In this document: piece after piece, positions 1 through 64,000 of the stretch | Layout of the letters: each line of letters opens with the position of its first letter | How positions within the stretch are numbered: position 1 is the first letter of the stretch | Source: Thalia democratica | Taxonomy: Eukaryota | Reading direction: 5' to 3' | DNA length: 64,000 nt | Assembly (NCBI GenBank): GCA_965202585.1 | Contig: OZ241826.1 | Location: 31,124,001 to 31,188,000, forward strand | The notes under the pieces: generated by a model | Database searches by the model: none | The model's input: only the letters and a program-made list of their open reading frames with translations | What the model was told of the DNA's origin: nothing | Position numbers and translations under genes: made by a program

Positions 1-29
1 ATTATTTATAAGTTATTCTTACAATATGT

Positions 30-175
30 GTTGTTTATTGAAGGACAAAAAAAGGGGCTCAAGATATTTGGTCCTAGGACCTAAAGGACGATAAAATCTT
101 TCGGCTATCGAGTTGCACACCATTTGGATACCTTTTAACGTCATGTCCAGGACAAGTTTAGAAAAAGCATTTGGA
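30..175. repeat. Dispersed repeat family (TTGAAC..AAAAAA..TATTTGGTCCTAGG..CTTTCGGTTATCGAGT), also at 19955-20030 and, inverted, at 50860-51045
   Basis: Shared motifs visible at three loci; class not assignable. Confidence 0.5.
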
Positions 176-619
176 AGTATGAGATGAAAAATAAAACATA
201 AATAATATTTTTTTTTTATAAATAAAATCATTGTGTTTTTTGTCAGATAATTTTACTCTTTATTTCAATTCTTATCGTCGTTTTATGCTAATTGTTTTAT
301 AGTTTTTTTTTTGTGACTCTAAAGCTTTCTAATTATAACTTTTACTAAGTTCTATGTTAAAAATCAATTTAACTTTAAAAAAAAATTTGCATAAAAATTT
401 TTACTATATAATAAGAAGTAAAAGCTTTTTGTTTAACAACAAATAAAGCCTGGTAAAAAATACTTAATCTATATGTAAAAAAACAAAACTAAACAACATA
501 CGAAATTTTTACGTATATTGCATAGGATATGATAAATTTAAAACAAAGAGTTAAAGTAAAAACATGCTGGTGTTAATATTCTCTATGATGTTATAATTCA
601 TACTATACGGATAGTAGGC

Positions 620-1080
620 TTTAGGGGTAAACATCATATGGTAAGTGCCCGGTGGCCTAGATCCGGCCCGCTAAAAAATCTTTGGTCTGTGACGTCGGTT
701 CTAATTTTCAAAACATTTTTATTAACCCAATTTAAATAAAGTGTTTAAGGAAAATATTGTTAGTTCGCATTTATTTTTGTTTTTGGTGTGCAGCAACAGA
801 GTTTCCATAAGTAAATAATTCTCACATTTACATTGTATAAAAAAAAACTTTTTAACACAAACATTGTTTAGCGGCGATAATGGAACTTATGTCCATAGAG
901 GATATGAAAACAATTATTCTATTTGGTTACACTTTAAATATATATATCTCGATAACCGAAAGGTTTTTCGCGCACCAGATCCTAAAACCAAATACTTTGA
1001 GTACTTTTTTTTGTTGTTCAATAAACTATTATATTATTAATTTTGCCCGCAAAAGATATTTTCTTGTTATTCTGGATAGC
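620..1080. mobile_element. Probable decayed hAT-like MITE
   Basis: Starts TAGGGG, contains GATCCGGCCCGC and GCCCGCAAAAG motifs typical of non-autonomous hAT elements; similar motif at 50418-50620. Confidence 0.35.
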
Positions 1081-2212
1081 TGAGTAAAAAAATTGTGTAT
1101 ATTTAATTTACGCTGATAATTCAATAGAAAATTTAAAAAACGTTAAAAAATATATTTTTGAGAGTAAACTATATTATCTAAGTTTTCTAAAAGTTATATG
1201 TCTTAAACACATATGTAAAATGTCAAAAAACTTTTAAACCTTTCATTTAATAAAAAGTACAATTAAAAAAGGCACACAATACCTGCACAAAATAATTTAA
1301 GTTCTATAGATGAAGAATTCAGTATTCTTTATAAAACTTTATTTGTCTTAACTTTAAATATCATGCTCGAGTAATTTTATGGCGATTCGACCAAAAAAAT
1401 TTGGCAGCTTTGGTGTACAATGTGCATTGTGCAGTGCACATTCAACGTTAGTATGTGGTGCTTAATAAAAAAGTACTAAGTTGTATTTATACATTTTTTT
1501 ATTTTAGTTGTGAAAAAGTTTAAAGGTTAAGTTAAAAAATTCAAAACTGGTGAGAATGCTGTTTTATATAGTATATTTTTTAAATATATTAAAAATAGAG
1601 CGTTTTATAATTGAACGAGAACTTTAAAAACTAAATAAATTGTATTCTAAATATGTGTTTTTAAATATTATTGTTTGCTTTTTCTTTATTTATTATTTAT
1701 ACATTTATTGAAGAGTAAGCATAGCATTAATTATTTTCGAACCAACAATCCCAGCTGACTGACTTTTTTGTAAATTTTGAACTTTTTGTCCAGAAACTAA
1801 AAAAAGCCATAAATGTTAAGTTGCAAGGTTTGGTTTGCTCACTCTGTTTAACATTTTCATCAACTAAACAGTTTCGTGGAATCATCACCAAATGTAAGTT
1901 TAATTTTGACTTTATTAAAGCATATAAGTTAGTTTTCTAGTAAGGTATAAATCAAAAACTAGATTCATAGTTAATATTGAACTTTTTTAATTCAGTATTC
2001 TAAAATTTTCCAAATTTTAGTCTCAACATAATATATTGGCTTAAAATAAAAGTTATTTCCATATTACAAGTACAAAATTACTTAAAAGTAGAGTTACTTA
2101 TATTTGAAACGCATCATTTTTTCTATTTGATATTTATTATTTAATTTAGCATGGATTATTGAAGACGTAATAATATAATGCATTTTACAAATAAAATAAA
2201 TTGGCATGCTTG

Positions 2213-2598
2213 CAGGGTGCACTTAACCTGGAATTCTGAAAAACCTAAAATTTGAAATTTTGAAAAAACCTAGAAATCCACCATTTAGGCTAAGATAAAT
2301 CTGGAAAATCTGGAAATTTAGTCGATGTTTACATATTAAGCAGTAAAATTTCAATTAGAAATAACTATTTATCTTATATTTAATAATTTTTGTCATTATC
2401 AAAGTATTTTTATAAAGTGGCTTTACATTCATTATCTTTTTAATTTTTTATCAACTATTTGAAAATGTCTAATAAACTATTTAGACATTTTTTTTTACCT
2501 TACACTTAACTTGAAACTTGAAAATGTGAACTTATAAAATCCTGTAAGAAATTCAAAAAATCTGGAAAAATATTTCTAAAAAATAAGTGGACACCCTG
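2213..2598. mobile_element. MITE with CAGGGTG...CACCCTG terminal inverted repeats
   Basis: TIRs at 2213 and 2592-2598. Internal AACCTGGAA/AAAAACCTG motifs are shared with copies at 3674-4100, 4380-4748 and 18518-18935. Confidence 0.7.
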
Positions 2599-3094
2599 AG
2601 CTTGGTCACTGATTTTGGTAAGAAATCCTTTAAATGAATGTTTAAGGATCTAGGTTGGATAATTAGCTTAGTTAATAATAACAAATATTGTATAACTTCA
2701 AAACTAAGTATTCAAACTAAAACTAAGATATTGTCCACAAAAAGTTATTCACAGTGCAGATACCTGCACATTTGCTAATTTTCATTTCAGTGATGTGTCT
2801 TACTGAATTAAGTATTAATTTTATATGTCATAAAGAATTAGTATGTCCTTTTAGCTTAAAAAATATTCATTATGAAAAAAAAAACATTTTAATCCTAGTA
2901 AACTATTCAATTCAACCAACAGTATTTATGCTAATAGTAAAGGCCAAAGTTTTAGGTTTTAATACTTACATTGTAATAAAACATTAATTATTTTTTGAAA
3001 ACTAGTGTTTTTTATTAGTTTTTCTTTGCTCATTAAAATAACTTTATTCACCAAAGGATTATTTATTTTAAGAATCATCATTATTTAGAAATTA

Positions 3095-3205
3095 AAGGCC
3101 TTTAAAGTTACATGCAGATAATTAAATAGAAAACTGAGAATTGCCTGGGATATACAATAACATGACTTGTTCTTATGGGGATTGTGACAACTCCATGTTA
3201 CAAAA
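3095..3205 (+). ncRNA. Candidate H/ACA snoRNA
   Basis: H-like ATACAA at 3152, 3' hairpin closed by AACATG/CATGTT, ACA at 3200; 5' hairpin weak; no target found. Confidence 0.3.
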
Positions 3206-3673
3206 ATCAAAATTTTTCACTTTTATTGCTTGGAAATTAATATAAAACTTTAAGTTGTTATTAAACTTATTTTAATCATATTAATAATTTTCAGATAGTG
3301 CCAAACAATAGAAATGAAGTCTAAGAACTCACTACCCCAGTTGCACCACAAGTTAGTATTACTTTTTTTACAATCATCTTTGTTATATTGACATAGAATG
3401 ATCTTGATATTCAATTTACATTGTTTTATACATTATTCAAACTTAAATATGCATCTAACATGGTTAATTTGATAGTTGTACAGTGTTTTGCAAGCAGGCT
3501 AAATCAGTTTTGTTTTATTTGCAAAATATCAGTTTTTTTTAATTTTTCTTTCTTGAAAATTTTAAAACTTCAGTATATGTCATTTCAAATGCTTGAAAAC
3601 TTAAAATAAATTGAGTTATTTTTATTTACCTAAGGTAAATCTTATTAAGATGTGAATTTATTTTTAAGTATTA

Positions 3674-4100
3674 ACATGGCTGCCAAAAAACCTGGAATCT
3701 GGAATTTGATAATTAAGATTAAAAAACCTGGAGTTAGATAATTTTTGTTTATTTTTTTTTGAATTTTGAACAAAAATCATTCAAAAACCTGGAATTTTGA
3801 ACAGTAGTCACTAAAAATTCTGGAAAAACCTGAGATTGTAAATAACTTTTACATGTTAAGTAGTAGAATTTAAATTTTACACAAAAAAATTATCATATAA
3901 ATGACATTTATTTGTCATCATTTAAGGTTTTGTATTAAAAAACTCATTTAAGTATCTTTTCAATGTTTTTATACCATTTAAATAGTTTTGTACCTTAATC
4001 TTTTTCAAACTAAAATAAACCTAAACATATACTTTTATAGACATGGAGGTTACTTTTTAAGTACTGGATAAAACTTTCAAAAAACCAGTGGCAACTCTTT
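3674..4100. mobile_element. Partial copy of the CAGGGTTG MITE family
   Basis: AAAAACCTGGAA motifs and CAGTGGCAACTC end. Confidence 0.55.
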
Positions 4101-4379
4101 TTAATCATTGATCATTTGGTCATTTTCCCCTTTTTATGTATACTGATATAAAGCAAAATTTTCTAAAGTAATTTGCTTTAGCATGCTTAAAGTTAGGAAG
4201 CTTATTTTTTTTATACTGTCTTTTTATGTGATTTTCCAGTGTTAAAAAATTTGACCAAGCAAAATTTCAAAACTTTCATTTTTGAGAGGTAGCAGATGCA
4301 CTCTAATGTACACATGTGACTAACAATAAACTAAATAATTTAAATATCAATCATCAACTTATTAAAGATCATTTTAAAA

Positions 4380-4748
4380 CAGGGTTGTTACTTAACCTGA
4401 AAACCTGGAAAAACCTGGAATTTTTATCAATTTTAACATGTTCAGTAGTAAAATTTTACTTGACACTAAAAATCTATTGCATAGATAAAATTTTTTTATA
4501 AAAAAAAAGATTTTAGTAGCTTTACAGTATCTTTTTAATGTAACTATTTTTTTTATACTATTTAACACAGATATCTTAATTTAACCTGAAAACCCATAAA
4601 AGCATGGAATTTGAGAAATTAAAAAAACCTAGAGTTTTAACAATTTTCACATGTTCAGTAGTAAAATTTTGATTTCACTCAAAACATTTATTATATAAAT
4701 AAATAAAAATTGTCTTCATCCATATTTTTTAAATGAGTGGCAACCCTG
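4380..4748. mobile_element. MITE CAGGGTTG...GGCAACCCTG
   Basis: TIRs CAGGGTTG (4380) and CAACCCTG (4741-4748); internal motifs as at 2213-2598. Confidence 0.7.
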
Positions 4749-4762
4749 CACATATCATTTTA

Positions 4763-4890
4763 GGCATGCATTTTGTTAAAACTTGAAACTTTTTCTATGA
4801 TTAATCAAGTGTAGCTTGTATGCAAAATTAAGATAATTCTGAAACCTGCTATAGCAGTGGTTTTCAAATTGCCAAAAAAATCATTGAAAT
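4763..4890 (+). ncRNA. Candidate H/ACA snoRNA
   Basis: 5' hairpin GCATGCA/TGTATGC with CTTGA/TCAAG upper stem, H box AAATTA, second hairpin TGAAACC..GGTTTTCA; no clear ACA box or target. Confidence 0.3.
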
Positions 4891-5085
4891 TTTAATAAAA
4901 TGCAGTAACTATTTTTCATTTAACAAAATAAAATTACAACAAACTAACATTGTCAAAATTAAAAAAAAAAATATTTTTTAGAATTGAAGACAAAATGAAA
5001 GGCTTTGCCCTTTAGAACACAAGGAGTTGTGGATAAATATTTTGTGGTTAGTTGTTAAAATTTATGCAAAAAGTTTTTTTTATGC

Positions 5086-5146
5086 AAATAATGATGACTT
5101 TGTGCACCACTCTTTTAAATAAACACCACTAATTCTAGTCTAAACT
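5086..5146 (+). pseudogene. Decayed C/D snoRNA relic (U32/snR40-like guide)
   Basis: C box ATGATGA at 5091; GTGCACCACT pairs with 18S GGUGGUGCAU; D'/D boxes degenerate (CTTT, CTAA). Confidence 0.35.
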
Positions 5147-5262
5147 CTTTTTTTTATTCAGATTACTGGTTCACTCTCAGCTGTGATGAAAGTGATGAAA
5201 GACAATTTCCTGTGGCTCTTTAAGGTATGTGAAATTTTTTTGAAATGACAAATTAATTTTAA

Positions 5263-5326
5263 AGCTTTGATGACAATTTAGAAGCGCTTGCATATACTAT
5301 TGATGACTTCTCTATCCCACTGAGCA
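5263..5326 (+). ncRNA. Box C/D snoRNA, orphan
   Basis: C TTGATGA 5267, internal C' TGATGA, D CTGA 5320, short GC/GC terminal stem; no rRNA target recognised. Confidence 0.65.
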
Positions 5327-5531
5327 TAATAAGAAATGTAACAGTTTTTAATACCTACTTATCATACATTAATATTCAAAACCTATATTTTACAGAAAAG
5401 AACAGCCCAATTACCAGACTAGAGCAAGGAAAGTGCAAAACTGTCAGTAGTTAGTTTTACCTTAATTTTTTCCTGAGTTTTATTTTATTTAGTAACAATA
5501 AATGGTTATTTGAGATTTAGAGATATTATAT

Positions 5532-5652
5532 TGCAAATAAGTTCCAAACCTTAAATTAATTAAGTATTTGGCGTTCCCTTTGCAAAAATTAAAAATCTTG
5601 GCTTGCTATGTGTTTTTCACCAGCTTAGTTGAGTTTAGTTGAGCCAACATAC
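5532..5652 (+). ncRNA. H/ACA snoRNA, SNORA10/snR37-like (28S psi2944 yeast equivalent), divergent 3' end
   Basis: 5' hairpin GCAAA/TTTGC with pocket AGTT + CGTTCCC pairing 28S GGGAACG-UG-AGCU; H box AAATTA; ACA at 5647. Confidence 0.7.
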
Positions 5653-5730
5653 AGCTTGTTTACATAAGAGGTTGCAGTAAAGGTGTAAAGGTTAGAAATA
5701 GTTAATCAGATATGAAAGTTTTTTAGTTAT

Positions 5731-5800
5731 AAACAATGATGAGAATAACTTCTGGTCCGTGTTTTTGACAACAAATGACAACATAAGAAGCTCTGATAAA
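5731..5800 (+). ncRNA. SNORD18: U18/snR18 C/D snoRNA (28S Am649 yeast equivalent)
   Basis: C ATGATGA 5736; guide TGGTCCGTGTTT complementary to 28S AAACACGGACCA followed by D' TTGA; D CTGA 5793. Confidence 0.85.
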
Positions 5801-5947
5801 ATAATAAAATTGAATAAATTTATGATAAATTTATTTATTTATTTTTTCAACACTATTTTCATTACAGAATCAACTGAGTCAGTTCCTTGTGTTCATCAAC
5901 TTCTCATAAAAAAGGTAGATGATGATATATTATAAAATAATACATTA

Positions 5948-6079
5948 TGTCCTCAAAAAAGCACCATTATAATACATATATTACTTGTGGTTGTCGAAAG
6001 GGACTAAATTAATTGTTATATTTGTGGGTGAGTTGGTAAATTTATGTATTTGCTTGACTCAAGAATATAACATACATTT
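5948..6079 (+). ncRNA. H/ACA snoRNA guiding 28S psi2865 (5' hairpin) and psi2923 (3' hairpin), yeast numbering
   Basis: Pockets AAAAAGC/TGTCG pair CGACG-UU-GCUUUUU; GTGGGTG/CAA pair UUG-UU-CACCCAC. Both pockets are 14 nt from box H (AAATTA) or ACA (6074). Confidence 0.8.
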
Positions 6080-6258
6080 CAATTTATAATACTAATACTT
6101 ATAATAAGCCTTCTACAATGAATTCATTTTAAATCCAAATATTTCTACAGAAGCTGAGCACTACAGAAGTGGATTCAAACTCTTCTCAAAGATTGAAAGT
6201 TTTAACTATGAGATACTAACTGGTGAGTATTGTATAGTGATTTTATAATATTTTCTAA

Positions 6259-6325
6259 AAGCAATGATGATGTTTTGATAGGGACAACTGAAATATTCTG
6301 TGATTATTTATCGTTTTCTGAGCTT
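6259..6325 (+). ncRNA. SNORD74: U74/snR64 C/D snoRNA (28S Cm2337 yeast equivalent)
   Basis: C 6264; GATAGGGACA-A-CTGA pairs 28S UGUCCCUAUC; D CTGA 6318; AAGC/GCTT stem. Confidence 0.85.
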
Positions 6326-6532
6326 ATAACTTCAAAGTTGATTTTTTTGCTCAAATTATGCTCAAATTTATGCTTAAACATAAATATTTTTATAGATCGC
6401 AATCAGAACAAACCATCACAAAACCGTAAAAAACATTGTAAAAAACCACATAAAACGAGATTGTGAGCAAGATGAAAAGTTGTTGTAAGTTTTTTTAGTT
6501 AATGCTACAGAGATTAAATTAAAATAAAGTTA

Positions 6533-6600
6533 ATTATATGATGAGATTAAAGGCATAGTTCACCTGAATTAATGGGATGACAACTTACTTTGCTGAATAA
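6533..6600 (+). ncRNA. SNORD77: U77/U80/snR60-like C/D snoRNA (28S Am817 yeast equivalent)
   Basis: C 6538; AGGCATAGTTCAC-CTGA pairs 28S GUGAACUAUGCCU; D CTGA 6593. Confidence 0.8.
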
Positions 6601-6760
6601 ACATATTGTATTGATAACAAGTTATAATTTTATATACAATGTACCAACTGTTGTTCATTTTCAGACATCTTCTCATGAAATCTTTTGATGTGACAAGACA
6701 AAAATGCCAACCTGTTCATTTTTGGTAAGTCTTGTCATGAGAATAATAACAATAATTTTA

Positions 6761-6853
6761 AGTAGCTGATGATGTTAACTTAATTCTGCCAAATGTATGT
6801 AATTTTTAGTAGGATTTGCAAATGATATGAACTACCGTTTTAAACTGAAGCTT
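6761..6853 (+). ncRNA. SNORD47: U47 C/D snoRNA (28S Cm3866 human equivalent)
   Basis: C CTGATGA 6766; ATTCTGCCAA-ATGT pairs 28S UUGGCAGAAU as in vertebrate U47 (GATTCTGCCAAATGA); D CTGA 6845. Confidence 0.75.
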
Positions 6854-7013
6854 CTTAAAACATATATCACTATTTTTTCATGTTTTTTTTTGTAAGCAAT
6901 CTTCAATACTAACTACTTCTAACAGGTATCCTGTACCCAAGGCCTGCATTTGTAGCATCAACTCTGGGCTCAATAGGTAAAAATGATTTATCAAATTTGT
7001 TAATATAGTAAAT

Positions 7014-7093
7014 TTAGTCACAAGATGATTTGAATAGTAACAGCAGCATTTTGCAATGTAGACCGTGATCTATCACCCTTTTCTGATGGCTAA
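7014..7093 (+). ncRNA. Box C/D snoRNA, predicted 28S target AGAGGGUGAUAG
   Basis: 7-bp terminal stem TTAGTCA/TGGCTAA, C-like AAGATGA, D CTGA 7083, guide CTATCACCCT. Confidence 0.6.
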
Positions 7094-7268
7094 AATTAAA
7101 TATTTATATTTAAGTTTTTTAATAAGTTACTAAATTGAATATTTTTAACAGCATATAAGACTCGGTGAATGCTTCTTAACAAGTTCAGAAGTTGTGACGT
7201 AGAAAGAAAACTTGTCTTCAAAGGTGAGATCATAGATTGTTATTAGAATATATTCTTAAGTTTAAATC

Positions 7269-7361
7269 AACTGCAATGATGATGTTTCCACGTTCGCAGT
7301 TTCCACTGAATACTTTTTAAGTAAATGACAGCGAAAATCTTCCTTGGATGTCTGAGCAGTT
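7269..7361 (+). ncRNA. SNORD14: U14 snoRNA copy 1
   Basis: Domain A CGTTCGCAGTTTCCA and domain B CTTCCTTGGATGT-CTGA (18S Cm414 yeast / Cm462 human); AACTGC/GCAGTT stem. Confidence 0.95.
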
Positions 7362-7579
7362 ATAGCATGCACTAATGTATAAGATAAAAAGTTAGTGGTT
7401 TATAAATTAAATAATGTAGTTTATAAATCAATTACAGATTGTTGGATAAAGCATTGTTGGAGCTACAGCTATCCTATCTGTTTGATGACTTAACTTCTCC
7501 CTCCCTACCCGACCTTTTATAAAAGTAGGTATAAATTTTAAACTTTTATTTAGTACATTAAATAATTTCTCTTTTAAAA

Positions 7580-7654
7580 AAGCATTGATGATAATTTCTG
7601 TCAATCCCCTGAAATGAGATTTTCCATGTTGAAAAATGCTAACTTTCTGAGCTT
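7580..7654 (+). ncRNA. SNORD110: SNORD110 (HBII-55)-like C/D snoRNA (18S Um1288 human equivalent), copy 1
   Basis: TCTGTCAATCCC-CTGA pairs 18S GGAUUGACAGA; C TTGATGA 7585; D 7647. Confidence 0.85.
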
Positions 7655-7851
7655 AAAAACTAAAATCTAATTAATTGTTTACTGTTTTACATCTTGTAAA
7701 CTAAATTAAATGCTGTTATATATGAAAACACAGATGCAGTAAGAAGTTGATGTTAAGACAGAACTGACGAATGGTCATTACTTCAAATAATCAATGAACC
7801 ACAGCATATGAGTGCCAGGTAAGACATTTTATATTTTGAAAAAAAAGTAAA

Positions 7852-7963
7852 CGCAAATAAGTTCCAAAGCTTTATTTAATTGAGTATTTGGCGTTCCCTT
7901 TGCGAAAATTAAAATTCTTGGCTTGCTATGTGTTTTTCACCAGCTTAAATGTGATCTACATAC
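7852..7963 (+). ncRNA. SNORA10/snR37-like H/ACA snoRNA, copy 2
   Basis: As 5532; H AAATTA, ACA 7958. The 3' pocket TTCTTGGC could pair 18S GCCAAGAA, but the spacing is non-canonical. Confidence 0.8.
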
Positions 7964-8157
7964 GTTGTCAATTGACATTTTATTACTAGAATTAATTTTT
8001 ATATTTATTCTTACTTGACCATTAAATCGAAAAAAGTTTTAATTGACCCCAACTTTTAGAATTTCCTTGTGTTTCTTCAGAGCAAGCATGAGTCCATCCC
8101 AGTTTTAATGTGAATTTAAATTATAAGTTAAAAAAATAAATTTTTTCAAGTACTATT

Positions 8158-8218
8158 AAACATGATAGAAAATTTTTGTATCTGATTTTACTGATGATAC
8201 ACCCAGCTCTCTGAAAAC
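8158..8218 (+). ncRNA. snR69-like C/D snoRNA (28S Cm2948 yeast equivalent), copy 1
   Basis: ACCCAGCTC-T-CTGA pairs 28S GAGCUGGGU; D' CTGA, C' CTGATGA; C box degenerate (ATGATAG). Confidence 0.7.
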
Positions 8219-8402
8219 TAATAAAAAAATCAGCTTTAAGAAAAAATTGTTAAATCATCAATGAAAAACCTTTTCTTTTTCAGATACCTGCCAGAAACCA
8301 CCAAAAAAGATCAAAGACATCAGAGCAGTTGTCCACAGTTTACTTTCAGAGGTAAGTATAATTTTATATTGTAATATGTACATTTATAATATTAATATAA
8401 AT

Positions 8403-8468
8403 TGTGAATGATGACTTCAATGTCGCCCCAGTCTGAATATATTATGACGACTGACTTGTTCTGAAACT
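8403..8468 (+). ncRNA. SNORD31: U31/snR67 C/D snoRNA (28S Gm2619 yeast equivalent), copy 1
   Basis: GTCGCCCCAGT-CTGA pairs 28S ACUGGGGCGGU; C 8408; D 8461. Confidence 0.85.
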
Positions 8469-8623
8469 AAATTTGAAATTGTTAAAAATGAAAACTTTTA
8501 CTTACATGTTTTTATTAAATTAAATTTTCAGATCCATTTTCTCAAACACCCAAAATGAAACAGAGTCATCATTAAAAATAGTAAGTTCTTGAATTGATAT
8601 TTTGTTATTTAGTCAAAATTTTT

Positions 8624-8750
8624 TGCTAAAATGATGAAAAACCTTGTGTATGAGTGAATCAGTTATTTGTCATTAAGCTAGAAATAGCTGAACCCAATGA
8701 CAAGGCTGTTTTGCTAAGATTTTAAATGGTTTATTACCAGTCTAATAGCA
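8624..8750 (+). ncRNA. Long orphan C/D RNA with internal GAAA-capped hairpin, copy 1 (D box CTAA)
   Basis: C ATGATGA 8631; GCTA/TAGC terminal stem; internal stem CAGTT..TTGTCATT..AGCTA-GAAA-TAGCT..AATGACAA..GGCTG; conserved in 3 copies. Confidence 0.65.
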
Positions 8751-8923
8751 TTTATTAAAGTTTTAAAGTATGTTAACTTGTAACAAATTAAAAAGCATAA
8801 CTTAATTACAGGCAGCAACTGATGATTTAAGATACTTACTCTAACCAGCATCAGTTTCCAACATTTGTGAAGGTTAGTATTTTGGTTGTTTACATTAATC
8901 AAATGTTTAAAAGTAATCAATAA

Positions 8924-9016
8924 AACTGCAATGATGATGTTTCCACGTTCGCAGTTTCCACTGAATACTTTTTAAGTAAATGACAGCGTAAATCTTCCTT
9001 GGATGTCTGAGCAGTT
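8924..9016 (+). ncRNA. SNORD14: U14 snoRNA copy 2
   Basis: Near-identical to 7269-7361. Confidence 0.95.
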
Positions 9017-9183
9017 ATAGTAAAACTAAACTTGAATTTTTTATATTTATGTACTGTTGAATGAATTAACTTATATTAAGCAGTTACTTTTAATTACAGA
9101 ATTTTGAGTGGTGCAGCTTGAAACTTCCTTTCCATATATAAACAAAGTGAGCTGCGTTTTAGTTTTATTTGATATAATAAACT

Positions 9184-9257
9184 GTTGTATGACGACAAAA
9201 TTTCGCTCTCCTGAATAACTTTAATGTTGATAAACCAATATGATTACTTCTGACAAC
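9184..9257 (+). ncRNA. Box C/D snoRNA, possible 18S 5'-end target
   Basis: GTTG/CAAC stem, C ATGACGA, D' CTGA, D CTGA 9250; guide ATATGATTACT pairs 18S AGUAGUCAUAU. Confidence 0.65.
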
Positions 9258-9436
9258 AAACATGATGTAGAAATAAATATTCTCTCAATTTTCTCTGAAC
9301 GACCAAATAAAAAAAATAATTTTACACAGGTGCTTCAAAACTGTTCATGCTTGCAAAGAGTGCCACAGAATACTCAAGTTAGATCAACTAAGTTTGTTCT
9401 AAGACTATTTCAGATTAAATAATTTATTTAGTAAAA

Positions 9437-9505
9437 GCTTAAATGATTATATTTAGTTATCCCTGTCATACGAATTCAATGGTGAAGACATCTCAATGAT
9501 TAAGC
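9437..9505 (+). ncRNA. SNORD1: snR38/SNORD1-like C/D snoRNA (28S Gm2815 yeast equivalent)
   Basis: AGTTATCCCTGT pairs 28S ACAGGGAUAACU; GCTTAA/TTAAGC stem; boxes non-canonical (C ATGATTA, D' CATA, D ATGA). Confidence 0.7.
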
Positions 9506-9701
9506 AAGCTACTTATATATTGTAAACATACAAGTTTAACAATTCCAGTGTTTAAATGTTAAATATACTTTTTAGGTTTGAAGAAAATTTCTGACAAACG
9601 AGCACACATCAGCTTGAATCGGTGAATTAGAAAACAATGGATCATAATAGACAACAGGCTGGAAGGTGAGAATTAAAATTTGTTATACATTTAATTGTCA
9701 T

Positions 9702-9790
9702 AACACTCAATGATGATTGAAATATTTGTTATTATGAAAAACAAGGTTTTAATGCTGACATATTTTTCACCAAGATCGCTGACATGTGTT
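9702..9790 (+). ncRNA. SNORD24: U24/snR24 C/D snoRNA (28S Cm1437 and the 1449-1451 region)
   Basis: CACCAAGATCG-CTGA and AATATTTGTTAT guides as in U24; AACAC/GTGTT stem. Confidence 0.85.
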
Positions 9791-9954
9791 TTGCAATTAA
9801 GTTCACTTAAAAGTTTTTAACATAAGTATGCTTAATTTTGTATATTTTTACAGATCAACGGTTGGTAGCTCAGTTGGCTGATTAATCAAAGTTTTCCTAT
9901 GGTCAATATAAGCAAGTACGTAACCTCTTTATTATTATGTATTGTAATTCATTT

Positions 9955-10081
9955 TTCTAGTTCTTCAATTTCTCATTTATGTTGGAAGGATTCGCTAAAA
10001 TGATAAATAAAACGAAAGCTTTTACCAAGCCATCACCAACTTTTCTTGTGTTGTTTGATGGAAGTCTGCTTTTCGACATGT
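9955..10081 (+). ncRNA. Candidate H/ACA snoRNA, target unknown
   Basis: 3' hairpin CGAAAGC..CCATCA/TGATGG..GCTTTTCG followed by ACA 10076; H-like AAATGA; short 5' hairpin. Confidence 0.5.
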
Positions 10082-10382
10082 TTATATAAAAACAAAGAAA
10101 TATGTTATATATTTGACCGATAAAAATAAAGACTATGTACCCATTATTTTAGAGTCTAAATAGTTATACAACTTGAATAGATATATGACCAGTTTAATAA
10201 AAATTCCAGTATAAATTGACCATTTCTTGTTTTAAATATTGACTCCAGTTTTTTTAACAGTTAGTGGAGAACTACCGAACTAAGAAACCACCACCAGAAA
10301 AAAGTTTTGTTCAAAACAATTAAAAGGTTAGATTGTTGATTGTATTTGTTGTTATTGGAGCAATATTATTCATGTTACTAAT

Positions 10383-10475
10383 ACTGCAATGATGATGTTT
10401 CCACGTTCGCAGTTTCCACTGAATACTTTTTAAAAGTAAATGACAGCGAAAATCTTCCTTGGATGTCTGAGCAGT
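10383..10475 (+). ncRNA. SNORD14: U14 snoRNA copy 3
   Basis: Domains A and B intact. Confidence 0.95.
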
Positions 10476-10674
10476 TTTATATTTATATAAAAAGATTGCC
10501 ATTTACGAAAAACGTAGTTTAAATTAGAAGGCTATCATTATTTATAATTAATTATAGGAGCAATTTTGAAGCCACAACCCATGTTCTTCGTTATGATGAG
10601 ATCGCTACATCCCAAACAACTTCATACAAGAGTAAGTTTAACTTATAAAATATTTTTCTGTTAATGTTTCATCA

Positions 10675-10749
10675 AAGCAATGATGATATTTTCAGTCAAT
10701 CCCCTGAAATGAGATTTTTAATGTTGAAGATTGCTAACTTTCTGAGCTT
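10675..10749 (+). ncRNA. SNORD110: SNORD110-like copy 2
   Basis: GTCAATCCC-CTGA guide (one substitution, TCAGTC); C and D boxes intact. Confidence 0.8.
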
Positions 10750-11217
10750 AATTAAAACAAAATTGAAGTAACATTGTTTTATAAACTAACGAAGAAAAAA
10801 TTTATTACAGGCAAATACCATGATGCAATAATAACTGATTAATGCTGGTTTCACTTGAAGTCAAGAAAGAAAGGTAAATTTTAATTCTAGTTTTTATTAA
10901 TTATTAAATATATTAATATTTTTTTGCATTAATTAAGCCGACTAGTTTTCTTCTTGTATAGATTATTAGCGACATACGGTGCACACAGAAAATACAATAT
11001 AGAGCTTGAAAAATGAGAGATATGTAACTCTTCAAGGCTGATTTGTGACAATTTTATAATAATAACCATTAAAACTGACGATTTAAGTCAACATATTTTA
11101 TAATTAAAAAAATTTTTAATACTTACCAGATTTCTTTGAGAACAAACGCTTCAAATAATCAATGGACTACACAAACATAAGTATTAGGTAAGAAATTTTT
11201 CTTGAGAATAAAGTAAG

Positions 11218-11331
11218 CGCAAATAAGTTCCAAAGCTTTATTTAATTGAGTATTTGGCGTTCCCTTTGCGAAAATTAAAATTCTTGGCTTGCTATGTGTT
11301 TTTCACTTAATTTTAAATGTGAACTACATAC
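11218..11331 (+). ncRNA. SNORA10/snR37-like H/ACA copy 3
   Basis: 5' hairpin identical to 7852; 3' upper stem altered. Confidence 0.75.
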
Positions 11332-11520
11332 GTTGTCAATAGACATTTTATTGAATGTAATATTTTTAATATGTATATATTTATAACCTATGTTTGATTT
11401 TACAATAATTTTACAGAACACAGTAGGAAACCACCACTCGAAGTACTTGTTGTTGATTCATTTAGTTTCAAGGTGAGTTGCATTATTAAATTTTATTATA
11501 ATTTTTTTTTTAAATATCTT

Positions 11521-11580
11521 AAACATGATAGAAAATTTTTGTATCTGATTTCACTGACGATACACCCAGCTCTCTGAAAA
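11521..11580 (+). ncRNA. snR69-like C/D copy 2
   Basis: Near-identical to 8158-8218. Confidence 0.7.
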
Positions 11581-11759
11581 TTAAAAAAAAAAAACATTTT
11601 TAAGAAAAAATAATAAAATCATTGATTAAAAAGTTTTTCTGTTTCAGATACCTGCCAGCGACCACCAAATAAGATCAAACATGGCTGAGCAGTTATTCAC
11701 AGTTTACTTTCAGTGGTAAGTAAAATTTTATATTATAACATGTATATTTTTAATTAAAT

Positions 11760-11824
11760 TGTCAATGATGACTTCAATGTCGCCCCAGTCTGAATACAAC
11801 TGACGACTGACTTGTTCTGAAACT
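11760..11824 (+). ncRNA. SNORD31: U31 copy 2
   Basis: Same guide and boxes as 8403. Confidence 0.85.
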
Positions 11825-11982
11825 AAAATTTGAAATTGAAATAATATTTAAACTTTTATATACACTATTGAAAACAATATATTTTCAGGACTTTTCGTTC
11901 AAACGTCTATAGTGGAAACAAATCATCATTTAGAAAAAGTAAGTTTTTATATTACTACTTAATAATAAACTATTAACAAATA

Positions 11983-12108
11983 GCTAACATGATGTTAAAA
12001 CTTTGTGTATGAGTGAATCAGTTATTTGTCATCAAGCTAGAAATAGCTGAACCCAATGGCAAGGCTGTTTTGCTGAGATTTTAAATGGTTTATTACCAGT
12101 CTGATAGC
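11983..12108 (+). ncRNA. Long orphan C/D RNA copy 2
   Basis: C ATGATGT, D CTGA 12101, same internal hairpin. Confidence 0.7.
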
Positions 12109-12284
12109 ATTAAATAAAAGTTCATAATTTTTTTAAATTATTTAATTATTAAAGCATTATATAATTACAGGTTACCAGTGGTTGAAAACATTGAACTTAA
12201 TGAAGCAAATGTTGTCATTCCCAACTTTAAAAAAGGTCAGTTTCTAAAATATTTTTGTGTAAACAATTTTATCATATTTTGTAC

Positions 12285-12379
12285 AACTGCAATGATGATG
12301 TTTCCACGTTCGCAGTTTCCACTGAATACTTTTTAAAAGTAAATGACAGCGAAAATCTTCCTTGGATGTCTGAGCAGTT
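12285..12379 (+). ncRNA. SNORD14: U14 snoRNA copy 4
   Basis: Domains A and B intact. Confidence 0.95.
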
Positions 12380-12527
12380 ATATATTTAATTAATGAGAAT
12401 TATTAAGTTATACCCATAAAAACTCAAAATTAATACTATCATTTTTACAGGCTGAAAGTTGATGCCACAAAATCACAAACAGAAAGTAAGGCAAAATTTA
12501 CAGTAGTTTTTCTAAATATAAACATTT

Positions 12528-12597
12528 AAGCAATGATGATTTTGTCTCGTTCGTCAGATAAATTTTGTTGACTCATTCTCTAAGAAGTCCTGAGCTT
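12528..12597 (+). ncRNA. SNORD61: U61 C/D snoRNA, dual guide (18S Um1442 and Am1383 human equivalents), copy 1
   Basis: CTCTAAGAAGT-C-CTGA pairs ACUUCUUAGAG; GTCTCGTTCGT-CAGA pairs ACGAACGAGAC. Confidence 0.85.
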
Positions 12598-12787
12598 TAC
12601 ATAAATCAGTTATTAATATTACTTGTAGTTTATATTGAAATAAACCTAATAACTATTTTTATAGATATTTCCATCTAGCTTTACCATCTGATCTTTGAAG
12701 AAACAGTTGGTGTTCAACGGAAGAAAAAAAGAATGTTGATGGTTAGAACAGTTTTAGAATGTATTGTTAAAAATTGTAACTTAGTTA

Positions 12788-12857
12788 AAAAAATGATAAT
12801 AATTACTTCTGGTCCGTGTTTTTGACAACAAATGATAACATAAGAAGCTCTGATAAA
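12788..12857 (+). ncRNA. SNORD18: U18 copy 2
   Basis: Same guide as 5731; C box ATGATAA. Confidence 0.8.
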
Positions 12858-13051
12858 TTTAGTTTACAACAGCTTTCATTAGGTTAATTATATTTGTGTA
12901 TCAATAAATTGATTTAATTGAAAATATTTTCAGGTATGACACATTGGCAACTACCACCCAAAACTCAAGCCATCCTCTCAAAATTACACAGTGAATAGTC
13001 TGAGGTAAGTAGCATATGGTAACTTAAAGTTTATAAACTGAATATGAATAT

Positions 13052-13184
13052 GAACTCAAAAAAGCACCATTATAATGCATATATTACTAGTGGTTGTCGA
13101 AAGGGACTAAATTAATTGTTATATTTGTGGGTGAGTTTGTAAATGTTCATGTATTTATTTTACTCAAGAATATAACATACATTT
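13052..13184 (+). ncRNA. psi2865/psi2923 H/ACA snoRNA copy 2
   Basis: Near-identical to 5948-6079; the 5' lower-stem arm is mutated (GAACTC vs GTCCTC). Confidence 0.7.
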
Positions 13185-13342
13185 GCATGTCAATGTTATT
13201 AAAATTTTATTCACCTAATTTAAAATAGTAACTTATTAAAATTAGTTTTTGTAGCGTTAGAAGTTTGATGATAAAGCAGAAACCCTGAAGTAATCTCTCA
13301 AATTGTTAGTTTTCAACCTTTTCTATTTTAAACTTGAGTTAG

Positions 13343-13406
13343 AGCTATGATGATGTTTTGATAGGGACAACTGATATTCTGTGATTATTTATCGTTTTCT
13401 GAGCTT
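13343..13406 (+). ncRNA. SNORD74: U74 copy 2
   Basis: Near-identical to 6259-6325. Confidence 0.85.
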
Positions 13407-13581
13407 ATGTTAATTCACAGTATTTAATGATAGTTTATATATAAAGTGCAATAAAAACATAATTTTACAGTGACGAAATTTGGATACAATTATTGCTGTT
13501 TCCATACAAAAGCAACAATATTACAGGTAAGAACTGTTGTGTTCATTAAGTATTCAATATTTATTATATTAAAATAGTTTT

Positions 13582-13648
13582 ATAGTATGATGAGATTAAA
13601 GGCATAGTTCAACTGAATTAATGGGATGACAACTTACTTTACTAATTA
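13582..13648 (+). ncRNA. SNORD77: U77-like copy 2 with degenerate D box (CTAA)
   Basis: Guide GGCATAGTTCA retained; D box mutated. Confidence 0.6.
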
Positions 13649-13821
13649 AAATTTAAACTTAATTCCATTTGGTGCTTTCTTTTTTATAAAAAGATCAATG
13701 TTTTTTTTTTACAGATTGCCATTCTAATTGATGAGGTCAAATTTTGAGGCGTCAATATCTCACCAAATTGTCAAGTCACCACAAAATTGTAAGTTCGTTT
13801 TGAATAAATGTTTCTAAAAAT

Positions 13822-13933
13822 TGCAAACAAGTTCCAAGGCTTTATTTAATTGAGTATTTGGCGTTCCCTTTGCGAAAATAAAAATTCTTGGCTTGCTATG
13901 TGTTTTTCACCAGCTTAAATGTGATCTACATAC
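13822..13933 (+). ncRNA. SNORA10/snR37-like H/ACA copy 4
   Basis: Near-identical to 7852-7963. Confidence 0.8.
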
Positions 13934-14115
13934 GTTGTCAATTGACATTTCATTAAATGAATTTTTTTTTTATGCCAATAAGGATAATTTTATTATTTTT
14001 CTAACAGTTAATTCTTTTTCAGAATCAATAAAGGAATACAGATCTTCAATTAGTCTGTACTGTACAGAAACAGCAGGTAAATGTAATACTTTTTTTTACA
14101 AAAGTTCTTATGTTA

Positions 14116-14251
14116 GGCATTGGTATTGAGTTTTAGCTATTTTTGTTGGTAAATAGATAAAAATTATCCGATGCTATAGAAATATCAGAGAGAAATGTGT
14201 AATTGTTGCTTATAATATGAGTGAATAATATAAGGGATCTCTCATACATTT
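14116..14251 (+). ncRNA. H/ACA snoRNA guiding 18S psi1244 (SNORA36/snR36 site) and psi1692 (SNORA70 site), human numbering
   Basis: TTGAGT/AATTA pair UAAUU-UG-ACUCAA, 14 nt from H box ATAGAA (14176). TGTGTA/AAGGG pair CCCUU-UG-UACACA, 14 nt from ACA (14246). Confidence 0.8.
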
Positions 14252-14412
14252 GTATTTAATAATATTTAGTTTTTCTTTGAAAGTTTCCAAAATTTAATGA
14301 ATTTTTTTTTTTTAGACGCACGTTGAATGTGAATAATCATAAATCACAACGACTCCTTGAAACCAGCTTCCAAAGTAAGAAGATTTTTTTTATATTTATG
14401 CATTAAAAATAC

Positions 14413-14487
14413 AAGCAATGATGATATTTTCTGTCAATCCCCTGAATTGAGATTTTTCATGTTGAAAATTGCTAACTTCCTGAGCTT
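14413..14487 (+). ncRNA. SNORD110: SNORD110-like copy 3
   Basis: Guide and boxes intact. Confidence 0.85.
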
Positions 14488-14668
14488 AGAAATAATAAAA
14501 ATAATTTTATAGACAATAAGTATAATATTGATTACAACTAACTAAACTCAGAAATATTTTTAGGACATCAGGCTTACCTCAAGGAAACTGAGTGGTCTGA
14601 AAAAAGAATTGTATTATATACAACTTCGGTTAGTTGTGATTCAATTTTTATTTTATACATTTGATAAT

Positions 14669-14734
14669 TGTCAATGATGACTTCAATGTCGCCCCAGTCT
14701 GAATATGTTATGACGACTGACTTGTTCTGAAACT
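14669..14734 (+). ncRNA. SNORD31: U31 copy 3
   Basis: Guide and boxes intact. Confidence 0.85.
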
Positions 14735-14887
14735 AAGTAAAATAACTGATTGAAAACTTATTTTATTAAATAATATTTATTAAGTAAAATTTTCAGATCC
14801 TTACCCTCGGATATTCAAAATGAAATACAATCGATTAAATCAAGTAAGTTTTATATTGATAACTATATATTAGATAATTGATAAGAA

Positions 14888-15011
14888 GCTAAAATGATGT
14901 TGACAATTATAATGAGTGAATCGGTTATTTGTCATTAAGCTAGAAATAGCTGAACCCAATGGCAAGGCTGTTTTGCTAAGATTTTAAATGGTTTTTTACT
15001 AGTCTGATAGC
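14888..15011 (+). ncRNA. Long orphan C/D RNA copy 3
   Basis: Same internal hairpin; D CTGA 15004. Confidence 0.7.
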
Positions 15012-15192
15012 AATAAATAAAAGTCATAATATATTCAAAGTTAAAATAATTATTAAAAGCATAACTTAATTACAGGCTGCAACTAATTGATTGAGGAAAC
15101 TTACTGTAACCACCATCAGATTTCAACTTTTATTATTAGGTTAGTATTTTTGTACTATTTTCATACTATTCAAACTTGAGCAAATATTTTAA

Positions 15193-15287
15193 AACTGCAA
15201 TGATGATGTTTCCACGTTCGCAGTTTCCACTGAATACTTAAAAAAAGTAAATGACAGCGAAAATCTTCCTTGGATGTCTGAGCAGTT
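15193..15287 (+). ncRNA. SNORD14: U14 snoRNA copy 5
   Basis: Domains A and B intact. Confidence 0.95.
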
Positions 15288-15467
15288 TTATATTAAGTTA
15301 TAATATTGAGTATTTTTAAGTTAAACTTTGAACATACCTTGAACCAAAACTTGAAAATTAAAAATATTATTTTTACAGGCTGAACGACTACTGCAAGTTG
15401 ATGCTACAAAATCACAAACAAAAAGTAAGTCGTATTTTTATTATAATTTAAAAAAATAAATAATTTT

Positions 15468-15538
15468 AAAGCAATGATGATTCTGTCTCGTTCGTCAGAT
15501 AAATTTTGTTGACCTTTTCTCTAAGAAGTCCTGAGTTT
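15468..15538 (+). ncRNA. SNORD61: U61 dual-guide copy 2
   Basis: Both guides conserved relative to 12528. Confidence 0.85.
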
Positions 15539-15716
15539 AATTAATTAATTTATAGTTTAACTTGCCAAATTGGACAATCTTGGTTTACAATGATTAAATT
15601 ATTTGTAGATAGTAATGCTGGCTAGGTGTGCGGTTTTGATGTACAAGCTTATCATTCTAATGGTCAAGTATACAAAGGTTATTTGATTATTTGTTAGTTT
15701 AACTTTATTTATAAAT

Positions 15717-15791
15717 AAGCATTGATGATAATTTCTGTCAATCCCCAGAAATGAGATTTTTTCATGTTGACAATTGCTAACTACCTGAGCT
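15717..15791 (+). ncRNA. SNORD110: SNORD110-like copy 4
   Basis: Guide intact, D' CAGA. Confidence 0.8.
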
Positions 15792-15973
15792 CAAAAACGA
15801 TTAAAAAATTTGATAAATTTTAAAACACGCTAAATATAAATTTAGTTGATACATATGATTAAATTTAATATATTTACAGCACAGATGGATATCATGGTTA
15901 CTCTGTGGAAAACATGAAAAAGGGAACACCAGGTAAATTTTAATTTAGATCTTGTTACATTATATAAATTATT

Positions 15974-16038
15974 TGTCAATGATGACTTCAATGTCGCCCC
16001 AGTCTGAATACAACTGACGACTGACTTGTTCTGAAATT
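15974..16038 (+). ncRNA. SNORD31: U31 copy 4
   Basis: Identical core to 11760. Confidence 0.85.
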
Positions 16039-16223
16039 AAATTTATAACAATAAAAATTAAGATTGATTTTGCACGTTGATAAAATATTTTTTGTTTTCA
16101 GGTATCTTTTTCTGTACAACAAATGATCACCTGTTGAGACAAATATCAAAACACGGCCCACCAGTGCCGAGGTAAATAATTTACCTTTTATACAATGATT
16201 ATATAACTGATATTTAAAATAAT

Positions 16224-16294
16224 TTACAATGATGATTATTTTATACCATCTTTCGACTGAATACAATAAATGTCGAAGACTACTATCTGACACA
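16224..16294 (+). ncRNA. U51/U32/snR39-59-like C/D snoRNA (28S Am807 yeast equivalent)
   Basis: ACCATCTTTCG-A-CTGA pairs 28S CGAAAGAUGGU; C 16229; D 16287. Confidence 0.8.
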
Positions 16295-16452
16295 AAATTT
16301 TTTAATTCAAATGCATAATGAATTTAATTTTCAACAATTAATTAAATTAAATTTTTACAGATCTACAACGTTTGTCGCAAATCCCCATGACACTAGAAGA
16401 TAATAAACATTCAGGTAAGCAATTAAATATAATAAAATAATAAAAGTATAAT

Positions 16453-16525
16453 ACCATAATGATGAGAAATTCCACGAGACATAATGAATAATATTATTGC
16501 TGAGTTGGGTGAGATCCTGAATGGT
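16453..16525 (+). ncRNA. Box C/D snoRNA, weak 18S target prediction
   Basis: ACCA/TGGT stem, C 16459, D 16517; GTTGGGTGAG could pair 18S CUCACCCGGC with wobbles. Confidence 0.6.
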
Positions 16526-16689
16526 TAAATAATTAAATATATTGATTTTTCAATTTAAATTTGATTAGATAATATATTGTTCTTATTTTTACAGATTGCT
16601 GTTGCAACTTGGTACATCTACCTTGGGCGTGTGTACTAAAAAGTAAGTTGTTGATATATCATATTGTATAGTTTAATTAAAAATATAAA

Positions 16690-16817
16690 CGCAAATAAGT
16701 TCCAAAGCTTTATTCAATTGAGTATTTGGCGTTCCCTTTGCGAAAATTAATCAGTTGAGAGCTGTGTAATTGTCAAGTAGATAATGCTTGGATGATATAA
16801 GGATCTCTCAAACATTT
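16690..16817 (+). ncRNA. Chimeric H/ACA snoRNA: SNORA10-like 5' hairpin plus SNORA70-site 3' hairpin
   Basis: 16690-16750 matches 7852-7912; 16751-16817 is homologous to 14185-14251 (GAGAG..TGTGTAATTGT..ATAAGGATCTCTCA-ACA). Confidence 0.75.
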
Positions 16818-17595
16818 TTGAACTAGTAAATTAAGTATATTAGTTTACAATTTCCTGTTTTTACTGAATTTTTAAAACGCAGATGCAGCCACAAGGAGTC
16901 CTCAGCACATGAAGGCGCCTGACGGTTGTTCAACAGATCTCTTAGTTAAATATTTGTTTGTGTGTGAAAATAAACTTGAAAAACTTCGAAACTGTTTGTG
17001 TTGTTTAAAAAATAGTTTACTTTAATGTTTATATTAAGCGCTTTTAAAGAAGTTCAATTGTATCCAAATATAAAGGTCTTCACGTTTGTATAGTAATCTA
17101 AATGATAAGATATCAAAATTCATTCATATTTTGAATACCCTATTGACTTGTAGTGTCGTTTGCGCATATTATAAACCAGTATGTCAGTTTTGTTATATAC
17201 TAAATTATTATCTGTACTGATAGAGCAATGTTTGATAATAAGGTTAAGATTTCTTAGACTAAGTATATGCTTCGCATCAGATTTATTGTAAAAATTCCCT
17301 TCAATAAAAAGTCAATCGCAAGTCGTAAAGTTTTTGAATTTTTTGGATATTTGCATAAATGCGCACCACGTAATACAAATAGGTAGGCAGAACAGAGTAC
17401 TCACACGCGAAAAAGAGCACACCATAAAAATATTTCATGCCTGGTTGTGCTATACCAAAAAAGCACTTTGCCAGTTATATTTACAAACTTCTTTGTAATA
17501 CTTTATGTAAGTTTCAAAAGTATGTGTAAGACCTTTTTGCTCTTCATCATGAACTCTAATATAGTAAAATTTGTTTGGTGACCACCGAATTTTAT

Positions 17596-18197
17596 TTAAG
17601 GGGAGAGGGTGTGGGTAAAACCCTGTTTTTTTTTTTTGAAATTTGATCTTATTTTATATAGTTTTTACTAAGCTACAATAAACTTTTTATAGATTTAGAA
17701 ATTCAAGATAGTTTTGTGATATAGCCGGTAAAGCAACTTCAGGTGTCTTATGGGAGGTGCAAACTAAAATAGCAAAAATATACTATTACACTACAAATCT
17801 ACCTTATACGTTTTTTGAGATAACTACCTAAGAATTGGAAATGTTCCTTATAATATTTAAAAAATTCTGTCAAAACAAAATTTTTAAAAATAAAAGTTCC
17901 ATATAAAAATACGTTTTTTTGTTATACAAATTTTACTCCTAAATATTGGAAGGAATATTTTCAAAAAATATCAGGTAGTTATCTCAAAAACCGTAGGAGA
18001 TAGATTTTTAGTTATTTGCCGTTTTAGTTTGCGCCTCCCATGAAGACCCTATTGTTGCCTCCGGCTTTGACCTGCTATATTTCCAAAATTATTTTGAATT
18101 TTCAAAACCTGTTAGAAGTATCTTGTAGCTTTGTAAAAAAATATAGAATAAGATCAAATTTCAAAAAAAAAAGTGTTTTACTCCCCTATGCCCTCAA
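17596..18197. mobile_element. About 600-bp foldback/MITE with very long imperfect inverted arms
   Basis: Left arm TTAAGGGGAGAGGG..TTTGAAATTTGATCTTATT..GGGAGGTGCAAACTAAAA mirrors right arm TTTTAGTTTGCGCCTCCC..AATAAGATCAAATTTCAAA..CCCTCAA. Confidence 0.75.
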
Positions 18198-19649
18198 CTT
18201 TTTGCAGACAACCTGAAACTAATACAGTATATTCAGTCACTTACCTTATCCAAAACATAGATCCCAGCCGTATCTGGTTGATAGTTCTACAAGGAACTGT
18301 TAATTTAAAGAGTTCATATTCAAGTAATTTTCTCAAATCAGGATCCGGTAGATAATTTATTACTACTACTAACATGTAAATAACTACTATTGTTTATTGT
18401 GCATCAGAAAGCGCTTCAAAAATTTTGTTTAAGGACATGCAGTACGATAAACCGGTTAACGAGTCATACACCAATCACACAGTTTAATGTCATGCCTGTA
18501 CAGATTGTCATTATCAACCACAAGGTTGCCATTAAACTTAAAATGACAACTTCAACAAAATGAATAGATTCGGTGATCACTAAAAATATTAATTAAGATA
18601 TTATTACATATTTAGATATATTGATATTAGATACATTTTAAAAATCACCAAAAAACATGAAACTTCGAACACAACTCACTAAAAAACCAGGAATTTTAAA
18701 CAAGTTTATTAAGAAGTAAAATTTTAAATTTGAAATAGACGTTATACCATATTAGATAATTTATTTTTGTCTTCAAAAGTTTTTAATTTAAAGTAGCTTT
18801 GCAGTATCTTTTCAATGTTTTTATACTGTTTAACTCAGTGTTTTACTAAACTAAAAATAGACCCAGAAAGTATACCATTAAAGCCTGGTGGTGGGAATTC
18901 AGAAAACCTGGAAAAAATGTTTAGCAATCTGGTGGATGCTAAAAGTGTATCATACACAATAGTTTTCCTGTGCTATTTCAACTCAATTATCAAAGGGATT
19001 TTTAAACGCAAAACAGTATCTTAGCCATTATTTTAATTTCAAGACAAACAATAAAAATTGACAAATAGCTAGTGCTTCTGACAATTAGGAAAAGTTTTAA
19101 GAACCCCATAATCAATTCACATTAGAAAATCCGGCTGGAAATCATAACCTGCTGTTTTTAAGTTAACATCAGGGTGACCAATGCATCTTTGAAAGTTTTC
19201 TGATTTTGTTTCAGGATTTCAAAAGTAAATACTGTTTAAAATAGGTAAAAAAAATTAAAACACACAGTAAATTTACTTTATTTTTATAACAGTATAAGAT
19301 ATCATTATTTGAGTCTTTATCTTATTGTTTAAAATGTACTGACTAATTTGTTTCAACTACTACTTAATATTAGTAGAATGATATTTCAATGTTTTGTTTA
19401 TTATCTAAATTAAATTTATTACTAATGGTTAGTGCCTAAACCTTTTATTTAAACTGGTATTATAAATTTTATAAAAAATATTATCAGCTAAAAAACGTAA
19501 AGCAACGCAGAAAACCAAATTTAGTAGCATAACGAACTACAAAAACTGTTACACCTAAATATTTTTCAGTAACTTTTTTTTACTCTCGTACAAAAGAGTC
19601 TTTTGACAAAATTTTTTTTTTATAAAAAATACTGTATGTATAATAAAGT

Positions 19650-21500
19650 AAATATTGTAATTCGATACTTTAATCTCTAAGACAAACTTGAACGGTATAC
19701 AAGTTATGAAAATTTAATATATAAACTGTTTAGTCCAAATAGAATATTAACATAGCTATGGAACAAGGTGTTTGGCATAACAATTGTTAAGTTACTTAAG
19801 TTATATTTTAGCTCAAAGTTTTGGTCTAAGTAAAAAGTTATCTGTCAAAGGTTGATAATAGTTTGTGAAAACAATTTCACTTCTTTTTGTATTAATGCTT
19901 AACTGAAAATTTGGGTTTTAACTTATTATATAAATACTGTATACATGTATTGTTTATTGAACGATAAAAAAGTTTGGTCTAAGGACATGGCGAACAAAGG
20001 AACCTTTCGGTTATAGAGTCGTACGCTACATACATTAATTCTATGTACTAAAGAAATAAAAAAATGCAACAAACTAGTTTGTAAACTCTTAAATCAGATT
20101 TAAAACTCTAATTTCTCAAATTGTATTAATTATCTAAAATTTGTTTGTTAATACAATAAAATGTATTTTTTGTATGTACACTTTTCAAGATTTTTTTTTT
20201 CAAAAACTGTGAAGATAATAATTTACTGGAAACAAGTTTATGACATTGAAAATAGTTTTTTGTACTTTTCAACTTGCAGACCATTTCAGATGAGACTTTT
20301 CAAAAACTAGTAGAAAGAATAGCTAAGTTTTTTTATAAATTAGAAAATAACTTAGTTCATTTTATAAAAAAAAACAGTCTCAAGCTGTTCTTCAACATTA
20401 TGTTTATGTGTTTATCAAAACCATGGATCTCCTAATGTACTTCGATAAAGAAATCATCTAGGCTGATGAAAAAAAAAAAAGATTTCATAAGCTGAAAAAT
20501 GTTCTGTTAGTTCTACTAATCAAAGTAGAAAGAGCAATATGTAAAAGAGTTACAATAACGCAAAATTTTATGAACTAATTTTTTTGAGCAATTTTGAAAG
20601 TAAGTTTGTAATGCAAAAGTTTTTAAAATTAAATGTAGTAAGCAAAAGTTTTGTTAGTTATAAGTTTAAATAACAACTACTGTTTGTGTTGTAAAGAAAA
20701 TACATATTATTAATTTTTTTAATACTTCCAAGACAAACGTGGATGGTGATTGTAAAAAAACTGTATACAAGTTTTAGAAATAAAATACATAGGCTGTTTA
20801 GTCCGTAAAGCATATTAACAAAGCTAAGGTGGTCCTTAGTATAATAAATACTGTTTTTAAGAGTGCTTAAAATACATGTTAGCTCAAAACTTTGGATTTA
20901 ACAATAAGTACTTACTAGAAAATTTTGTTAATAGATTAGTTGGTTAATCTATACAAAATATTGTTAAACAAATAAAAATATAAACTCGTTGTAAAATTTA
21001 TCGGGTTTTTTAATACAGTGTGTATTTTAAGCTTTATTTCAACTTTGTTTGATAACAAAATAAAAACATTTTTATTGTTTAGTTTCCTGATAGTATATAA
21101 AGTTTGCTTAAATCAAAGTTGTGCTTTGAAAATATTTTTTTGTACTTTCTAATTTTCAGGTCAATAGTTTTATAACTAGTAAAAAAGTAAATTTTTCAAT
21201 TACAAAATAAGATGAAATATTATAGAAAAATCTCAGGCTGTGTTTAAATGTTCTATATACTTTTCTAAAAAATAGAGATCTCCTTTTAATGTTACTGGAT
21301 CGAGAGCTAGTATAGATGAATTAAAAAAGATATCTATTTTTTTAAATTTTAAAATGTTTTCTTCTATATTTAACTAATAATTGTATAAAAGCAAGAACGA
21401 AATGTAAAAAAAAAAAAGGAAAAGGTTGAAACATGTGTAATCCAGCATCGTAATGTTTTATGACTTATTATTTTTGAGCAACTTAAGAAGTAAGTTTGTA
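19650..21500. repeat. Old about 1-kb tandem duplication (19.65-20.6 kb vs 20.7-21.5 kb)
   Basis: Paired motifs AAGACAAAC..TATACAAGTT..CTGTTTAGTCC and TTTTTGAGCAA..AAGTAAGTTTGTAA; the TCTCAAG(C)TG motif recurs in the kinase intron at about 49480. Confidence 0.45.
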
Positions 21501-21699
21501 ATAATTTAAAAGAAAACCTAATAAGTCGAAGTTTTATTATTTGATAAATAAAGTAATTTCCCAGGTGTTTTCTGACATATTTTATAAAAATGCTACTTTT
21601 ATTATCACATAAAAGCTTATTGAAAAACAACAGAACATACTATAAGTATTTTTCCGTAAGTTGAAAAACCTTGGATAGAAAATAAAGTTGTTGGTGTCT

Positions 21700-21776
21700 C
21701 AGTCAAAACGTTTATCTGAAAGCACTTTATGAGGACGGTCAGAAATACGTTCTAAAGTTTCGCTTAATACAAAATG
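21700..21776 (+). pseudogene. Decayed kinase subdomain I-II exon paralog (..LKALYEDGQKYVLKFRLIQN)
   Basis: Homologous to exons 31710-31795 and 48727-48809, with the same phase-2 donor (GT|GTAAGC); 5' part broken. Confidence 0.6.
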
Positions 21777-21959
21777 TGTAAGCTAAAACTTGTGCTTTAA
21801 CTACTTTGAGTAGCCAACATTTATGCTAAATCATAGAAATGTCTTTTAAAAAATGTCATAAATGCAAACAACTTTCTGATTCATATCTTCAAGAATTCTG
21901 TAATTGGAAGAAAATAATTATTACAGATTAAATGAAAGTTAGGACTTGAAAACAATACC

Positions 21960-23350
21960 ACAAATCAAACGGCGTTTTCTTGTACTTAATGGTCATGGCA
22001 GGGGTACGCCTCCTCTTCCAAATGCAGAAATGATTTCAAATTCACATAAAACAATTGATGTGCAAGCATTTTTGTCAAACTGGTATTATCAGTTTGAAAA
22101 GTTTAGTAGAGTTCTTATATAGAAAATCAAAATATATTTTCCCTTTCCATTTTTACACTCAATTTCGAGTATATTTCATAATGAAACCTTGCACAGCTGT
22201 ATCACAAGGTAACTATAAAAGCATTACATATTGCGTACTCAATTTAAAACGTAAATAAATAGGTATAACAAGAAAGAACTGAACAATAAAAAGAGCTATC
22301 ATACACATCTGCCCATCACACTTCATAAAAGCTGTGATGAACCATATTGACAAACCACTAATAACAAGACTGCTGATAGGCCTTACGGTCATGTGTTTGC
22401 TTCAATGGTAAGTTTTAATGGTTATTTACAAAAAAAAGTTTTTGAAAAAATATGTTTTTAGATCAACTGTGATGATAGACGAAATAGTAGTAACCTTCTA
22501 CAATTTGTGCGTACTCAGCTTGTGTGAAAAATCTAGCTACCACTCAACTAGAGCAGAACTTTATTTATAATCAATAGCTTTTCAAGATGGCAAAGACATC
22601 CTTGTAAATCAAGGTGACATTATTTAGGCTAAGGATGCTGAAGATAACTCTGCTATAGATGAAAGTTAAAAAAAACTAGTCTATAAAAAAATTGTAAGTG
22701 AATCGTTAATTTTGTAAAAAAATTAAGTTTTAATCATTTATACTTCAGGTATTTTCCAAAAATGTGAAAAAATATCACAAGGAACAGAGTACAAATATTT
22801 TTTAGGCACCCAAGCCCTTTATATCATGTTATATGGGCTAAGCTTAGTGAAATAGGATTGAAGGGGTGCAAAAAATTAAGGGCCACAAACGCTTCTGCAG
22901 AAAAATGGATGAGGGTGATAAAAAAAGTCTGATCAACTTACAAATACATAAAAAGGCTCCGATAAACTGAAGCAAAGCTTTTTGTATCTTATGTATTTTA
23001 AGCAAAAATAATAAAGATTTTAAAGGTTTTATATATTTTTAGCGCTTCCTTTTAACAAGCCTATGGAAGCATTGAATGTTAAATAATTGGGAAGAAGGTT
23101 ATATTCAACATGAACAACAAATAGATGGGAAAAGTTGTGGAATTCATGTCATTGAGGTTTAAAAATATAATATTTTAAGTAACTAGAAAAGGCTCCAGCT
23201 TAAATTTATTATCAATATTGTATTAAATTGTATGCAGATGGCTGAAGAGATACTGAGAGTATTTCCAAATGAAAAAATAAAGTTTAGCAATACGGAAATT
23301 AAATCCGATAAAAAGAGTAATAGTTGGAATATCTATTTTAGCAGCTGAAG
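21960..23350 (+). mobile_element. Decayed Mutator-like (MULE) transposase plus Ulp1/C48 protease relic
   Basis: Translated fragments PLPNAEMISNSHKTIDVQAFLSNW (about 22012), AIIHICPSHFIKAV (CxxH, 22310) and WEEGYIQHEQQIDGKSCGIHVIE (Q-x-D-G-x-x-C-G, 23088-23156); splice sites visible; many stops and frameshifts. Confidence 0.65.
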
Positions 23351-23819
23351 GTTTGTAACAGTTTAAAAAGTATTATAGAGAAAATTAAGCTAAAACAAAA
23401 TGATGATAACTACTTATGTGCAATTTCATTAACTGAAGAATTAAAGAAAGAAGCAGCAAAAGAAAACAGATCACGAAGTGTATCGTTAAAATTTAAAGAC
23501 TCTTACTATTTTGATTGAAATTCTCTCTTGGGTATAATTTCACTCTTGTATCTCGAGTTCAATTAGTTGTCTGATATGGTCAGTTTTTGGTGAAATATCA
23601 AGTAAAATGTTAAACATTAAATGAGCATTTCTTGATAAAAAGATTGCAGATAACTTCTTTGATATAATAACAATTTCAAAATGTTTTACTATGGAGTTAG
23701 CTAAAATTTCATTGCACAATATTCTTAATTTTTCTATTCAATATTAAAAACAAGATGTTCAAGTTTGTATTTTATTAAAAGATAAATAAAAAAGTTCAAT
23801 TAATGTGTGTAATTTTTTT

Positions 23820-26400
23820 AGCTTAGTTCTGATGGGTACCATTGTTAACACAAGTATAATAACACGAGTCTACTTTTATTGTTGTAGTTATCCTAGAAGT
23901 GTGAAATTGAGTTTGCAAGTTGTTCTGCAACAAGCAAACTGTTCATTGGTGTTGTCTCGATAGCAATAGGTTGTTTGACTGTATCCAAAAAATAAAACTT
24001 AAGTTAGTTACAAATAAATTGTAAAAAGTTGCAGGTGCTAAGAGATTTTAATTAGGTACAGAGAACAAAAAAATATGTCGTCATACTAATTGTACTGGTA
24101 ATAAAAAAAAAAGAACTTTGTAGATGAAATACTATTAAGTTAGAATTTGTCCTAAATACACAAGTTTTACTACAATCAACAAAAAAATACCGACAAATAC
24201 GATACAACAATTAAAAATCTGCAAAACATGTGAGAAGGTTTTATCATAATTTTCACCGTAGCTTATCCTCTTTTTTTTTCTTTAAAGGTTTGAAAATAAA
24301 TACATGTTCATTTTATTAGCAAGATAAGCATGCAAAGAAGGAAGTCGAAAATAGAGTTAAAGGTTGTCAGAAATTACATTTCGAAGAAGAGTAGTTAGAT
24401 TTAAAAATATGTTTTTCTAGAGTTATCTAAAAGCATCAGATTTTGTGAGAACTACTTAATGTTATTATTCTCGTAAATTTTAACAAAACCAATAATAATG
24501 TTTATAATTTATTATTTAAGCAAGCTATACACAGTCCAATAAAACAAACATATAAATATGTTTAACGTGTTTTTATTGGGATCTTTTGGTACGATGGTTA
24601 AGGCTGTCTACCAACCAGAAATACGTCGTAAACCTTAAAACTGTCCAAAACCTCTAGTTGAAGATTCATATTTTTTTCCAACAAATTGTGTTTGCAAAGT
24701 TAAAATGCTTCTTTAAGGAATTTATTTTTAAAATATTGAAAAGAAGTACATGTTAACTTTTAAAATTTTTATTTTCTCTTATTAGCCAGATCTGCATGTG
24801 AAGAACGAGTCGAAAAGGTTCTGGAGAAAATAGAGTTGAATGTTGTCAAACACAGAAAGATTTCGAAATTTGATTTGGTGGAAGAGCTAAGAGAAGTTAG
24901 TTTTTGAAATAAATTTTCCAATAACTACAAAATCTAAAAGCACAAGATTTTGTGACTACTAAACTGTTTAATGTTTCCACTCTCGTAAAATTTAACAATG
25001 TCAGTAATAATGTTTATAAACTAAACACAGTCCTATATAGTTATACCAATAAAACCATCTTATGTTTCATATTAACGTGTTTTTATTGGGATCTTTTTGT
25101 ACGATGGTTAAGGCTGTCTACCACCCAGAAATACGTCGTAAACCTCTAAAATCTTCAGTTTGAAATTCATATTTTTTCAAACAAAATAAATAATGTAAAT
25201 TTGTGATTTGCAAAGTTAAAAGTGCTTCCTCTAAGGATTTACTTTTTAAATTGAAAAGAAATGCATGTTAATTTGTAACAATTTTATCTTATTAACAAGA
25301 TCAGCTTGGAAGAAGGCAGTCTTAAAGAAAATAAAGTTGAATGTTATCAAACACAAGAAAGATATTGAAGTTTGACTTGGTGGAAGAACTAAGAGAAGTT
25401 AGTTTTTAAAATAACGCTTTTCAATAACTACAAAATCTAAAAGCAGAAGATTGTGCGACAACTATACTATTTAATGTTTACATTCTCGTAAATTTTAACG
25501 AAACGAGTAATAGTGTTTATAAATTATTATCAAAGTAAGCTATTCACAGTCCGTTTTAGCTATACCAAAAAAATCATCTTATGTTTCATTTTATTTTTGT
25601 TGGGATATTTTGGTACAATGCTTAAGGCTGTCTACCAACCAGACGATAAGAAATACGTCGTAAACCTTAAAACTGTCCAAAATATTCAGTTTGAAATTCA
25701 TCTTTTTGTTCAAAAAAATAAAATTTATTTTCAAATAAAATTATTTTATCTTTTTAGCAAGATCTACGAATGAAGAAGGTAGTTGGAGAGGCTGAGAAAA
25801 AGATGGAAATGGCAGAAGTTAAGTACAGAAAGATTTTAAAGTTTAACTTTTTGGAAGGGATTAGATTTTTAAACAAAAATTTGTAATTGTTAAAAAAATC
25901 TAAAAGTGTTAAGAAATGAGATAATAAAACTGTTTTATATTTTGATAGTCGTACAGCTTTATTATAATAGTTTTAACTTTTTTGAACTGTTATAAACGTA
26001 AGCTATACACAGTCCTACAAATCTTACCAACAAGACATCTCATATTAAAAACAATTTAATTGCTAAATAACATACTTATTGTAGGGAGCTTTTGGTACGA
26101 TGGTTAAGGCTGTCTACCAGAAATACGTCGTAAACTTTAAAACTGTCCAAAATCTTCAGTTTAAAATTCATGTTTTTTTCCAAAAAATATATATATTGTG
26201 CTGCAAAGTTAAAAGTGCTTCTTTAAAGAATTTTCTTTTTAAATATCGAAAAGAAACACATATTAACTTTTAACAATTTTGTTTTCTCTTTTTTTTTTAT
26301 TAGCAAGATCTGCATGTGAAGAAGGCAGTCAAAAAACCGAGTTGAATGTTGTCAAACCCAAGAAGATTTTGAAATTAAACTTTTGCAGAAGACCTCAGTT
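23820..26400 (+). pseudogene. Receptor-kinase pseudogene with tandemly amplified exon3-exon4 unit
   Basis: TM-exon relic 23890-24000 (CEIEFASCSATSKLFIGVVSIAIGCLTV). Alternating E3 copies (about 24320, 24785, 25297, 25757, 26304) and E4 copies (about 24575, 25088, 25603, 26084), each with frameshifts, deletions or lost splice sites. Confidence 0.75.
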
Positions 26401-28121
26401 TTCTTAAAAAACGCTTAACAACTTGGTTTTATATAAAATTTAAATTGCTTTAAATCGAACTTTTGCTACATTGAATACATTAGTCTGCCAGCAAGATAGA
26501 CAAAAAAAGTTTTAGAAGTCAAAATTTCCTGCATATAAAAACTGTTGAAAGAAAATGTATTTTGTTTCAATATTATCCGATTAAATATCACCAAATACTT
26601 GAAATGAAGTTTCAAACTAAGAATTTTTAACAACTCAAGATGTTAAAGAAGTGTTCCTGATTTGTTCAAATAAAGTCAAACCATTAAGTTGGGACTCATT
26701 TGTATATGCTAAAAAGTAAAGTATAAAATAAAAGTGACTGCAATTAATATTTTTATAAACTGCAGATAACTGTTTATATTTAATCAAGCTGGAAATAATC
26801 TGTTTTTTCAACACCGTCAGGCAAGATGTTTGAATAGAAGCTGGAAAACTTGTCGAGTTTCACCACCAACACATCATTAAATACAATCATGTATTTTACG
26901 AAGAGTTTGAAAGTAAAATTTGTTAGTAATTCTATAAGTGCTAACAGGGATTTTTTAATTAAAATATACAAAGATTTTCTAATAAAAATGTTTTTCTTGA
27001 AAATTCAGTTAAAAATAGACTATTTTACTCATACTCTTTTATAGAAGTAGATTTTCAAGCTATATTGCCTTTAAAACTGAAGTTTGGATTACAACTGGCT
27101 GAATAAAACTTCAAAATATCAGAAAAATGCTGCTTGGTTGTCGGGGATTTAACGTAAACAAGATATTCGAAATTCAGCGATTGTGCAAAACGCAAAGTTA
27201 GTCTTGATTTTGACAAAACATAATTTGGTAGTGTTTTTGGCCATTATCAGTATTGCTGAAATTTAAATAAACATAATTGGTGTTGACAGTCGTGTTAAAT
27301 AATTGAGCTATATTTATTTGCATTTGTAGGTTGTTTAAGTGACCTTTAATGAAAAATTATTTCTATCAATTATGGATAAATCAAAAATGAATTTTTGTTA
27401 ATATGTAAAAATAACTTGTAGCTTAGAGAGATAAAAAAAAAAGAACAATAGCTCTAAAATAACAAGTTTTGGTCAGAAAAATTATTTATTTAAAGTTTTG
27501 TCAGAAGCATACCGTTTCAAAACACGAATGGTAGTTGGAAAGGAGAACCCAGCAAATACCTTTCTTATTACAAAAGAATTAGTTGAATATTTAAAACTAC
27601 TGTTAGTGCGATTAAAGACTTAAGAGAGCCAGCAGTTGTTGATTAACTTCCATGAAGGTTCGCTCTAAAGAATGACTTTAGAATTTTTAATTGAATTTAA
27701 TCTTTTAAATAAAAATTAGATTTTGAATTAAAAGGTTTGTGAAATATGTACTTAAGCTGTTATTTTCAAATTTAATTAAAAATAATAACTGAAAAGAATA
27801 AAAACTCTCCAAAAAAAGTAATAACACATATGTGCTCTGCTCAATAATGAAAATGACTAATAAACAAAAATTCTACCCCAACGAGCAGTAAGTAAAAAAA
27901 AAAAACAGTTTTGTGTTTGTCCAATGATAAATTGTACTTTATTGTAGAATTATTAAAATAATTGCCGATATAAGACAATCAGCTTTAAATTGCAAACTTT
28001 CGAAAACATGTAAGTTTAAATTCATATATCATTTATATGTTTCATAAATCTTTTTATAGTACTTAATCAGACTAGCTGTATTGTATTATTAACATATTGC
28101 TTTACTTAAAAACAAATTTAA

Positions 28122-29330
28122 GGTTTGAAAAAACAAACGCTGAGACTGAAGTGGCAGCCCTTTCTAAATTCTCCCACAAAAATATTGTCAAGTATTTGGA
28201 CGTGATGTGGGAGAATTTTGATGAAAAAATGAAGTTAGTTATAGTTCTCTAATGCAATGTATGTAATTTGAATATAACTGTTTTCTAGACTAGATATTGT
28301 TTCTTTTCAAAGGTTTTTGTTGCAAAAACACAGATTAAAAGTGACAGGTGCGTAGTGAAACGGTTAACTTTACATCACATGTCGATTTTGTGTACTTAAG
28401 TTTTTAACAAGCAAAAATGTTAATATTTTGATTTTTTGCAATTAAACAGATAGTACACTTTACTTTTTAGATAAATCAGCCACCAAGAAAAGCATGTCAA
28501 TTGTTTTAAGTAACTATTTTTTTTATAAAGAAATCTCCTTTCAACGGTTTTGGAAGAGGAAGCCATAGTGGACATTGAAAGGAAATGCCAACAAACCTGT
28601 TAGATTTGTATATATATTTTTGTTTAAATTATGAAGTTATTTCTTAAAAATCGTAAAACGACTCTTAAAATGTTTCTAACACATATTGTTTAAAACTAAG
28701 TTTTACATTTTACTTAACTTAAATTTAATCACCCATACTCAAGTTAAATAACACTTTAAAGTAGGGGTTAGCAAACTGAAACAAAAAGTTCTGGAATGCA
28801 CAGTAATTTTAACTAAAAAAAATTACTTTGGTACTATGATGAGGGCTATTTACAAGGAGGACGGGCGGCATTATGTCTTGAAAATGCAAACGGTCCAAAA
28901 CCTGAAAGTATAAGATTTCTGCACAACTTTTAGAAGTGCTTTTTCTAGTCATTCTATTTGACTGTTACAAAAGATTAGTACATAAAAATAGTTGTTAGTT
29001 TTGATGATAAGCACAATTATAAATTCTTTAATTATAATATTTACTTCCAAAGGGAGTTTTATAATTCGAACTTTTATAAAGTGTTTTTGTTTGTTCGTAC
29101 TTTTTGTACAAACAAACTGTACTACATTTGTTAATTTAAGAGCAGACTGCTTTACAGTGAATATTTTGGTCATGGTTTTTTTAGTAATATGTTACTAACT
29201 GTAATAAAAAAAATTAGGTTTGAAAAAACAAGCGCTGACACTGAAGTGGCAGCCCTTTCTAAATTCTTCCACAAAAATATTGTCAAGTATTTGGACGTGA
29301 TGTGGGAGAATTTCGATGAAAAAATAAAGT
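28122..29330 (+). pseudogene. Scrambled kinase N-lobe exon relics (E5 28122-28233, E6 about 28530-28600, E4 about 28825-28905, E5 29215-29330)
   Basis: FEKTNAETEVAALSKFSHKNIVKYLDVMWENFDEK twice; YFGTMMRAIYKEDGRHYVLKMQTVQNL; NLLSTVLEEEAIVDIERKCQQT. Confidence 0.75.
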
Positions 29331-31709
29331 TTTCTACGTTTGTGTACAAAATTTCAAAACTGTTTGAAAGTTGAAACAGACAAATGCTGGGTCTTTATCC
29401 TTTAAGTTAGAAAAAATAGAAGACTACCGAAAGAGGCTTGTAAAATTAATATTCTTGTAGTTATTTAAAAAACTTATTTTGGATATAAAATGCAAAGGTG
29501 CTTCAAAATAGCCATTAGAAAAAACATTCTCTAAACAAACCTTAATCCAAACATGTTTATATTATGAAAACGATTATTACAAAACTATAACTCTAACAGT
29601 AGAGAATTAAAAGAGTTTACGGTTCCGTGTTCGCCATGATGATAAACTGTACGACATTGGAAAATATATTTCAGCAACTTTGCTAAAGTGTATGAAAAGT
29701 TAACAACTTGTCACTCAATAAGTTTTTGACTGCTAGCTATGTTAATTATAGTCAAACTTTTTATCTCCAAATTATTTAAAAACCGAAATAAATTAAAGCT
29801 TGGTTTTCATTTTGCCAGTTTATAGAGATGTGAATAATGCAAGGACAAGTATAGTTTTTAAAAATGATATAAAAAATTTAACAGCTCGAGATGCTGAAGA
29901 AAAAGTATTCAAATAAGGTCAAATTAAAGTTGGGACTTCATTGTAAAGACCAAAAGATCAGATAAAAAAAGATTATGACTTCAATTTGATATTAACTGTT
30001 TTTATTATATATTTAATTAAACTGCAAATAAAATGTTTTAAATAAGAAAATTTTGTAAAATACAAGCGTTTAATTCAGTAATGGGGCAATATTTACATGA
30101 AAAAAGCAAAGATAGAACTTCGTCAAACAGTTTTATTGTATACTTTATTTTTAAGAAAAATATTTTTTCATCCTCAGGCAAGACGTTAGGAAAGAAACTG
30201 GCTGAGTTTCAAAATCAACACATTATCAAATACAATGATGTGTTCTACGAAGAATTTGACAGTGAAGTTAATACTTCTAAAAGCTGTTTTGTGACATGTA
30301 TGGATATATAAATTTTATAATCTGTAAAAAATTATTGTACTTAAGACAGAAGATAAAAAAAAGATTAGCTCTAAGACAAAAAAATGTGGTTGGAATAAAA
30401 TATTTATTTCAAAATTTTTCATAAGAATACCTTTCCATTATCAAGATGGCAATATACTAAATAAACTTGGATAAATTTTCAACGAAAAAAAACAAAAGAG
30501 TTGCTGAAGTCACACAAAATCTTGAAATTGTCAAAGAAGAGTCACGGAATTATTTACGTGTTTAAATCATCAAGTTGGAACTCTTTTGTATAGGATTATA
30601 ATCAAGTTTAACTGAAAATTAATATAAACTGCGTAAACATTTTGACTTCTTCAACTGGAAATCACAAGCTCTTTATCAACAACACTTTGTGGAATAAAAG
30701 TATATAGCAGAGTAATGGGAACAAACTACAGAATAATGTTGCTACAATACAATGGGCTTGATGCAACAAAATTTTTTGATTTACATTGAATGTGTCAAAC
30801 ACAACATTTTAATCAAACTACAAAATACTGGAGTGTTTTTTGCCATCACGAGCAATGCTGAGATGTAGAAAACGAAATTGTTCTAAATAAGTAAGCTGTA
30901 TTTCGGTGGATTTTTAATTTATGGCTCCTAAAAGTAATTTTTTATAAAATACAAAGTATTGAATTACATGGGTACATCAAAAATTAATTTTGTTTAGCTG
31001 TAAAAACTTGTTGTAGTTGAGAGTGACAAAAAAAATAAAGTTAATTTTCAAACCGTAGTAAAATTGTCACAAAAATTTCAAAATCATACCTTTCAATATT
31101 TCAAATTGAGGTGGGAAAGGAGAACCTGGCAAATTTCTTGGCTCTAAAATTCAGAAGAGGATCTGCTGGGTTATTGCAAAATCTACAAACTGTTTACCAA
31201 GTAGGTGTAAAGCAAACATAACTGTAAAGTTTTCATACAATGAAAACATAATTTTAATTACAATGTAGAAAGATTACATTGTTTTATTTTACAAAAAGTT
31301 AAATATATCAGAACAGACGGAAATAAAAAACAGAGATATTCTTCCAATATGTCTGGATGAAGAAATCGTCTTTGGCATTGAAAGAAAATTGGGTTTATAA
31401 GCTTTAAAATGTTAAAGAGCAAAAGTTGCTTTTACAATAGCAAGGAAGGTATGCAAATGAAGTTAAATAAAAGATTAAAATGGCTGAACTTACCCACCGA
31501 ATTATTTTAGTTTTGGAGGTACTCGAAAATGTGATTTTGGAAATCAAAACTTTTTAAAAACAACCAAAGCTAATTGATAAAAAGAGTTACTTGAAAATTT
31601 TAAACTTTATTTTTTGTTGTAGGTTTAGAATATATACATATAAAACTGCATATCATGCAAAAAAGAGGTTTATAAAAACAATAATAATGTTTACTTTAAA
31701 CATTTATAG

Positions 31710-31795
31710 GGATCTTTTGCCAAAACTTATCTTAGAGCACTTTATGAGCGTGACAGTCAGGGATACTTTCTAAAGTTTCACTTAGTGCAAAATGT
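31710..31795 (+). pseudogene. Isolated intact-looking kinase subdomain I-II exon paralog (GSFAKTYLRALYERDSQGYFLKFHLVQN)
   Basis: AG and GTGAGT splice sites, open frame, same phases (0 in, 2 out) as 48727-48809; no downstream partner exons recognised. Confidence 0.6.
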
Positions 31796-32197
31796 GTGAG
31801 TTAAAATATTAATCTGATTGTATGTATGACAAGCATTTATGTATATCAAAATTTTGAGTATCAAAAAAGTTGTGAATTGCTTGTAAAAATTACTATAAAT
31901 GCAAACAGGTTTCTATTTTAATCACGTTAGAATAAGTAAACTTTTGTAGCTGCAGGCCAGTTGCATCTAAAAAAACTAATAGAGGGGTATGGATTTAAAT
32001 AAATTATCCAATGCCTTAAACTAAATGGCAATGTGTCTGAAAATGCTGCTTTACTAAGATTTATTGAAACAGAAATACATAAGTTTCACAGCTACAGGCC
32101 AATAAAACAAAAAATTATGTAGACAAAACATATAAGTTTAAAAACCCACTCTTTATGGAAAAACTTAAAAGAAGTACAAGTTTACAATACCTCATTA

Positions 32198-33830
32198 GCA
32201 AGATCTGCATATTAAGGAGGCAGTCGAAAAGAGTGTTGAAGGTTGTCAAACACAGGAAAGTTTTAAAATTTGACTTTGTGGACATTTAAGCTAATAACAA
32301 TTTCAACACTGTCAGGCAAGACGTTAGAAAGGAAGCTGGAAAACTTGCCGAGCTTGTTTCCGGCAGTAGAGTTCGAGAGTATATAAAGAACTTGAATGAG
32401 ATTAAGGCAACCAAGTACTACCGCCTTCCAACCGTCATAGCAGCTTTTCTACTTGTCCTTAAGTAAGAAACAAAAGATGTTAACAGCTTTAGGCTGATGA
32501 CGATGTGAAAAAAAGAACTTGAGCAAGCAACACTGAAGTTGATGCAACTGGTGGTCGCCCTTATTGTTTGGATTTAATCATTTTCAGACACAGAAAATCT
32601 GGTGGAAGTAGCACCCGTAAGGAGAGCAGAAGGTTGTCAGGGGAATGGATTGAGGAACATGGATAGTAAAAGAGTGAGGGAGTACCTCGAGGGTTTGGAT
32701 GGTAGCAAGGAGGTCAAGAACCACAAATACTACCTCCTTTCAACCGCAGCTGTATTTCTTTTTTCCTTGAGCCAGGCACGGAAGAAGTCAGCAGCTGTAG
32801 GCCCATGACGTTGCCGTACAGTGTTTTGTGCGAAGAGGTAGCAGTTTATCCAGCAGACAGTAGTGGAGCTGAAGAAAAGAACAAGCATAATTGGATTGCA
32901 ATCATTGCTGGTTGTATTGCGGTCGTTGTTATGGTGGCTTGTTGGCTGTACTTCAAGAAGAAAAATAAAGCTCAAATTGGTAAAGATAATATTTAAACAT
33001 TATTTATTACTTTTCTAAGTAATAAAATGTATGTCAGGAGACAGAGTTTGACATGTACTATGGCATTGTTAAAGAAAAAGCTGCCAGTGTTGGCTGTGCA
33101 GAATTTTTACTAAATTCTGGGTTAAAAAAGGTCAGTAGCTGCAGGTCAATGCTAAAAACTTATAGAATCGTTTGTGAAAAGGATCCAAACGTTTCACCAA
33201 GCAGCAATTGGGCTGAATAAGAGAAGAACCACCATTGGAATGCAATAGTTGTGGTCCTTATAGCAGGTGGTTGTCCTGATAGTAGTCTTGTTGGATGCAT
33301 TATAAGAGGAAAAATTATGTTCAAGTAAGTAACACTTTAAAACATTTTGTACAATTTTGGTAAATCTTATAGAATGTAATTATTCAAATCTTACAAATTG
33401 CTTTGGGCTGTTAAACAAATAAATCAAACAGTGTTTAAATATAGCTACATATTATTCTGAACATTTTGTAAAGGCAGTTCCTTATGTACAATTTTACTTT
33501 TTCATTATATTTGTACACCATAATTTTCAAAACTTGTTGTTTGATTTTAATAATTTTCAGGCGCAGAAAATCTTACATAAGTAGAGGTGGCACCCGCAAG
33601 GAGAGCAGAAGGTACGTGTCAGGGGTTTGAGGGACGTAGAAGGTAAAAATGTGAGGGAGTATGTTAAAACTTGATTGAAAAGAGGTCAAGTACCACAAGT
33701 ACTTCAACAGCAGGCAGCGGGTACATTTATTTTCTTCTCATTCAAATGTCAGCAAAAGAAAAGGTAAGTAGTTGTAGGTTCATGACATTGCTGTATAGTG
33801 TTGTCTTCGAAAAGAAGATAAACTTTGTTG
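32198..33830 (+). pseudogene. Cluster of ectodomain/TM exon paralogs (32308-32465, 32588-32979, about 33060-33325, about 33561-33830) plus an E3 relic at 32198
   Basis: 32588-32979 has splice sites and encodes ..EGCQG..(frameshift)..SCISFFLEPGTEEVSSCRPMTLPYSVLCEE..TM..KKKNK, homologous to 46084-46523 (GC..SCRPM..SVVCE..TM); the other copies are more decayed. Confidence 0.7.
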
Positions 33831-36800
33831 CAGTAACTACATTAAACATGCTTTAAAATTGTGATAGAAACAACCAACTGTTCAGTTTTAATTCATATTT
33901 TGGGAACAGTAATAAACGAATACTAATTTAAAAACTAATTTATTTACAATTTTTTTTCTCTCTGACAACAAAGCATTGAAAAGACCTTTAGCAAGCATCT
34001 TTAAGGATATTTTGACTCAATCTAAAAGATGTTTGTTTAAAATAAGCTAAAAATGACTGCAGCCATTAGAGTAACTTTACACAGAAATAACTTTTCATTG
34101 TTATTCAGGCAAAGAAAGTTGTTGTACAGAGAGCAGAACTAAACAAAAATGTTTATTCACATATAACAAGCTTACTAATAAAACAATGAAAAAATTCTAT
34201 AGCTAAGGTTTAAAAAGCTAACTTGTTATTTTACTAAAATGTTCTCTGCTAAATGACTCTTGTGAAAAAACAACATATATTCTTAATCTAGACACAGTTT
34301 GTTTAGAAGACTATATAAGTCTACAAGATTAAGTTGTTGATATATTCTTCAATGAAACTGCAAGCAAACTTTAATAATATTAAAGCTACTATTACATAAG
34401 CTGACAAGCTCTGTATTTCTGTGGAAAGAAAATCTTTAACTTAATTTAGTTTAAATCTAAGGAGTAAAAAATCAATTAATAAAAGAAAATTAAAACTTTA
34501 AATTTGAAAATATCTAAATAACAAGAAGCATGCATAGTCCTAAGAAATAAATTCAAAATGAATTGTAAAGAGAATTTTTATTAAAAAAAAGTAATTTGTT
34601 TGATTATTACGTCACTATGCTCTGAGAGCTTTTTAATACTCTTCTGGTTTTATAGCGTTCTAGAATATACTTAAGTTTAAACCTTGTTTTAGCTAAATAT
34701 CACATATTCTTTCTCTACTTATATTCTAAGATCATGAACTAACACCATTTCTGTTAACTAAAATAAAAAATCTTATGATGACAAGAACTAATAACACGTT
34801 TTGAATTTTGAGAACCATTTAAAGAGTTTAAGTTCTTAAGCTTAAAGAAATATTGATTAAGTGTATATGCTACATATTTATGTATAACTTTTAATATTGC
34901 AAATTTGTTGACTATTATAATAAATACTTCGTGTTAAGTTTATCTGAGATAACATAAACTACATAGTATAAAAAATCATTTTATTTGATTAATAAATGTA
35001 TACTTTTTCCAACACAAGATTTGTTCTAACCTACAACAGCAACTTTTAATCTCAAACAAAAAAGTACCATACATCAAAAATAAACAAGAATAATTCTCAA
35101 AGTTTTATTTCTTTGATGTTTCCAAGACTTTTTAAAAAAAAATTTTGTACACTTATTCAAGTAGCTTTATAATAAAGTTCGGTCAATAAAAAAAAGAACC
35201 ATGTGGTAATTTCAAAATGAATCTAAACTACGTTTAAGTGAAAAGGGAATTAAATATTTTATAAAATCCATATTTTTAGGTCTAACCAAGGATCAAACTT
35301 TAGTAAAGTTTAAGAATATATGCAATAAAACCAAATAAAATAGTTCCAGTAATAACCAAATTTATCAGACTTTATGTAGTAACTCTTGATGTATTGATCG
35401 TTTTCTATTAGAAAAAGGTGTTTTTTCAAATAAAAGTTAATCAAGTTAAGCTTTGTTTTATTGTAACAAGTTATAGATGTCTAGTAAATTGTAATATATT
35501 TGTAAAAGTTAAATAAAAGGTAAGTAGACCTTCACATCAGCTAAAACAGTTTAGGAAAAATAATAAGTCTTTATGAATCTTATAAGGATTAAATTATAAG
35601 TCTTATAAGGACTATTTTCTTTTATATTTTTACAATATACTAAACATATAATATACATAATAAGATAATTATTTAGAAACATACATATGTGTGGTCCTAG
35701 TTAAGAGTTTTCATAATCTTCAAAGGTTCACTAGGTTAAGAACATTTTTCAAAAGTGAATGTAACAGGTAAAAGAAGGTTCGTAAATAACAGTACCAATT
35801 TATTAGTAAAATTATACATAATATAGTGTAAAAAGGTTAGGTTTTGGTCGAAAAAATTGTATAAATAGTTTTTGAATTAATTAAAATGCAATAAGTAAAT
35901 TTCTAATAAAAAGTTATAGTTGTTACTTTACAATAGAAGGTGATGTTCGTAAAACTTACAAAACTTTTAATACTTAAGTGTTTTTGTTTCAATCTACGAA
36001 TATCTGAAGGTTTTGAATAATGTTTTGTTTATATTGTTTTCCCCACTAAAAATTAAATATGTTATATATTCTCTATCATTAGTAATATTAGTTATATACA
36101 GTTTAAACGACTAATACAGTCAGCGTTGAAATTTAAAAGTACAAACAGTTTTTATTTTAAGACGGTTTAGCTGTTTATTTTGATATTAAATTTGCTCAAC
36201 TAGTAAAATTAAAAGTTAAGAATTTTAAAAGGAATATCACTTTTTAACTAACCGAATATAACTTTATCCGAACCTTGAGTATAGTATTGTGATACTAGTT
36301 TTACATAAACAAGCATTACATTCAATATATACTAACAATAAAGAAAACAAAGTTTCATATCTTAAAAGTAGTGTTTGTGTATTTGTATAATAATTTTAAA
36401 CTCAACTGGTTCAATAAACTTTTTTTAAAGCATGAAATATTGAAAATAGTTAAAATTTTCTTAATATTTTGAAATTTCTTTTTAATGTTTAGTTTTAATC
36501 ATAGATCTGAAAAATGTGGCTTTCAAAGCAAACTTTTCTGGCATGTGATAAGTGTTTTGTTTATCCATTTAGAACTTCAACACTAATGCTTTAGGAAGTT
36601 AACTAGTACCTAAGTTTTGAGTAAAGCTAAAAAAGTTTCTTAATTATTACAAATGTTAAAAATAAAACAGTTTAACCATTCCAAAAATTTACAACAAAAG
36701 TTCTACCAAAATGTTTATAACAAAATTTAAATACTTTTGCATTTACTTTTCTGAGTTGTAAGTTATTTTAAAAAGCCAAGTTACTGTATTTGTAATTTTT

Positions 36801-37293
36801 CAACAAATGTAATTAATTAAATTGAGTTTTAATATATGTTTTTACTTAGACGTGCTTACAAATACGGTTTAAAAACATTAGATTAATGTAAGAAAAGGTA
36901 CTTTTGTTCCTTAACATAAGCTTACAAGATGTTTGTCTTAATTTAATTTAAAAGTACATTAAAAAAACTAGAACTTAACTTGCTGAAAAATAAACATTTC
37001 CATGCTAAAAAAACATTATGCTAAATAGAAATTAAAATCAGTATTAATTAATTTCTAAAGTATTTGATTCCAATCTGAGTATAACATTTTCTAGCCCAAT
37101 TAAAAAAAACTTAGATTATACACTAAGTTACAGTATATAAAGTCACAACACTATAAATAAGAAGCGAGTAACCTTCGGCCTGCGGGTCAAATTCTATCCG
37201 CATTTTTCGCTAGAAAACATGTGTTAAAAATAAGATTGCGTTTTGTTTAACAATTATTTTGATATACACCTTTAATTCCATTTTAGTACACAG

Positions 37294-38936
37294 CAGTGGC
37301 GATGCTTAGTATATTTGTTAGGGAGCGGGTCAGAATAGCACGGCGTCACTTTAACACGGTGCGTAACTTAAGCACGGTGCGTCACTTTAGCACGTCATCA
37401 TTTTAGCTCAGTGCACTACTTTAGCACAGTGGATCACTTTAGCATGGCATCACTTTATCACCAAGCGTCATTTTTGCACTCCTTCTTTCTCTTCTATTTT
37501 TGCTTGATGGGTCTTTGAAAAAAGTTTTTTTTGACTGAGAGTTATTTCGGACAAATACGTTTTAAAAATTCATTTGAAAGTTTTTCGATAATACATTTTT
37601 GATTATAAATACTTAGAACTCTGTAATATATAAAAATTGTGTTTAATAACTAAACTGAAAATTAAAAGTAAATAAGCGTAAGATTCGTGAAAAATTAAAA
37701 ATTAATGTACATTTTAATTTTGGAAATAGTTTAATAGTTTTTTTTATATAGTTTTTAGTAAAATTTAATCGAAAACAAGTTTATGTTGTATGAAACTAAG
37801 CTCAATACTTGAAAAATATAGTTGTTTCAAAAAATTTAGAATAAATTTTCATGTTTTTCGGTCAGTTTAGTTAAGTTTATAAGGTAAAATTTAATTAAAT
37901 AGTGTTAATATTTGAAAGCCTTTCTTAGTTTTACTGTACTTTCAAGCCTAAGAAAAAATAAAACTTTATAATGTCAAATTTATTATATTACCATATGGTA
38001 TAAAGAATAGAAAAATCATTATACATATATTACAAAATCAGTAAATAATAATACACTAAGAGTATCTAAAAACAGACCTTAAATTGTTCTTAAATAGTTT
38101 TGCTACTTTGTACTCTTGAGTTTTTTTTTACAAAGTTTTGAAAAATCTCCGCTTTCTTTTAATTTTTAAAAATACATTTTGGTATTGATTAGTTATCATC
38201 TTTACTATCTTACCGTATTATTTATTATTCACTAAGTTTAAAATAAACTTTTTAAACTAAATATGATTGTTAAGTAACAAATTTTAACATTTTAAGGTTT
38301 GATATTAAATAGTGTTAAAATATTTAACACTATCAAATCTACAAAGTACTATAATATAAAAAAATAAGTTTTCTTTAAAAAACTAATAGACAATTAAAAA
38401 AAAAGTCTAATTGAAGCTTAGCAATTCGAAAAACTTAGAATAATAACAGTTAAATCAATTAAACTAGAAGTTCCATAAATCCTTTTATTGAAAAGCTTTA
38501 GTTCTTGCAAAAATAAAGCTTCATGCAAAATTGACCCAACGTGCTAAAGTGACACCGTGCAAAAGTTACCCCCGTACTAAAGTTACCGTGCAAAAGTGAC
38601 GCAAAGTGCTAAAATGACGCCATGCAAAAGTGACTCTCCGTGCCGAGTAACCCATCGTACTATAGTGACGACCCGTGCTAAAATGTCGCTGTGCCATTGT
38701 GACACCTTGCCGTTTGTTAAGGAGTGCGGAAAATGTACAAGGGATTAAAAAAAACTTAGTATGTTTTTTAAAACTCTTTTAATAAAATAAAAAAACGGTA
38801 ATTATAAAAAATTGTTTGTAAACAAAAGTTTATTAAGAAAATAGTAAGTTTAACAGTTATATAATGCTATAACAAGATTTTATATACTATTAGGTGGAAC
38901 ATCTGCTCCAATGCTCCATCCCACGCGACGCCCCTG
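37294..38936. mobile_element. hAT-like non-autonomous element with 8-bp TSD
   Basis: TIRs CAGTGGCGATGC / GCGACGCCCCTG; flanks GTACACAG (37286) and GTGCACAG (38937). Confidence 0.6.
37321..38711. mobile_element. Nested foldback/MULE-like element with subterminal tandem repeats (about 20 bp, CGTGC[T/A]AAAGTGAC)
   Basis: Inverted repeat arrays at 37340-37480 and 38520-38710; TTTGTTA on both flanks. Confidence 0.7.
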
Positions 38937-41161
38937 GTGCACAGTAGTTTATCAAAGTATCAAAACATCAAAACTTTGCTTTAAAAAGATTTTTAGCGTT
39001 GTAAAATATTTAAACTAAACAACGATTATGCGTCCACTTTTTTGAAGACCTGCAAGCAAAACTCTTTTTCTGATAAATCTATTTCGCAGACTTGAAAAAT
39101 CTCCTGCCCCAAATCTCAAACAAACGAAGTAGTATTTTTTTAATCTGAGTTTGATAAAGTTGGTCATAAAGTTTAATAAAAGTTGCGTATGATTAAAAGC
39201 AAGTTGTTAAGCTCAACTACAAATGATATGTACATTTTTCTTGTCTATAAAACTTTGGTTTTGAGTTTACCTGCGTTACAAATGTGAGCCTTTTAAATCT
39301 TCAATTGTGGTTTACAAGTTTTTATTGTCTTTAAATAATTTGTGTACTTCAAAACATTTTAATGACTGCGTTTGAATAATATTAAATTGGAATTTTAAAG
39401 GGTAATAATAGAGCTTATTTTATGAGCAATGGACGATAATTAATTGTTAAGCTAAATAACAATTTTATAATGTTTAGTTAAATGTTTTGCTCCTGCTGTT
39501 TATATTGCTTGGATGCTAGTTTAAATAAAATGTCTAAGTAAGATAGAAAGATAAGCGATTTTTTTCCAAACTAGGTAAGTTCTAATAAAAATTTTATCGG
39601 CGTAACAAATTTTCTGTTGCTAAATATTTTCATTATGACGTTTTGGCCTTAGAGTTGTGCAAAATTCCATTCTCAGTTTGGAATGCAAAGCATTACAAGA
39701 AGGTATTTTGAGTTTGTTATATATTATATGAAGAATGTTGTTATATTTGAAGTTATACTTGGAAAAGATTGAAACTTTTCATAAACGAAGACAACTAACT
39801 GATGTGAAGAAAGTACTACAAAATATAAGAGGATAGAACGTTTTGATTCATTATTGTTTATAAGCTTGCTTAATCTAAGTTAGTAGTTATTTGTTTTTTA
39901 ATAAGATATTTTTTTAGCTATGTGAGAAATTAAAATGATGTTTATATAATAGTTGTTTGTTTAAGGAAAAATTTTGCATATTATGTATGTAGTTTATCAA
40001 AACTCTAAACTATTTTCTAAAAGAGTTGATAAAAATGTTGTGGTTCTATAAGTGTGGTTGGGATATAGAAAACCTGTTTAAGTATAAGATTTTTAAAATA
40101 TGTTTAGTTTTAGTTGTACTTTTAAAAACTTGTAAAAGTTTTGTTGGTTGTTTGTAAGCAATTTGTAAGTAAGAATTGGTTATTAAATGTTAACATAAAC
40201 ATACTAAATAAACACAAGTTATATAGTTTTAAAACATTAAATACTTTACTAACTTGTTTGTTAAGTGCTTTTGTCATTAAAAAAAATCTACAGTAGTAGT
40301 AATACTAAATCTTCAGGTGAAGCTGTGAAATATCTTTGTTCGAATAAGCTTTAAACAACTAAACTGTTGATTTGCTTACTTACTTTGTTATTAGCTAGAG
40401 AACTTTGCTTTTAGTAAGCTAGCATTGAGCATTTTATTTGAGGATCTAGTAACACTATACTATTTGTCAAAATAACCTACAAAAAGTAGTTTGGTTGTAC
40501 ACTTTCTTTTTTCAGGATATATATTATTAGAAAAATATACTCTGATAAAACCTTTTTCATATTTGCTTTGGGTAGTCTGCTAATTTTTTTAAATATGATT
40601 TTTTAACAAAGTTTAGTTTTTTACAGGTCATACATAATTATACTTTAGTAAGCTGTAAACATCAAATTGTTCACTTTGTAACTAAAACAATGTATTAGGT
40701 ATGTAGATAGAAATAGCTTTACAAAGTGGTAATATAATAGTTCAGTAAATATTCTTACAAAACTTGTAAGAGTCTATTAGTCACAAAACTTTTTTGTTGG
40801 TAATAATTTTATATTTTTTTTACAACAAAAAGGTAAAGCCATAGAAACTGTAACACACCTTTAACTTGTAAACTATTCTTGATCATTAAAATTATTAGTT
40901 TTTGTTGGTGCTGCACTGTTTGAAGTAGTTGATTTTTATTTAGAAATTTATGTTCAAAAATACTTAATCTCCCATATGATAAATTTTGCTTTTTATGGTT
41001 TTTAGCTTAAAGTATTGTATTCATTTATTATTAATAATCATGGTGTATCAACTGTCTTAAATATATTTTAATAACTACCGTTAACTTACTGTTACTTTTT
41101 GTTATAATATCACTGATTATTTAATGATGCTAAATAAGTTTTTAATATGAGTAATAGTTAA

Positions 41162-41400
41162 GTGCAAAAATGTTTTTTGTCTTGTTCACATTCAGTAAAT
41201 ACAAAGATTGGTACTTTCACTGCTTATACTGAACTATTTACTAAATGTGATGCTGAAAAAAGGTGCAAGGAAAAATGTGAAATATTAGCACCTATTACGA
41301 ATAAAAGGGATGCTCATAAAATTTTGAAGCTTTTTGAGAAAAACACTTTTGAAACAATATTAGTTTTCATGATCGTTCTAGATTATATTAGGTTTTAAAG
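41162..41400 (+). pseudogene. Inverted, internally deleted copy of the C-type lectin gene
   Basis: SHSVNTKIGTFTAYT..ILAPITNKRDAHKILKLF is joined directly to ILVFMIVLDYIRF (TM end), versus 42588-43307. Confidence 0.85.
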
Positions 41401-42587
41401 CACAAATAGTAGAGATAGAAAGTATTGTCTAATTGAGTGAAGTGGTATGAAAATAATCAGTACAATATGTCAAGCACTATTTACCACAACTAAAACTCAG
41501 TTTTTACTGATGCACTGATATTTTGCTCATTTAACCTTAGTATATTTAGTTTCTACTTTAGTAATCAAGATTACCAATGAGTATGATAGGCTAAACTCTG
41601 TTTTAAGTTTATCTCTTTCGTAGAAAATAGTTAAGATATTGTGGTTTGGCTTAAGATTATAATATTTATTTTTGTTTAAAAGTTTTAATCTTAATAATGT
41701 TAAAAAAAACATACTTTTTCTTACAAAAAATATTACTTGTTTTTTAAACTAAAAGTAGTTTAATATTTTAAACTTGTTTAGCTTTAAAATAGGAATACCA
41801 GTCATTATAAAATATTTTTCTTAAACTTAATTACTATAGATAAAAAGTTGTTTATTAACTTATACCAGGTATGTGATTAGCTTCTATTTCTAATTCGTCT
41901 ACTAAACTTATGTGTACACTTTTTAAAACATATAAGAATTTATTTCCAAAATATTTCAGTTTAATGAACACTGCAAGCTATCTAGCAGTTTGTTTCGTAA
42001 AGTTGTTGTTAGTTTTTTTTTTGTGGATTAAGAGCCATTTATCTTTGTAGTAGTTTTAAAAATTAATTGTTTAATGTACTGGGTTAAAAGTAACTTACTA
42101 CTCAAGTAGATACAATTGTCTATAATTTTAAACTTATCCTTAAATAACATTAATAACTAGTTACTTAATTACCTAAGCATAACAGAACTGATTAAGCAAC
42201 ACAAAGCTTTGGTTAGATTAGTAACAACATCAGTACACTATATTAAGTATTTTTAATCTATCAAAAGTACATAAAAAAAACTAATTATAATGTTTGTTAA
42301 TCTCAATTTATAAGATTAGTAAATTGCAATGGTATTTTTATTAAAAAAATTCGAATACAAAAATTAAGATCGAACTCATTCTGAAACCTCTGTAAGAAAA
42401 AAATAATTTTTTACGTGTTGCTTTTTAAGTTGTCACTGTTTTAATAAAAAAAGTCCATTTTATAGCTTGAAAAAAATTTCTTAAAAATTTTAAACGTTAA
42501 ATTTTATATTTAAACCTTTTAATTAAGGTATTCAAATCTACATATATACTAAAGTTTTGTAAGTAAAAGGAAATAGTATTGAAAAGC

Positions 42588-43577
42588 CTAATTTTTTTGA
42601 AGCTTATATTTTCCTTCATCTTTGAATGCAGTTCTTTTCAACATACCGATCTCTTCCCTCAATTCACCGATCTCCGTTTTCATTCTCCTAACTGATTGCC
42701 AACGAATGTAAGCCAAAATAACAAAAACCAGAATCAAAAGCAGGCCAATATCTGACGATACAAAAACACCATTAACACCAATTTCATTATCATCAAGTTC
42801 ACCATCTTGACTAATAGGTTCCGCTAAAGCCTTTTCAGCCGGCTTCAGGCACAGGTACTTGTGCTTCTTTTCGAAGAGGCACTTCCTATCCTGGCTCTTA
42901 ATTATGTAAGGCTTGCCTTCATGCGTGTGGGGCGCAAAAAGGGCTTCAGCGCAGTTGGTGGGCGACTTGAGAAAGTTGTAATATATCTTGCTGTGTTTCC
43001 TCTCATGCCACTTTACTCCATTAGAAAACAATTTCTTGTCCTCATCTTTCGTGTAAGTCACGTCCAAACCAACCCAATAGTCAGAAACAACATCAGTGCT
43101 GACGTCACACGTTGCGTTTTGTGAGTTTGATTTAAAAAGCTTCAGAATTTTATGAGCGTCCCTCTTGTTCGTAATAGGTGCTAATATTTCACCTCTTTCG
43201 TTGCACCTTCTTTCTGCCTCACATCTAGTAACATAATCAGTATAAGCAGTGAAAGTGCCCGTCTTTGTACTAACGGAATGTGAACAATGAGACATATTGT
43301 ATTGTATCTAAAAAAATTGTAGATAAAATTACATTTTCTACCACTAAATCTTAAAAAACTGTAACTAAATGTTTAAAAATATAAAATAATAGCTTTAAAT
43401 TACTTCCATTGTAAATAAAAACTAAATTATTTCATTTATTAGCAACACAATTAACTTCATTTTAGTTAAACTAACACGAGAAAACAGTTTCAAAAGTGTA
43501 CAATAAGCAAACAAAGTTTAAACAATTATATATACCAACAAAGCAAAGTAACCAGCTATGTAAACGATACGTTGCAT
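42588..43577 (-). CDS. Type-I transmembrane C-type lectin domain protein, 259 aa; exons 43577-43536, 43421-43404, 43307-42588
   Basis: Spliced N-terminus MQRIVYIAGYFALL-FLFTME-IQYNMSHC forms a signal peptide (all junctions phase 0, GT-AG). CTLD with C..C, YWVGL, terminal YLC; TM IGLLLILVFVILAYI; short heptad-like tail. Confidence 0.85.
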
Positions 43578-44581
43578 TGAGAAAATGGCCTTTTACGTTT
43601 TCTTTTAAATACTACACTATACAGAGAACATAGTTGTTTAAATCCATGAACAAATTTATAGTCTAGTTTAAAACTTTGCGTATTTTTTACATATTAACAT
43701 GTGCTTGTAAATTCTTTAAATTTTATATTTTTGCATGTTTTATTCAAAAATATTAAATGTTCTTTTATCTAAACCTAACAAAACCCTGTTTTACAGGTAC
43801 ATTTATTATTCTTTTAGAAAAACTAAAGTTTTTATCTAAAGTATGTTTTCACTTATCAGTTTTTCCGCATTTTTTTTGCTTCATTAATTTTTGAGTCAAA
43901 TGTGTAACAAATCTAATCATAACTTTTTGCTTTAGAAATAAATTTCAAGAAAAAAGTATAAGAAAGTATTGTTAACTGTAACTTTGTATAAGCAAACTCT
44001 GCATTGTAAAATTAAATATAATAAAACTTATATATTATTACAATTTTTACAGATTTATTTTATTAAGTGAAATGATGGCTTTGTTGAAAAACATCTTAGT
44101 GTTAGTTTCTTTTAAAACCTTTGTTTTTTTACTAAGACTATTTTATCAATACCTATATATAAGAAATTCAACACTAATTTTCTTATATTTGAAAAAGGTT
44201 ACTTATACAAGGTTTTATTTATATTTAATAGATTTGTTAGATCTCTGTAAAAAATTTAGTTTTAAAAACTTTCTTAAACTTATGTTTTTATTTTATTTTT
44301 ATCATTGATAAAAGGTATAAAATCGTTGTTGGTTGTGTTTAAAATATGCTAATAGCAACTAAACAACGACTAATTCTACCTAACGTTTTAAATTTACCCA
44401 AAGAACATTAAGTTTCAATGTTTAATACAAAAAGTTTCAATAATTGTTTACGATAACGACACATATAGAACAACATGAGTATTATTTTTTTATTTCACCT
44501 AAATTTAATTTCAAAAAATGATAAACCAAAACTTAAACAATAATTTAATTTCAGTACTTTATTTGCAGGTTTGGATTATTG

Positions 44582-47500
44582 ATGTATATCTTCATTTTTG
44601 ATATCGGTCTTAGTAGGACTACAGGTATGTTTGGTTGCAATTTAAATAAAGTATTTTTTTAACTTTTTTTACTTTGTTTTAAATGTACTAAATAATTAAA
44701 TTAAACTCCTTAATTTATAAGTTTTAAACTCGAATAAAAAAGATGCATACTACTGTTTTTAAGTTTGATGTACACTTTATTGAGATTGTTTTTCTTCTAA
44801 TAAACTGTTTTTGTACTCATCCCGGTTATTTTTAAAAATCTTCTGTTGTATAGTGACCTACATACTTTATAGGAAATATTTACTAAAGTTTGCTTATATT
44901 GAAATGAACACTTATTCAAATAACTTTAAGCTTGAAAAAATGTGGTTCTTTTACTATCAAAAGTTTTAGTTTAGTTTGATCTTTAAAACTTAAAAATAAA
45001 TTATTTCAATTATTTCTTATTTTAACGATTTGAATTTCAAATGTAGTATATAAACTAAGATAAATCAAATTAGTAACTTCTCTCTTAGTGGCTATTAGTA
45101 CTATTTTTCTTACTCTACTTTAAAACTTATTTTTAACTTTGTGGCATACAAAATGTAAAAATAAGTAACTATTTCTATCGTATAAACCTTATAGTAATGC
45201 TTAATTTAACTTTAAATTTATTTTTTATTGTTGATATAGATTTCCATTGTATAAGTTTTAACTTTTGCAGTTATATAATTTAAGGGTTGGAAGTGGTATT
45301 AGTAAGTAATGTTAGTTTTAAAGTAATGGGAATCTTTTAAATTTTATAGTTTAAACAGTTCATTTTTTTTTTCAAAGTTGAGCAATTATTAAGAATAACA
45401 AAATTAATTTTAGTTTTACTTTTTTATATATGCAGTTTTATACAGTCATTTGTCTTAACTAAAAAAGTACTGCTCAATATACCATAAAATAAAGAGCTTA
45501 TTTTGATATAATAAAAAACGTGCAAATCAAATTATTTTCATTACCCGTTTTCAGTGGCAAAAGTTCCGATTTTGTCAAATAAACAAACTATTATAAACTG
45601 TTAATTGTAAATACAATTTAATATTTTGCTTACTTAAAAAGTCGAAGTCTTTCCCACTGAAACCGGGTAATGAATAAAACAATCAATTTGCACATTTATT
45701 AATATATTTGTACTCATTTTTAATGCGTTTCACCGTAGTTAAGAAATACAAATATGTACTTTTTAGTATAATATATATACAACAATATATTTGTTCCTAA
45801 AACCGTTTTAATATGCAAATATATTTTCTTAGTAATTTTTATCTTGTATTTCACATCTGTAAGAAAACAAATATCTAAAAATAAAAAATTATTGGCTTAT
45901 ATATTGTCTGTAAATACTTCCGATGATATTGCTCCCAGACAGACAAGATGCTTATTTTCAAAGCTTCTCTCTTGATCTATTTTTACACAAAAAGGAAATG
46001 TTTATGTTTACTGCACTTATTGATTTTTTTCATGTTATGTTTAATAACACTTTAATAAACTAATAATAAAAATAAAGGTGCAGGAAAGTTTAGTTTGGTT
46101 GAAGTTGGAGCGGGGGAGGTGGGCGAAGGCGCGTGCGAGGGAACGAAGAAGGAGGCAGACTTCAGGGGAGCGAAACCGGAGGAAATCAGGAGGACGTTGG
46201 TGGGAAGCGGGGCGCTGGAGGAGCACTTTGATGGTTACTTGCGGTTGAGGAGCGAACTTGCGGGGTGCGCGGAGTATTTGAGGATCGTGGAGGGGGAGGC
46301 GCACGGGTTTCGGAGCTGCAGGCCGATGTCGGAAGGTTTCAGCGTCGTTTGCGAAAGGAGCGTGGCAACGAGCTCTCCGGCGAGCGGCGCCGAAGACGGA
46401 AGGGAGAGTGAAGGTGAAGGAACTTTGAAACTTGTTCTCATCATTGTCGTGGCAGTTGTCGCTGCTTCGTTGGTGGTTGTCGTGTTGGGCTGCTGGCACT
46501 GTAAAAAACAGCAAAAAGTAAAAGTTAGTGATGTTTTTTGGTACTTTAAACAATTTTTTAACCGAAAGGTCCTAACAAAATATTTATGTTTGTATTTTGT
46601 TTAAATCATTGCTTTGTTTTGTCTTCTTTTTTTCATAGTATATTTTCTATTTATGTGATTTTGTAGTGTTTTCATGACATTTTCAGATATAAGTACAAAA
46701 AAAAAAGATTGTAATATTGCAAAATATATTATGTTTTTAGGTTTTTTTTTAACCAACGTATTGCTTTGTTTCTAAATCAAGCTTTAAACAAAAGATAATA
46801 AAAGCGTAAAGTTAAAAACAAAGTTTTTTTTTTAATTTTTGAATTCTTAACACTTAAAGGAGTTAAATCTTTTTAGAGTAGATTCAAAAATTGTTTTAAT
46901 TTTTCTTTAAGCTAATCAGAATAAAGTTGCTTTTATCTTTTCAAACTAACAAATTTTTGCTTCTGTTTTGATATTCAATTGATATAAATACAACAACTAA
47001 GATAACCTATACTTCAAATAATAACTAATATAATAAATGTACAGTTTGAGCTGAAATGTTATGAGCAATGATTTGTATATAAAATGATATTAACGTGTCA
47101 AAGAATGTTATAAAGACTTGTTAAAACAATTTATTTATGTTAAAAATGTGGTAAATGACATTTTTCTGGTAACATACTGTTATTTAATTTTAAAAACTTT
47201 TCTTTTAATTTTGTTTAACTAAGTTTGCATTAAGTTAAGTTTACTTTTGTTTGTTGATTGAACAATTTTAGTTATATTAAATAGTATGTATGAAAGGCAT
47301 AGCGTGTTTTATTTTGTCTTTAAGTATATAGATATTTTTTATTGAATTTATAGAGCTTAAAGTTTTGTTTAACAGTTAATTTATAATAGATAGAAAATAA
47401 GTTGATAGTATTTGGTTGTTTACTTGTTCTTTAAAAATTTAAAAGTATAAATTAAAATATAAAGTCTACAGTAATTTTTTGAAGCAATTTGTTTAATAGA

Positions 47501-50500
47501 ATAACTGATAAGCATTACAAAGTAGTTAGTAGTTTTATGTTTAGCTATACATTCATTTTAATTTATAGACCAGAATTATTTTTAGCAAAAGTTAAAAAGC
47601 CTGTATTTGTATTAATTTTTGAACTAGTTTTTAGTCTTTATTAATATTATGTCTATAGACTTTGTTTGTTATAAATTAAAAAACTGTAAATTACATGTTT
47701 ACTATATTTAAGCAAAGTCAGTTATATTAAATAAATCTGCTTAACTTTCGTATTTGAACTTTTTTTGTCACATATAAAAAAGTTGGTTATAATTAAGTTG
47801 CTTTAAGGTGTTTTTATCTTTGTTATGACTAAAAATATATTTTTTTGTTAGTTTTAATACTAAAACTACCAACTTTACAATTTTTTGTCATCACTTTACT
47901 AAAGGGGCTTTTTAAAGAATGTTTTATTAAGTTTTAAATTTCTGCTGTTACCAAATATTGTCTTCTACTTTCATAAAGGCTTATAAAAGGGTCGTTTAAA
48001 CGTTTTTTAGTGCTTATTTCAATTAAAAGACTAATATTTGGAAAACTAACAATTTGGTTTTTGGTAAGTTATTTTTTATTTATATGATTTTGTAGGGTTT
48101 TGTAGGATTTTGTATTTTGGTTTTGTATTTAATGTACAGTTTTACAAATAAAAAGATTCTGTTAATGTAATGTTGCAAAATATATTATGTTTTAGGTTTT
48201 TTTACCAAAATACTGCTTTGATTCTACACCATGCTTTAAACAAAAGATAATGAAAGCTTAAAGTTAATATTAAAGTTTAACTTTTTAGTTTTTAACACTT
48301 ATAGAAGTTAAACTTTTTTTAATAACTTTTTAATGAAAAGGAAACAAATGCATGTTAAATTTTAATAAGTTGTTTTATATTTTTAGCAAGATCTGCGAAT
48401 GAAGAAGGTAGTTGGGAAAAAGATGGAGATGCTAGAAGGTAATTACAGAAAGATTTTGAAGTTTAACTTTTTGGAAGGGATTAGAGAGGTTAGGTTTTCA
48501 AACAAAAATTTGCAATGCTTTACAAAATCTAAAAGTGTATAGAAATGGGATAATAAAACTGTTTTATATTTCGATAGTCGTACAACTTTATCAAAATAGT
48601 TTTAACTTTTTTGAACTGTTAAAAACGTAAGCTATACAAATTCCTATGAAATTTTACTAATATAATATCTCATGATTAAAATAAACTAACTGCTAAATAA
48701 GATACTAATGTTTTATTTATTTGTAGGGAGCTTTTGGTACGATGATTAAGGCTGCCTACCAGCCTGACGACCAAAAATACCTCGTGAACCTCAAAACTGT
48801 CCAAAGCCTGTAAGTTAAAAATTCATATTTATTTCACCAAAAATGTTGTATTTGTCATTTGTGAAGTTAAAAGTGCTTCTTCTAAGAATCTACTGCTTGA
48901 CTGTTATAAAAATTAAGTAGTATAAAAACTTTTGTCAGTGTTTAATATTAAACAAAAGTTTTAAATTCTATAACTATGTAGAATAAATTTTAAAACTCAA
49001 TGTTTTAAAAACAATTTTAAGCTTATTTATATTACTTAAGCAGATAAGTTGTATCTAATATATTTACAAATGCTTATTTTACATATTTTGTTTTGAAATA
49101 TTAATAGCAACATACAAGTTATAGCATTGCTTAGAATAAAATAATTTCAAGCTACGACAAGATGACCGCTGAAAAGGAGGTTTCTCATTCCTCGAAGTTC
49201 TCCCACAAAAACGTGTTGAAATACGTGGACGTTATGTGGGAGAACTTTGATGACAAACTTAGGTTAGTTGAAGTTCTTAACAAGTTTTGAACAAAAAAAT
49301 TAATTAAATCTTACACTTTTGTTTTCATTACATGGCAAGTTAATATAAAAGCTAGTATTTGTAGTACCCAGTGTTAAATTTGATGATTCAAATTGAAAAA
49401 TGAAAGGTTTAATAGTTGCTTCTTAACAAGAAAGTTAAAAAACTTGGTCAATTTGTTACATAAGACAAACACAAAAAAACGTCTCAAGTTGTTCTAGTTA
49501 TTTTTTTTCAACTTCAACTTTATTTTTGTACAGTGATCTCCTTTCAACCATTTTGGACGAGGAAGTTGTTCTGGATTTGCAGAGGAAGTGCCAACAAATA
49601 CGTTAGATATTAACTTTTACTTAATTTTATTTTCCAAATTTTATTTGATTTTTTGTATCAAAAAATACATATAATATATTACAAAATTTACAGTTTCTTA
49701 GTTTCACCGCAAAACGGATTTTCAAACTGTGATTTTCCAACAAAAAAATCTATTAAGCTGACAAACTGCAAAATTTGATAAAAGTGTAGCGAAATTTTTA
49801 GAAAAAAACATGCTTTATGATTGCTTTGTGATTTTTTTAATGCAAAACCACAACTTAGAAATCCGTTTTGCAGTGAAACTAAGTAACTGTAAGTTTTTTA
49901 GTAAGTTATCTTTTTAAATATATGAACATTCAGTTTGTTTTGAATTGATTCCTGTGTTAAGTCTGTATAAACCAATTATTGAAAAAAACTATACAAAAAT
50001 ATTTAATTTTCGAAAAAATATCTAAGTACATATTATTTAAACCAAACTTTATTTTTTTCTTAACTTAATTTTAGTTACTAACATTTAAATTATATAACAC
50101 TCTAAATTATGAATGGTTCACTTTTGCACGAGCGTCACTTTAGCAAGAGTATCGTTGTGCAACAATGCTGCCGTAAAAAAAGACGCCGTGCAAAAATGAC
50201 CCTGCGTGCAAAAGCGTCTCCTCCGGCAAAAGTCCGAAAATGACCCTGCGTGCAAAATTGACCCTCCGTGCAAAAGTGTCCTCTCGTGCTAAAGTGACGC
50301 TCGTGCAAAAGAGTCGCCGTGTAAAAGTGTCCCACGTGCTAAATTGACCCTTCGTGCAAAAGTGACGCTCGTGCAAAAGTGTCCTCTAGTGCTAAAGTGA
50401 CACCCACCTTTCTAAAGTAGGGGTCGACAAACTGAGACAAAAATTTCTGGCCTGCGAAATTTACAATTATATTTATTTATATGCTTGAGAGTTAAATTAT

Positions 50501-53500
50501 GATTAATTGTAAACATGTCATTACACAGATGCGCTTATATTTATGTTTTTATTTGAAGTAAAATGAATATTAAGACGCTGTAGCCCGCAAAGCACTTTTT
50601 TCTTTTAGTCTTGCGAGGAACTTTTTTCTGGTAACTCTGACTTCTTTCTCTTTAAAAGGTCCAACTCCTGCTCTAAAGCTATTTGTTGACATACAACTAG
50701 TTTACATTAAATATTTCGTTTCAGTATTATTTTTTTTTTCAAGCTTGTAGACAGAAAATTTATCAACACTATTTGATTTAGTATTCTAACTTAGTATTAG
50801 TTTACAAGTACCAAACTTAAAAACACAGCTTTGCATTTAGTGTAAAACCAACAGCATTATAGTTTATTGAACAACAAAAAAATGCGCTCCAAATATTTGG
50901 TCCTAGGTTTTGGTGCACAAAGAACCTTTCGGTTATCGAGTCGCATACCACGGATACCTTTTAACGACTTGTCCAGGACAATATAAAAATGTCTTGTTCG
51001 AACTTCAACGTATATAATTAATCCTCGTACAGTAAAGATCAATTAATTAAGAGTATATTTTTTTAAAATTAACTTCATAAGAATTTCAAGTTCAAAATTA
51101 ATAGTTTTTTATACTAACACTAAATAATAATCTTTTTTAATGTTTTTTTAAAACTACTGTTTCTATATAACAAAAGGTATCCTGAAGTGTGAAATGTTAA
51201 AGAAGTTTTTTGAATTTTTGTAAAATGTTTCTGTTAATGAAGAAAAAAAAATACTACTAACAAAGTTATTCTTTTAGCTTTACTTTTAAATTATTTTCAT
51301 GACTAAGATTAGCTACCTGTATTAAAAAAATAATCATTGAACTTTAAGTTATATTTTAGTATTTCATACTAAATATATTATTTTATAATATGTTTTAAAA
51401 ATTATTTCACACTTTTTAGAATATAGGTGTTTATAAAACGATTTGTTTTGTATCATTTGAATATGTAAGTTTTTTTAGTACCAATTTAGCCTTAAATCAA
51501 ACAAGAGTACATTCATAGAAAGTTTGGTATTTGTATTAATCAAACAGTACATTATAGTTTACAACACAAAAGCATGTTTATAATAATATTTAAATCAAAC
51601 GTAACATGAACAAGTATTAATTCGGTAGAGTAAAGATTATTCCATAAAAACATAGTTATTAACTTTTTTCGTTACTAGTCAACAAACAAATACTTATAAA
51701 ATAATTTTACTTCAGCCCCGCAGATATGTATTGTCCAGTTTCAAAGCGCAAACAAAACAATTTTAAAAGAACTACAGGACACAGTAGGGCGGAGATTGTG
51801 TCCTAACGAAAGTTTTCGTGTTGTTGACGAGGTATGTAAAATAAGATACGTATAAAATGTTCTTAAGTGTAAAAATAAAACCTATAAACTTATAGCTAAA
51901 TTACTAAGTTTCGTTCTGATTATAATTAAAATCAGCTGCTAGATAAATATGATAATCTTCGTTTTGATAATATGACATAAGTAAACTTTTTTTTTACAAT
52001 AATTTTGTATATTTTAATAAACTTTTGTTTTTAGGTTTTGTTGTGGTTTTTAAATCTACATTATATCTAGACTGTGAAAAGTACATGACTGTTTTACTAA
52101 AGTATTCAGCTATTTAGTTATAAACACACGTATAAATAAACACATAACATTAGGTAGTTAAGTTTACAATATTTTATGAAAAAAAGAATAGTTTTTTGTT
52201 CATTCAGTAAAAACTTCAAACTTTTAATTACCAGATCCTCGATGCGCTGCAGTACCTGCATGAGGAACACCTGATGGTCCACTGCAACGTGAATCCGGAA
52301 ACCATCTTTCTGGATGAGCGCCATCAGGTGAAGCTTTCAGGTTTCGGAGAGTCTCAGAGTTCCAGTGAGTTTATTTATGAGCACTCGGTCTTAGTTATTT
52401 ACACGTTTTAAACAAATATTCAACAAAAAAATAGTCGAAACGTGGTATTCAAGTTCAGTACAATCTTCAATAAAAACGTAGTTTTGATTAAGCAAATAAA
52501 TATGGATATAATTTATAAACTGTTGCTCAATACTTACAGTGCCGACCACTGACAATTTGCCGACCGGTCTGGTCTTTGTTGACCCGAAGATGTTTGTCGG
52601 CACAGAACTCTACTCGCCCCTTGATCAGGTAATTATGAGTTGTTGCACTATTTAATTCTCAGTTTTAAATTATTAAATTAAAAAATATGGTTGAGATTCG
52701 AATATTCTTGCATAAAAGTTTTTCTTAATGCACAGACAATTCAATTTATATATTTTTTTCTTTGGATTAGCAACCATTAAAATATATATTTAACTAGAAA
52801 TAAAACTTAAATTTTTTGGTTTATACACTAATGTTTTGTATGAAAGTTTGTATTGAAATAATGTCAATTTATTGTTCCAAACAGCACACAAGCCCATTCA
52901 CCTCAACCGTAGACTTGTATTCTACTACCCTTGTGGCCGTGTTGCTCTTCTCTCGCCCCAGGGACATCAGGGACACAGTTGAGGAGGCCAAGATGTTGAC
53001 GTTGCCACGCGAAATAAACGCGGATCTGGTTTGTTTTGCTTGTTTTTCATGATTCTAAACTAATTGCTAATTATTAATCATTGATTTTGTTTTTCATGAT
53101 CCTTTGATAATTATTAACTGATAATCTCTTAATGTTATCATTAGAGATTACAATTATTAATGTTATCCTTAAAAAAATTCATAAAAAATTTTAGGCTGAA
53201 CTTTTGAAGAAGGTTCTGTTCAAGACTGGAACGCTTCGACTCTTGGCAGGAACGTTCAGGGAGGAGCTAGCAAAAATCAAGGGGGAAATGGTAAGTTTTG
53301 TTTTGACTTAATAATCAGTTTTCTAAACGTTTACTAGTTTTTATCTAGTTTGCACTTATTTGTTTAAATCCATGGTTCTTACTTATTTCACAATTTTATC
53401 AGTATTCATAAGTCATAAAAGGTTGTGATTATTTATTTTTCAAACGCTTAAACAAATCTCAACTTCAAAACTCTTGTTAAGAAAAGTAATTGAGCTGAAA

Positions 53501-53646
53501 TGCAAATTAATGACGTTTAAAAATATAAGCTATATATAATTTACACATTTTGTTAGTAATGTCGTTTAATTGCTTATAATTTATGTTTCAATGTAGTTAA
53601 TTACTCAACTTAGACAATTTTACATTAACAGGTGGCTGTAATTTAG
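44582..53646 (+). CDS. Single-pass receptor pseudokinase (CTLD-like ectodomain, TM, eIF2-alpha-kinase/PKR-like dead kinase), about 478 aa
   Basis: Phase-consistent exons 44582-44624, 46084-46523, 48387-48488, 48727-48809, 49152-49262, 49534-49601, 51716-51831, 52235-52364, 52540-52628, 52885-53028, 53195-53290, 53632-53646 sum to 1437 nt with no internal stop. Motifs GAFGTMIKA, YLVN, AEKEV..SHKNVLKY, YLHEEHLMVHCNVNPETIFL, VKLSGFG, TVDLYS. First exon and start codon uncertain. Confidence 0.8.
45520..45693. mobile_element. Short MITE with about 45-bp imperfect TIRs
   Basis: GTGCAAATCAAATTATTTTCATTACCCGTTTTCAGTGG versus CCACTGAAACCGGGTAATGAATAAAACAATCAATTTGCAC. Confidence 0.7.
46660..48320. repeat. 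Direct duplication inside intron 2 (about 46700-46870 vs about 48165-48320)
   Basis: Shared TTGCAAAATATATTATGTTTT..GCTTTAAACAAAAGATAAT..AAAGTTAA. Confidence 0.6.
49685..49895. mobile_element. MITE with about 35-bp TIRs
   Basis: TTACAGTTTCTTAGTTTCACCGCAAAACGGATTT / AAATCCGTTTTGCAGTGAAACTAAGTAACTGTAA. Confidence 0.7.
50113..50407. mobile_element. Short foldback element made of the CGTGCAAAAGTGAC repeat family
   Basis: Inverted head (GTCACTTTTGCACG x2) followed by about 10 direct units; same family as 37321-38711. Confidence 0.7.
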
Positions 53647-54260
53647 GTGGTAGTTGAGTTCATGGTAAACATGTTTAAAGTTCGACATCTTTGAACATTA
53701 GGTCTTTTCTTTTTTCGTTTATGTTTTAAAATTATGATTATTTAAATTTTATTTAAAACTTATTTAAATTATGATGATGAGTGCAGTAAGTTTTGTTTTA
53801 ATTGTCTTCATAATTAATCTTTGAAACTTTTACTTGTTTTTATCTAGTTTGCACTTATTTGGTTAAATTGATTGTTGCTGCTAGTTACACAACTGTTATT
53901 ATTAAAATTATTAATAAGACATAAAAATTAGTAGCATTCATTTCTTTAAACATCTCAACTTGAGTAAGTCTAGTTTAGAATTAAAATTTAGCTAAAATGC
54001 ATATTAATAATGTTTTTTCAAGTGGAAATGAGATATAATATATCCTCATTATTTTGCAAGGTAGGTATTATTGAAGAAATTCTTTTGTTTGTTAGTATTT
54101 AACTACTCAACTTATGTTTTTACTTTAACAGGAGGCTGCAATATAGGAACTGGTGGTAGGTATTTGAAGTTCGAAATTTCTGAACATAAGATTTTCATTT
54201 TTTCATTTATGTGTTAAAATTATGCTTATGTTACTTTATTATCTAGATATTATTACTTAG
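53330..54260 (+). repeat. About 500-bp tandem duplication containing the terminal coding exon
   Basis: TTTTTATCTAGTTTGCACTTATTTG at 53338 and 53836; AACAG-GTGGCTGTAATTTAG (53632) versus AACAG-GAGGCTGCAATATAG (54132). Confidence 0.7.
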
Positions 54261-56001
54261 AATTTATTTGACTAGTAAAGTAGTTTTTGAAGATTAAATT
54301 GAAATCTAAACTGTTTATATTTTAATAAGTCTCGAAATTATAAACTTTGTTTTTAATTAAGCTTTCTTATACAGTCTTTATCTGAAAATAAGGAAAAACA
54401 ACACTTTTATATGTATTTTTATTAAAGTGTATAAGGTTTTTAGTTTTTTGCAGTTAGTCTTTTATTAGATTAGTTTAACTATTCTAATAAACTTTTAACC
54501 AAAACAGATTATTTTTGGTAGCAGAATTTTAGTGAATAGATAAATTGTCGTTTTAACTAATTAGATCAATTATTATACATTTAGATAATTTCGTTCAGTT
54601 GTTTTTTCTTTAAAACTGTTTTATATGTTTAAGATTTAAAGTTAACTTTACACTTAATTTAAACACATTTATTTTTGAAATAAACAATTGCTTATACTTT
54701 TTTTTCTGAAAAATAACAGCTAGTAATATTTCTTGTAACTTTAACTATTCTTAGTTTGTTGAAACGTTTTTTTTAAGTTAATAGTCGGACTAAAGGTTCT
54801 AGGTTTTTTGTGTTTAGTAGTTTAATGAGATTTTCTTTTACTTTTTTTTTCTTTAAACTGTTTTGGATGCTCTAAATTTTAAAGTAATAAATTGCTTATG
54901 GTGTTAGTATTATAAATACTTAATTTAAATTTGATCTTAAAGCAATGGAAAAAAAAAAAACGGAAAACTAAATGTTTTTGACTTAAATTTTCTACATAAT
55001 TAGTATTAATTGTTTACTAAACCTTTAAGCAATCTGCATACTTGTAACATGAAAAGGTGCAAATAATAAAACGAGTTATTATTACTGCTGTGTACTTCTT
55101 ATATTGATAAACTTTAGTTGTTAAAAACCTTGGCTGAGTCTATAAGATATTTAACTCTTTTTTTACTTCATTGTAAAACTTGTTTTTCGGTTATAGAGAG
55201 ATTTATACAGTAAACTTTAAAATATGAAATATCTTACGTTTACTTTTAGTGTACCTGTGACATTTTTCTGTCGAAACTTAGTCGAAAGTTGACATAAAGT
55301 TCACTAAAGGTTTTATCAAATAAGATTATTAATTTTATATTCCATCAAGAATTGTCTGTTTTTTTAACTTTTAAGAATTTATTTTATTCATTCACTTTTG
55401 ATTTATTAGGCTTTTTATACAAGAGCTGCACTTTTTGGTGAAAATGTTTTAGGTTTTACCTTACATACTTTTTATATCAAGTCAAGCTGTTAAAAAATGT
55501 CTGACTTTCTTTTCATAAATTAATGAATAATCTAAGGATGCAAAAAATGTAAATGAGTTGTAAGCTAATATATTATAATTAATTAAAATCAACAATACTT
55601 TAATTGATTTTGCTAATTTGTTTTTTACACCAATCTAATTACTTAATTAGTTTTTTTAAGTTATTATTTTTTTAAAAAGCTATTGTTCTATTTAAATTTT
55701 TGCATTAAGTTTCTGAAGATTTGGAGTGAAAATATTTTAAAATTCTTATGGTAAAACAATGATCGTTATTTTATATGGGTAAAAATATATTTCAATTATA
55801 AATTGTTCCTCAAGAACTTTGGGTCGACCTGAGAAAGTAAGGTGTAATTTCTGCTCTTCAGAAGTTTTTGATACTTTTGTTAACAAATAAACTTCTTGTT
55901 AGAATTAATACTTTGAAATTGTATAAAATATTTTAATTTAACATTTTTTCACTGCATTAGGCCATTGCTTTTAAGATGAAGAACTTGTTACAGAGAAATA
56001 G

Positions 56002-59000
56002 TTTACGGATATAATACTTACTTTCTACCTGAACCTTGATAAGCCATCTTTGCTATAAAAGTAGTTACATAATTCTTAAACATTCTAACCTTTTTAAGGC
56101 CTAGAGACCTCTAAAAAATTAGATTACATCAGGGCACAGCCAACTGTGGTCTGCGAGCATGAAAATGTAGCCTAAAAACGAAATTGTAGAAACGCACACT
56201 ACACTGAACTTGACAACTAATAATCGAAAGTAAAAACTAGTAAACAATAACCAAGTATACTTGGTAGATCTTTATTATCAACTTGAAATTAAACAACCAG
56301 TCATCAATTAACCAAATTTTAAATTGTAAATAACTTGTAATTAAGTGTAATAGGCATTATTCCTGATGCATTAGAGAAAAACAAATTATTTTTTTTTCAT
56401 AATTGGCTTGCTGTCAATTCAATGCTTACTGGTTGTTGACTTGGCATTGAGATTGGAAGCAGTTCACTTAACTGATTTGTATTTGCTGCTTATTGGAACA
56501 TAAATTCTGTATTTGGCTTTAAGATTAGAAGCAGTTCACTAAATTTTTTGTATTTGCTGCTTATTGGAACATAAATTCTGTATTTGGCTTTAAATAGTTG
56601 ATTTGGAACCCAGCAGTTTGTTTCTAGTTCAAAACAAAATAACATTTATAACTGCTGATATATATAATTAAATTGAGGCTTATACTAATTTATACTATAA
56701 CACAACTTAGTTTATATTTGACTTATTTACTAATTTTCAAGATTTGTCTTTATTGGTATTGAATCCTTAATAATTCCATTATTTAACATTGCGTTGTCTT
56801 CATTTTGTTTATTGATTGAAATTATCTTAGTCTCAAGTTTATACCTAACATTGACCCTAGTTATAAACCCTCCACCAGTCTAGATGTAGCAAAGCTATCC
56901 TCTAAAACCTTCACAACGGTTTTACATGGCCACTAACTAAAGTGACCACCATTCCGGGGCATTCCCCCCGTAAATTTCAACTTTCTTTATTATTAGTTGT
57001 CTTTGAGGTTTAAACTATTTCAATCGATCATAGCAAAGAATTAGTTTTTGATTTAATTTACTATTTTATTTAATATACATTAAAAATTGTTTTATGATTA
57101 AAAAACAGTCTTTATTGAATACAATTTTAAACAAAAATGTCTTTATAGTTTTAGTATTTTACAATAAACTAATAAGAACGAAATTTAATTAGGATAAAAA
57201 TTCTATAACCTTATTTGTCTATATATTAATTATATAACCTTATTAACAAATTAACTTTATTTTAAATTTTATTTAATCAAAGAGTCTACCATTATGTGTA
57301 TTTTCAAACCATTGGTAGCACTGTGAGATTGCAACGTGAACTTTACGCAGTTTATTAATACTAACATAAAATTATGTGAGCAACTTATAAATTTGAGTTT
57401 TAATAGCATCAAAATTTTAGATAAAGTAAAATAAAGCGTCTGTTTTGTTGCTGGAAGCATTTTAATCTCCAACAAAACTATCGAAAATATTTTATAAATA
57501 CTTTGAGGTTAAATTTTTTGCATAGTAAAAGGGGGACATTTTATAGAACCTTTTTTTAGTTTATTAAAATAAAAATCTTAAGTAAATAAACATAGTAATA
57601 TTGGAAATTTTGTTTACGAGTTAAATTAAGTTTCAAATGTATTGATCGTTTTTAAAAACAATCACAAAGTTTCTGTTTTTTTTTGGAATTTTTTTTATTC
57701 ATAATCATTGCTTCTTAGACTTAAAACCAAAAGTCAGCTGGCATATAATGGTCACAAAGCAAATTTTGAAAATTTTAATATTTGCAAATATCAATCGTAG
57801 TTTTGTTATCATTCTTCATAACATACCTGAAATACCTATTGCAAGTTATGAATTTCCCGTAAGATGTACCTAATGTCAAATATTTTGCCTTTAATTTTAT
57901 ATTCCTGACTGCTTCTTAAATTTTTTTAAACATTTACATATTGCAATCCGTATTTAACTTTTCGTTGGCTGCATTTTATTTGAAATAAAAACTCACGGCA
58001 AGCACTTTAACCCGTATCAATTCACAGTTTGCCGACTCCGGATTTTATCTCAGCATGTTTGGTTAAAAAAAGTACACTCTAGAAAATAGATGAGCAATGT
58101 TTTCAGACAGAGGGTCAATTTAGTTTTTCGCATGCAGGATAGTTTCATTAAATGTAAAAAAAAAATAAATAGTTCAACTAATTTTGAAAGTTTTTTTTAT
58201 TTAGTTTGCCGCTTCAAACTTCAGAAAATATGGTGTAAATTTCAAATTTTTCGTGAATTCTGTTTATACTCTTAATTTTAAATATCTGGAAATCTAGTTT
58301 AAGATTCAAAGATGTTATTTTCGTGGGCACGAGTTTGTACCTTTTATGGGATGCATTTTGTTTTGCTATTCGTAGGCTGCGGTTTTCTGACCCCTTATCT
58401 AGTGTAGGCCGGACTTACATGCTCACGGACCGGGTTCCACTTAATTTATTAAACATTATCGAGACGAATTTACATTTACTACAAAAAAGTTATTAGTTTG
58501 AACCAATATTTTACAATACTGTACTAACAACAACGATAAAACAGTAACCAGATTATTAGTTGGAATTTTAATGCCAGACTACTTATAAATAATCAATTAC
58601 TACTGCCGCTGTTCAATCAAGCTTGTTATTTCTAACGCTTCCGTAATATATTTAAAAGAGATAATAGGAGTAAAAAATAAATGGTCAAAACAATGTTTTG
58701 ATCGAGTCATTTCTTTTGAAATATATTTTATAGAATATCTTCATCTTTATTAGAATATTAAATTAATAGTTGACAATATTTGTTACAATAAGTGTATCTT
58801 TTGCAAGGTAATTGGTCAAAAATGCACAAAGACACTTTTAAACAAAGTTTTAAATATAAACGAATAGTCACTTTTGCACAAAAACACTTTGGCACGAAGG
58901 AAATTTTAGCAAAAAGACACTTTTCACGAAGGTTCGCTTTTTCACGAGCAAAACTATTTTCATGAAAAAAAAAGACCCTTCGTGAAAAGTGACGGCATGC

Positions 59001-62000
59001 AAAATTGTCTTCGTACAAAAGTGACTTTTCGTGCAAAGTGACTATTCGTGCATATTTGAAATTTTAATTTAAAGTGTTTTCGTGCATATCTGACCCATTA
59101 CCTTGCAAAAGATATACTTGTTGGTATAGTGATAGTTTACTTCGTGCATTATTGACTCCTATGCCTTATGCACAAAAATAACTCAGAATGATACTTAACT
59201 TAAGTTTTTAAAAATAGTGAAGACTATTAGCTATCTAAAATCAATTTAGAAAAATTATTAAAAAAAAGTAAAACTAATATTACATCATATAAGAATAAAA
59301 AAGTCTATACAGCTACAAAAGACCTCATAATACAATAAATTTTCCTACTAAAGAAATAAATCATGCTTTCATAAATTGTAGCAAAACATTTTTTAAAGTG
59401 AATATAAACCATTAAGCATCAGTAATAGTTACTGACTGTGAACTATGTAAAATTCAAGACTAGAATAAATTAAGTATATTATCTTTTTGTTATAGAAATA
59501 ACAATTGTGTTTTAGAATTAATATATACTTACTCGTCTTATCTTAATATATATTTTGCTTAAGGAAAAAAAAAATTGCTAATTTTAGCACCTTAGTTTAG
59601 CTTTCTTTATTAACAACAAGCCATAGTAATTTTTGTACTACTTTAAATTTTATGAAAACTACCGTTTTTAGTATAGTTTATCATAAATAACTAAAAAACA
59701 TAAATCAGTGCTAGCGAAGTATAGAATTAAAAAACATATATTGACAAATATCGGGCAAAATTTTTAACTATAATTTACGGATATAATACTTACTTTCTAC
59801 CTAAACCTTGATAAACCATCTTTGCTAAAAAAGTAGTTACATAATTCTTAAACATTCTAACCTTTCTAAGGCCTAGAGACCTCTAAAAAACTAGATTACA
59901 TCAGGCTACAGCCAACTGCGGTCTGCGAGCATGAAAGTGTAGCCTAAAAACGAAAATGAAACGCACGCTACACTGAACTTGACAACTAATAAACAAAAGT
60001 TAAAACTAGTAAACAATAACCAAGTATACTTAGTAGATCTAAAGAGGACAACTGCTACTAAATAACCAAACATACACTACATGTCTAATTTAAAGAAAAC
60101 AACTGTTTTAAATTGCCAAAAATATTTACAAATCAAGACTGAACAAAAAAAATATATTAATGATGTTGGTGTTTTATATTGCCTATTTATTTAGTTGTAA
60201 AAAATCTCCCATATGTAAATCTTCACAGATTAAAGTAAAAAAAAAGAAATATTTCGATTAAAGCTTAAAAAAGATTCGCTTTTAAAACTTAAAACTAATA
60301 TTTTTTTAGCTTAAAATTTGGTTTAGTTTTCAATCAACTTCTATTCTCTTTTAATAATCATTTCTTTATCTATGTATATTTTTATCACTTTGCAATGCAT
60401 TGGTAATGCATCCGTAATGATAAGTAGTTTTTTTATTATCAACTTGAAATTAAACAACCAGTCATCAATTAACCAAATTGTAAATAACTTGTAATTAAGT
60501 ATAAAAGGCATTATTCCTGATGCATTAGAGAAAAACAAATTATTTTTTTTTTCATAAGTGGCTTGCTGTCAATTCACTGCTTATTGGTTGTTGACTTGGC
60601 ATTGAGGTAGGAAGCAGTTCACTTAACTGATTTGTATTTGCTGCTTATTAGAACATTATTTTGAATTCGGCTTTAAGATTAGAAGCAGTTCACTAAGTTT
60701 TTTGTATTTGCTGCTTACTGGAACATAAGATCTGTATTTAGCTTTAAATCGTTGAATTGGAACCCAACAGTTTGTTTCTAGTTCAAAATAAAATAACATT
60801 TATAACTGCTGATATATACAATTAAATTAAGGCTTATACTAATTTAAAATATTACACAACTTAGTTTATGTTTGACTAATTTACAAATTTCCTAGATTTG
60901 TATTTATTGGTATTGAAAGCTTAATAATTCTATTATTTAACATTGCGTTGTCTTCATTTTGTTTATTGATTGAAATTGTCTTAGTCTCAAGTTTATACCT
61001 ATCATTGACTAGTTATAAACCCTCCACCAGTCCAGATAGAGCAAAGCTACCCTCTAAAAACCTTCATAACGGTTTTACGTGGCCACTAACGTGACCACCA
61101 CTCCGGGGCATTCCCCCGTAGATTTCAACATTCTTTACTATTAGTTGTCTTTGAGGTTTAAACTATTTAAATCGATCATATCAAAGAATTAGTTTTTGAT
61201 TTAATTTACTATTTTGTTTGATACACACTAAAAATTGTTTTATGATTAAAAAACAATCTTTATTGAATAAAATTTTAAACAATAATGTCTTTATAGTTTT
61301 AGTATTTTACAATAAACTAATAAGAACGAAATTTAAATAGGATAAAAATTCTATAAACTTATACAAAGTATGTTTAACTTTATTGTAAATTTTATTTAAT
61401 CATAGAGTCGACCATTATGTGTATTTTCACACCATTGGTAGCATTGTGAGATTGCAACGTGAACTTTTAAGCAGTTTATTAATACTAACATAAAATTATG
61501 AGAGCAACTTATAAATTTAAGTTTTATTAGTATCATAATTTTAGATAAAGTCAAACAAAGCGTCTGTTTTGTTGCTGGAAGCATTTTAACCTCAAAAAAA
61601 ACTATCGAAAATATTTGATAGATACTTTGAGGTTAAAATTTTTGCATAGTGAAAGGGGGACAATTTATAGAACCTTTTTTTTATTTATTAAAATTTAAAT
61701 CTTAAGTAAATAAACATAGTAATAATGGAAACATTTCTAAGTGTTAAATTAAGTTTCAATTGTGTTTATCGTTTTTAGAAACAATCACAGAAATTCTGTT
61801 TTTTTTAGAATAAAAATTTTTTTTTTATTCATAATCATTGCTTCTTATGCTTAAAACCAGAAGTCAGCTGGCATGGTCACAAATAGTCACAAAGCAAATT
61901 TTGAAAATTATAATACTTGCAACTATCAATCGTCGTTTTGTTATTATTCTTCATAACATATCCGAAATACCTAGTGCAAGTTATAAATTTCCCGTTAGAT

Positions 62001-63815
62001 GTACCTAATGTCAAATATTTTGCCTTTAATTTTATATTCCTGACTACTTCGTAAAATTTTTTGAACATTTACATGTTGCAATCCGTATTTAACTTTTTCG
62101 TTGGCTGCATTTAAGTTGAAATAAAAACTCAAGGCGAGCACTTTAACCCGTATCAATTCACAGTTTGCCGACTCCTGCTTTTATCTCGGCATGTTTGGTT
62201 AAGAAAAGTACACTCTAGAAAATAGATGAGCAACGTTTTAAGACAGAGGGTCAATTTAGTTTTTGGCGGGCAGGATAGTTTCATTAAATGTAAAAAAAAT
62301 ATTTGTTCAACTAATTTTGAAAGTTTTTTTTATTTAGTTTGCCGCTTCAAACTTCAGAAAATATGATGGAAGTTTAAAATTTCCCCAGTATTCTGTTTAT
62401 ACTCTTAATTTTAAATATCTGGAAATCTAGATTTAGATTCAAAGATGTTATTTTCGTGGGCACGAGTTTGTACCATTTATGAGATGCATTTTGATTAACT
62501 CTCCATAGGCTGCGATTTTCTGACCCCTTAACTAGTGGAGTTTACATTTACTACAGAAGTTATTAATTTGAACCAATATTTTACAATACTGTACTAACAT
62601 CAACGATAAAACAGCAACCAGATTATTAGTTAGAATTTTAAAGCAAGACTACTTATAAATAATTTATCTACTGCCGCTCTTCAATCAAGCTTGTTATTTC
62701 TAACGCTTCCGTAATATATTTAAAAGAGATAATAGGAGTAAAAAATAAATGGTAAAAACAATGTTTTGATCTAGTCATTTCTTTTGAAATATATTTTTTA
62801 GAATATCTTCATCTTTATTAGAATTTTAAATTAATAGTTGACAATATTTGTTGCAATAAGTATATCTTTTCCACGGTAATTGGTCAAATATACACAAAGA
62901 CACTTTTAAACAAAGTGTCAAATATAAACGAAAAGTCACTTTTTCACAAAAACACTTTGGCAGGAAGGAAATTTTAGCACAAAGACACTTTTCACGAAGG
63001 TTCACTTTTCCACGAGCAAAACTATCTTCATGAAAAAAAAGACCCTTCGTGAAAAGTGACGGCATGCAAAATTGTCTTCGTACAAAAGTGACTTTTTGTG
63101 CATATTTGAAAATTTATTTAAAAGTGTTTTCGTGCATATCTGGCCCATTACCGTGCAAAAGATACACTTGTTGATATAGTGCATAGTTTACTTCGTGCAT
63201 TATTGACTCCTATGCCTTATGCACAAAAATAACTCAGAATGATGGTTAACTTAAGTTTTTCAAAATAGTGAAGACTATTAGCTACCTAAAATAAATTTAG
63301 AAAAATTATTAAATAAAAGTAAAACTGATAAATATATCATATAAGAATAAAAAAGCCTATATAGCTACAAAAGAGCTCATTATACAATAAATTTTTTTCC
63401 GCTAAAGAAATAAATAATGCTTTCAAAAATTGTAGAATTTTTTTTTTTAAAGTGGATACAAACCATTAAGCATCAGTAATAGTTACTGACTGTGAACTAT
63501 GCAAAATTCAAGACTAGAATAATTTAAGTATATTATCTTTTTGTTATAGAAATAACAATTGTGTTTTAGAATTAATATATACCTACTCGTCCTATCTTAA
63601 TATATATTTTGCTTAACGGAAAAAAATTTAGCTAATTGTACCTAAATTAGTTAGTTTTGCTTTTTTACTAACTATTAGCCATAGTAACTTTTGTACTACT
63701 TTAAATTTTAACGAAAACTACCGTTTTTAGTATAGTTCATCATAAATAACTAAAAACATAAATCAGTGCTAGCGAAGTATAGAATTAAAAACATATATTG
63801 ACAAATATCGGGAAA
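56002..63815. repeat. Tandem segmental duplication, units about 56002-59770 and about 59774-63815
   Basis: Both units begin TTTACGGATATAATACTTACTTTCTACC and end GTGCTAGCGAAGTATAGAATTAAAAA..GACAAATATCGGG; collinear throughout. Confidence 0.9.
58861..59055. repeat. CGTGCAAAAGTGAC-family repeat array (duplicate at 62931-63102)
   Basis: Same unit family as 37340-38710 and 50113-50407. Confidence 0.65.
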
Positions 63816-64000
63816 AATTTTGAATTATAATTCTAATAATTCATTAATAAAAATAAAATTTCTTAATAAGTAACCTTTTGTGTTTTTAAAACTTTAAGAT
63901 AACTTTATAATTTGAATTTATATGTAAAAATTAATTTATATTTATTGTTAAGGTTTTTTATAAATAATAAAACAGACAACAGCATTTATTTGCTCGAATT

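Follow-up and report, generated by a model that had tools for sequence, protein, structure and literature searches.

A large array of snoRNA-like elements in the predicted introns of a probable non-coding host gene of Thalia democratica

The locus analyzed here, within a window of 64,000 nucleotides (the whole stretch of DNA examined) from the AT-rich genome of a marine animal, raises the question of whether a dense succession of small guide RNA-like elements constitutes a single non-coding host gene. A sequence-only reading had proposed such a gene, starting at position 1370 and carrying at least 43 intronic snoRNAs. Analysis of boxes, folds and Rfam matches identifies 44 snoRNA-like elements at 5263-16817, all on the plus strand, so that the claimed number is reached, but these elements represent only about 22 families, half of the copy number, and about five copies are damaged, with degenerate boxes (U18 copy 2, snR60-like copy 2, the element at 9430, D4 copy 1 and SNORD110-like copy 4). 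By box and fold reading, 34 elements belong to the box C/D class, 9 to the H/ACA class and 1 is unclassified. The snoRNA array lies within 5162-16990 (+, about 11.7 kb; hereafter, the core host). The second haplotype, a separately assembled haplotig (G000:C112), is about 87% identical and collinear with the window over 918-17881; the 44 elements are all present there, in unchanged order.

The Rfam scan that had been proposed as a check yields matches in the array on the plus strand only, in the range 5731-16298. Both copies of SNORD18, SNORD83, all four copies of SNORD31 and one SNORD61 score at or above the gathering threshold; the five SNORD14 copies (58-62 bits vs 64), the second SNORD61 and SNORD24 fall slightly below it; and the matches to the SNORD110, snR60/Z15, Me28S-Cm2645, Me28S-Am982 and SNORA63 models are weaker. 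Box reading of the C/D elements reveals canonical C, D and D' boxes and terminal stems. The guides were compared with the species' own rRNA (L003), and significance was estimated against shuffled guides. The targets are C416 (U14), U1385 (U61), U1237 (SNORD110-like) and A22 (element 'c') in 18S rRNA, and A821 (U18), A983, A993, C1632 (U24), G2863 (U31) and U3188 (H/ACA family D1) in 28S rRNA; shuffled guides reach most of these target scores in at most 5% of cases, and the matches of U14, U18, U24, U31, U61 and others fall at canonical rRNA positions.

The five SNORD14 (U14) copies are located at 7271-7359, 8926-9014, 10384-10474, 12287-12377 and 15195-15285 (59.7, 59.3, 62.3, 62.3 and 58.1 bits, respectively); copy 1 contains a 14-bp guide to 18S C416, which is the same in copy 2, and a domain A match near 18S position 84. 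The SNORD18 (U18) copies (5731-5800 and 12788-12857) score 53 and 50.6 bits against a gathering score of 41; the former carries a 12-bp guide to 28S A821, and the latter has the C box ATGATAA and is only 85.7% identical to its haplotig counterpart. SNORD31 (U31) is represented at 8401-8470, 11758-11826, 14667-14736 and 15972-16040 (41.5, 42.3, 44 and 40 bits; gathering score 40), with a D' guide to 28S G2863 in copy 1. The two SNORD61 (U61) copies (12530-12597, 43.2 bits, and 15471-15538, 40.2 bits; gathering score 43) possess a 13-bp D guide and a 14-bp guide, respectively, to 18S U1385. Single copies of SNORD83 (7017-7091; 48.5 bits, gathering score 35) and SNORD24 (U24, 9706-9788; 36.3 bits, gathering score 41) were detected, the latter with a 14-bp D guide to 28S C1632 that is matched by 0 of 200 shuffles.

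Among the elements with weaker matches, the SNORD110-like family (7580-7654, 10675-10750, 14413-14487 and 15717-15791) shows weak Rfam similarity in copies 1 to 3, and copies 2 to 4 are assigned by repeat family; copy 1 has an 11-bp D' guide to 18S U1237, the guide of copy 2 is altered, and boxes are present in copies 3 and 4, the D' box of copy 4 being CAGA. The first snR60/Z15-like element (6529-6600) contains a 13-bp D' guide to 28S A993, with a score reached in 0 of 200 shuffles; the second (13578-13644) has lost the D box and keeps this guide intact. The Me28S-Cm2645-like elements at 6259-6325 (28 bits, boxes present) and 13341-13411 (34.5 bits) are both below the gathering score, and the Me28S-Am982-like element (16224-16298; a weak match of 30 bits) has a 12-bp D' guide to 28S A983 (p ~0.02). 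Two further C/D families were recognized from repeats or boxes. The long (about 130 nt) family D4 (8624-8760, with the D box CTAA, 11983-12119 and 14886-15012; repeat family, boxes) matches 28S G1236 weakly in copy 1 and over 15 bp, including G-U pairs, in copy 3 (p ~0.005). Family D9 includes copy 1 at 8150-8218 (boxes, with a degenerate C box; haplotig identity 100%), whose guide pairs with 28S C3192 over 12 bp with one mismatch (p ~0.07), and copy 2 at 11513-11581 (boxes), for which the depth in DNA runs is about 14 times that of a single copy, with many different flanks, and which therefore belongs to a family that is multi-copy genome-wide. The remaining C/D elements are 'a' (5263-5337; single copy, C box, D box, terminal stem; haplotig identity 100%), for which a search of the species' own rRNA gave no significant match; 'b' (6765-6852; single copy, boxes, terminal stem; haplotig identity 98.9%); 'c' (9180-9262; boxes, 6-bp terminal stem), which is SNORD27-like by target, with an 11-bp D guide to 18S A22 (p ~0.035); 'h' (16453-16526; boxes, 5-bp terminal stem), with a D guide near 18S U1212 (16 bp with one mismatch, p ~0.005); and the degenerate C/D-like 'd' (9430-9512), with no clear D box and a haplotig identity of just 88%, which is possibly a pseudogene.

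The H/ACA elements adopt predicted hairpin-hinge-hairpin-ACA folds. Family D1 (SNORA63-like) has four copies, at 5533-5666 (repeat families D1/D3 and fold; the 3' hairpin is diverged), 7851-7978 (fold, H box, ACA), 11215-11346 (a weak SNORA63 match of 31.5 bits, and fold) and 13823-13950 (repeat family and fold); the 5' pocket of copy 2 fits 28S U3188 with 8+4 bp, which is equalled in 9 of 300 shuffles. Family D10 consists of copy 1 at 5947-6079 (hairpin, H box, hairpin, ACA), with weak Rfam matches to ceN82/psi28S-3316 and no significant pocket target on the species' own rRNA, and copy 2 at 13049-13182 (repeat family, fold). Element 'f' (10920-11055; single copy, haplotig identity 95.6%) consists of two hairpins joined by an ACAGAA hinge and ends in an ACA tail; 'g' (14100-14262) has two hairpins and an ACA tail; and the fold at 16690-16817 combines a D1-type 5' hairpin with a 'g'-like 3' hairpin, repeat family D3 spanning its 5' half only. 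The unclassified conserved intronic RNA 'e' (9985-10082; haplotig identity 99%), an H/ACA-like single long hairpin with an ACA end, has no match in an Rfam search; its copies adjoin U24 at C1:74.79 Mb.

The exon chain was built from the best-scoring acceptor/donor pair between consecutive elements, with additional hand curation. It includes 44 predicted exons of 29-108 nt with AG/GT borders on the plus strand: 5162-5224, 5396-5442, 5868-5914, 6151-6222, 6396-6484, 6665-6724, 6926-6976, 7152-7223, 7438-7524, 7734-7818 and 8081-8109 (exons 1-11); 8284-8351, 8532-8580, 8812-8872, 9100-9146, 9330-9377, 9576-9665, 9854-9915, 10261-10326, 10558-10631, 10811-10873 and 11130-11187 (12-22); 11417-11472, 11648-11715, 11889-11938, 12171-12235, 12451-12485, 12665-12741, 12934-13004, 13229-13289, 13471-13526, 13715-13788 and 14023-14076 (23-33); and 14316-14374, 14564-14628, 14797-14843, 15076-15139, 15379-15424, 15609-15677, 15880-15932, 16102-16171, 16361-16414, 16595-16642 and 16883-~16990 (34-44). 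The proposed rule of one snoRNA per intron holds for 42 of the 43 predicted introns (168-425 nt) and fails for intron 5443-5867, which contains both H/ACA D1 copy 1 and U18 copy 1; this regularity is not wholly independent of the model because the exon borders were partly picked between already known snoRNAs. The near-constant distance from snoRNA to acceptor, also claimed earlier, is confirmed: the median from the snoRNA 3' end is 67 nt (interquartile range 61-74), for each of the 34 C/D elements this distance is between 51 and 93 nt, and the part of the spacer on the 3' side amounts to a fraction of 0.62 (sd 0.05), compared with about 0.5 (sd 0.29) expected under a uniform distribution. The predicted exons have a GC content of 36.6% vs 18.1% in the intron spacers. 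These features support a predicted non-coding, multi-exon host with a guide in each intron and with the spacing expected for splicing-coupled release.

Thus, the locus is probably a host gene of the UHG/GAS5 type, unusually large, with a candidate poly(A) signal, AATAAA, at 16969-16974 in the last predicted exon, the only one within 16881-17100. A less likely arrangement, which nevertheless deserves consideration, is that a genuine, spliced array is divided over the 11.7 kb into at least two adjacent non-coding host units with their own promoters and poly(A) sites. AATAAA also occurs inside some predicted exons (e.g., 14023-14076 and 16361-16414), and the array consists of a mosaic of duplicated blocks, each of which could have brought regulatory sequence with it; against this, the exon/intron spacing is continuous over 5162-16883, with no gap beyond ordinary intron length and no promoter-sized intergenic stretch, and all elements are on the same strand. 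The stretch 1370-5161 (+) might likewise belong elsewhere, being tied to the array solely by plausible splice sites. It has no recognizable Rfam-like snoRNA, which corrects the earlier reading of a snoRNA host from 1370 onward. This stretch contains putative long, repeat-filled introns and GC-richer islands with GT/AG borders kept between the haplotypes, with candidate exons near 1390-1449, 1508-1549, 1872-1893, 3295-3352 and 4981-5046, and is best described as a putative, uncertain upstream portion of the host.

Comparison of the window with the haplotig shows 94.8% identity for snoRNAs, 89.4% for exons and 85.2% for spacers; the respective values for an old paralogous array at another location on the same chromosome (C53) are 88%, 55% and 62%. 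The predicted splice dinucleotides are kept in 84 of 87 cases in the haplotig, vs 75% of control dinucleotides (p = 7e-8), and in 33 of 55 cases in the paralogous array, vs 30% (p = 3e-6). This pattern indicates that selection acts on the snoRNAs and splice sites rather than on exon sequence, and it speaks for genuine splicing. It is hard to reconcile with endo- or exonucleolytic cutting of the elements from an unspliced polycistronic precursor, an organization found in plants, yeast clusters and trypanosomatids (PMC2780460), in which the apparent exons would be spacers. Given also that the sharp GC split falls exactly at the predicted borders and that the snoRNA-acceptor distance is tightly constrained, such processing appears improbable here. 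RNA-library contigs of a relative, from marine metatranscriptomes, overlap U14 (15184-15286, copy 5), the long C/D RNA (12008-12108, D4 copy 2) and also two exons; because their flanks look like diverged intron, these contigs would represent unspliced RNA or DNA carry-over.

Still less probable is a decayed protein-coding gene kept as a snoRNA carrier, or one that still encodes a small protein. The last exon is more conserved between the haplotypes (16883-16960) than the other exons, but the 2.7-kb spliced model contains 47-58 stops per frame and a longest ATG-initiated ORF of 61 aa, no ORF of at least 130 aa is present on either strand in the array part of the window, and the low exon identity to the paralogues also argues against coding. 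Least probable is false expansion or collapse of repeats during assembly: many paralogous copies do reside inside 12 kb, and short-read unitigs break at repeats, but the copies have distinct flanks and, in many cases, also diverge within the element, the haplotig is collinear, and neighboring elements are bridged by window-identical unitigs (11802-12037, 12353-12779, 13108-13376, 14678-14953, 15506-15752 and 16007-16253) from DNA runs that may derive from the assembly individual.

The elements, boxes, folds, guide-rRNA complementarity and non-coding nature are evident at the sequence level, and from these we infer transcription as one unit, a start site, splicing, and snoRNA accumulation and release. 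Under the single-host reading, RNA polymerase II would make one precursor in which some 44 small non-coding exons alternate with introns of about 170-260 nt. Each intron would hold one C/D or H/ACA snoRNA, with about 45 nt between the donor and the snoRNA and about 67 nt between the snoRNA and the acceptor. During splicing, the snoRNA would be bound by core snoRNP proteins, and debranching followed by exonuclease trimming would reduce the intron to the protected snoRNA, leaving the spliced exon RNA as a by-product. The released RNAs would direct 2'-O-methylation and pseudouridylation to sites in 18S and 28S rRNA, and U14 would additionally act in 18S processing. The 44 copies of about 22 families probably arose by repeated duplication of multi-intron blocks, and the array is one of several paralogous arrays in the genome.

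Fungi, flies and mammals also possess non-coding snoRNA hosts of this type (PMC2780460, PMC11014333, PMC8789076). The interpretation offered by the sequence-only reading is, overall, partly supported: its description of the array as several-fold larger than the classic hosts is valid with respect to GAS5 and SNHG1, but ignores human SNHG14, a larger non-coding host in which each SNORD116 and SNORD115 copy resides in its own intron (PMC8789076), and block duplication accounts for roughly half of the element count. The array thus appears to be a very large example of an already known gene type.

The array core (5162-16990, plus strand) lies in DNA with a GC content of about 26% throughout the window (G000:C1:31,124,001-31,188,000 within the 802-Mb assembly). 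An Rfam scan, which the sequence-only reading had proposed as a check, yields matches on the plus strand only, all within 5731-16298. Two copies of U18 (SNORD18), SNORD83, four copies of U31 (SNORD31) and one of U61 (SNORD61) reach the gathering threshold; reporting by E-value adds, below the cut-off, five copies of U14 (SNORD14; 58-62 bits with the cut-off at 64), a second SNORD61 and U24 (SNORD24). Weak matches are found to the models for SNORD110/U2-30, snR60/Z15, Me28S-Cm2645, Me28S-Am982, SNORA63 and ceN82. Combined with box reading and folding of the H/ACA candidates, the scan gives 44 elements in 5263-16817, namely 34 C/D, 9 H/ACA and one unclassified, which fall into about 22 families; the earlier count of at least 43 intronic snoRNAs is thereby borne out.

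Most of the C/D elements (29-30 of 34) contain a C box (RUGAUGA), a D box (CUGA) and a terminal stem. Five C/D copies have one degenerate box each and may be dying. Minimum free energy folds of the H/ACA families D1 and D10, the elements 'f' and 'g', and a D1/g hybrid of two families at 16690, which is one of the nine H/ACA elements, all display the hairpin-H box (ANANNA)-hairpin-ACA layout, in which the ACA lies three nucleotides before the 3' end. The unclassified element 'e' (9985-10082) fits this layout poorly, has no clean C/D layout either, and is without an Rfam match. It is 99% identical between the two haplotypes and accompanies U24 both in a tandem repeat at C1:74.79 Mb and at 75.02 Mb.

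The predicted host comprises 44 exons of 29-108 nt (2.7 kb in total) and 43 introns of 168-425 nt. Exons were modeled as the best-scoring acceptor-donor pair between neighboring elements, with some corrected by hand. In several gaps, the automatic picks were too short or misplaced and were replaced; for example, the pick at 15556-15625 was rejected for 15609-15677, which has conserved borders and restores normal spacing. Exactly one element is present in 42 of the 43 predicted introns, so that the one-snoRNA-per-intron rule of the sequence-only reading holds with a single exception, the intron 5443-5867, where D1.1 and U18.1 reside together. The near-constant distance to the acceptor that it also noted is apparent as well: the snoRNA-to-acceptor distance is 51-93 nt for all 34 C/D elements (the overall median is 67 nt, and that from donor to snoRNA 43 nt). 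This is the range described in other organisms as favorable for coupling snoRNP assembly to splicing (PMC2780460).

The predicted exons are richer in GC than the intron spacers (36.6% vs 18.1%), and their description as tiny and non-coding agrees with the spliced 2.7-kb model, which contains 47-58 stops per frame and a longest ATG-initiated ORF of 61 amino acids. The entire 64-kb window contains only three ORFs of at least 130 amino acids, all located past 42 kb and none with a Pfam match. A lone AATAAA, at 16969, is in the last predicted exon. The GC-rich last-exon segment 16883-16960 varies far less between haplotypes than the remaining exons do, and could have a role in 3' end formation, encode a short ORF or form a structured element.

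The upstream part of the locus is less well defined. The sequence-only reading placed the host from 1370 onwards, but a permissive Rfam scan of 1200-5700 detects only noise and no credible snoRNA upstream of 5263. The start at 1370 is no more than a plausible guess: a conserved stretch at 1340-1480 is associated with a TATAAAA motif at about 1330 and has no clear pyrimidine run. Vertebrate hosts typically have a 5'TOP start and a spliced RNA that decays rapidly. The long putative upstream introns are filled with repeated short AACCTGGAA-type elements with inverted ends, resembling MITEs (2200-2600, 3680-3850 and 4380-4660). Just before the array, a short predicted intron (5047-5161) is nearly unchanged between haplotypes; it lacks a D box but has a perfect C box and a pair of octamer-like motifs, ATGCAAA(T), and may represent a regulatory element or else a snoRNA that has died.

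Guide targets were sought in the rRNA of the species itself. The rDNA was located by the conserved 3' end of 18S, one unit (L003, G000:C79:26001-35900) was fetched, and its 18S (389-2196 in L003), 5.8S and 28S (2754-6384) genes were delimited by Rfam. Segments immediately 5' of every D or D' box were compared with these rRNAs, with 200 shuffles per guide as control; in a C/D guide, an antisense match of at least 10 nt ends beside D/D', the target nucleotide being the one paired to the fifth position. Ten families contain such guides. In 18S, clear matches in canonical geometry link U14 to C416 (14 bp), with an additional domain A match near position 84, and U61, the SNORD110-like family, 'c' and 'h' to U1385, U1237, A22 and the vicinity of U1212, respectively. 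In 28S, the same geometry is observed for U18 (A821), the Am982-like (A983) and snR60-like (A993) families, U24 (C1632) and U31 (G2863). Borderline matches link the long C/D family D4 to 28S G1236 and the C/D family D9 to 28S C3192. The simple D/D' guide search reveals no significant rRNA target for 'a', 'b', SNORD83 and the Cm2645-like family. For pseudouridylation pockets, the H/ACA families D1 and D10 were searched. The 5' pocket of D1 fits 28S U3188 by 8+4 bp at a distance of 14 nt to the H box, where 14-16 nt between the U and the H or ACA box is the proper spacing; 9 of 300 shuffles reach this fit, which is in accord with the weak SNORA63 match of this family. D10 yields no significant target.

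The rDNA repeat itself is about 15.5 kb long and, judging by the count of 18S 3' ends, is present in some 280 units. It also includes genes for U2 snRNA (L003 6972-7167), U5 snRNA (7249-7363) and 5S rRNA (9141-9259), which follow 28S in the same orientation and are therefore amplified along with the rDNA.

On contig C112 (stretches L001/L002), the locus is present a second time, collinear over its whole extent and about 87% identical; over 17 kb, the divergence between the two is about 13%, and in the intron spacers 15%. Such divergence implies either very high heterozygosity or a very recent duplication that gave rise to C112. Both versions are found at equal depth in the DNA runs of the species, which favors their being alleles, that is, two haplotypes. 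The allelic comparison yields a graded pattern, with 94.8% identity in the snoRNAs, 89.4% in the exons and 85.2% in the remaining intron sequence. Of the 87 predicted splice dinucleotides, 84 are the same in both versions, vs 75% of the other spacer AG/GT (p = 7e-8); among the three exceptions, one reflects a shifted alignment around a structural difference. A structural difference between the alleles is seen opposite window positions 12400-12450, where the haplotig contains a 3'-half fragment of U24 (guide and D box) within sequence that forms an exon/intron border in the window.

Paralogous arrays are encoded elsewhere in the same genome, at C1:39.33 Mb (with the haplotig C53), C1:43.69, C1:74.79 and C1:98.06 Mb, and U14 copies are present at C4:55.2 Mb. 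Like the window array, these arrays contain U14, U18, U31, SNORD83, U61, Am982-like and Cm2645-like elements on one strand and with the same spacing, but their family complements differ (e.g., SNORD16-like and Afu_300/snoR77Y-like elements in C53). The first 2.5 kb of the window array is collinear with C53, a much older paralog, and long collinear blocks are common to both. Over the aligned regions, the snoRNAs are 88% identical, the exons 55% and the spacers 62%, so that the C53 exons are essentially unrelated in sequence to those of the window; splice dinucleotides are kept in 33 of 55 aligned cases vs 30% of controls (p = 3e-6). Freely drifting exons combined with retained splice sites and payload are what characterizes a non-coding snoRNA host. 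Two of the other loci have organizations of their own: at C1:74,790,000-74,797,000, a unit of about 2.4 kb (long C/D, U14, 'c', U24, 'e') is repeated at least three times, and at C4:55.19-55.27 Mb, on another chromosome, four U14 copies lie 20-30 kb apart.

Within the window array, the repeat families have 2-5 copies, and repeat analysis identifies recurring periods of about 1300, 2905, 3360 and 7050 nt, indicating that the array grew by duplication of multi-intron blocks. For example, the blocks D1-D9-U31-D4-U14, U31-D4-U14-U61 and U18-D10-Cm2645-like-snR60-like each occur twice. The second D9 copy (11513-11601) has a depth of about 1000 in the DNA runs vs about 75 in the adjoining single-copy sequence, and dozens of contigs carry it with differing flanks, which indicates that this element is multi-copy across the genome; D9 copies are found in the other arrays too.

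A query of sequence runs with the whole array matched only two DNA runs of the species, and a U14 query matched two marine metatranscriptome runs. The metatranscriptome contigs belong to a relative (90-97% identity over 35-100 nt) and overlap U14, the long C/D RNA, the C/D element 'h' and two exons. For two of these contigs, the match begins at an exon border, as expected of spliced RNA; alignment of the loose ends led to rejection of this reading, given that one end is similar to the intron that precedes the exon in the window itself and the alignment of the other is not significant. The contigs from the relative's RNA library thus appear unspliced and are not evidence for splicing. Two exact-pattern scans of metagenome contigs, for the core of the long C/D RNA and for the U14 domain, identified no relatives.

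Among known hosts, GAS5 and SNHG1 contain roughly 8-10 snoRNAs each. Drosophila has seven Uhg lncRNAs that are non-coding hosts of the UHG type (PMC11014333), and UHG-like genes are known from Neurospora (PMC2780460). Like vertebrate UHG, GAS5 and SNHG1, and the fly and fungal hosts, the window array is multi-exon, without coding capacity, with essentially one guide for rRNA modification per intron, a set snoRNA-to-splice-site distance, and conserved snoRNAs amid drifting exons (PMC2780460; PMC11014333). It differs in its load of 44 copies from about 22 families, with C/D and H/ACA mixed within 11.7 kb, in its very short introns, and in having arisen in large part by recent block duplication. 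The other potential parallel is with orphan arrays. Human SNHG14, a non-coding gene in which tandem copies of orphan families (SNORD116/SNORD115) amount to dozens of snoRNAs at one per intron, and MEG8 (SNORD113/114) are similarly long non-coding hosts that expanded by tandem duplication, with copies arising and dying out (PMC8789076). These hosts, however, carry one or two orphan, brain-expressed, imprinted families without rRNA targets and span far more DNA, whereas the window array consists of mixed families, most with clear rRNA targets, rather than tandem copies of one family lacking them.

The locus is probably an extreme example of the known UHG/GAS5 kind. The observation made from sequence is confirmed overall and its interpretation partly supported; we infer a single transcript, its start, its splicing and the accumulation of the snoRNAs. 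That one Pol II transcript gives rise to 44 snoRNPs of about 22 guide families, making this the largest known host of canonical rRNA guides, is a tentative and rather doubtful proposition. The locus stands out in that one compact predicted gene contains so many canonical rRNA guides of such diversity, and in that several such arrays are present in one genome. The mechanism is textbook, and the interest is accordingly comparative rather than conceptual; a literature search for snoRNA hosts in cnidarians found no report.

Should RNA data confirm the prediction, no other host known to us would carry as many ordinary guides for rRNA modification. The locus is a compact natural experiment: it comprises duplicated exon-intron modules that differ in age, a pair of strongly diverged haplotypes and an old paralog, all of which show selection on snoRNAs and splice sites and not on exon sequence. 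It would also provide a natural system for studying guide dosage, birth and death of copies, and hybridization, as in the D1/g hybrid. The presence of at least four further arrays in the genome bears on how snoRNA repertoires are organized and expand beyond vertebrates, flies and fungi: if the prediction holds, much of the snoRNA repertoire of this lineage would reside in a few fast-duplicating non-coding genes, not in scattered protein-coding hosts.

Follow-up and report, generated by a model that had tools for sequence, protein, structure and literature searches.

Box H/ACA guide RNAs consist of two halves, each of which works independently of the other. In vertebrates, SNORA63 (E3) guides two uridines of the large subunit rRNA (LSU), 28S-4390 and 28S-4491, which lie 101 nt apart (Deryusheva et al., PMC6984369), and in yeast U2944 is guided by snR37, an RNA for which an additional scaffolding role has also been reported (PMC13015370). 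Shuffling of snoRNA halves as domains has been postulated, in what the authors themselves termed speculation (Deryusheva, Talhouarne and Gall, 2019, PMC6984369); the fungal RNAs HACA_2 and HACA_31 carry homologous second hairpins behind unrelated first hairpins (PMC5824354), and recombination of box C/D halves has been proposed in fungi, for Neurospora (PMC2780460). Movement of target sites between non-orthologous snoRNAs has mostly been inferred from cross-species target predictions. Here we describe a 128-nt gene of the salp Thalia democratica which, as in the published cases, couples one guide domain to a non-orthologous partner. Whereas those cases were inferred across species or families, in the present case the donor types and the putative product occur together in one host gene, both halves show homology at the sequence level, and the junction is localized to a few bases. 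The homologies described below support the view that positions 16690-16817 are chimeric, two distinct H/ACA guides having been fused at the hinge; the locus would thus be a concrete case of DNA-level domain exchange, whose value lies in the coexistence of donor types and product and in the resolved junction. Our main reading, to which we assign a probability of roughly 0.65, is that it is a genuine intronic box H/ACA gene which arose when two unrelated guide genes, both lying in a tandem array of introns that carry snoRNAs, were joined at the DNA level.

The window, by which we mean the whole 64,000-nt stretch of DNA that was analyzed (contig OZ241826.1, positions 31,124,001 to 31,188,000), contains no N anywhere, and its first 17 kb are occupied by a plus-strand gene whose many short exons are separated by introns with one snoRNA each. 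The fly Uhg genes and the human GAS5/SNHG genes likewise hold one snoRNA per intron between short, poorly conserved exons and grow by tandem duplication, but the resemblance is limited to this setting, the chimera not being a feature of those genes. Within the host gene SNORD18, SNORD31, SNORD83 and SNORD61 score above their Rfam thresholds, with many C/D and H/ACA matches below threshold, and self-comparison of the window revealed old tandem block duplications of 71-79% identity whose enclosed snoRNAs are 88-99% identical. Contigs of three runs (X1, X3 and X4), none of which is on record as RNA, were aligned over a 6-kb stretch (5951 letters). Aside from a contig matching the chimera, which is described below, those of run X3 were restricted to exon-sized pieces (11646-11714, 12665-12740, 12933-13002, 13709-13788 and 16099-16169) whose ends coincide with GT/AG exon borders, and one of them fuses 12740 directly to 12933, the SNORD18-bearing intron being absent. 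Because the contigs of this run join exons at GT/AG borders, X3 appears to be RNA-derived, and its contigs directly support transcription and splicing of the host gene.

The chimeric gene occupies the final intron of the host gene, at distances of 47 and 65 nt from the 5' and 3' splice sites, respectively, and the terminal exon after 16882 contains AATAAA. In the following, A-type denotes the SNORA63-like double guides found elsewhere in the host gene, and B-type denotes the guide at 14116-14251. The features of the intron and of the gene are as follows:

16643-16882, plus strand: last intron of the host gene, with GTAAGT ... CAG splice motifs read from the sequence and the chimeric snoRNA as its sole snoRNA
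16690-16817, plus strand: chimeric box H/ACA snoRNA gene, 128 nt, hairpin-hinge-hairpin-tail, from fold and homology
16690-16742, plus strand: 5' hairpin of SNORA63/snR37 type, with lower stem 16690-16695 / 16737-16742 and upper stem 16702-16729
16696-16701 and 16730-16736, plus strand: the two strands of the 5' pocket, UAAGUU and CGUUCCC, from the fold
16744-16749, plus strand: H box AAAUUA, which fits ANANNA, apparently derived from the A-type parent
16748-16751, plus strand: junction zone in the hinge, where homology switches from A-type to B-type
16755-16811, plus strand: 3' hairpin, homologous to 14188-14243, with lower stem UUGAGAG / CUCUCAA at 16755-16761 / 16805-16811
16769-16796, plus strand: upper stem of the 3' hairpin with a bulged G, from the fold
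16763-16768 and 16799-16802, plus strand: 3' antisense elements UGUGUA and AAGG, from the fold and from alignment to the B-type
16812-16814, plus strand: ACA box directly after the lower stem, followed by a 3-nt tail, UUU, at 16815-16817

The predicted fold of 16690-16817 (minimum free energy -27.2 kcal/mol) comprises two hairpins, a single-stranded hinge between them and a tail, which is the box H/ACA layout; its z-scores were modest, at -1.65 for the whole RNA and -2.25 for the 3' hairpin. The ACA stands 3 nt from the predicted 3' end, and the homology of the X3 contig stops at 16816. Relative to the 14-16 nt range for the spacing between pocket and box, the first pairing base of the 5' hairpin is placed 14 nt before the H box, while that of the 3' hairpin is 13 nt from the ACA (15 nt counted from the upper-stem base), as compared to 14 nt in 14116-14251.

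The guides of the two putative parental types occur in the host gene at these positions:

7852-7981, plus strand: A-type double guide, its 5' hairpin one base from that of the chimera, with a sub-threshold Rfam match to SNORA63
11218-11347, plus strand: A-type copy with the same 5' hairpin as the 7852 copy; Rfam SNORA63 31.5 bits, E 0.08
13822-13951, plus strand: A-type copy whose intron neighbors that of the B-type snoRNA, with four private differences in 5' hairpin and hinge
5533-5660, plus strand: fifth A-type copy, absent from the list of the sequence-only reading, its 5' hairpin 90% identical with six changes
14116-14251, plus strand: B-type H/ACA snoRNA, single-copy within the window, with 5' hairpin 14116-14175 and H box AUAGAA at 14176-14181
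14188-14243, plus strand: 3' hairpin of the B-type snoRNA, a predicted guide for the small subunit rRNA (SSU), with its ACA at 14246-14248

The sequence-only reading, an earlier account made from the letters of the window, had identified the 5' hairpin with the guide at 7852, 11218 and 13822 and the 3' hairpin with that of 14116-14251, and both identifications held. Across 16690-16750, which covers the 5' hairpin and the start of the hinge, a single loop base differs from the copies at 7852 and 11218. By local alignment, and by blastn restricted to the window, the identity was 96.9% to 11214-11278, 90.9% to 7826-7912 (an alignment taking in the upstream flank, the hairpin proper having one mismatch), 93.3% to 13823-13882 (four positions differing) and 90% to 5533-5592 (six positions differing). 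The remainder, 16752-16817, is identical to 14186-14251 in 50 of the 67 aligned columns (75%). Both relationships far exceed those obtained with shuffled sequences, none of 1000 shuffles scoring as well in either case: the 5' half scored 115 against the A-type 5' half (shuffles about 14 +/- 2.5) and the 3' half scored 47 against the B-type 3' half (shuffles 14.2 +/- 2.6). The reciprocal comparisons gave no similarity between the 3' hairpin of the chimera and that of the A-type (403/1000 shuffles as good), and only chance-level similarity between its 5' hairpin and the 5' hairpin of 14116 in the same kind of shuffle test. When 13790-14320 and 16643-16882 were aligned globally with MAFFT, the comparison which the sequence-only reading had proposed, the deletion was misplaced and the result was uninformative, whereas local alignments of the same sequences showed the mosaic.

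The junction was located in the hinge, as had been claimed, with the switch in homology at 16750. A-type letters reach 16750 and B-type letters (AUCAG) occupy 16750-16754, such that at most one or two letters are common to both where they meet, which points to illegitimate or microhomology-mediated joining rather than homologous recombination. Outside the hairpins no resemblance to either parent rose above chance. The stretch downstream of the chimera had been said to resemble the sequence after 14251, a claim that did not survive the comparison with shuffled sequence (score 23 vs. 18.6 +/- 3.2, 125/1000 shuffles as good, p about 0.13), and the upstream flank compared to the 7852 intron was equaled by 128/1000 shuffles, with the remaining flanks also at chance. 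As neither flank is significantly homologous, the argument on mechanism is confined to the hairpins.

These results bear directly on the route by which the sequence-only reading had derived the gene, namely duplication, as one block, of the two introns carrying the 13822 and 14116 snoRNAs, followed by a hinge-to-hinge deletion in which the A-type 3' hairpin, the exon and the B-type 5' hairpin were lost; taken as recent, this route would make the locus a fresh snapshot of the event. The two parental types do lie in adjacent introns, with exon 14023-14078 between them, and a deletion of this kind with its junction in the hinge would yield exactly the structure of the chimera. However, homology is confined to the two hairpins, the flanks being at chance and the self-comparison of the window showing no neighboring block match around the chimera. 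Freshness is further contradicted by the 25% divergence of the 3' hairpin from 14186-14251, which includes compensatory changes, and by the existence of further copies of the chimera, with about 10% divergence and hinge indels, both elsewhere in the same organism and in an organism that is itself roughly 10% diverged. In addition, the 13822 copy is the least similar to the chimera among the intact A-type copies, although its four differences, being private to 13822, leave it eligible as donor; for the same reason the donor A-type copy cannot be named. We consider this recent route unlikely.

The near-identity of the 5' half might be taken as a sign of recency, but the 60-nt 5' hairpin, loop included, is identical in the copies at 7852 and 11218 even though the surrounding blocks are only about 76% alike; the hairpin therefore evolves very slowly, and its near-identity in the chimera is not a sign of a recent event. 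It is speculation by analogy that this strong constraint on the A-type 5' hairpin might relate to the extra scaffolding role of yeast snR37 (PMC13015370). In the copy at 5533-5660 the 3' half loses similarity past about 5627, and on its sequence this copy is probably decayed or decaying. The 7852 copy matches 11218 in its 5' half and 13822 in its 3' half; gene conversion among the A-type copies was considered for this pattern and rejected, as with three sequences it amounts to private changes of single copies. In comparison to the Rfam family SNORA63 (RF00092; gathering threshold 90 bits), the A-type copies gave full-length but sub-threshold matches of 22.6-31.5 bits, and the chimera gave 18.9 bits, all of them far below that threshold. 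The CGUUCCC strand of the 5' pocket is common to the A-type copies and the Rfam SNORA63 consensus.

Targets were predicted by scoring every uridine of SSU, 5.8S and LSU rRNA against each pocket in two loci (L001 and L059), which are Rfam-annotated eukaryotic rDNA contigs from a metagenome collection and unrelated to this animal. In both loci the best site for the 5' pocket was LSU GGGAACG[U]GAGCUGG (target uridine in brackets; yeast U2944, human 28S-4491), with a predicted pairing of 7 + 4 bp (6 with a mismatch and a wobble) that involves both strands of the pocket. The adenine of the sarcin-ricin loop, which in yeast we take to be A3027, follows this uridine at a distance of 82-85 nt, placing the uridine at U2944, the snR37 site. 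The predicted LSU site is accordingly one that the 5' pocket of the chimera has in common with yeast snR37 (PMC13015370). For the 3' pocket the best site in both loci, for the chimera and the B-type alike, was SSU CCCUU[U]GUACACA (human 18S-1692), a site that was itself included in the pattern with which the rDNA had been fetched; the uridine lies 170-174 nt from the SSU 3' end, as compared to 177 nt for human U1692. Guides with shuffled arms did as well in 5/300 cases for the 5' pocket and 9/300 for the 3' pocket, and in 12/300 for a third control. Thus the two targets named in the sequence-only reading fit, as top-ranking predicted pairings in the rDNA of both loci.

The predicted SSU pairing of the chimera comprises 4 + 6 bp, with two guide bases (AU) left unpaired below the upper stem, as they also are in the B-type; when the pocket register was set without these unpaired bases, neither B-type hairpin had a consistent site in SSU or LSU. 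Compared with the B-type, the 3' antisense element of the chimera has lost one G and otherwise has the same letters. With the lost G, the 4 + 6 bp, the 13-nt spacing to the ACA and the unpaired AU, activity of the chimera on 18S could be weak. These features, other than the unpaired AU, together with a 5' hairpin which is nearly invariant among the copies, would also agree with retention of the chimera for its 5' domain alone, the 3' hairpin serving as a structural partner for assembly of the H/ACA RNP and guiding nothing on 18S. Such a role is improbable in our estimation, as UGUGUA and AAGG show no other change although the surrounding stem varied freely, and the SSU site remains the best match in the rDNA.

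Comparison with named families is informative for the A-type and less so for the B-type. Relative to SNORA63 the chimera has the 5' domain of the family only; its 3' domain is unrelated and is predicted to be aimed at 18S. A search of Rfam at E <= 10 with the chimera returned only weak matches to SNORA63 and ceN36-1, and no H/ACA family was matched at this cutoff by its 3' half or by 14116-14251. The human guide for 18S-psi1692 is presumably SNORA70/U70. The same uridine, CCCUU[U]GUACACA, is predicted for the 3' hairpins of the B-type and the chimera, and this target is the only feature which they have in common with the human guide. One report lists SNORA64 for 18S-1692 and SNORA70 for 28S-4975 (PMC7760958), and another lists SNORA64 for 28S-4975 (PMC6984369); SNORA64 and SNORA70 are thus assigned oppositely to the two sites, and one of the papers has the pair swapped. 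Because Rfam offers no match and the papers disagree on the human guide, the family name of the B-type is uncertain. As a separate observation, the B-type 5' hairpin at 14116-14175 folds with almost no open pocket. Target scans gave no rRNA site for it that was common to L001 and L059, and on this modeling it may be an orphan domain.

The order in which the two layouts arose can be approached through the second pocket of the A-type copies. Defined as CUUGCUAU / ACGUUG, this 3' pocket is predicted to pair with LSU AAGCGU[U]CAUAGCGA; earlier definitions of the pocket had given no such site. The site ranks at the top in L001 and fourth in L059, where it carries a substitution, and in both loci it lies exactly 101 nt upstream of the site of the 5' pocket. 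The A-type copies are therefore like vertebrate SNORA63 in being directed at both 28S-4390 and 28S-4491, and the genes at 7852-7981, 11218-11347 and 13822-13951 behave as SNORA63 orthologues, whereas the chimera retains the 4491-type pocket only. Since the A-type layout matches SNORA63 in both targets, it is the conserved one and that of the chimera is derived, and we regard the chimera as a derived arrangement on this support.

For the 3' domain alone the polarity could in principle be reversed, with the A5-B3 gene (A-type 5' domain, B-type 3' domain) carrying the 18S guide first and 14116-14251 as the recombinant, which would have received that 3' hairpin behind a different 5' hairpin. The 5' hairpin of 14116 indeed has no consistent rRNA target or Rfam relative, and there are several copies of the chimera against a single B-type snoRNA in the window. 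Nevertheless, a SNORA63-type 5' domain in front of a 3' domain that is not of SNORA63 origin would still need an exchange of hairpins (PMC6984369), so that this order costs one event more, and we hold it to be quite unlikely.

The joining of two guides that we favor appears to have been followed by copying and divergence. A 541-nt X3 contig matches 16690-16816 alone, with 12 mismatches and one T insertion and with its flanks unaligned, and is the deepest contig on the 6-kb stretch (depth 131 vs. about 10 for the exon contigs). Contigs of X1, which comes from the same organism, and of X4, which comes from another organism and whose contigs are about 10% diverged throughout, cross 16750-16752 and have an extra T after position 16750 or 16752. 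Judged by these contigs, the A5-B3 gene appears to be present in two organisms and to number at least two or three diverged copies. In the upper stem of the 3' hairpin 11 of the 12 pairs of the B-type are kept, six of them unchanged, two with one-sided and three with two-sided changes, and the bulged G is kept as well. Seventeen differences separate the two 3' hairpins; of these, 11 are located in the upper stem and loop, and the antisense elements account for just one (the deleted G). These patterns are signs of selection, and would indicate that the chimera was copied, diverged and was kept for its structure. That the 3' hairpin is 25% diverged, and that the extra copies have diverged as well, indicates that the event is old, and going by the sequence the chimera is a real and fairly old case of the reshuffling of guide halves.

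That no recombination took place at all, the 3' hairpin having converged on the B-type or the assembly having been mis-joined in the repeated 5' hairpin, is suggested by the five-copy repeat which that hairpin forms and by the about 10 antisense letters which guides for the same site must have in common, but convergence and assembly artefact were both rejected, as highly improbable, on the junction-crossing contigs, the homology scores and the compensatory changes: identity also covers target-independent parts (the lower stem with its GAGAG/CUCUC strands, the beginning of the upper stem, the bulged G and the tail), no residual similarity to the A-type 3' hairpin is seen, contigs of independent runs cross the junction, and a mis-join of A-type and B-type could not yield the chimera because its 3' half is unique sequence and not a copy of the B-type.

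Under our main reading, the 5' domain and H box would have come from a SNORA63/snR37-type guide, of which the host gene has four or five copies, and the 3' domain and ACA box from a paralogue of the present-day 14116-14251 guide. The breakpoint would have fallen in the A/U-rich hinge, by deletion or by unequal exchange between two snoRNA-bearing introns. The product would retain everything that an H/ACA RNP requires and would presumably be expressed as one RNA that acts at both sites, the first pocket pseudouridylating the A-site-loop uridine of the LSU (yeast U2944, human 28S-4491) and the second the neck uridine of the SSU (human 18S-1692). Later it would have been copied, would have diverged and would have been retained under structural selection. 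The fuller claim, that the gene is an expressed, doubly active guide for 28S-4491 and 18S-1692 which was joined within one host gene and has spread as a new salp snoRNA family, is more tentative, and we place it slightly below even odds. Were this the case, the locus would prove directly, from the sequence itself, that H/ACA domains are shuffled as whole units, and dense intronic snoRNA arrays would be a place to study such shuffling; understanding of how H/ACA RNPs work would be unchanged.

Elsewhere on the stretch covered by the contigs, depth rises several-fold over 11520-11620, reaching about 1660 in run X1 and about 2270 in run X4, and dozens of contigs end at 11577-11583 and 11618-11619 and continue into unrelated A/T-rich sequence. 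This segment looks like a short dispersed repeat within an intron.

Follow-up and report, generated by a model that had tools for sequence, protein, structure and literature searches.

The window analysed here, a stretch of 64,000 nucleotides from Thalia democratica, very probably carries a gene whose product crosses the membrane once and connects a small lectin-like outer domain with four cysteines to a conserved, catalytically dead kinase domain on the inside. We put the probability at roughly 60% that this is a maintained gene for an N-out single-pass receptor of ~465-480 residues with a dead kinase, acting in a non-catalytic receptor or co-receptor mode. A lectin-like ectodomain combined with a dead kinase is an unusual receptor design.

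Between 46,084 and 53,646 on the plus strand, eleven GC-rich islands with canonical AG/GT borders could be read from the sequence, and they give one consistent frame when joined. Spliced together, the exons A-K encode 463 codons with a single terminal stop, and the phases agree at all junctions. Each exon forms a GC island (0.36-0.57, compared with 0.20-0.28 for the introns). The features of the locus are as follows.

21686-33853, plus strand: partial, mostly decayed copies of exons A-E, found by searching the window with the gene (tblastn and blastn)
42591-43307, minus strand: neighbouring single-exon gene (239-codon ORF) for a CTLD, a membrane helix and a short basic tail, head to head with the receptor gene
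44582-44624, plus strand: uncertain candidate first exon, 14 codons (MYIFIFDIGLSRTT), phase-1 donor CAG/GTATGT
46084-46523, plus strand: exon A, CTLD-like ectodomain with four cysteines, stalk, predicted membrane helix and stop-transfer sequence
48387-48488, plus strand: exon B, juxtamembrane region and start of the N-lobe (..YRKILKFNFLEGIRE), phase 0 at both ends
48727-48809, plus strand: exon C, glycine loop REGAFG (across the B/C junction) and beta3 with YLVN
49152-49262, plus strand: exon D, helix C Glu (AEKEV), SHKNVLKY and beta4 MWENF
49534-49601, plus strand: exon E, bulk of the ~25-residue beta4-beta5 insert
51716-51831, plus strand: exon F, beta5 (ICIVQFQ), hinge and helix D
52235-52364, plus strand: exon G, helix E, HCNVNPET (52280-52303) and GFG (52340-52348)
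52540-52628, plus strand: exon H, activation segment and P+1 loop (VDPKMFVGTELYSPLDQ)
52885-53028, plus strand: exon I, helix F (VDLYS) and F-G region (FSRPRDIRDTVEEAKMLTLP)
53195-53290, plus strand: exon J, helices H-I and the subdomain XI Arg (TLRLL), phase 0 at both ends, GTAAGT donor
53632-53646, plus strand: exon K, uncertain; final four codons VAVI and stop, phase-compatible acceptor aacag

The preliminary description had proposed twelve phase-consistent exons. Eleven of them (A-K) stand on their AG/GT borders, phases and single stop, but the first exon at 44582-44624 is unsupported. This candidate opens with an ATG, its first residues are hydrophobic, and its donor has the right phase for exon A; neither conservation nor a clear signal peptide was found for it, and several other ATG..GT candidates lie within 43.7-46.0 kb. 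No convincing exon with a signal peptide was found upstream of exon A. For exon A itself, an alternative acceptor (46078) and an alternative donor (46517) are possible and leave the phases unchanged. Exon E was called because no other reading brings exon D, which ends in phase 2, into phase with exon F, which needs phase 1, and the start of exon G is fixed at 52235 because of an in-frame TAA at 52208. No counterpart of exon K was found in the comparative data. The GC islands at 50100-50470 and 50870-50990 were ruled out as exons, being very-high-copy repeats. All public runs containing the locus are genomic DNA, and their contigs continue unbroken through the introns, with no splice joint among them. 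Searches of large protein collections returned no spliced protein of the gene and only exon-sized ORFs from Tara contigs; one of these (P0005), used as a query in the protein collections, matched only itself, and scans of JGI metagenomes for the patterns of exons A and I gave no match.

The glycine loop, beta3, the helix C Glu, the catalytic loop, the DFG position, the P+1 loop, the helix F Asp and the subdomain XI Arg could all be aligned with other kinases in the canonical order. Pfam Pkinase (PF00069) recognised the exon G piece alone with an E-value of 4e-8 and 33.4 bits (cut-off 31.7), ahead of PK_Tyr_Ser-Thr with 23 bits. The loss of three catalytic motifs, noticed previously, was seen again at the same positions: the Asn of YLVN (48778-48789) occupies the column of the VAIK lysine, the HRD Asp is replaced by Asn in HCN (52280-52288), and the DFG Asp by Gly in GFG. 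In addition, the catalytic-loop Lys is replaced by Asn, the catalytic-loop Asn by Thr, and the APE Glu by Leu, whereas VDLYS with the helix F Asp is retained at 52909-52923. Judged by its sequence, the kinase domain, a region of 317 residues, is complete in its fold and catalytically dead, and hence a pseudokinase. One might still imagine an atypical active kinase with relocated residues, as in WNK, because a Lys follows two positions after the Asn (YLVNLK) and both the G-x-x-G of the glycine loop and the helix C Glu are present. Such activity is highly improbable, since substitutions have hit not only the catalytic Asp but also the Lys and Asn of the catalytic loop, the Asp of DFG and the Glu of APE, and we know of no active kinase that does without all of these at once.

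The dead domain has been kept through evolution. For comparison, we used Tara Oceans contigs of related organisms, one covering the ectodomain/membrane-helix exon (P0134/L002) and the other the four kinase exons F-I (P0005/L001). Exon A and its orthologue in L002 are 66% identical with a dN/dS of 0.29 and two in-frame 3-nt indels; all four cysteines, the helix and the stop-transfer sequence are kept, and the protein similarity stops at the donor. Across exons F-I, the splice positions are identical in L001, dN/dS is 0.09-0.11 and dS is above 1. Exon F shows 39% identity, with both splice sites identical and a single 3-nt indel that keeps the frame, exon G 75-77%, the 3' part of exon H 82% (dN/dS 0.11), and exon I, the best-conserved stretch, 77-81% (dN/dS 0.10); the acceptor region of exon J is alignable at the end of L001. 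The highest conservation falls on the C-lobe surface that runs from the activation segment into the F-G region. HCNVNPE is kept in exon G, and DFG is intact in L001, so L001 may be a paralogue. The conserved cysteines, HCN and splice sites, together with the low dN/dS, point to a constrained pseudokinase rather than debris, and such comparisons of coding sequence show that the kinase domain is selectively maintained under purifying selection.

This conservation has to be weighed against the possibility that the gene is a decaying or non-functional member of a lineage-specific receptor-kinase family under relaxed selection, which looks intact only because its decay is recent. At least five catalytic residues are lost, many dead partial copies flank the locus, exon H of the L001 relative is frameshifted by a 2-nt deletion (87 nt versus 89 nt here), and the domain sits on a branch of ~3 changes per site in the phylogenetic tree. 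However, none of the 11 exons is interrupted and all their splice sites are canonical, dN/dS is still 0.1-0.29 in comparisons with relatives in which silent sites approach or exceed saturation, and the dead loop HCNVNPE is itself kept across a dS above 1. We therefore consider decay quite unlikely.

The flanking copies are found in the 21.6-33.9 kb array, in which the tblastn and blastn searches of the window detected no copies of exons F-K. A unit of exon B, intron and exon C is repeated four to five times at 24542-26384 with 65-79% DNA identity. An exon B copy at 25758-25865 (83% identity) includes the acceptor and the four codons preceding the Met. For exon D, two copies (28124 and 29219) reach 58-64% identity, and an exon E copy at 28.5 kb has kept its AG, its length and the gttaga donor. 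At 32290-33853, the A-like copies have a frameshift, an in-frame stop or a missing Cys. Older exon C copies retain the lysine (YVLK at 21686 and 28815, YFLK at 31710). Since the decayed remains of duplicated 5' halves lie next to it, the gene too may be disappearing; the same neighbourhood offers a rare view of receptor-gene turnover.

The arrangement of a four-cysteine ectodomain, a membrane helix and a kinase fold, as initially described, was located at its positions in the exon chain. The ectodomain occupies 46086-46358 within exon A (~90 residues), and its cysteines 17, 61, 78 and 89 are encoded at 46134, 46266, 46317 and 46350. An acidic stalk rich in Ser and Gly separates it from a 24-residue hydrophobic segment (46425-46496), the presumed membrane helix, which is followed by the basic stop-transfer sequence CKKQQKVK. 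The charge pattern is positive-inside, and both the helix and the basic flank (KKQQKVK..RMKKVVGKK) are clear and conserved, which would place the N-terminus outside.

For the lectin-like nature that had been proposed for the ectodomain, the results are mixed. The best AlphaFold model reached a pLDDT of 72 and a pTM of 0.52, and the other four of the five models had pLDDT values of 49-59. In a VIA search with the best model, the matches on residues 1-96 were almost exclusively CTLDs, with Z-scores of 4.5-6.1 over 80-90 residues, including CD72, mannose receptor, DEC205, tetranectin, TC14 and others. ESM Atlas features likewise point to the CTLD clan. In the model, the first cysteine precedes helix 1, the second stands where beta3 begins, the third follows beta4 and the fourth falls within beta5; these are the C1-C4 and C2-C3 cysteine sites of CTLDs. 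The proposal is favoured by the cysteine positions and the VIA Z-scores of 5-6, but Pfam found no Lectin_C or other CTLD family match at E-values up to 1, Foldseek found nothing significant against the PDB and AlphaFold/Swiss-Prot, nor did the Atlas shape search, and re-prediction of the trimmed ectodomain gave a pLDDT of 44. The WIGL motif is missing (at best GYLRL), as are EPN/QPD and WND, and no sugar or calcium motifs are present. A CTLD fold is plausible from the predicted model; if the ectodomain is a CTLD, it would be a compact, non-sugar-binding one, with the first and fourth cysteines only 72 residues apart.

The neighbouring gene at 42591-43307 bears on both the fold and the gene model. 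Its family comprises nine Tara homologues (35-73% identity), all with a conserved start Met, and the family profile matched the CTLD of CD93 in the PDB with an E-value of 2.8e-4. It resembles exon A in locus and in the order of parts, namely a Cys-stabilised lectin-like domain, an acidic stalk, a helix and a basic flank, and the last three cysteines are in register in a profile alignment. Direct comparison of exon A with this family gave a BLAST E-value of 23 and an hhalign probability of 1%, neither of them significant. Unlike the exon A ectodomain, the neighbour has its own start Met, WVGLD and a long-loop region, and it has no kinase.

With a one-exon CTLD-membrane helix-tail gene next door, exon A might likewise belong to a receptor without a kinase, and a soluble pseudokinase might start separately at the exon B Met (48399). 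The frame indeed stays open for 26 codons past the donor at 46523 before a stop (the relative has a 23-codon read-through), exon B contains ATG codons, and the runs containing the locus are only genomic. Several observations argue against two genes. Exon A lacks an ATG, and its translation would have to start in an exon upstream; its donor is conserved, and beyond it the tail diverges and the stop positions differ. In GC3, exon A (0.66) matches the kinase exons (0.67-0.69 for D, G, H and I), compared with 0.42 in the neighbouring gene. The context of the exon B Met is poor (C at -3), and copies conserve the exon B acceptor together with the four codons upstream of this Met. Older B-like local copies have no Met but Val at this position and begin in phase 1 because they are 8 nt longer, whereas the A/B junction of the gene has phase 0 on both sides. 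Since the sole donor of an older A-like local copy is also in phase 1, both exon borders must have changed phase together. Two separate genes are accordingly unlikely, and we infer that an A-to-B splice joins the ectodomain to the kinase exons in one receptor gene.

It had also been suggested that the kinase domain descends from the kinases of the integrated stress response, a descent that our comparisons do not establish. PDB sequence searches were run piecewise, exon by exon. GCN2 and PKR were among the best matches for exon G, and also for exon D and a paralogous copy of it, there at E-values of 0.07-1. Exons C, F and I and the Lys-type exon C copy gave no kinase match in these searches, and such pieces cannot classify the domain. 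Identity over the kinase region was unexceptional for GCN2 (18-21%, versus 18-23% for other kinases), as were the N-lobe and C-tail ranks of three GCN2 sequences. A maximum-likelihood tree, built without full sequences of PKR, PERK and HRI, left the domain unplaced on its long branch (3.1 changes per site). The best representative-search matches, multi-kinase bacterial proteins and convergent pseudokinases with HxN and SGFG, were rejected as relatives. The insert of ~25 residues between beta4 and beta5, mainly encoded by exon E and initially regarded as a hallmark of eIF2-alpha kinases, is present but not exclusive to them, as beta4-beta5 inserts also occur in the unrelated metagenomic kinases P0063 and P0065 in the same alignment.

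The likeness to PKR, PERK, GCN2 and HRI consists of the Ser/Thr-type fold and this insert. With PKR, the paralogous exon D copy has in common the helix C/beta4 motif EV..(L/S)K..H.N(I/V)..Y...W..FD in a HMMER alignment, and GCN2 has a similar catalytic-loop/DFG stretch (..IFLD..H.VK..FG). PERK is itself a single-pass membrane protein. In contrast to these kinases, the present domain has lost all catalytic residues, its matches are non-significant outside exon G, and none of their sensor modules (dsRNA-binding motifs, IRE1-like luminal, haem-binding or HisRS-like regions) was found; the C-terminus stops shortly after the kinase domain. An origin from an eIF2-alpha kinase is possible, with the odds slightly against it, and would imply that a stress-kinase domain can be redeployed to the cell surface. 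A more far-reaching scenario, speculative and unlikely, is a salp family of lectin-type surface receptors built on a PERK/PKR-like catalytic domain, of which the present gene would be a conserved dead decoy or regulator and the A-E copies the wreckage of immune-type turnover. Extracellular recognition would then be wired directly to the shut-off of translation.

For the protein encoded by exons A-K as a whole, the proposed order is a four-cysteine domain, probably a CTLD without the sugar/calcium loop, an acidic stalk, a membrane helix, a very short juxtamembrane region, and a cytoplasmic kinase fold that would be incapable of phosphate transfer. The ectodomain might bind a ligand or a partner ectodomain, and the dead kinase domain could dock or allosterically control an active kinase or its substrate. 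This working model is borrowed by analogy from animal receptor pseudokinases. ErbB3/HER3, RYK, ROR, PTK7, EphB6 and the kinase-homology domain of receptor guanylyl cyclases have the same layout of an ectodomain, one helix and a dead kinase acting as a scaffold or allosteric partner. However, they belong to the tyrosine-kinase group or are cyclase-linked and have large ectodomains, whereas the domain here is of the Pkinase type, with an ectodomain of ~90 residues. To our knowledge, receptor Ser/Thr kinases are not known in animals beyond the TGF-beta receptors.

Plant lectin receptor-like kinases, including the C-type LecRK, and pseudokinase co-receptors combine a lectin, a helix and a Ser/Thr kinase-like domain, and have expanded by tandem duplication. 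They belong to another kinase lineage (RLK/Pelle) and another kingdom, so any likeness would be convergent. We know of no described protein that joins a lectin-like ectodomain to a Pkinase-type kinase or pseudokinase, and a literature search for such a combination found none. In C. elegans, the OLD-1/FLOR-1 module is described as a membrane-associated pseudokinase working together with an active kinase in pathogen recognition (bioRxiv 10.64898/2026.07.31.741986). Both the kinase family and the ectodomain differ from those here. If its transcript is confirmed, the gene described here would represent a receptor of new design in a pelagic tunicate, a chordate relative, and a parallel to the lectin receptor kinases and pseudokinase co-receptors of plants.

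The eleven-exon gene at 46084-53646 on the forward strand is best read as encoding a membrane receptor pseudokinase, a full model to which we assign a probability of about 0.6. With a GC content of about 0.26, the window is strongly AT-rich, and coding exons appear as GC islands against this background. A three-frame reading of the forward strand from 46 to 53.7 kb rebuilt the following exon chain, with GC of 0.36-0.57 in the exons versus 0.20-0.28 in the introns:

46084-46523, forward strand, exon A
48387-48488, forward strand, exon B
48727-48809, forward strand, exon C
49152-49262, forward strand, exon D
49534-49601, forward strand, exon E
51716-51831, forward strand, exon F
52235-52364, forward strand, exon G
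52540-52628, forward strand, exon H
52885-53028, forward strand, exon I
53195-53290, forward strand, exon J
53632-53646, forward strand, exon K

All borders have AG/GT, with the unusual donor form gttag in four, the intron phases from exon A to exon K are consistent (0, 0, 2, 2, 1, 0, 1, 0, 0, 0), and the joined exons comprise 463 codons with a single stop. The start of exon G is forced to 52235 by an in-frame TAA at 52208, and its acceptor is also found in L001, a 1.8-kb metagenomic scaffold with relatives of the kinase exons. The sequence features of the preliminary description are real, namely eleven exons with AG/GT borders in one frame and the aligned kinase motifs; the additional first exon that it proposed at 44582-44624 is supported by a good, phase-compatible donor and by nothing else. 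The GC islands at 50100-50470 and 50870-50990 in the long intron were rejected as exons, because they are repeats present in extremely many copies (contig word depth adding up to about 5e5 to 7e5); related copies are present at 37.3-38.7 kb. Exon A has tandem acceptors (46078/46084) and tandem donors (46517/46523), each pair 6 nt apart and all in frame. In L002, a Tara contig with a relative of exon A, both alternative acceptors are conserved, as is the donor, and two-codon length variants at either end of the exon would be possible.

The following features lie upstream of the gene:

42591-43307, reverse strand, one-exon gene oriented head to head with the pseudokinase gene, for a C-type lectin-like domain (CTLD) followed by a membrane helix and a short tail
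21686-33853, forward strand, incomplete copies of exons A-E, for the most part decayed, located by tblastn and blastn against the window

The neighbouring lectin gene has nine Tara homologues with a conserved start methionine (MSCS.., 9/9) and no signal peptide, and its family profile matches the CTLD of CD93. Despite the missing signal peptide, the charge pattern puts the predicted lectin domain outside the cell. A partial copy of this gene occurs at 41162-41347 on the forward strand. In the array of older copies, the same tblastn and blastn searches found none of exons F-K. The unit of exon B, intron and exon C is repeated in tandem four to five times at 24542-26384 with 65-79% DNA identity, the D- and E-like copies retain splice sites, and the four A-like copies are damaged by a frameshift, a stop within the frame or the loss of a cysteine.

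The weakest link of the gene model is the splice from exon A to exon B, which we consider likely from the sequence. The end of exon A and the start of exon B are both in phase 0, and GC at third positions is 0.66 in exon A and 0.67-0.69 in exons D, G, H and I, as opposed to 0.42 in the adjacent lectin gene. In the older B-like copies, the acceptor and first codons are retained, an extra 8 nt put the start in phase 1, and His-Val replaces Arg-Met, so that this site has no start codon. In an older A-like copy, the sole donor after the stop-transfer sequence, ATTG/GTAAAG, is likewise in phase 1, which suggests that the two borders have shifted together, an argument of modest weight, with one observation on each side. 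The matching phases, the matching third-position GC and the co-shifted borders favour the splice. The four public runs holding the locus are all genomic, and their contigs pass the exon borders without joints; no spliced product of the gene was found in the protein collections searched.

Judged from substitution patterns, the gene is under selection. Relatives were found only in the Tara Oceans plankton metagenomes. Among 1.8 billion representative proteins, exon G had one close relative, the 84-residue open reading frame P0005 on L001. This scaffold holds exons F, G, H and I (39, 75, 82 and 77% protein identity, respectively) with identical acceptor and donor positions and barely alignable introns. 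For exon G, the 3' part of exon H and exon I, dN/dS is 0.09-0.11, and the silent sites are close to saturation or beyond it. The dead catalytic loop HCNVNPE is identical in L001; therefore, catalysis was lost long ago and the dead domain has been retained since. L001 retains DFG where the present gene has GFG, and so could be either a paralogue or an orthologue at a greater distance. In its exon H (1202-1288), 2 nt are missing between LPAGLT and VDPKMF, which breaks the frame in the contig even though purifying selection acts strongly on the codons to either side; the deletion could be an assembly error or mark a recent pseudogene or a paralogue. Exon A is 66% identical to P0134, the open reading frame on L002, with two indels of 3 nt each, invariant cysteines (four), helix and stop-transfer sequence, and dN/dS of 0.29 at dS of 0.61. 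Past the exon A donor, the read-through frames diverge and their stops differ in position. At 46171-46213 in the ectodomain exon, contigs from two runs of one sample differ at six sites in 43 bp, three of which alter the amino acid (A to E, K to E, A to V), and at 46200-46399 a third run, which comes from another organism, lacks any contig within 10% identity although its contigs cover the flanks. These differences may indicate that the outer domain evolves quickly or is diversifying.

The product of exon A starts with a segment of about 90 residues containing four cysteines, followed by a stalk rich in Ser, Gly and Glu, a hydrophobic helix of 24 residues and a basic stop-transfer sequence. 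By its charge pattern, the N-terminal part of the predicted protein lies outside the cell, and only about 40 residues lie between the helix and the glycine loop of the kinase. Aligning the domain to other kinases, among them named GCN2 sequences, puts the Asn of YLVN on the VAIK lysine; the catalytic loop is HCNVNPET versus HRDLKPxN in other kinases, GFG and SPL replace DFG and APE, and the helix C glutamate is retained. The beta3 lysine survives in three older copies of exon C (21686, 28815, 31710), showing the Asn to be a derived loss within the local family. Exon G matches the Pfam Pkinase model above the curated cut-off and ahead of the Tyr/TKL model.

The ectodomain is somewhat more probably than not a compact CTLD-like domain with no classical sugar binding, as judged from modelling. 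AlphaFold, run on an alignment of two sequences, yielded a single usable model (pLDDT 72, pTM 0.52; strands 2-6, 50-56, 62-68, 71-77 and 86-90, helix 31-41), in which the cysteines lie at canonical CTLD places and the first strand pairs with the last. VIA, which is independent of Foldseek, matched residues 1-96 almost exclusively to CTLDs (CD72, mannose receptor CRD4, DEC205, tetranectin, dectin-2, CD93 and the tunicate lectin TC14); we count this result because the matches are uniform, the Z-scores of 4.5-6.1 by themselves being no proof. The named hits of an ESM Atlas feature search all belonged to CTLD-clan clusters (Lectin_C, UL45, Xlink), with scores of 0.73-0.79 that serve as a lead only. 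The lectin-like assignment made earlier is plausible, but Pfam gave no lectin family match, Foldseek with the model returned nothing significant, and the helix-trimmed re-prediction fell to pLDDT 44. Compared with CTLDs, the C1-C2 interval of the domain falls about 20-25 residues short, and neither WIGL nor any sugar or calcium motif is present.

Descent from the eIF2-alpha kinases of the integrated stress response, also proposed earlier, remains unproven and is, in our estimate, slightly less likely than not. In PDB searches, the exon G piece hit MKK7 first and GCN2 second, and exon D gave five weak hits including PKR; no hit outside exon G was significant. An older, less degenerate exon D copy (29219-29326) had GCN2 as its best hit (E 0.07), followed by PKR (E 0.27-0.38), whose alignment spans EV.AL.K..H.NIV.Y..W..FD. 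The beta4-beta5 insert of about 25 extra residues, encoded mainly by exon E, fits the position of that in eIF2-alpha kinases, but inserts at the same site also occur in unrelated panel sequences. Against this descent, whole-domain identity is 18-21% to GCN2 versus 19-23% to unrelated kinases, and in the maximum-likelihood tree of 61 domains, a panel without PKR, PERK and HRI, the sequence has a branch of 3.1 changes per site, attached deep in the tree at a node without support. Profile searches with the N-lobe, C-tail and exon D did not rank the three GCN2 sequences known by name ahead of the other sequences, and exons C, F and I, searched piecewise, gave no kinase match.

The pseudokinase domain of a mollusc GCN2 (P0070, Bulinus, residues 178-216) reads HRN...NIFID...KISGYG, closely resembling HCN...TIFLD...KLSGFG here, which may be convergence or point to an eIF2-kinase domain worth comparing. 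The probable receptor-pseudokinase architecture is an unusual arrangement rather than a new kind of system.
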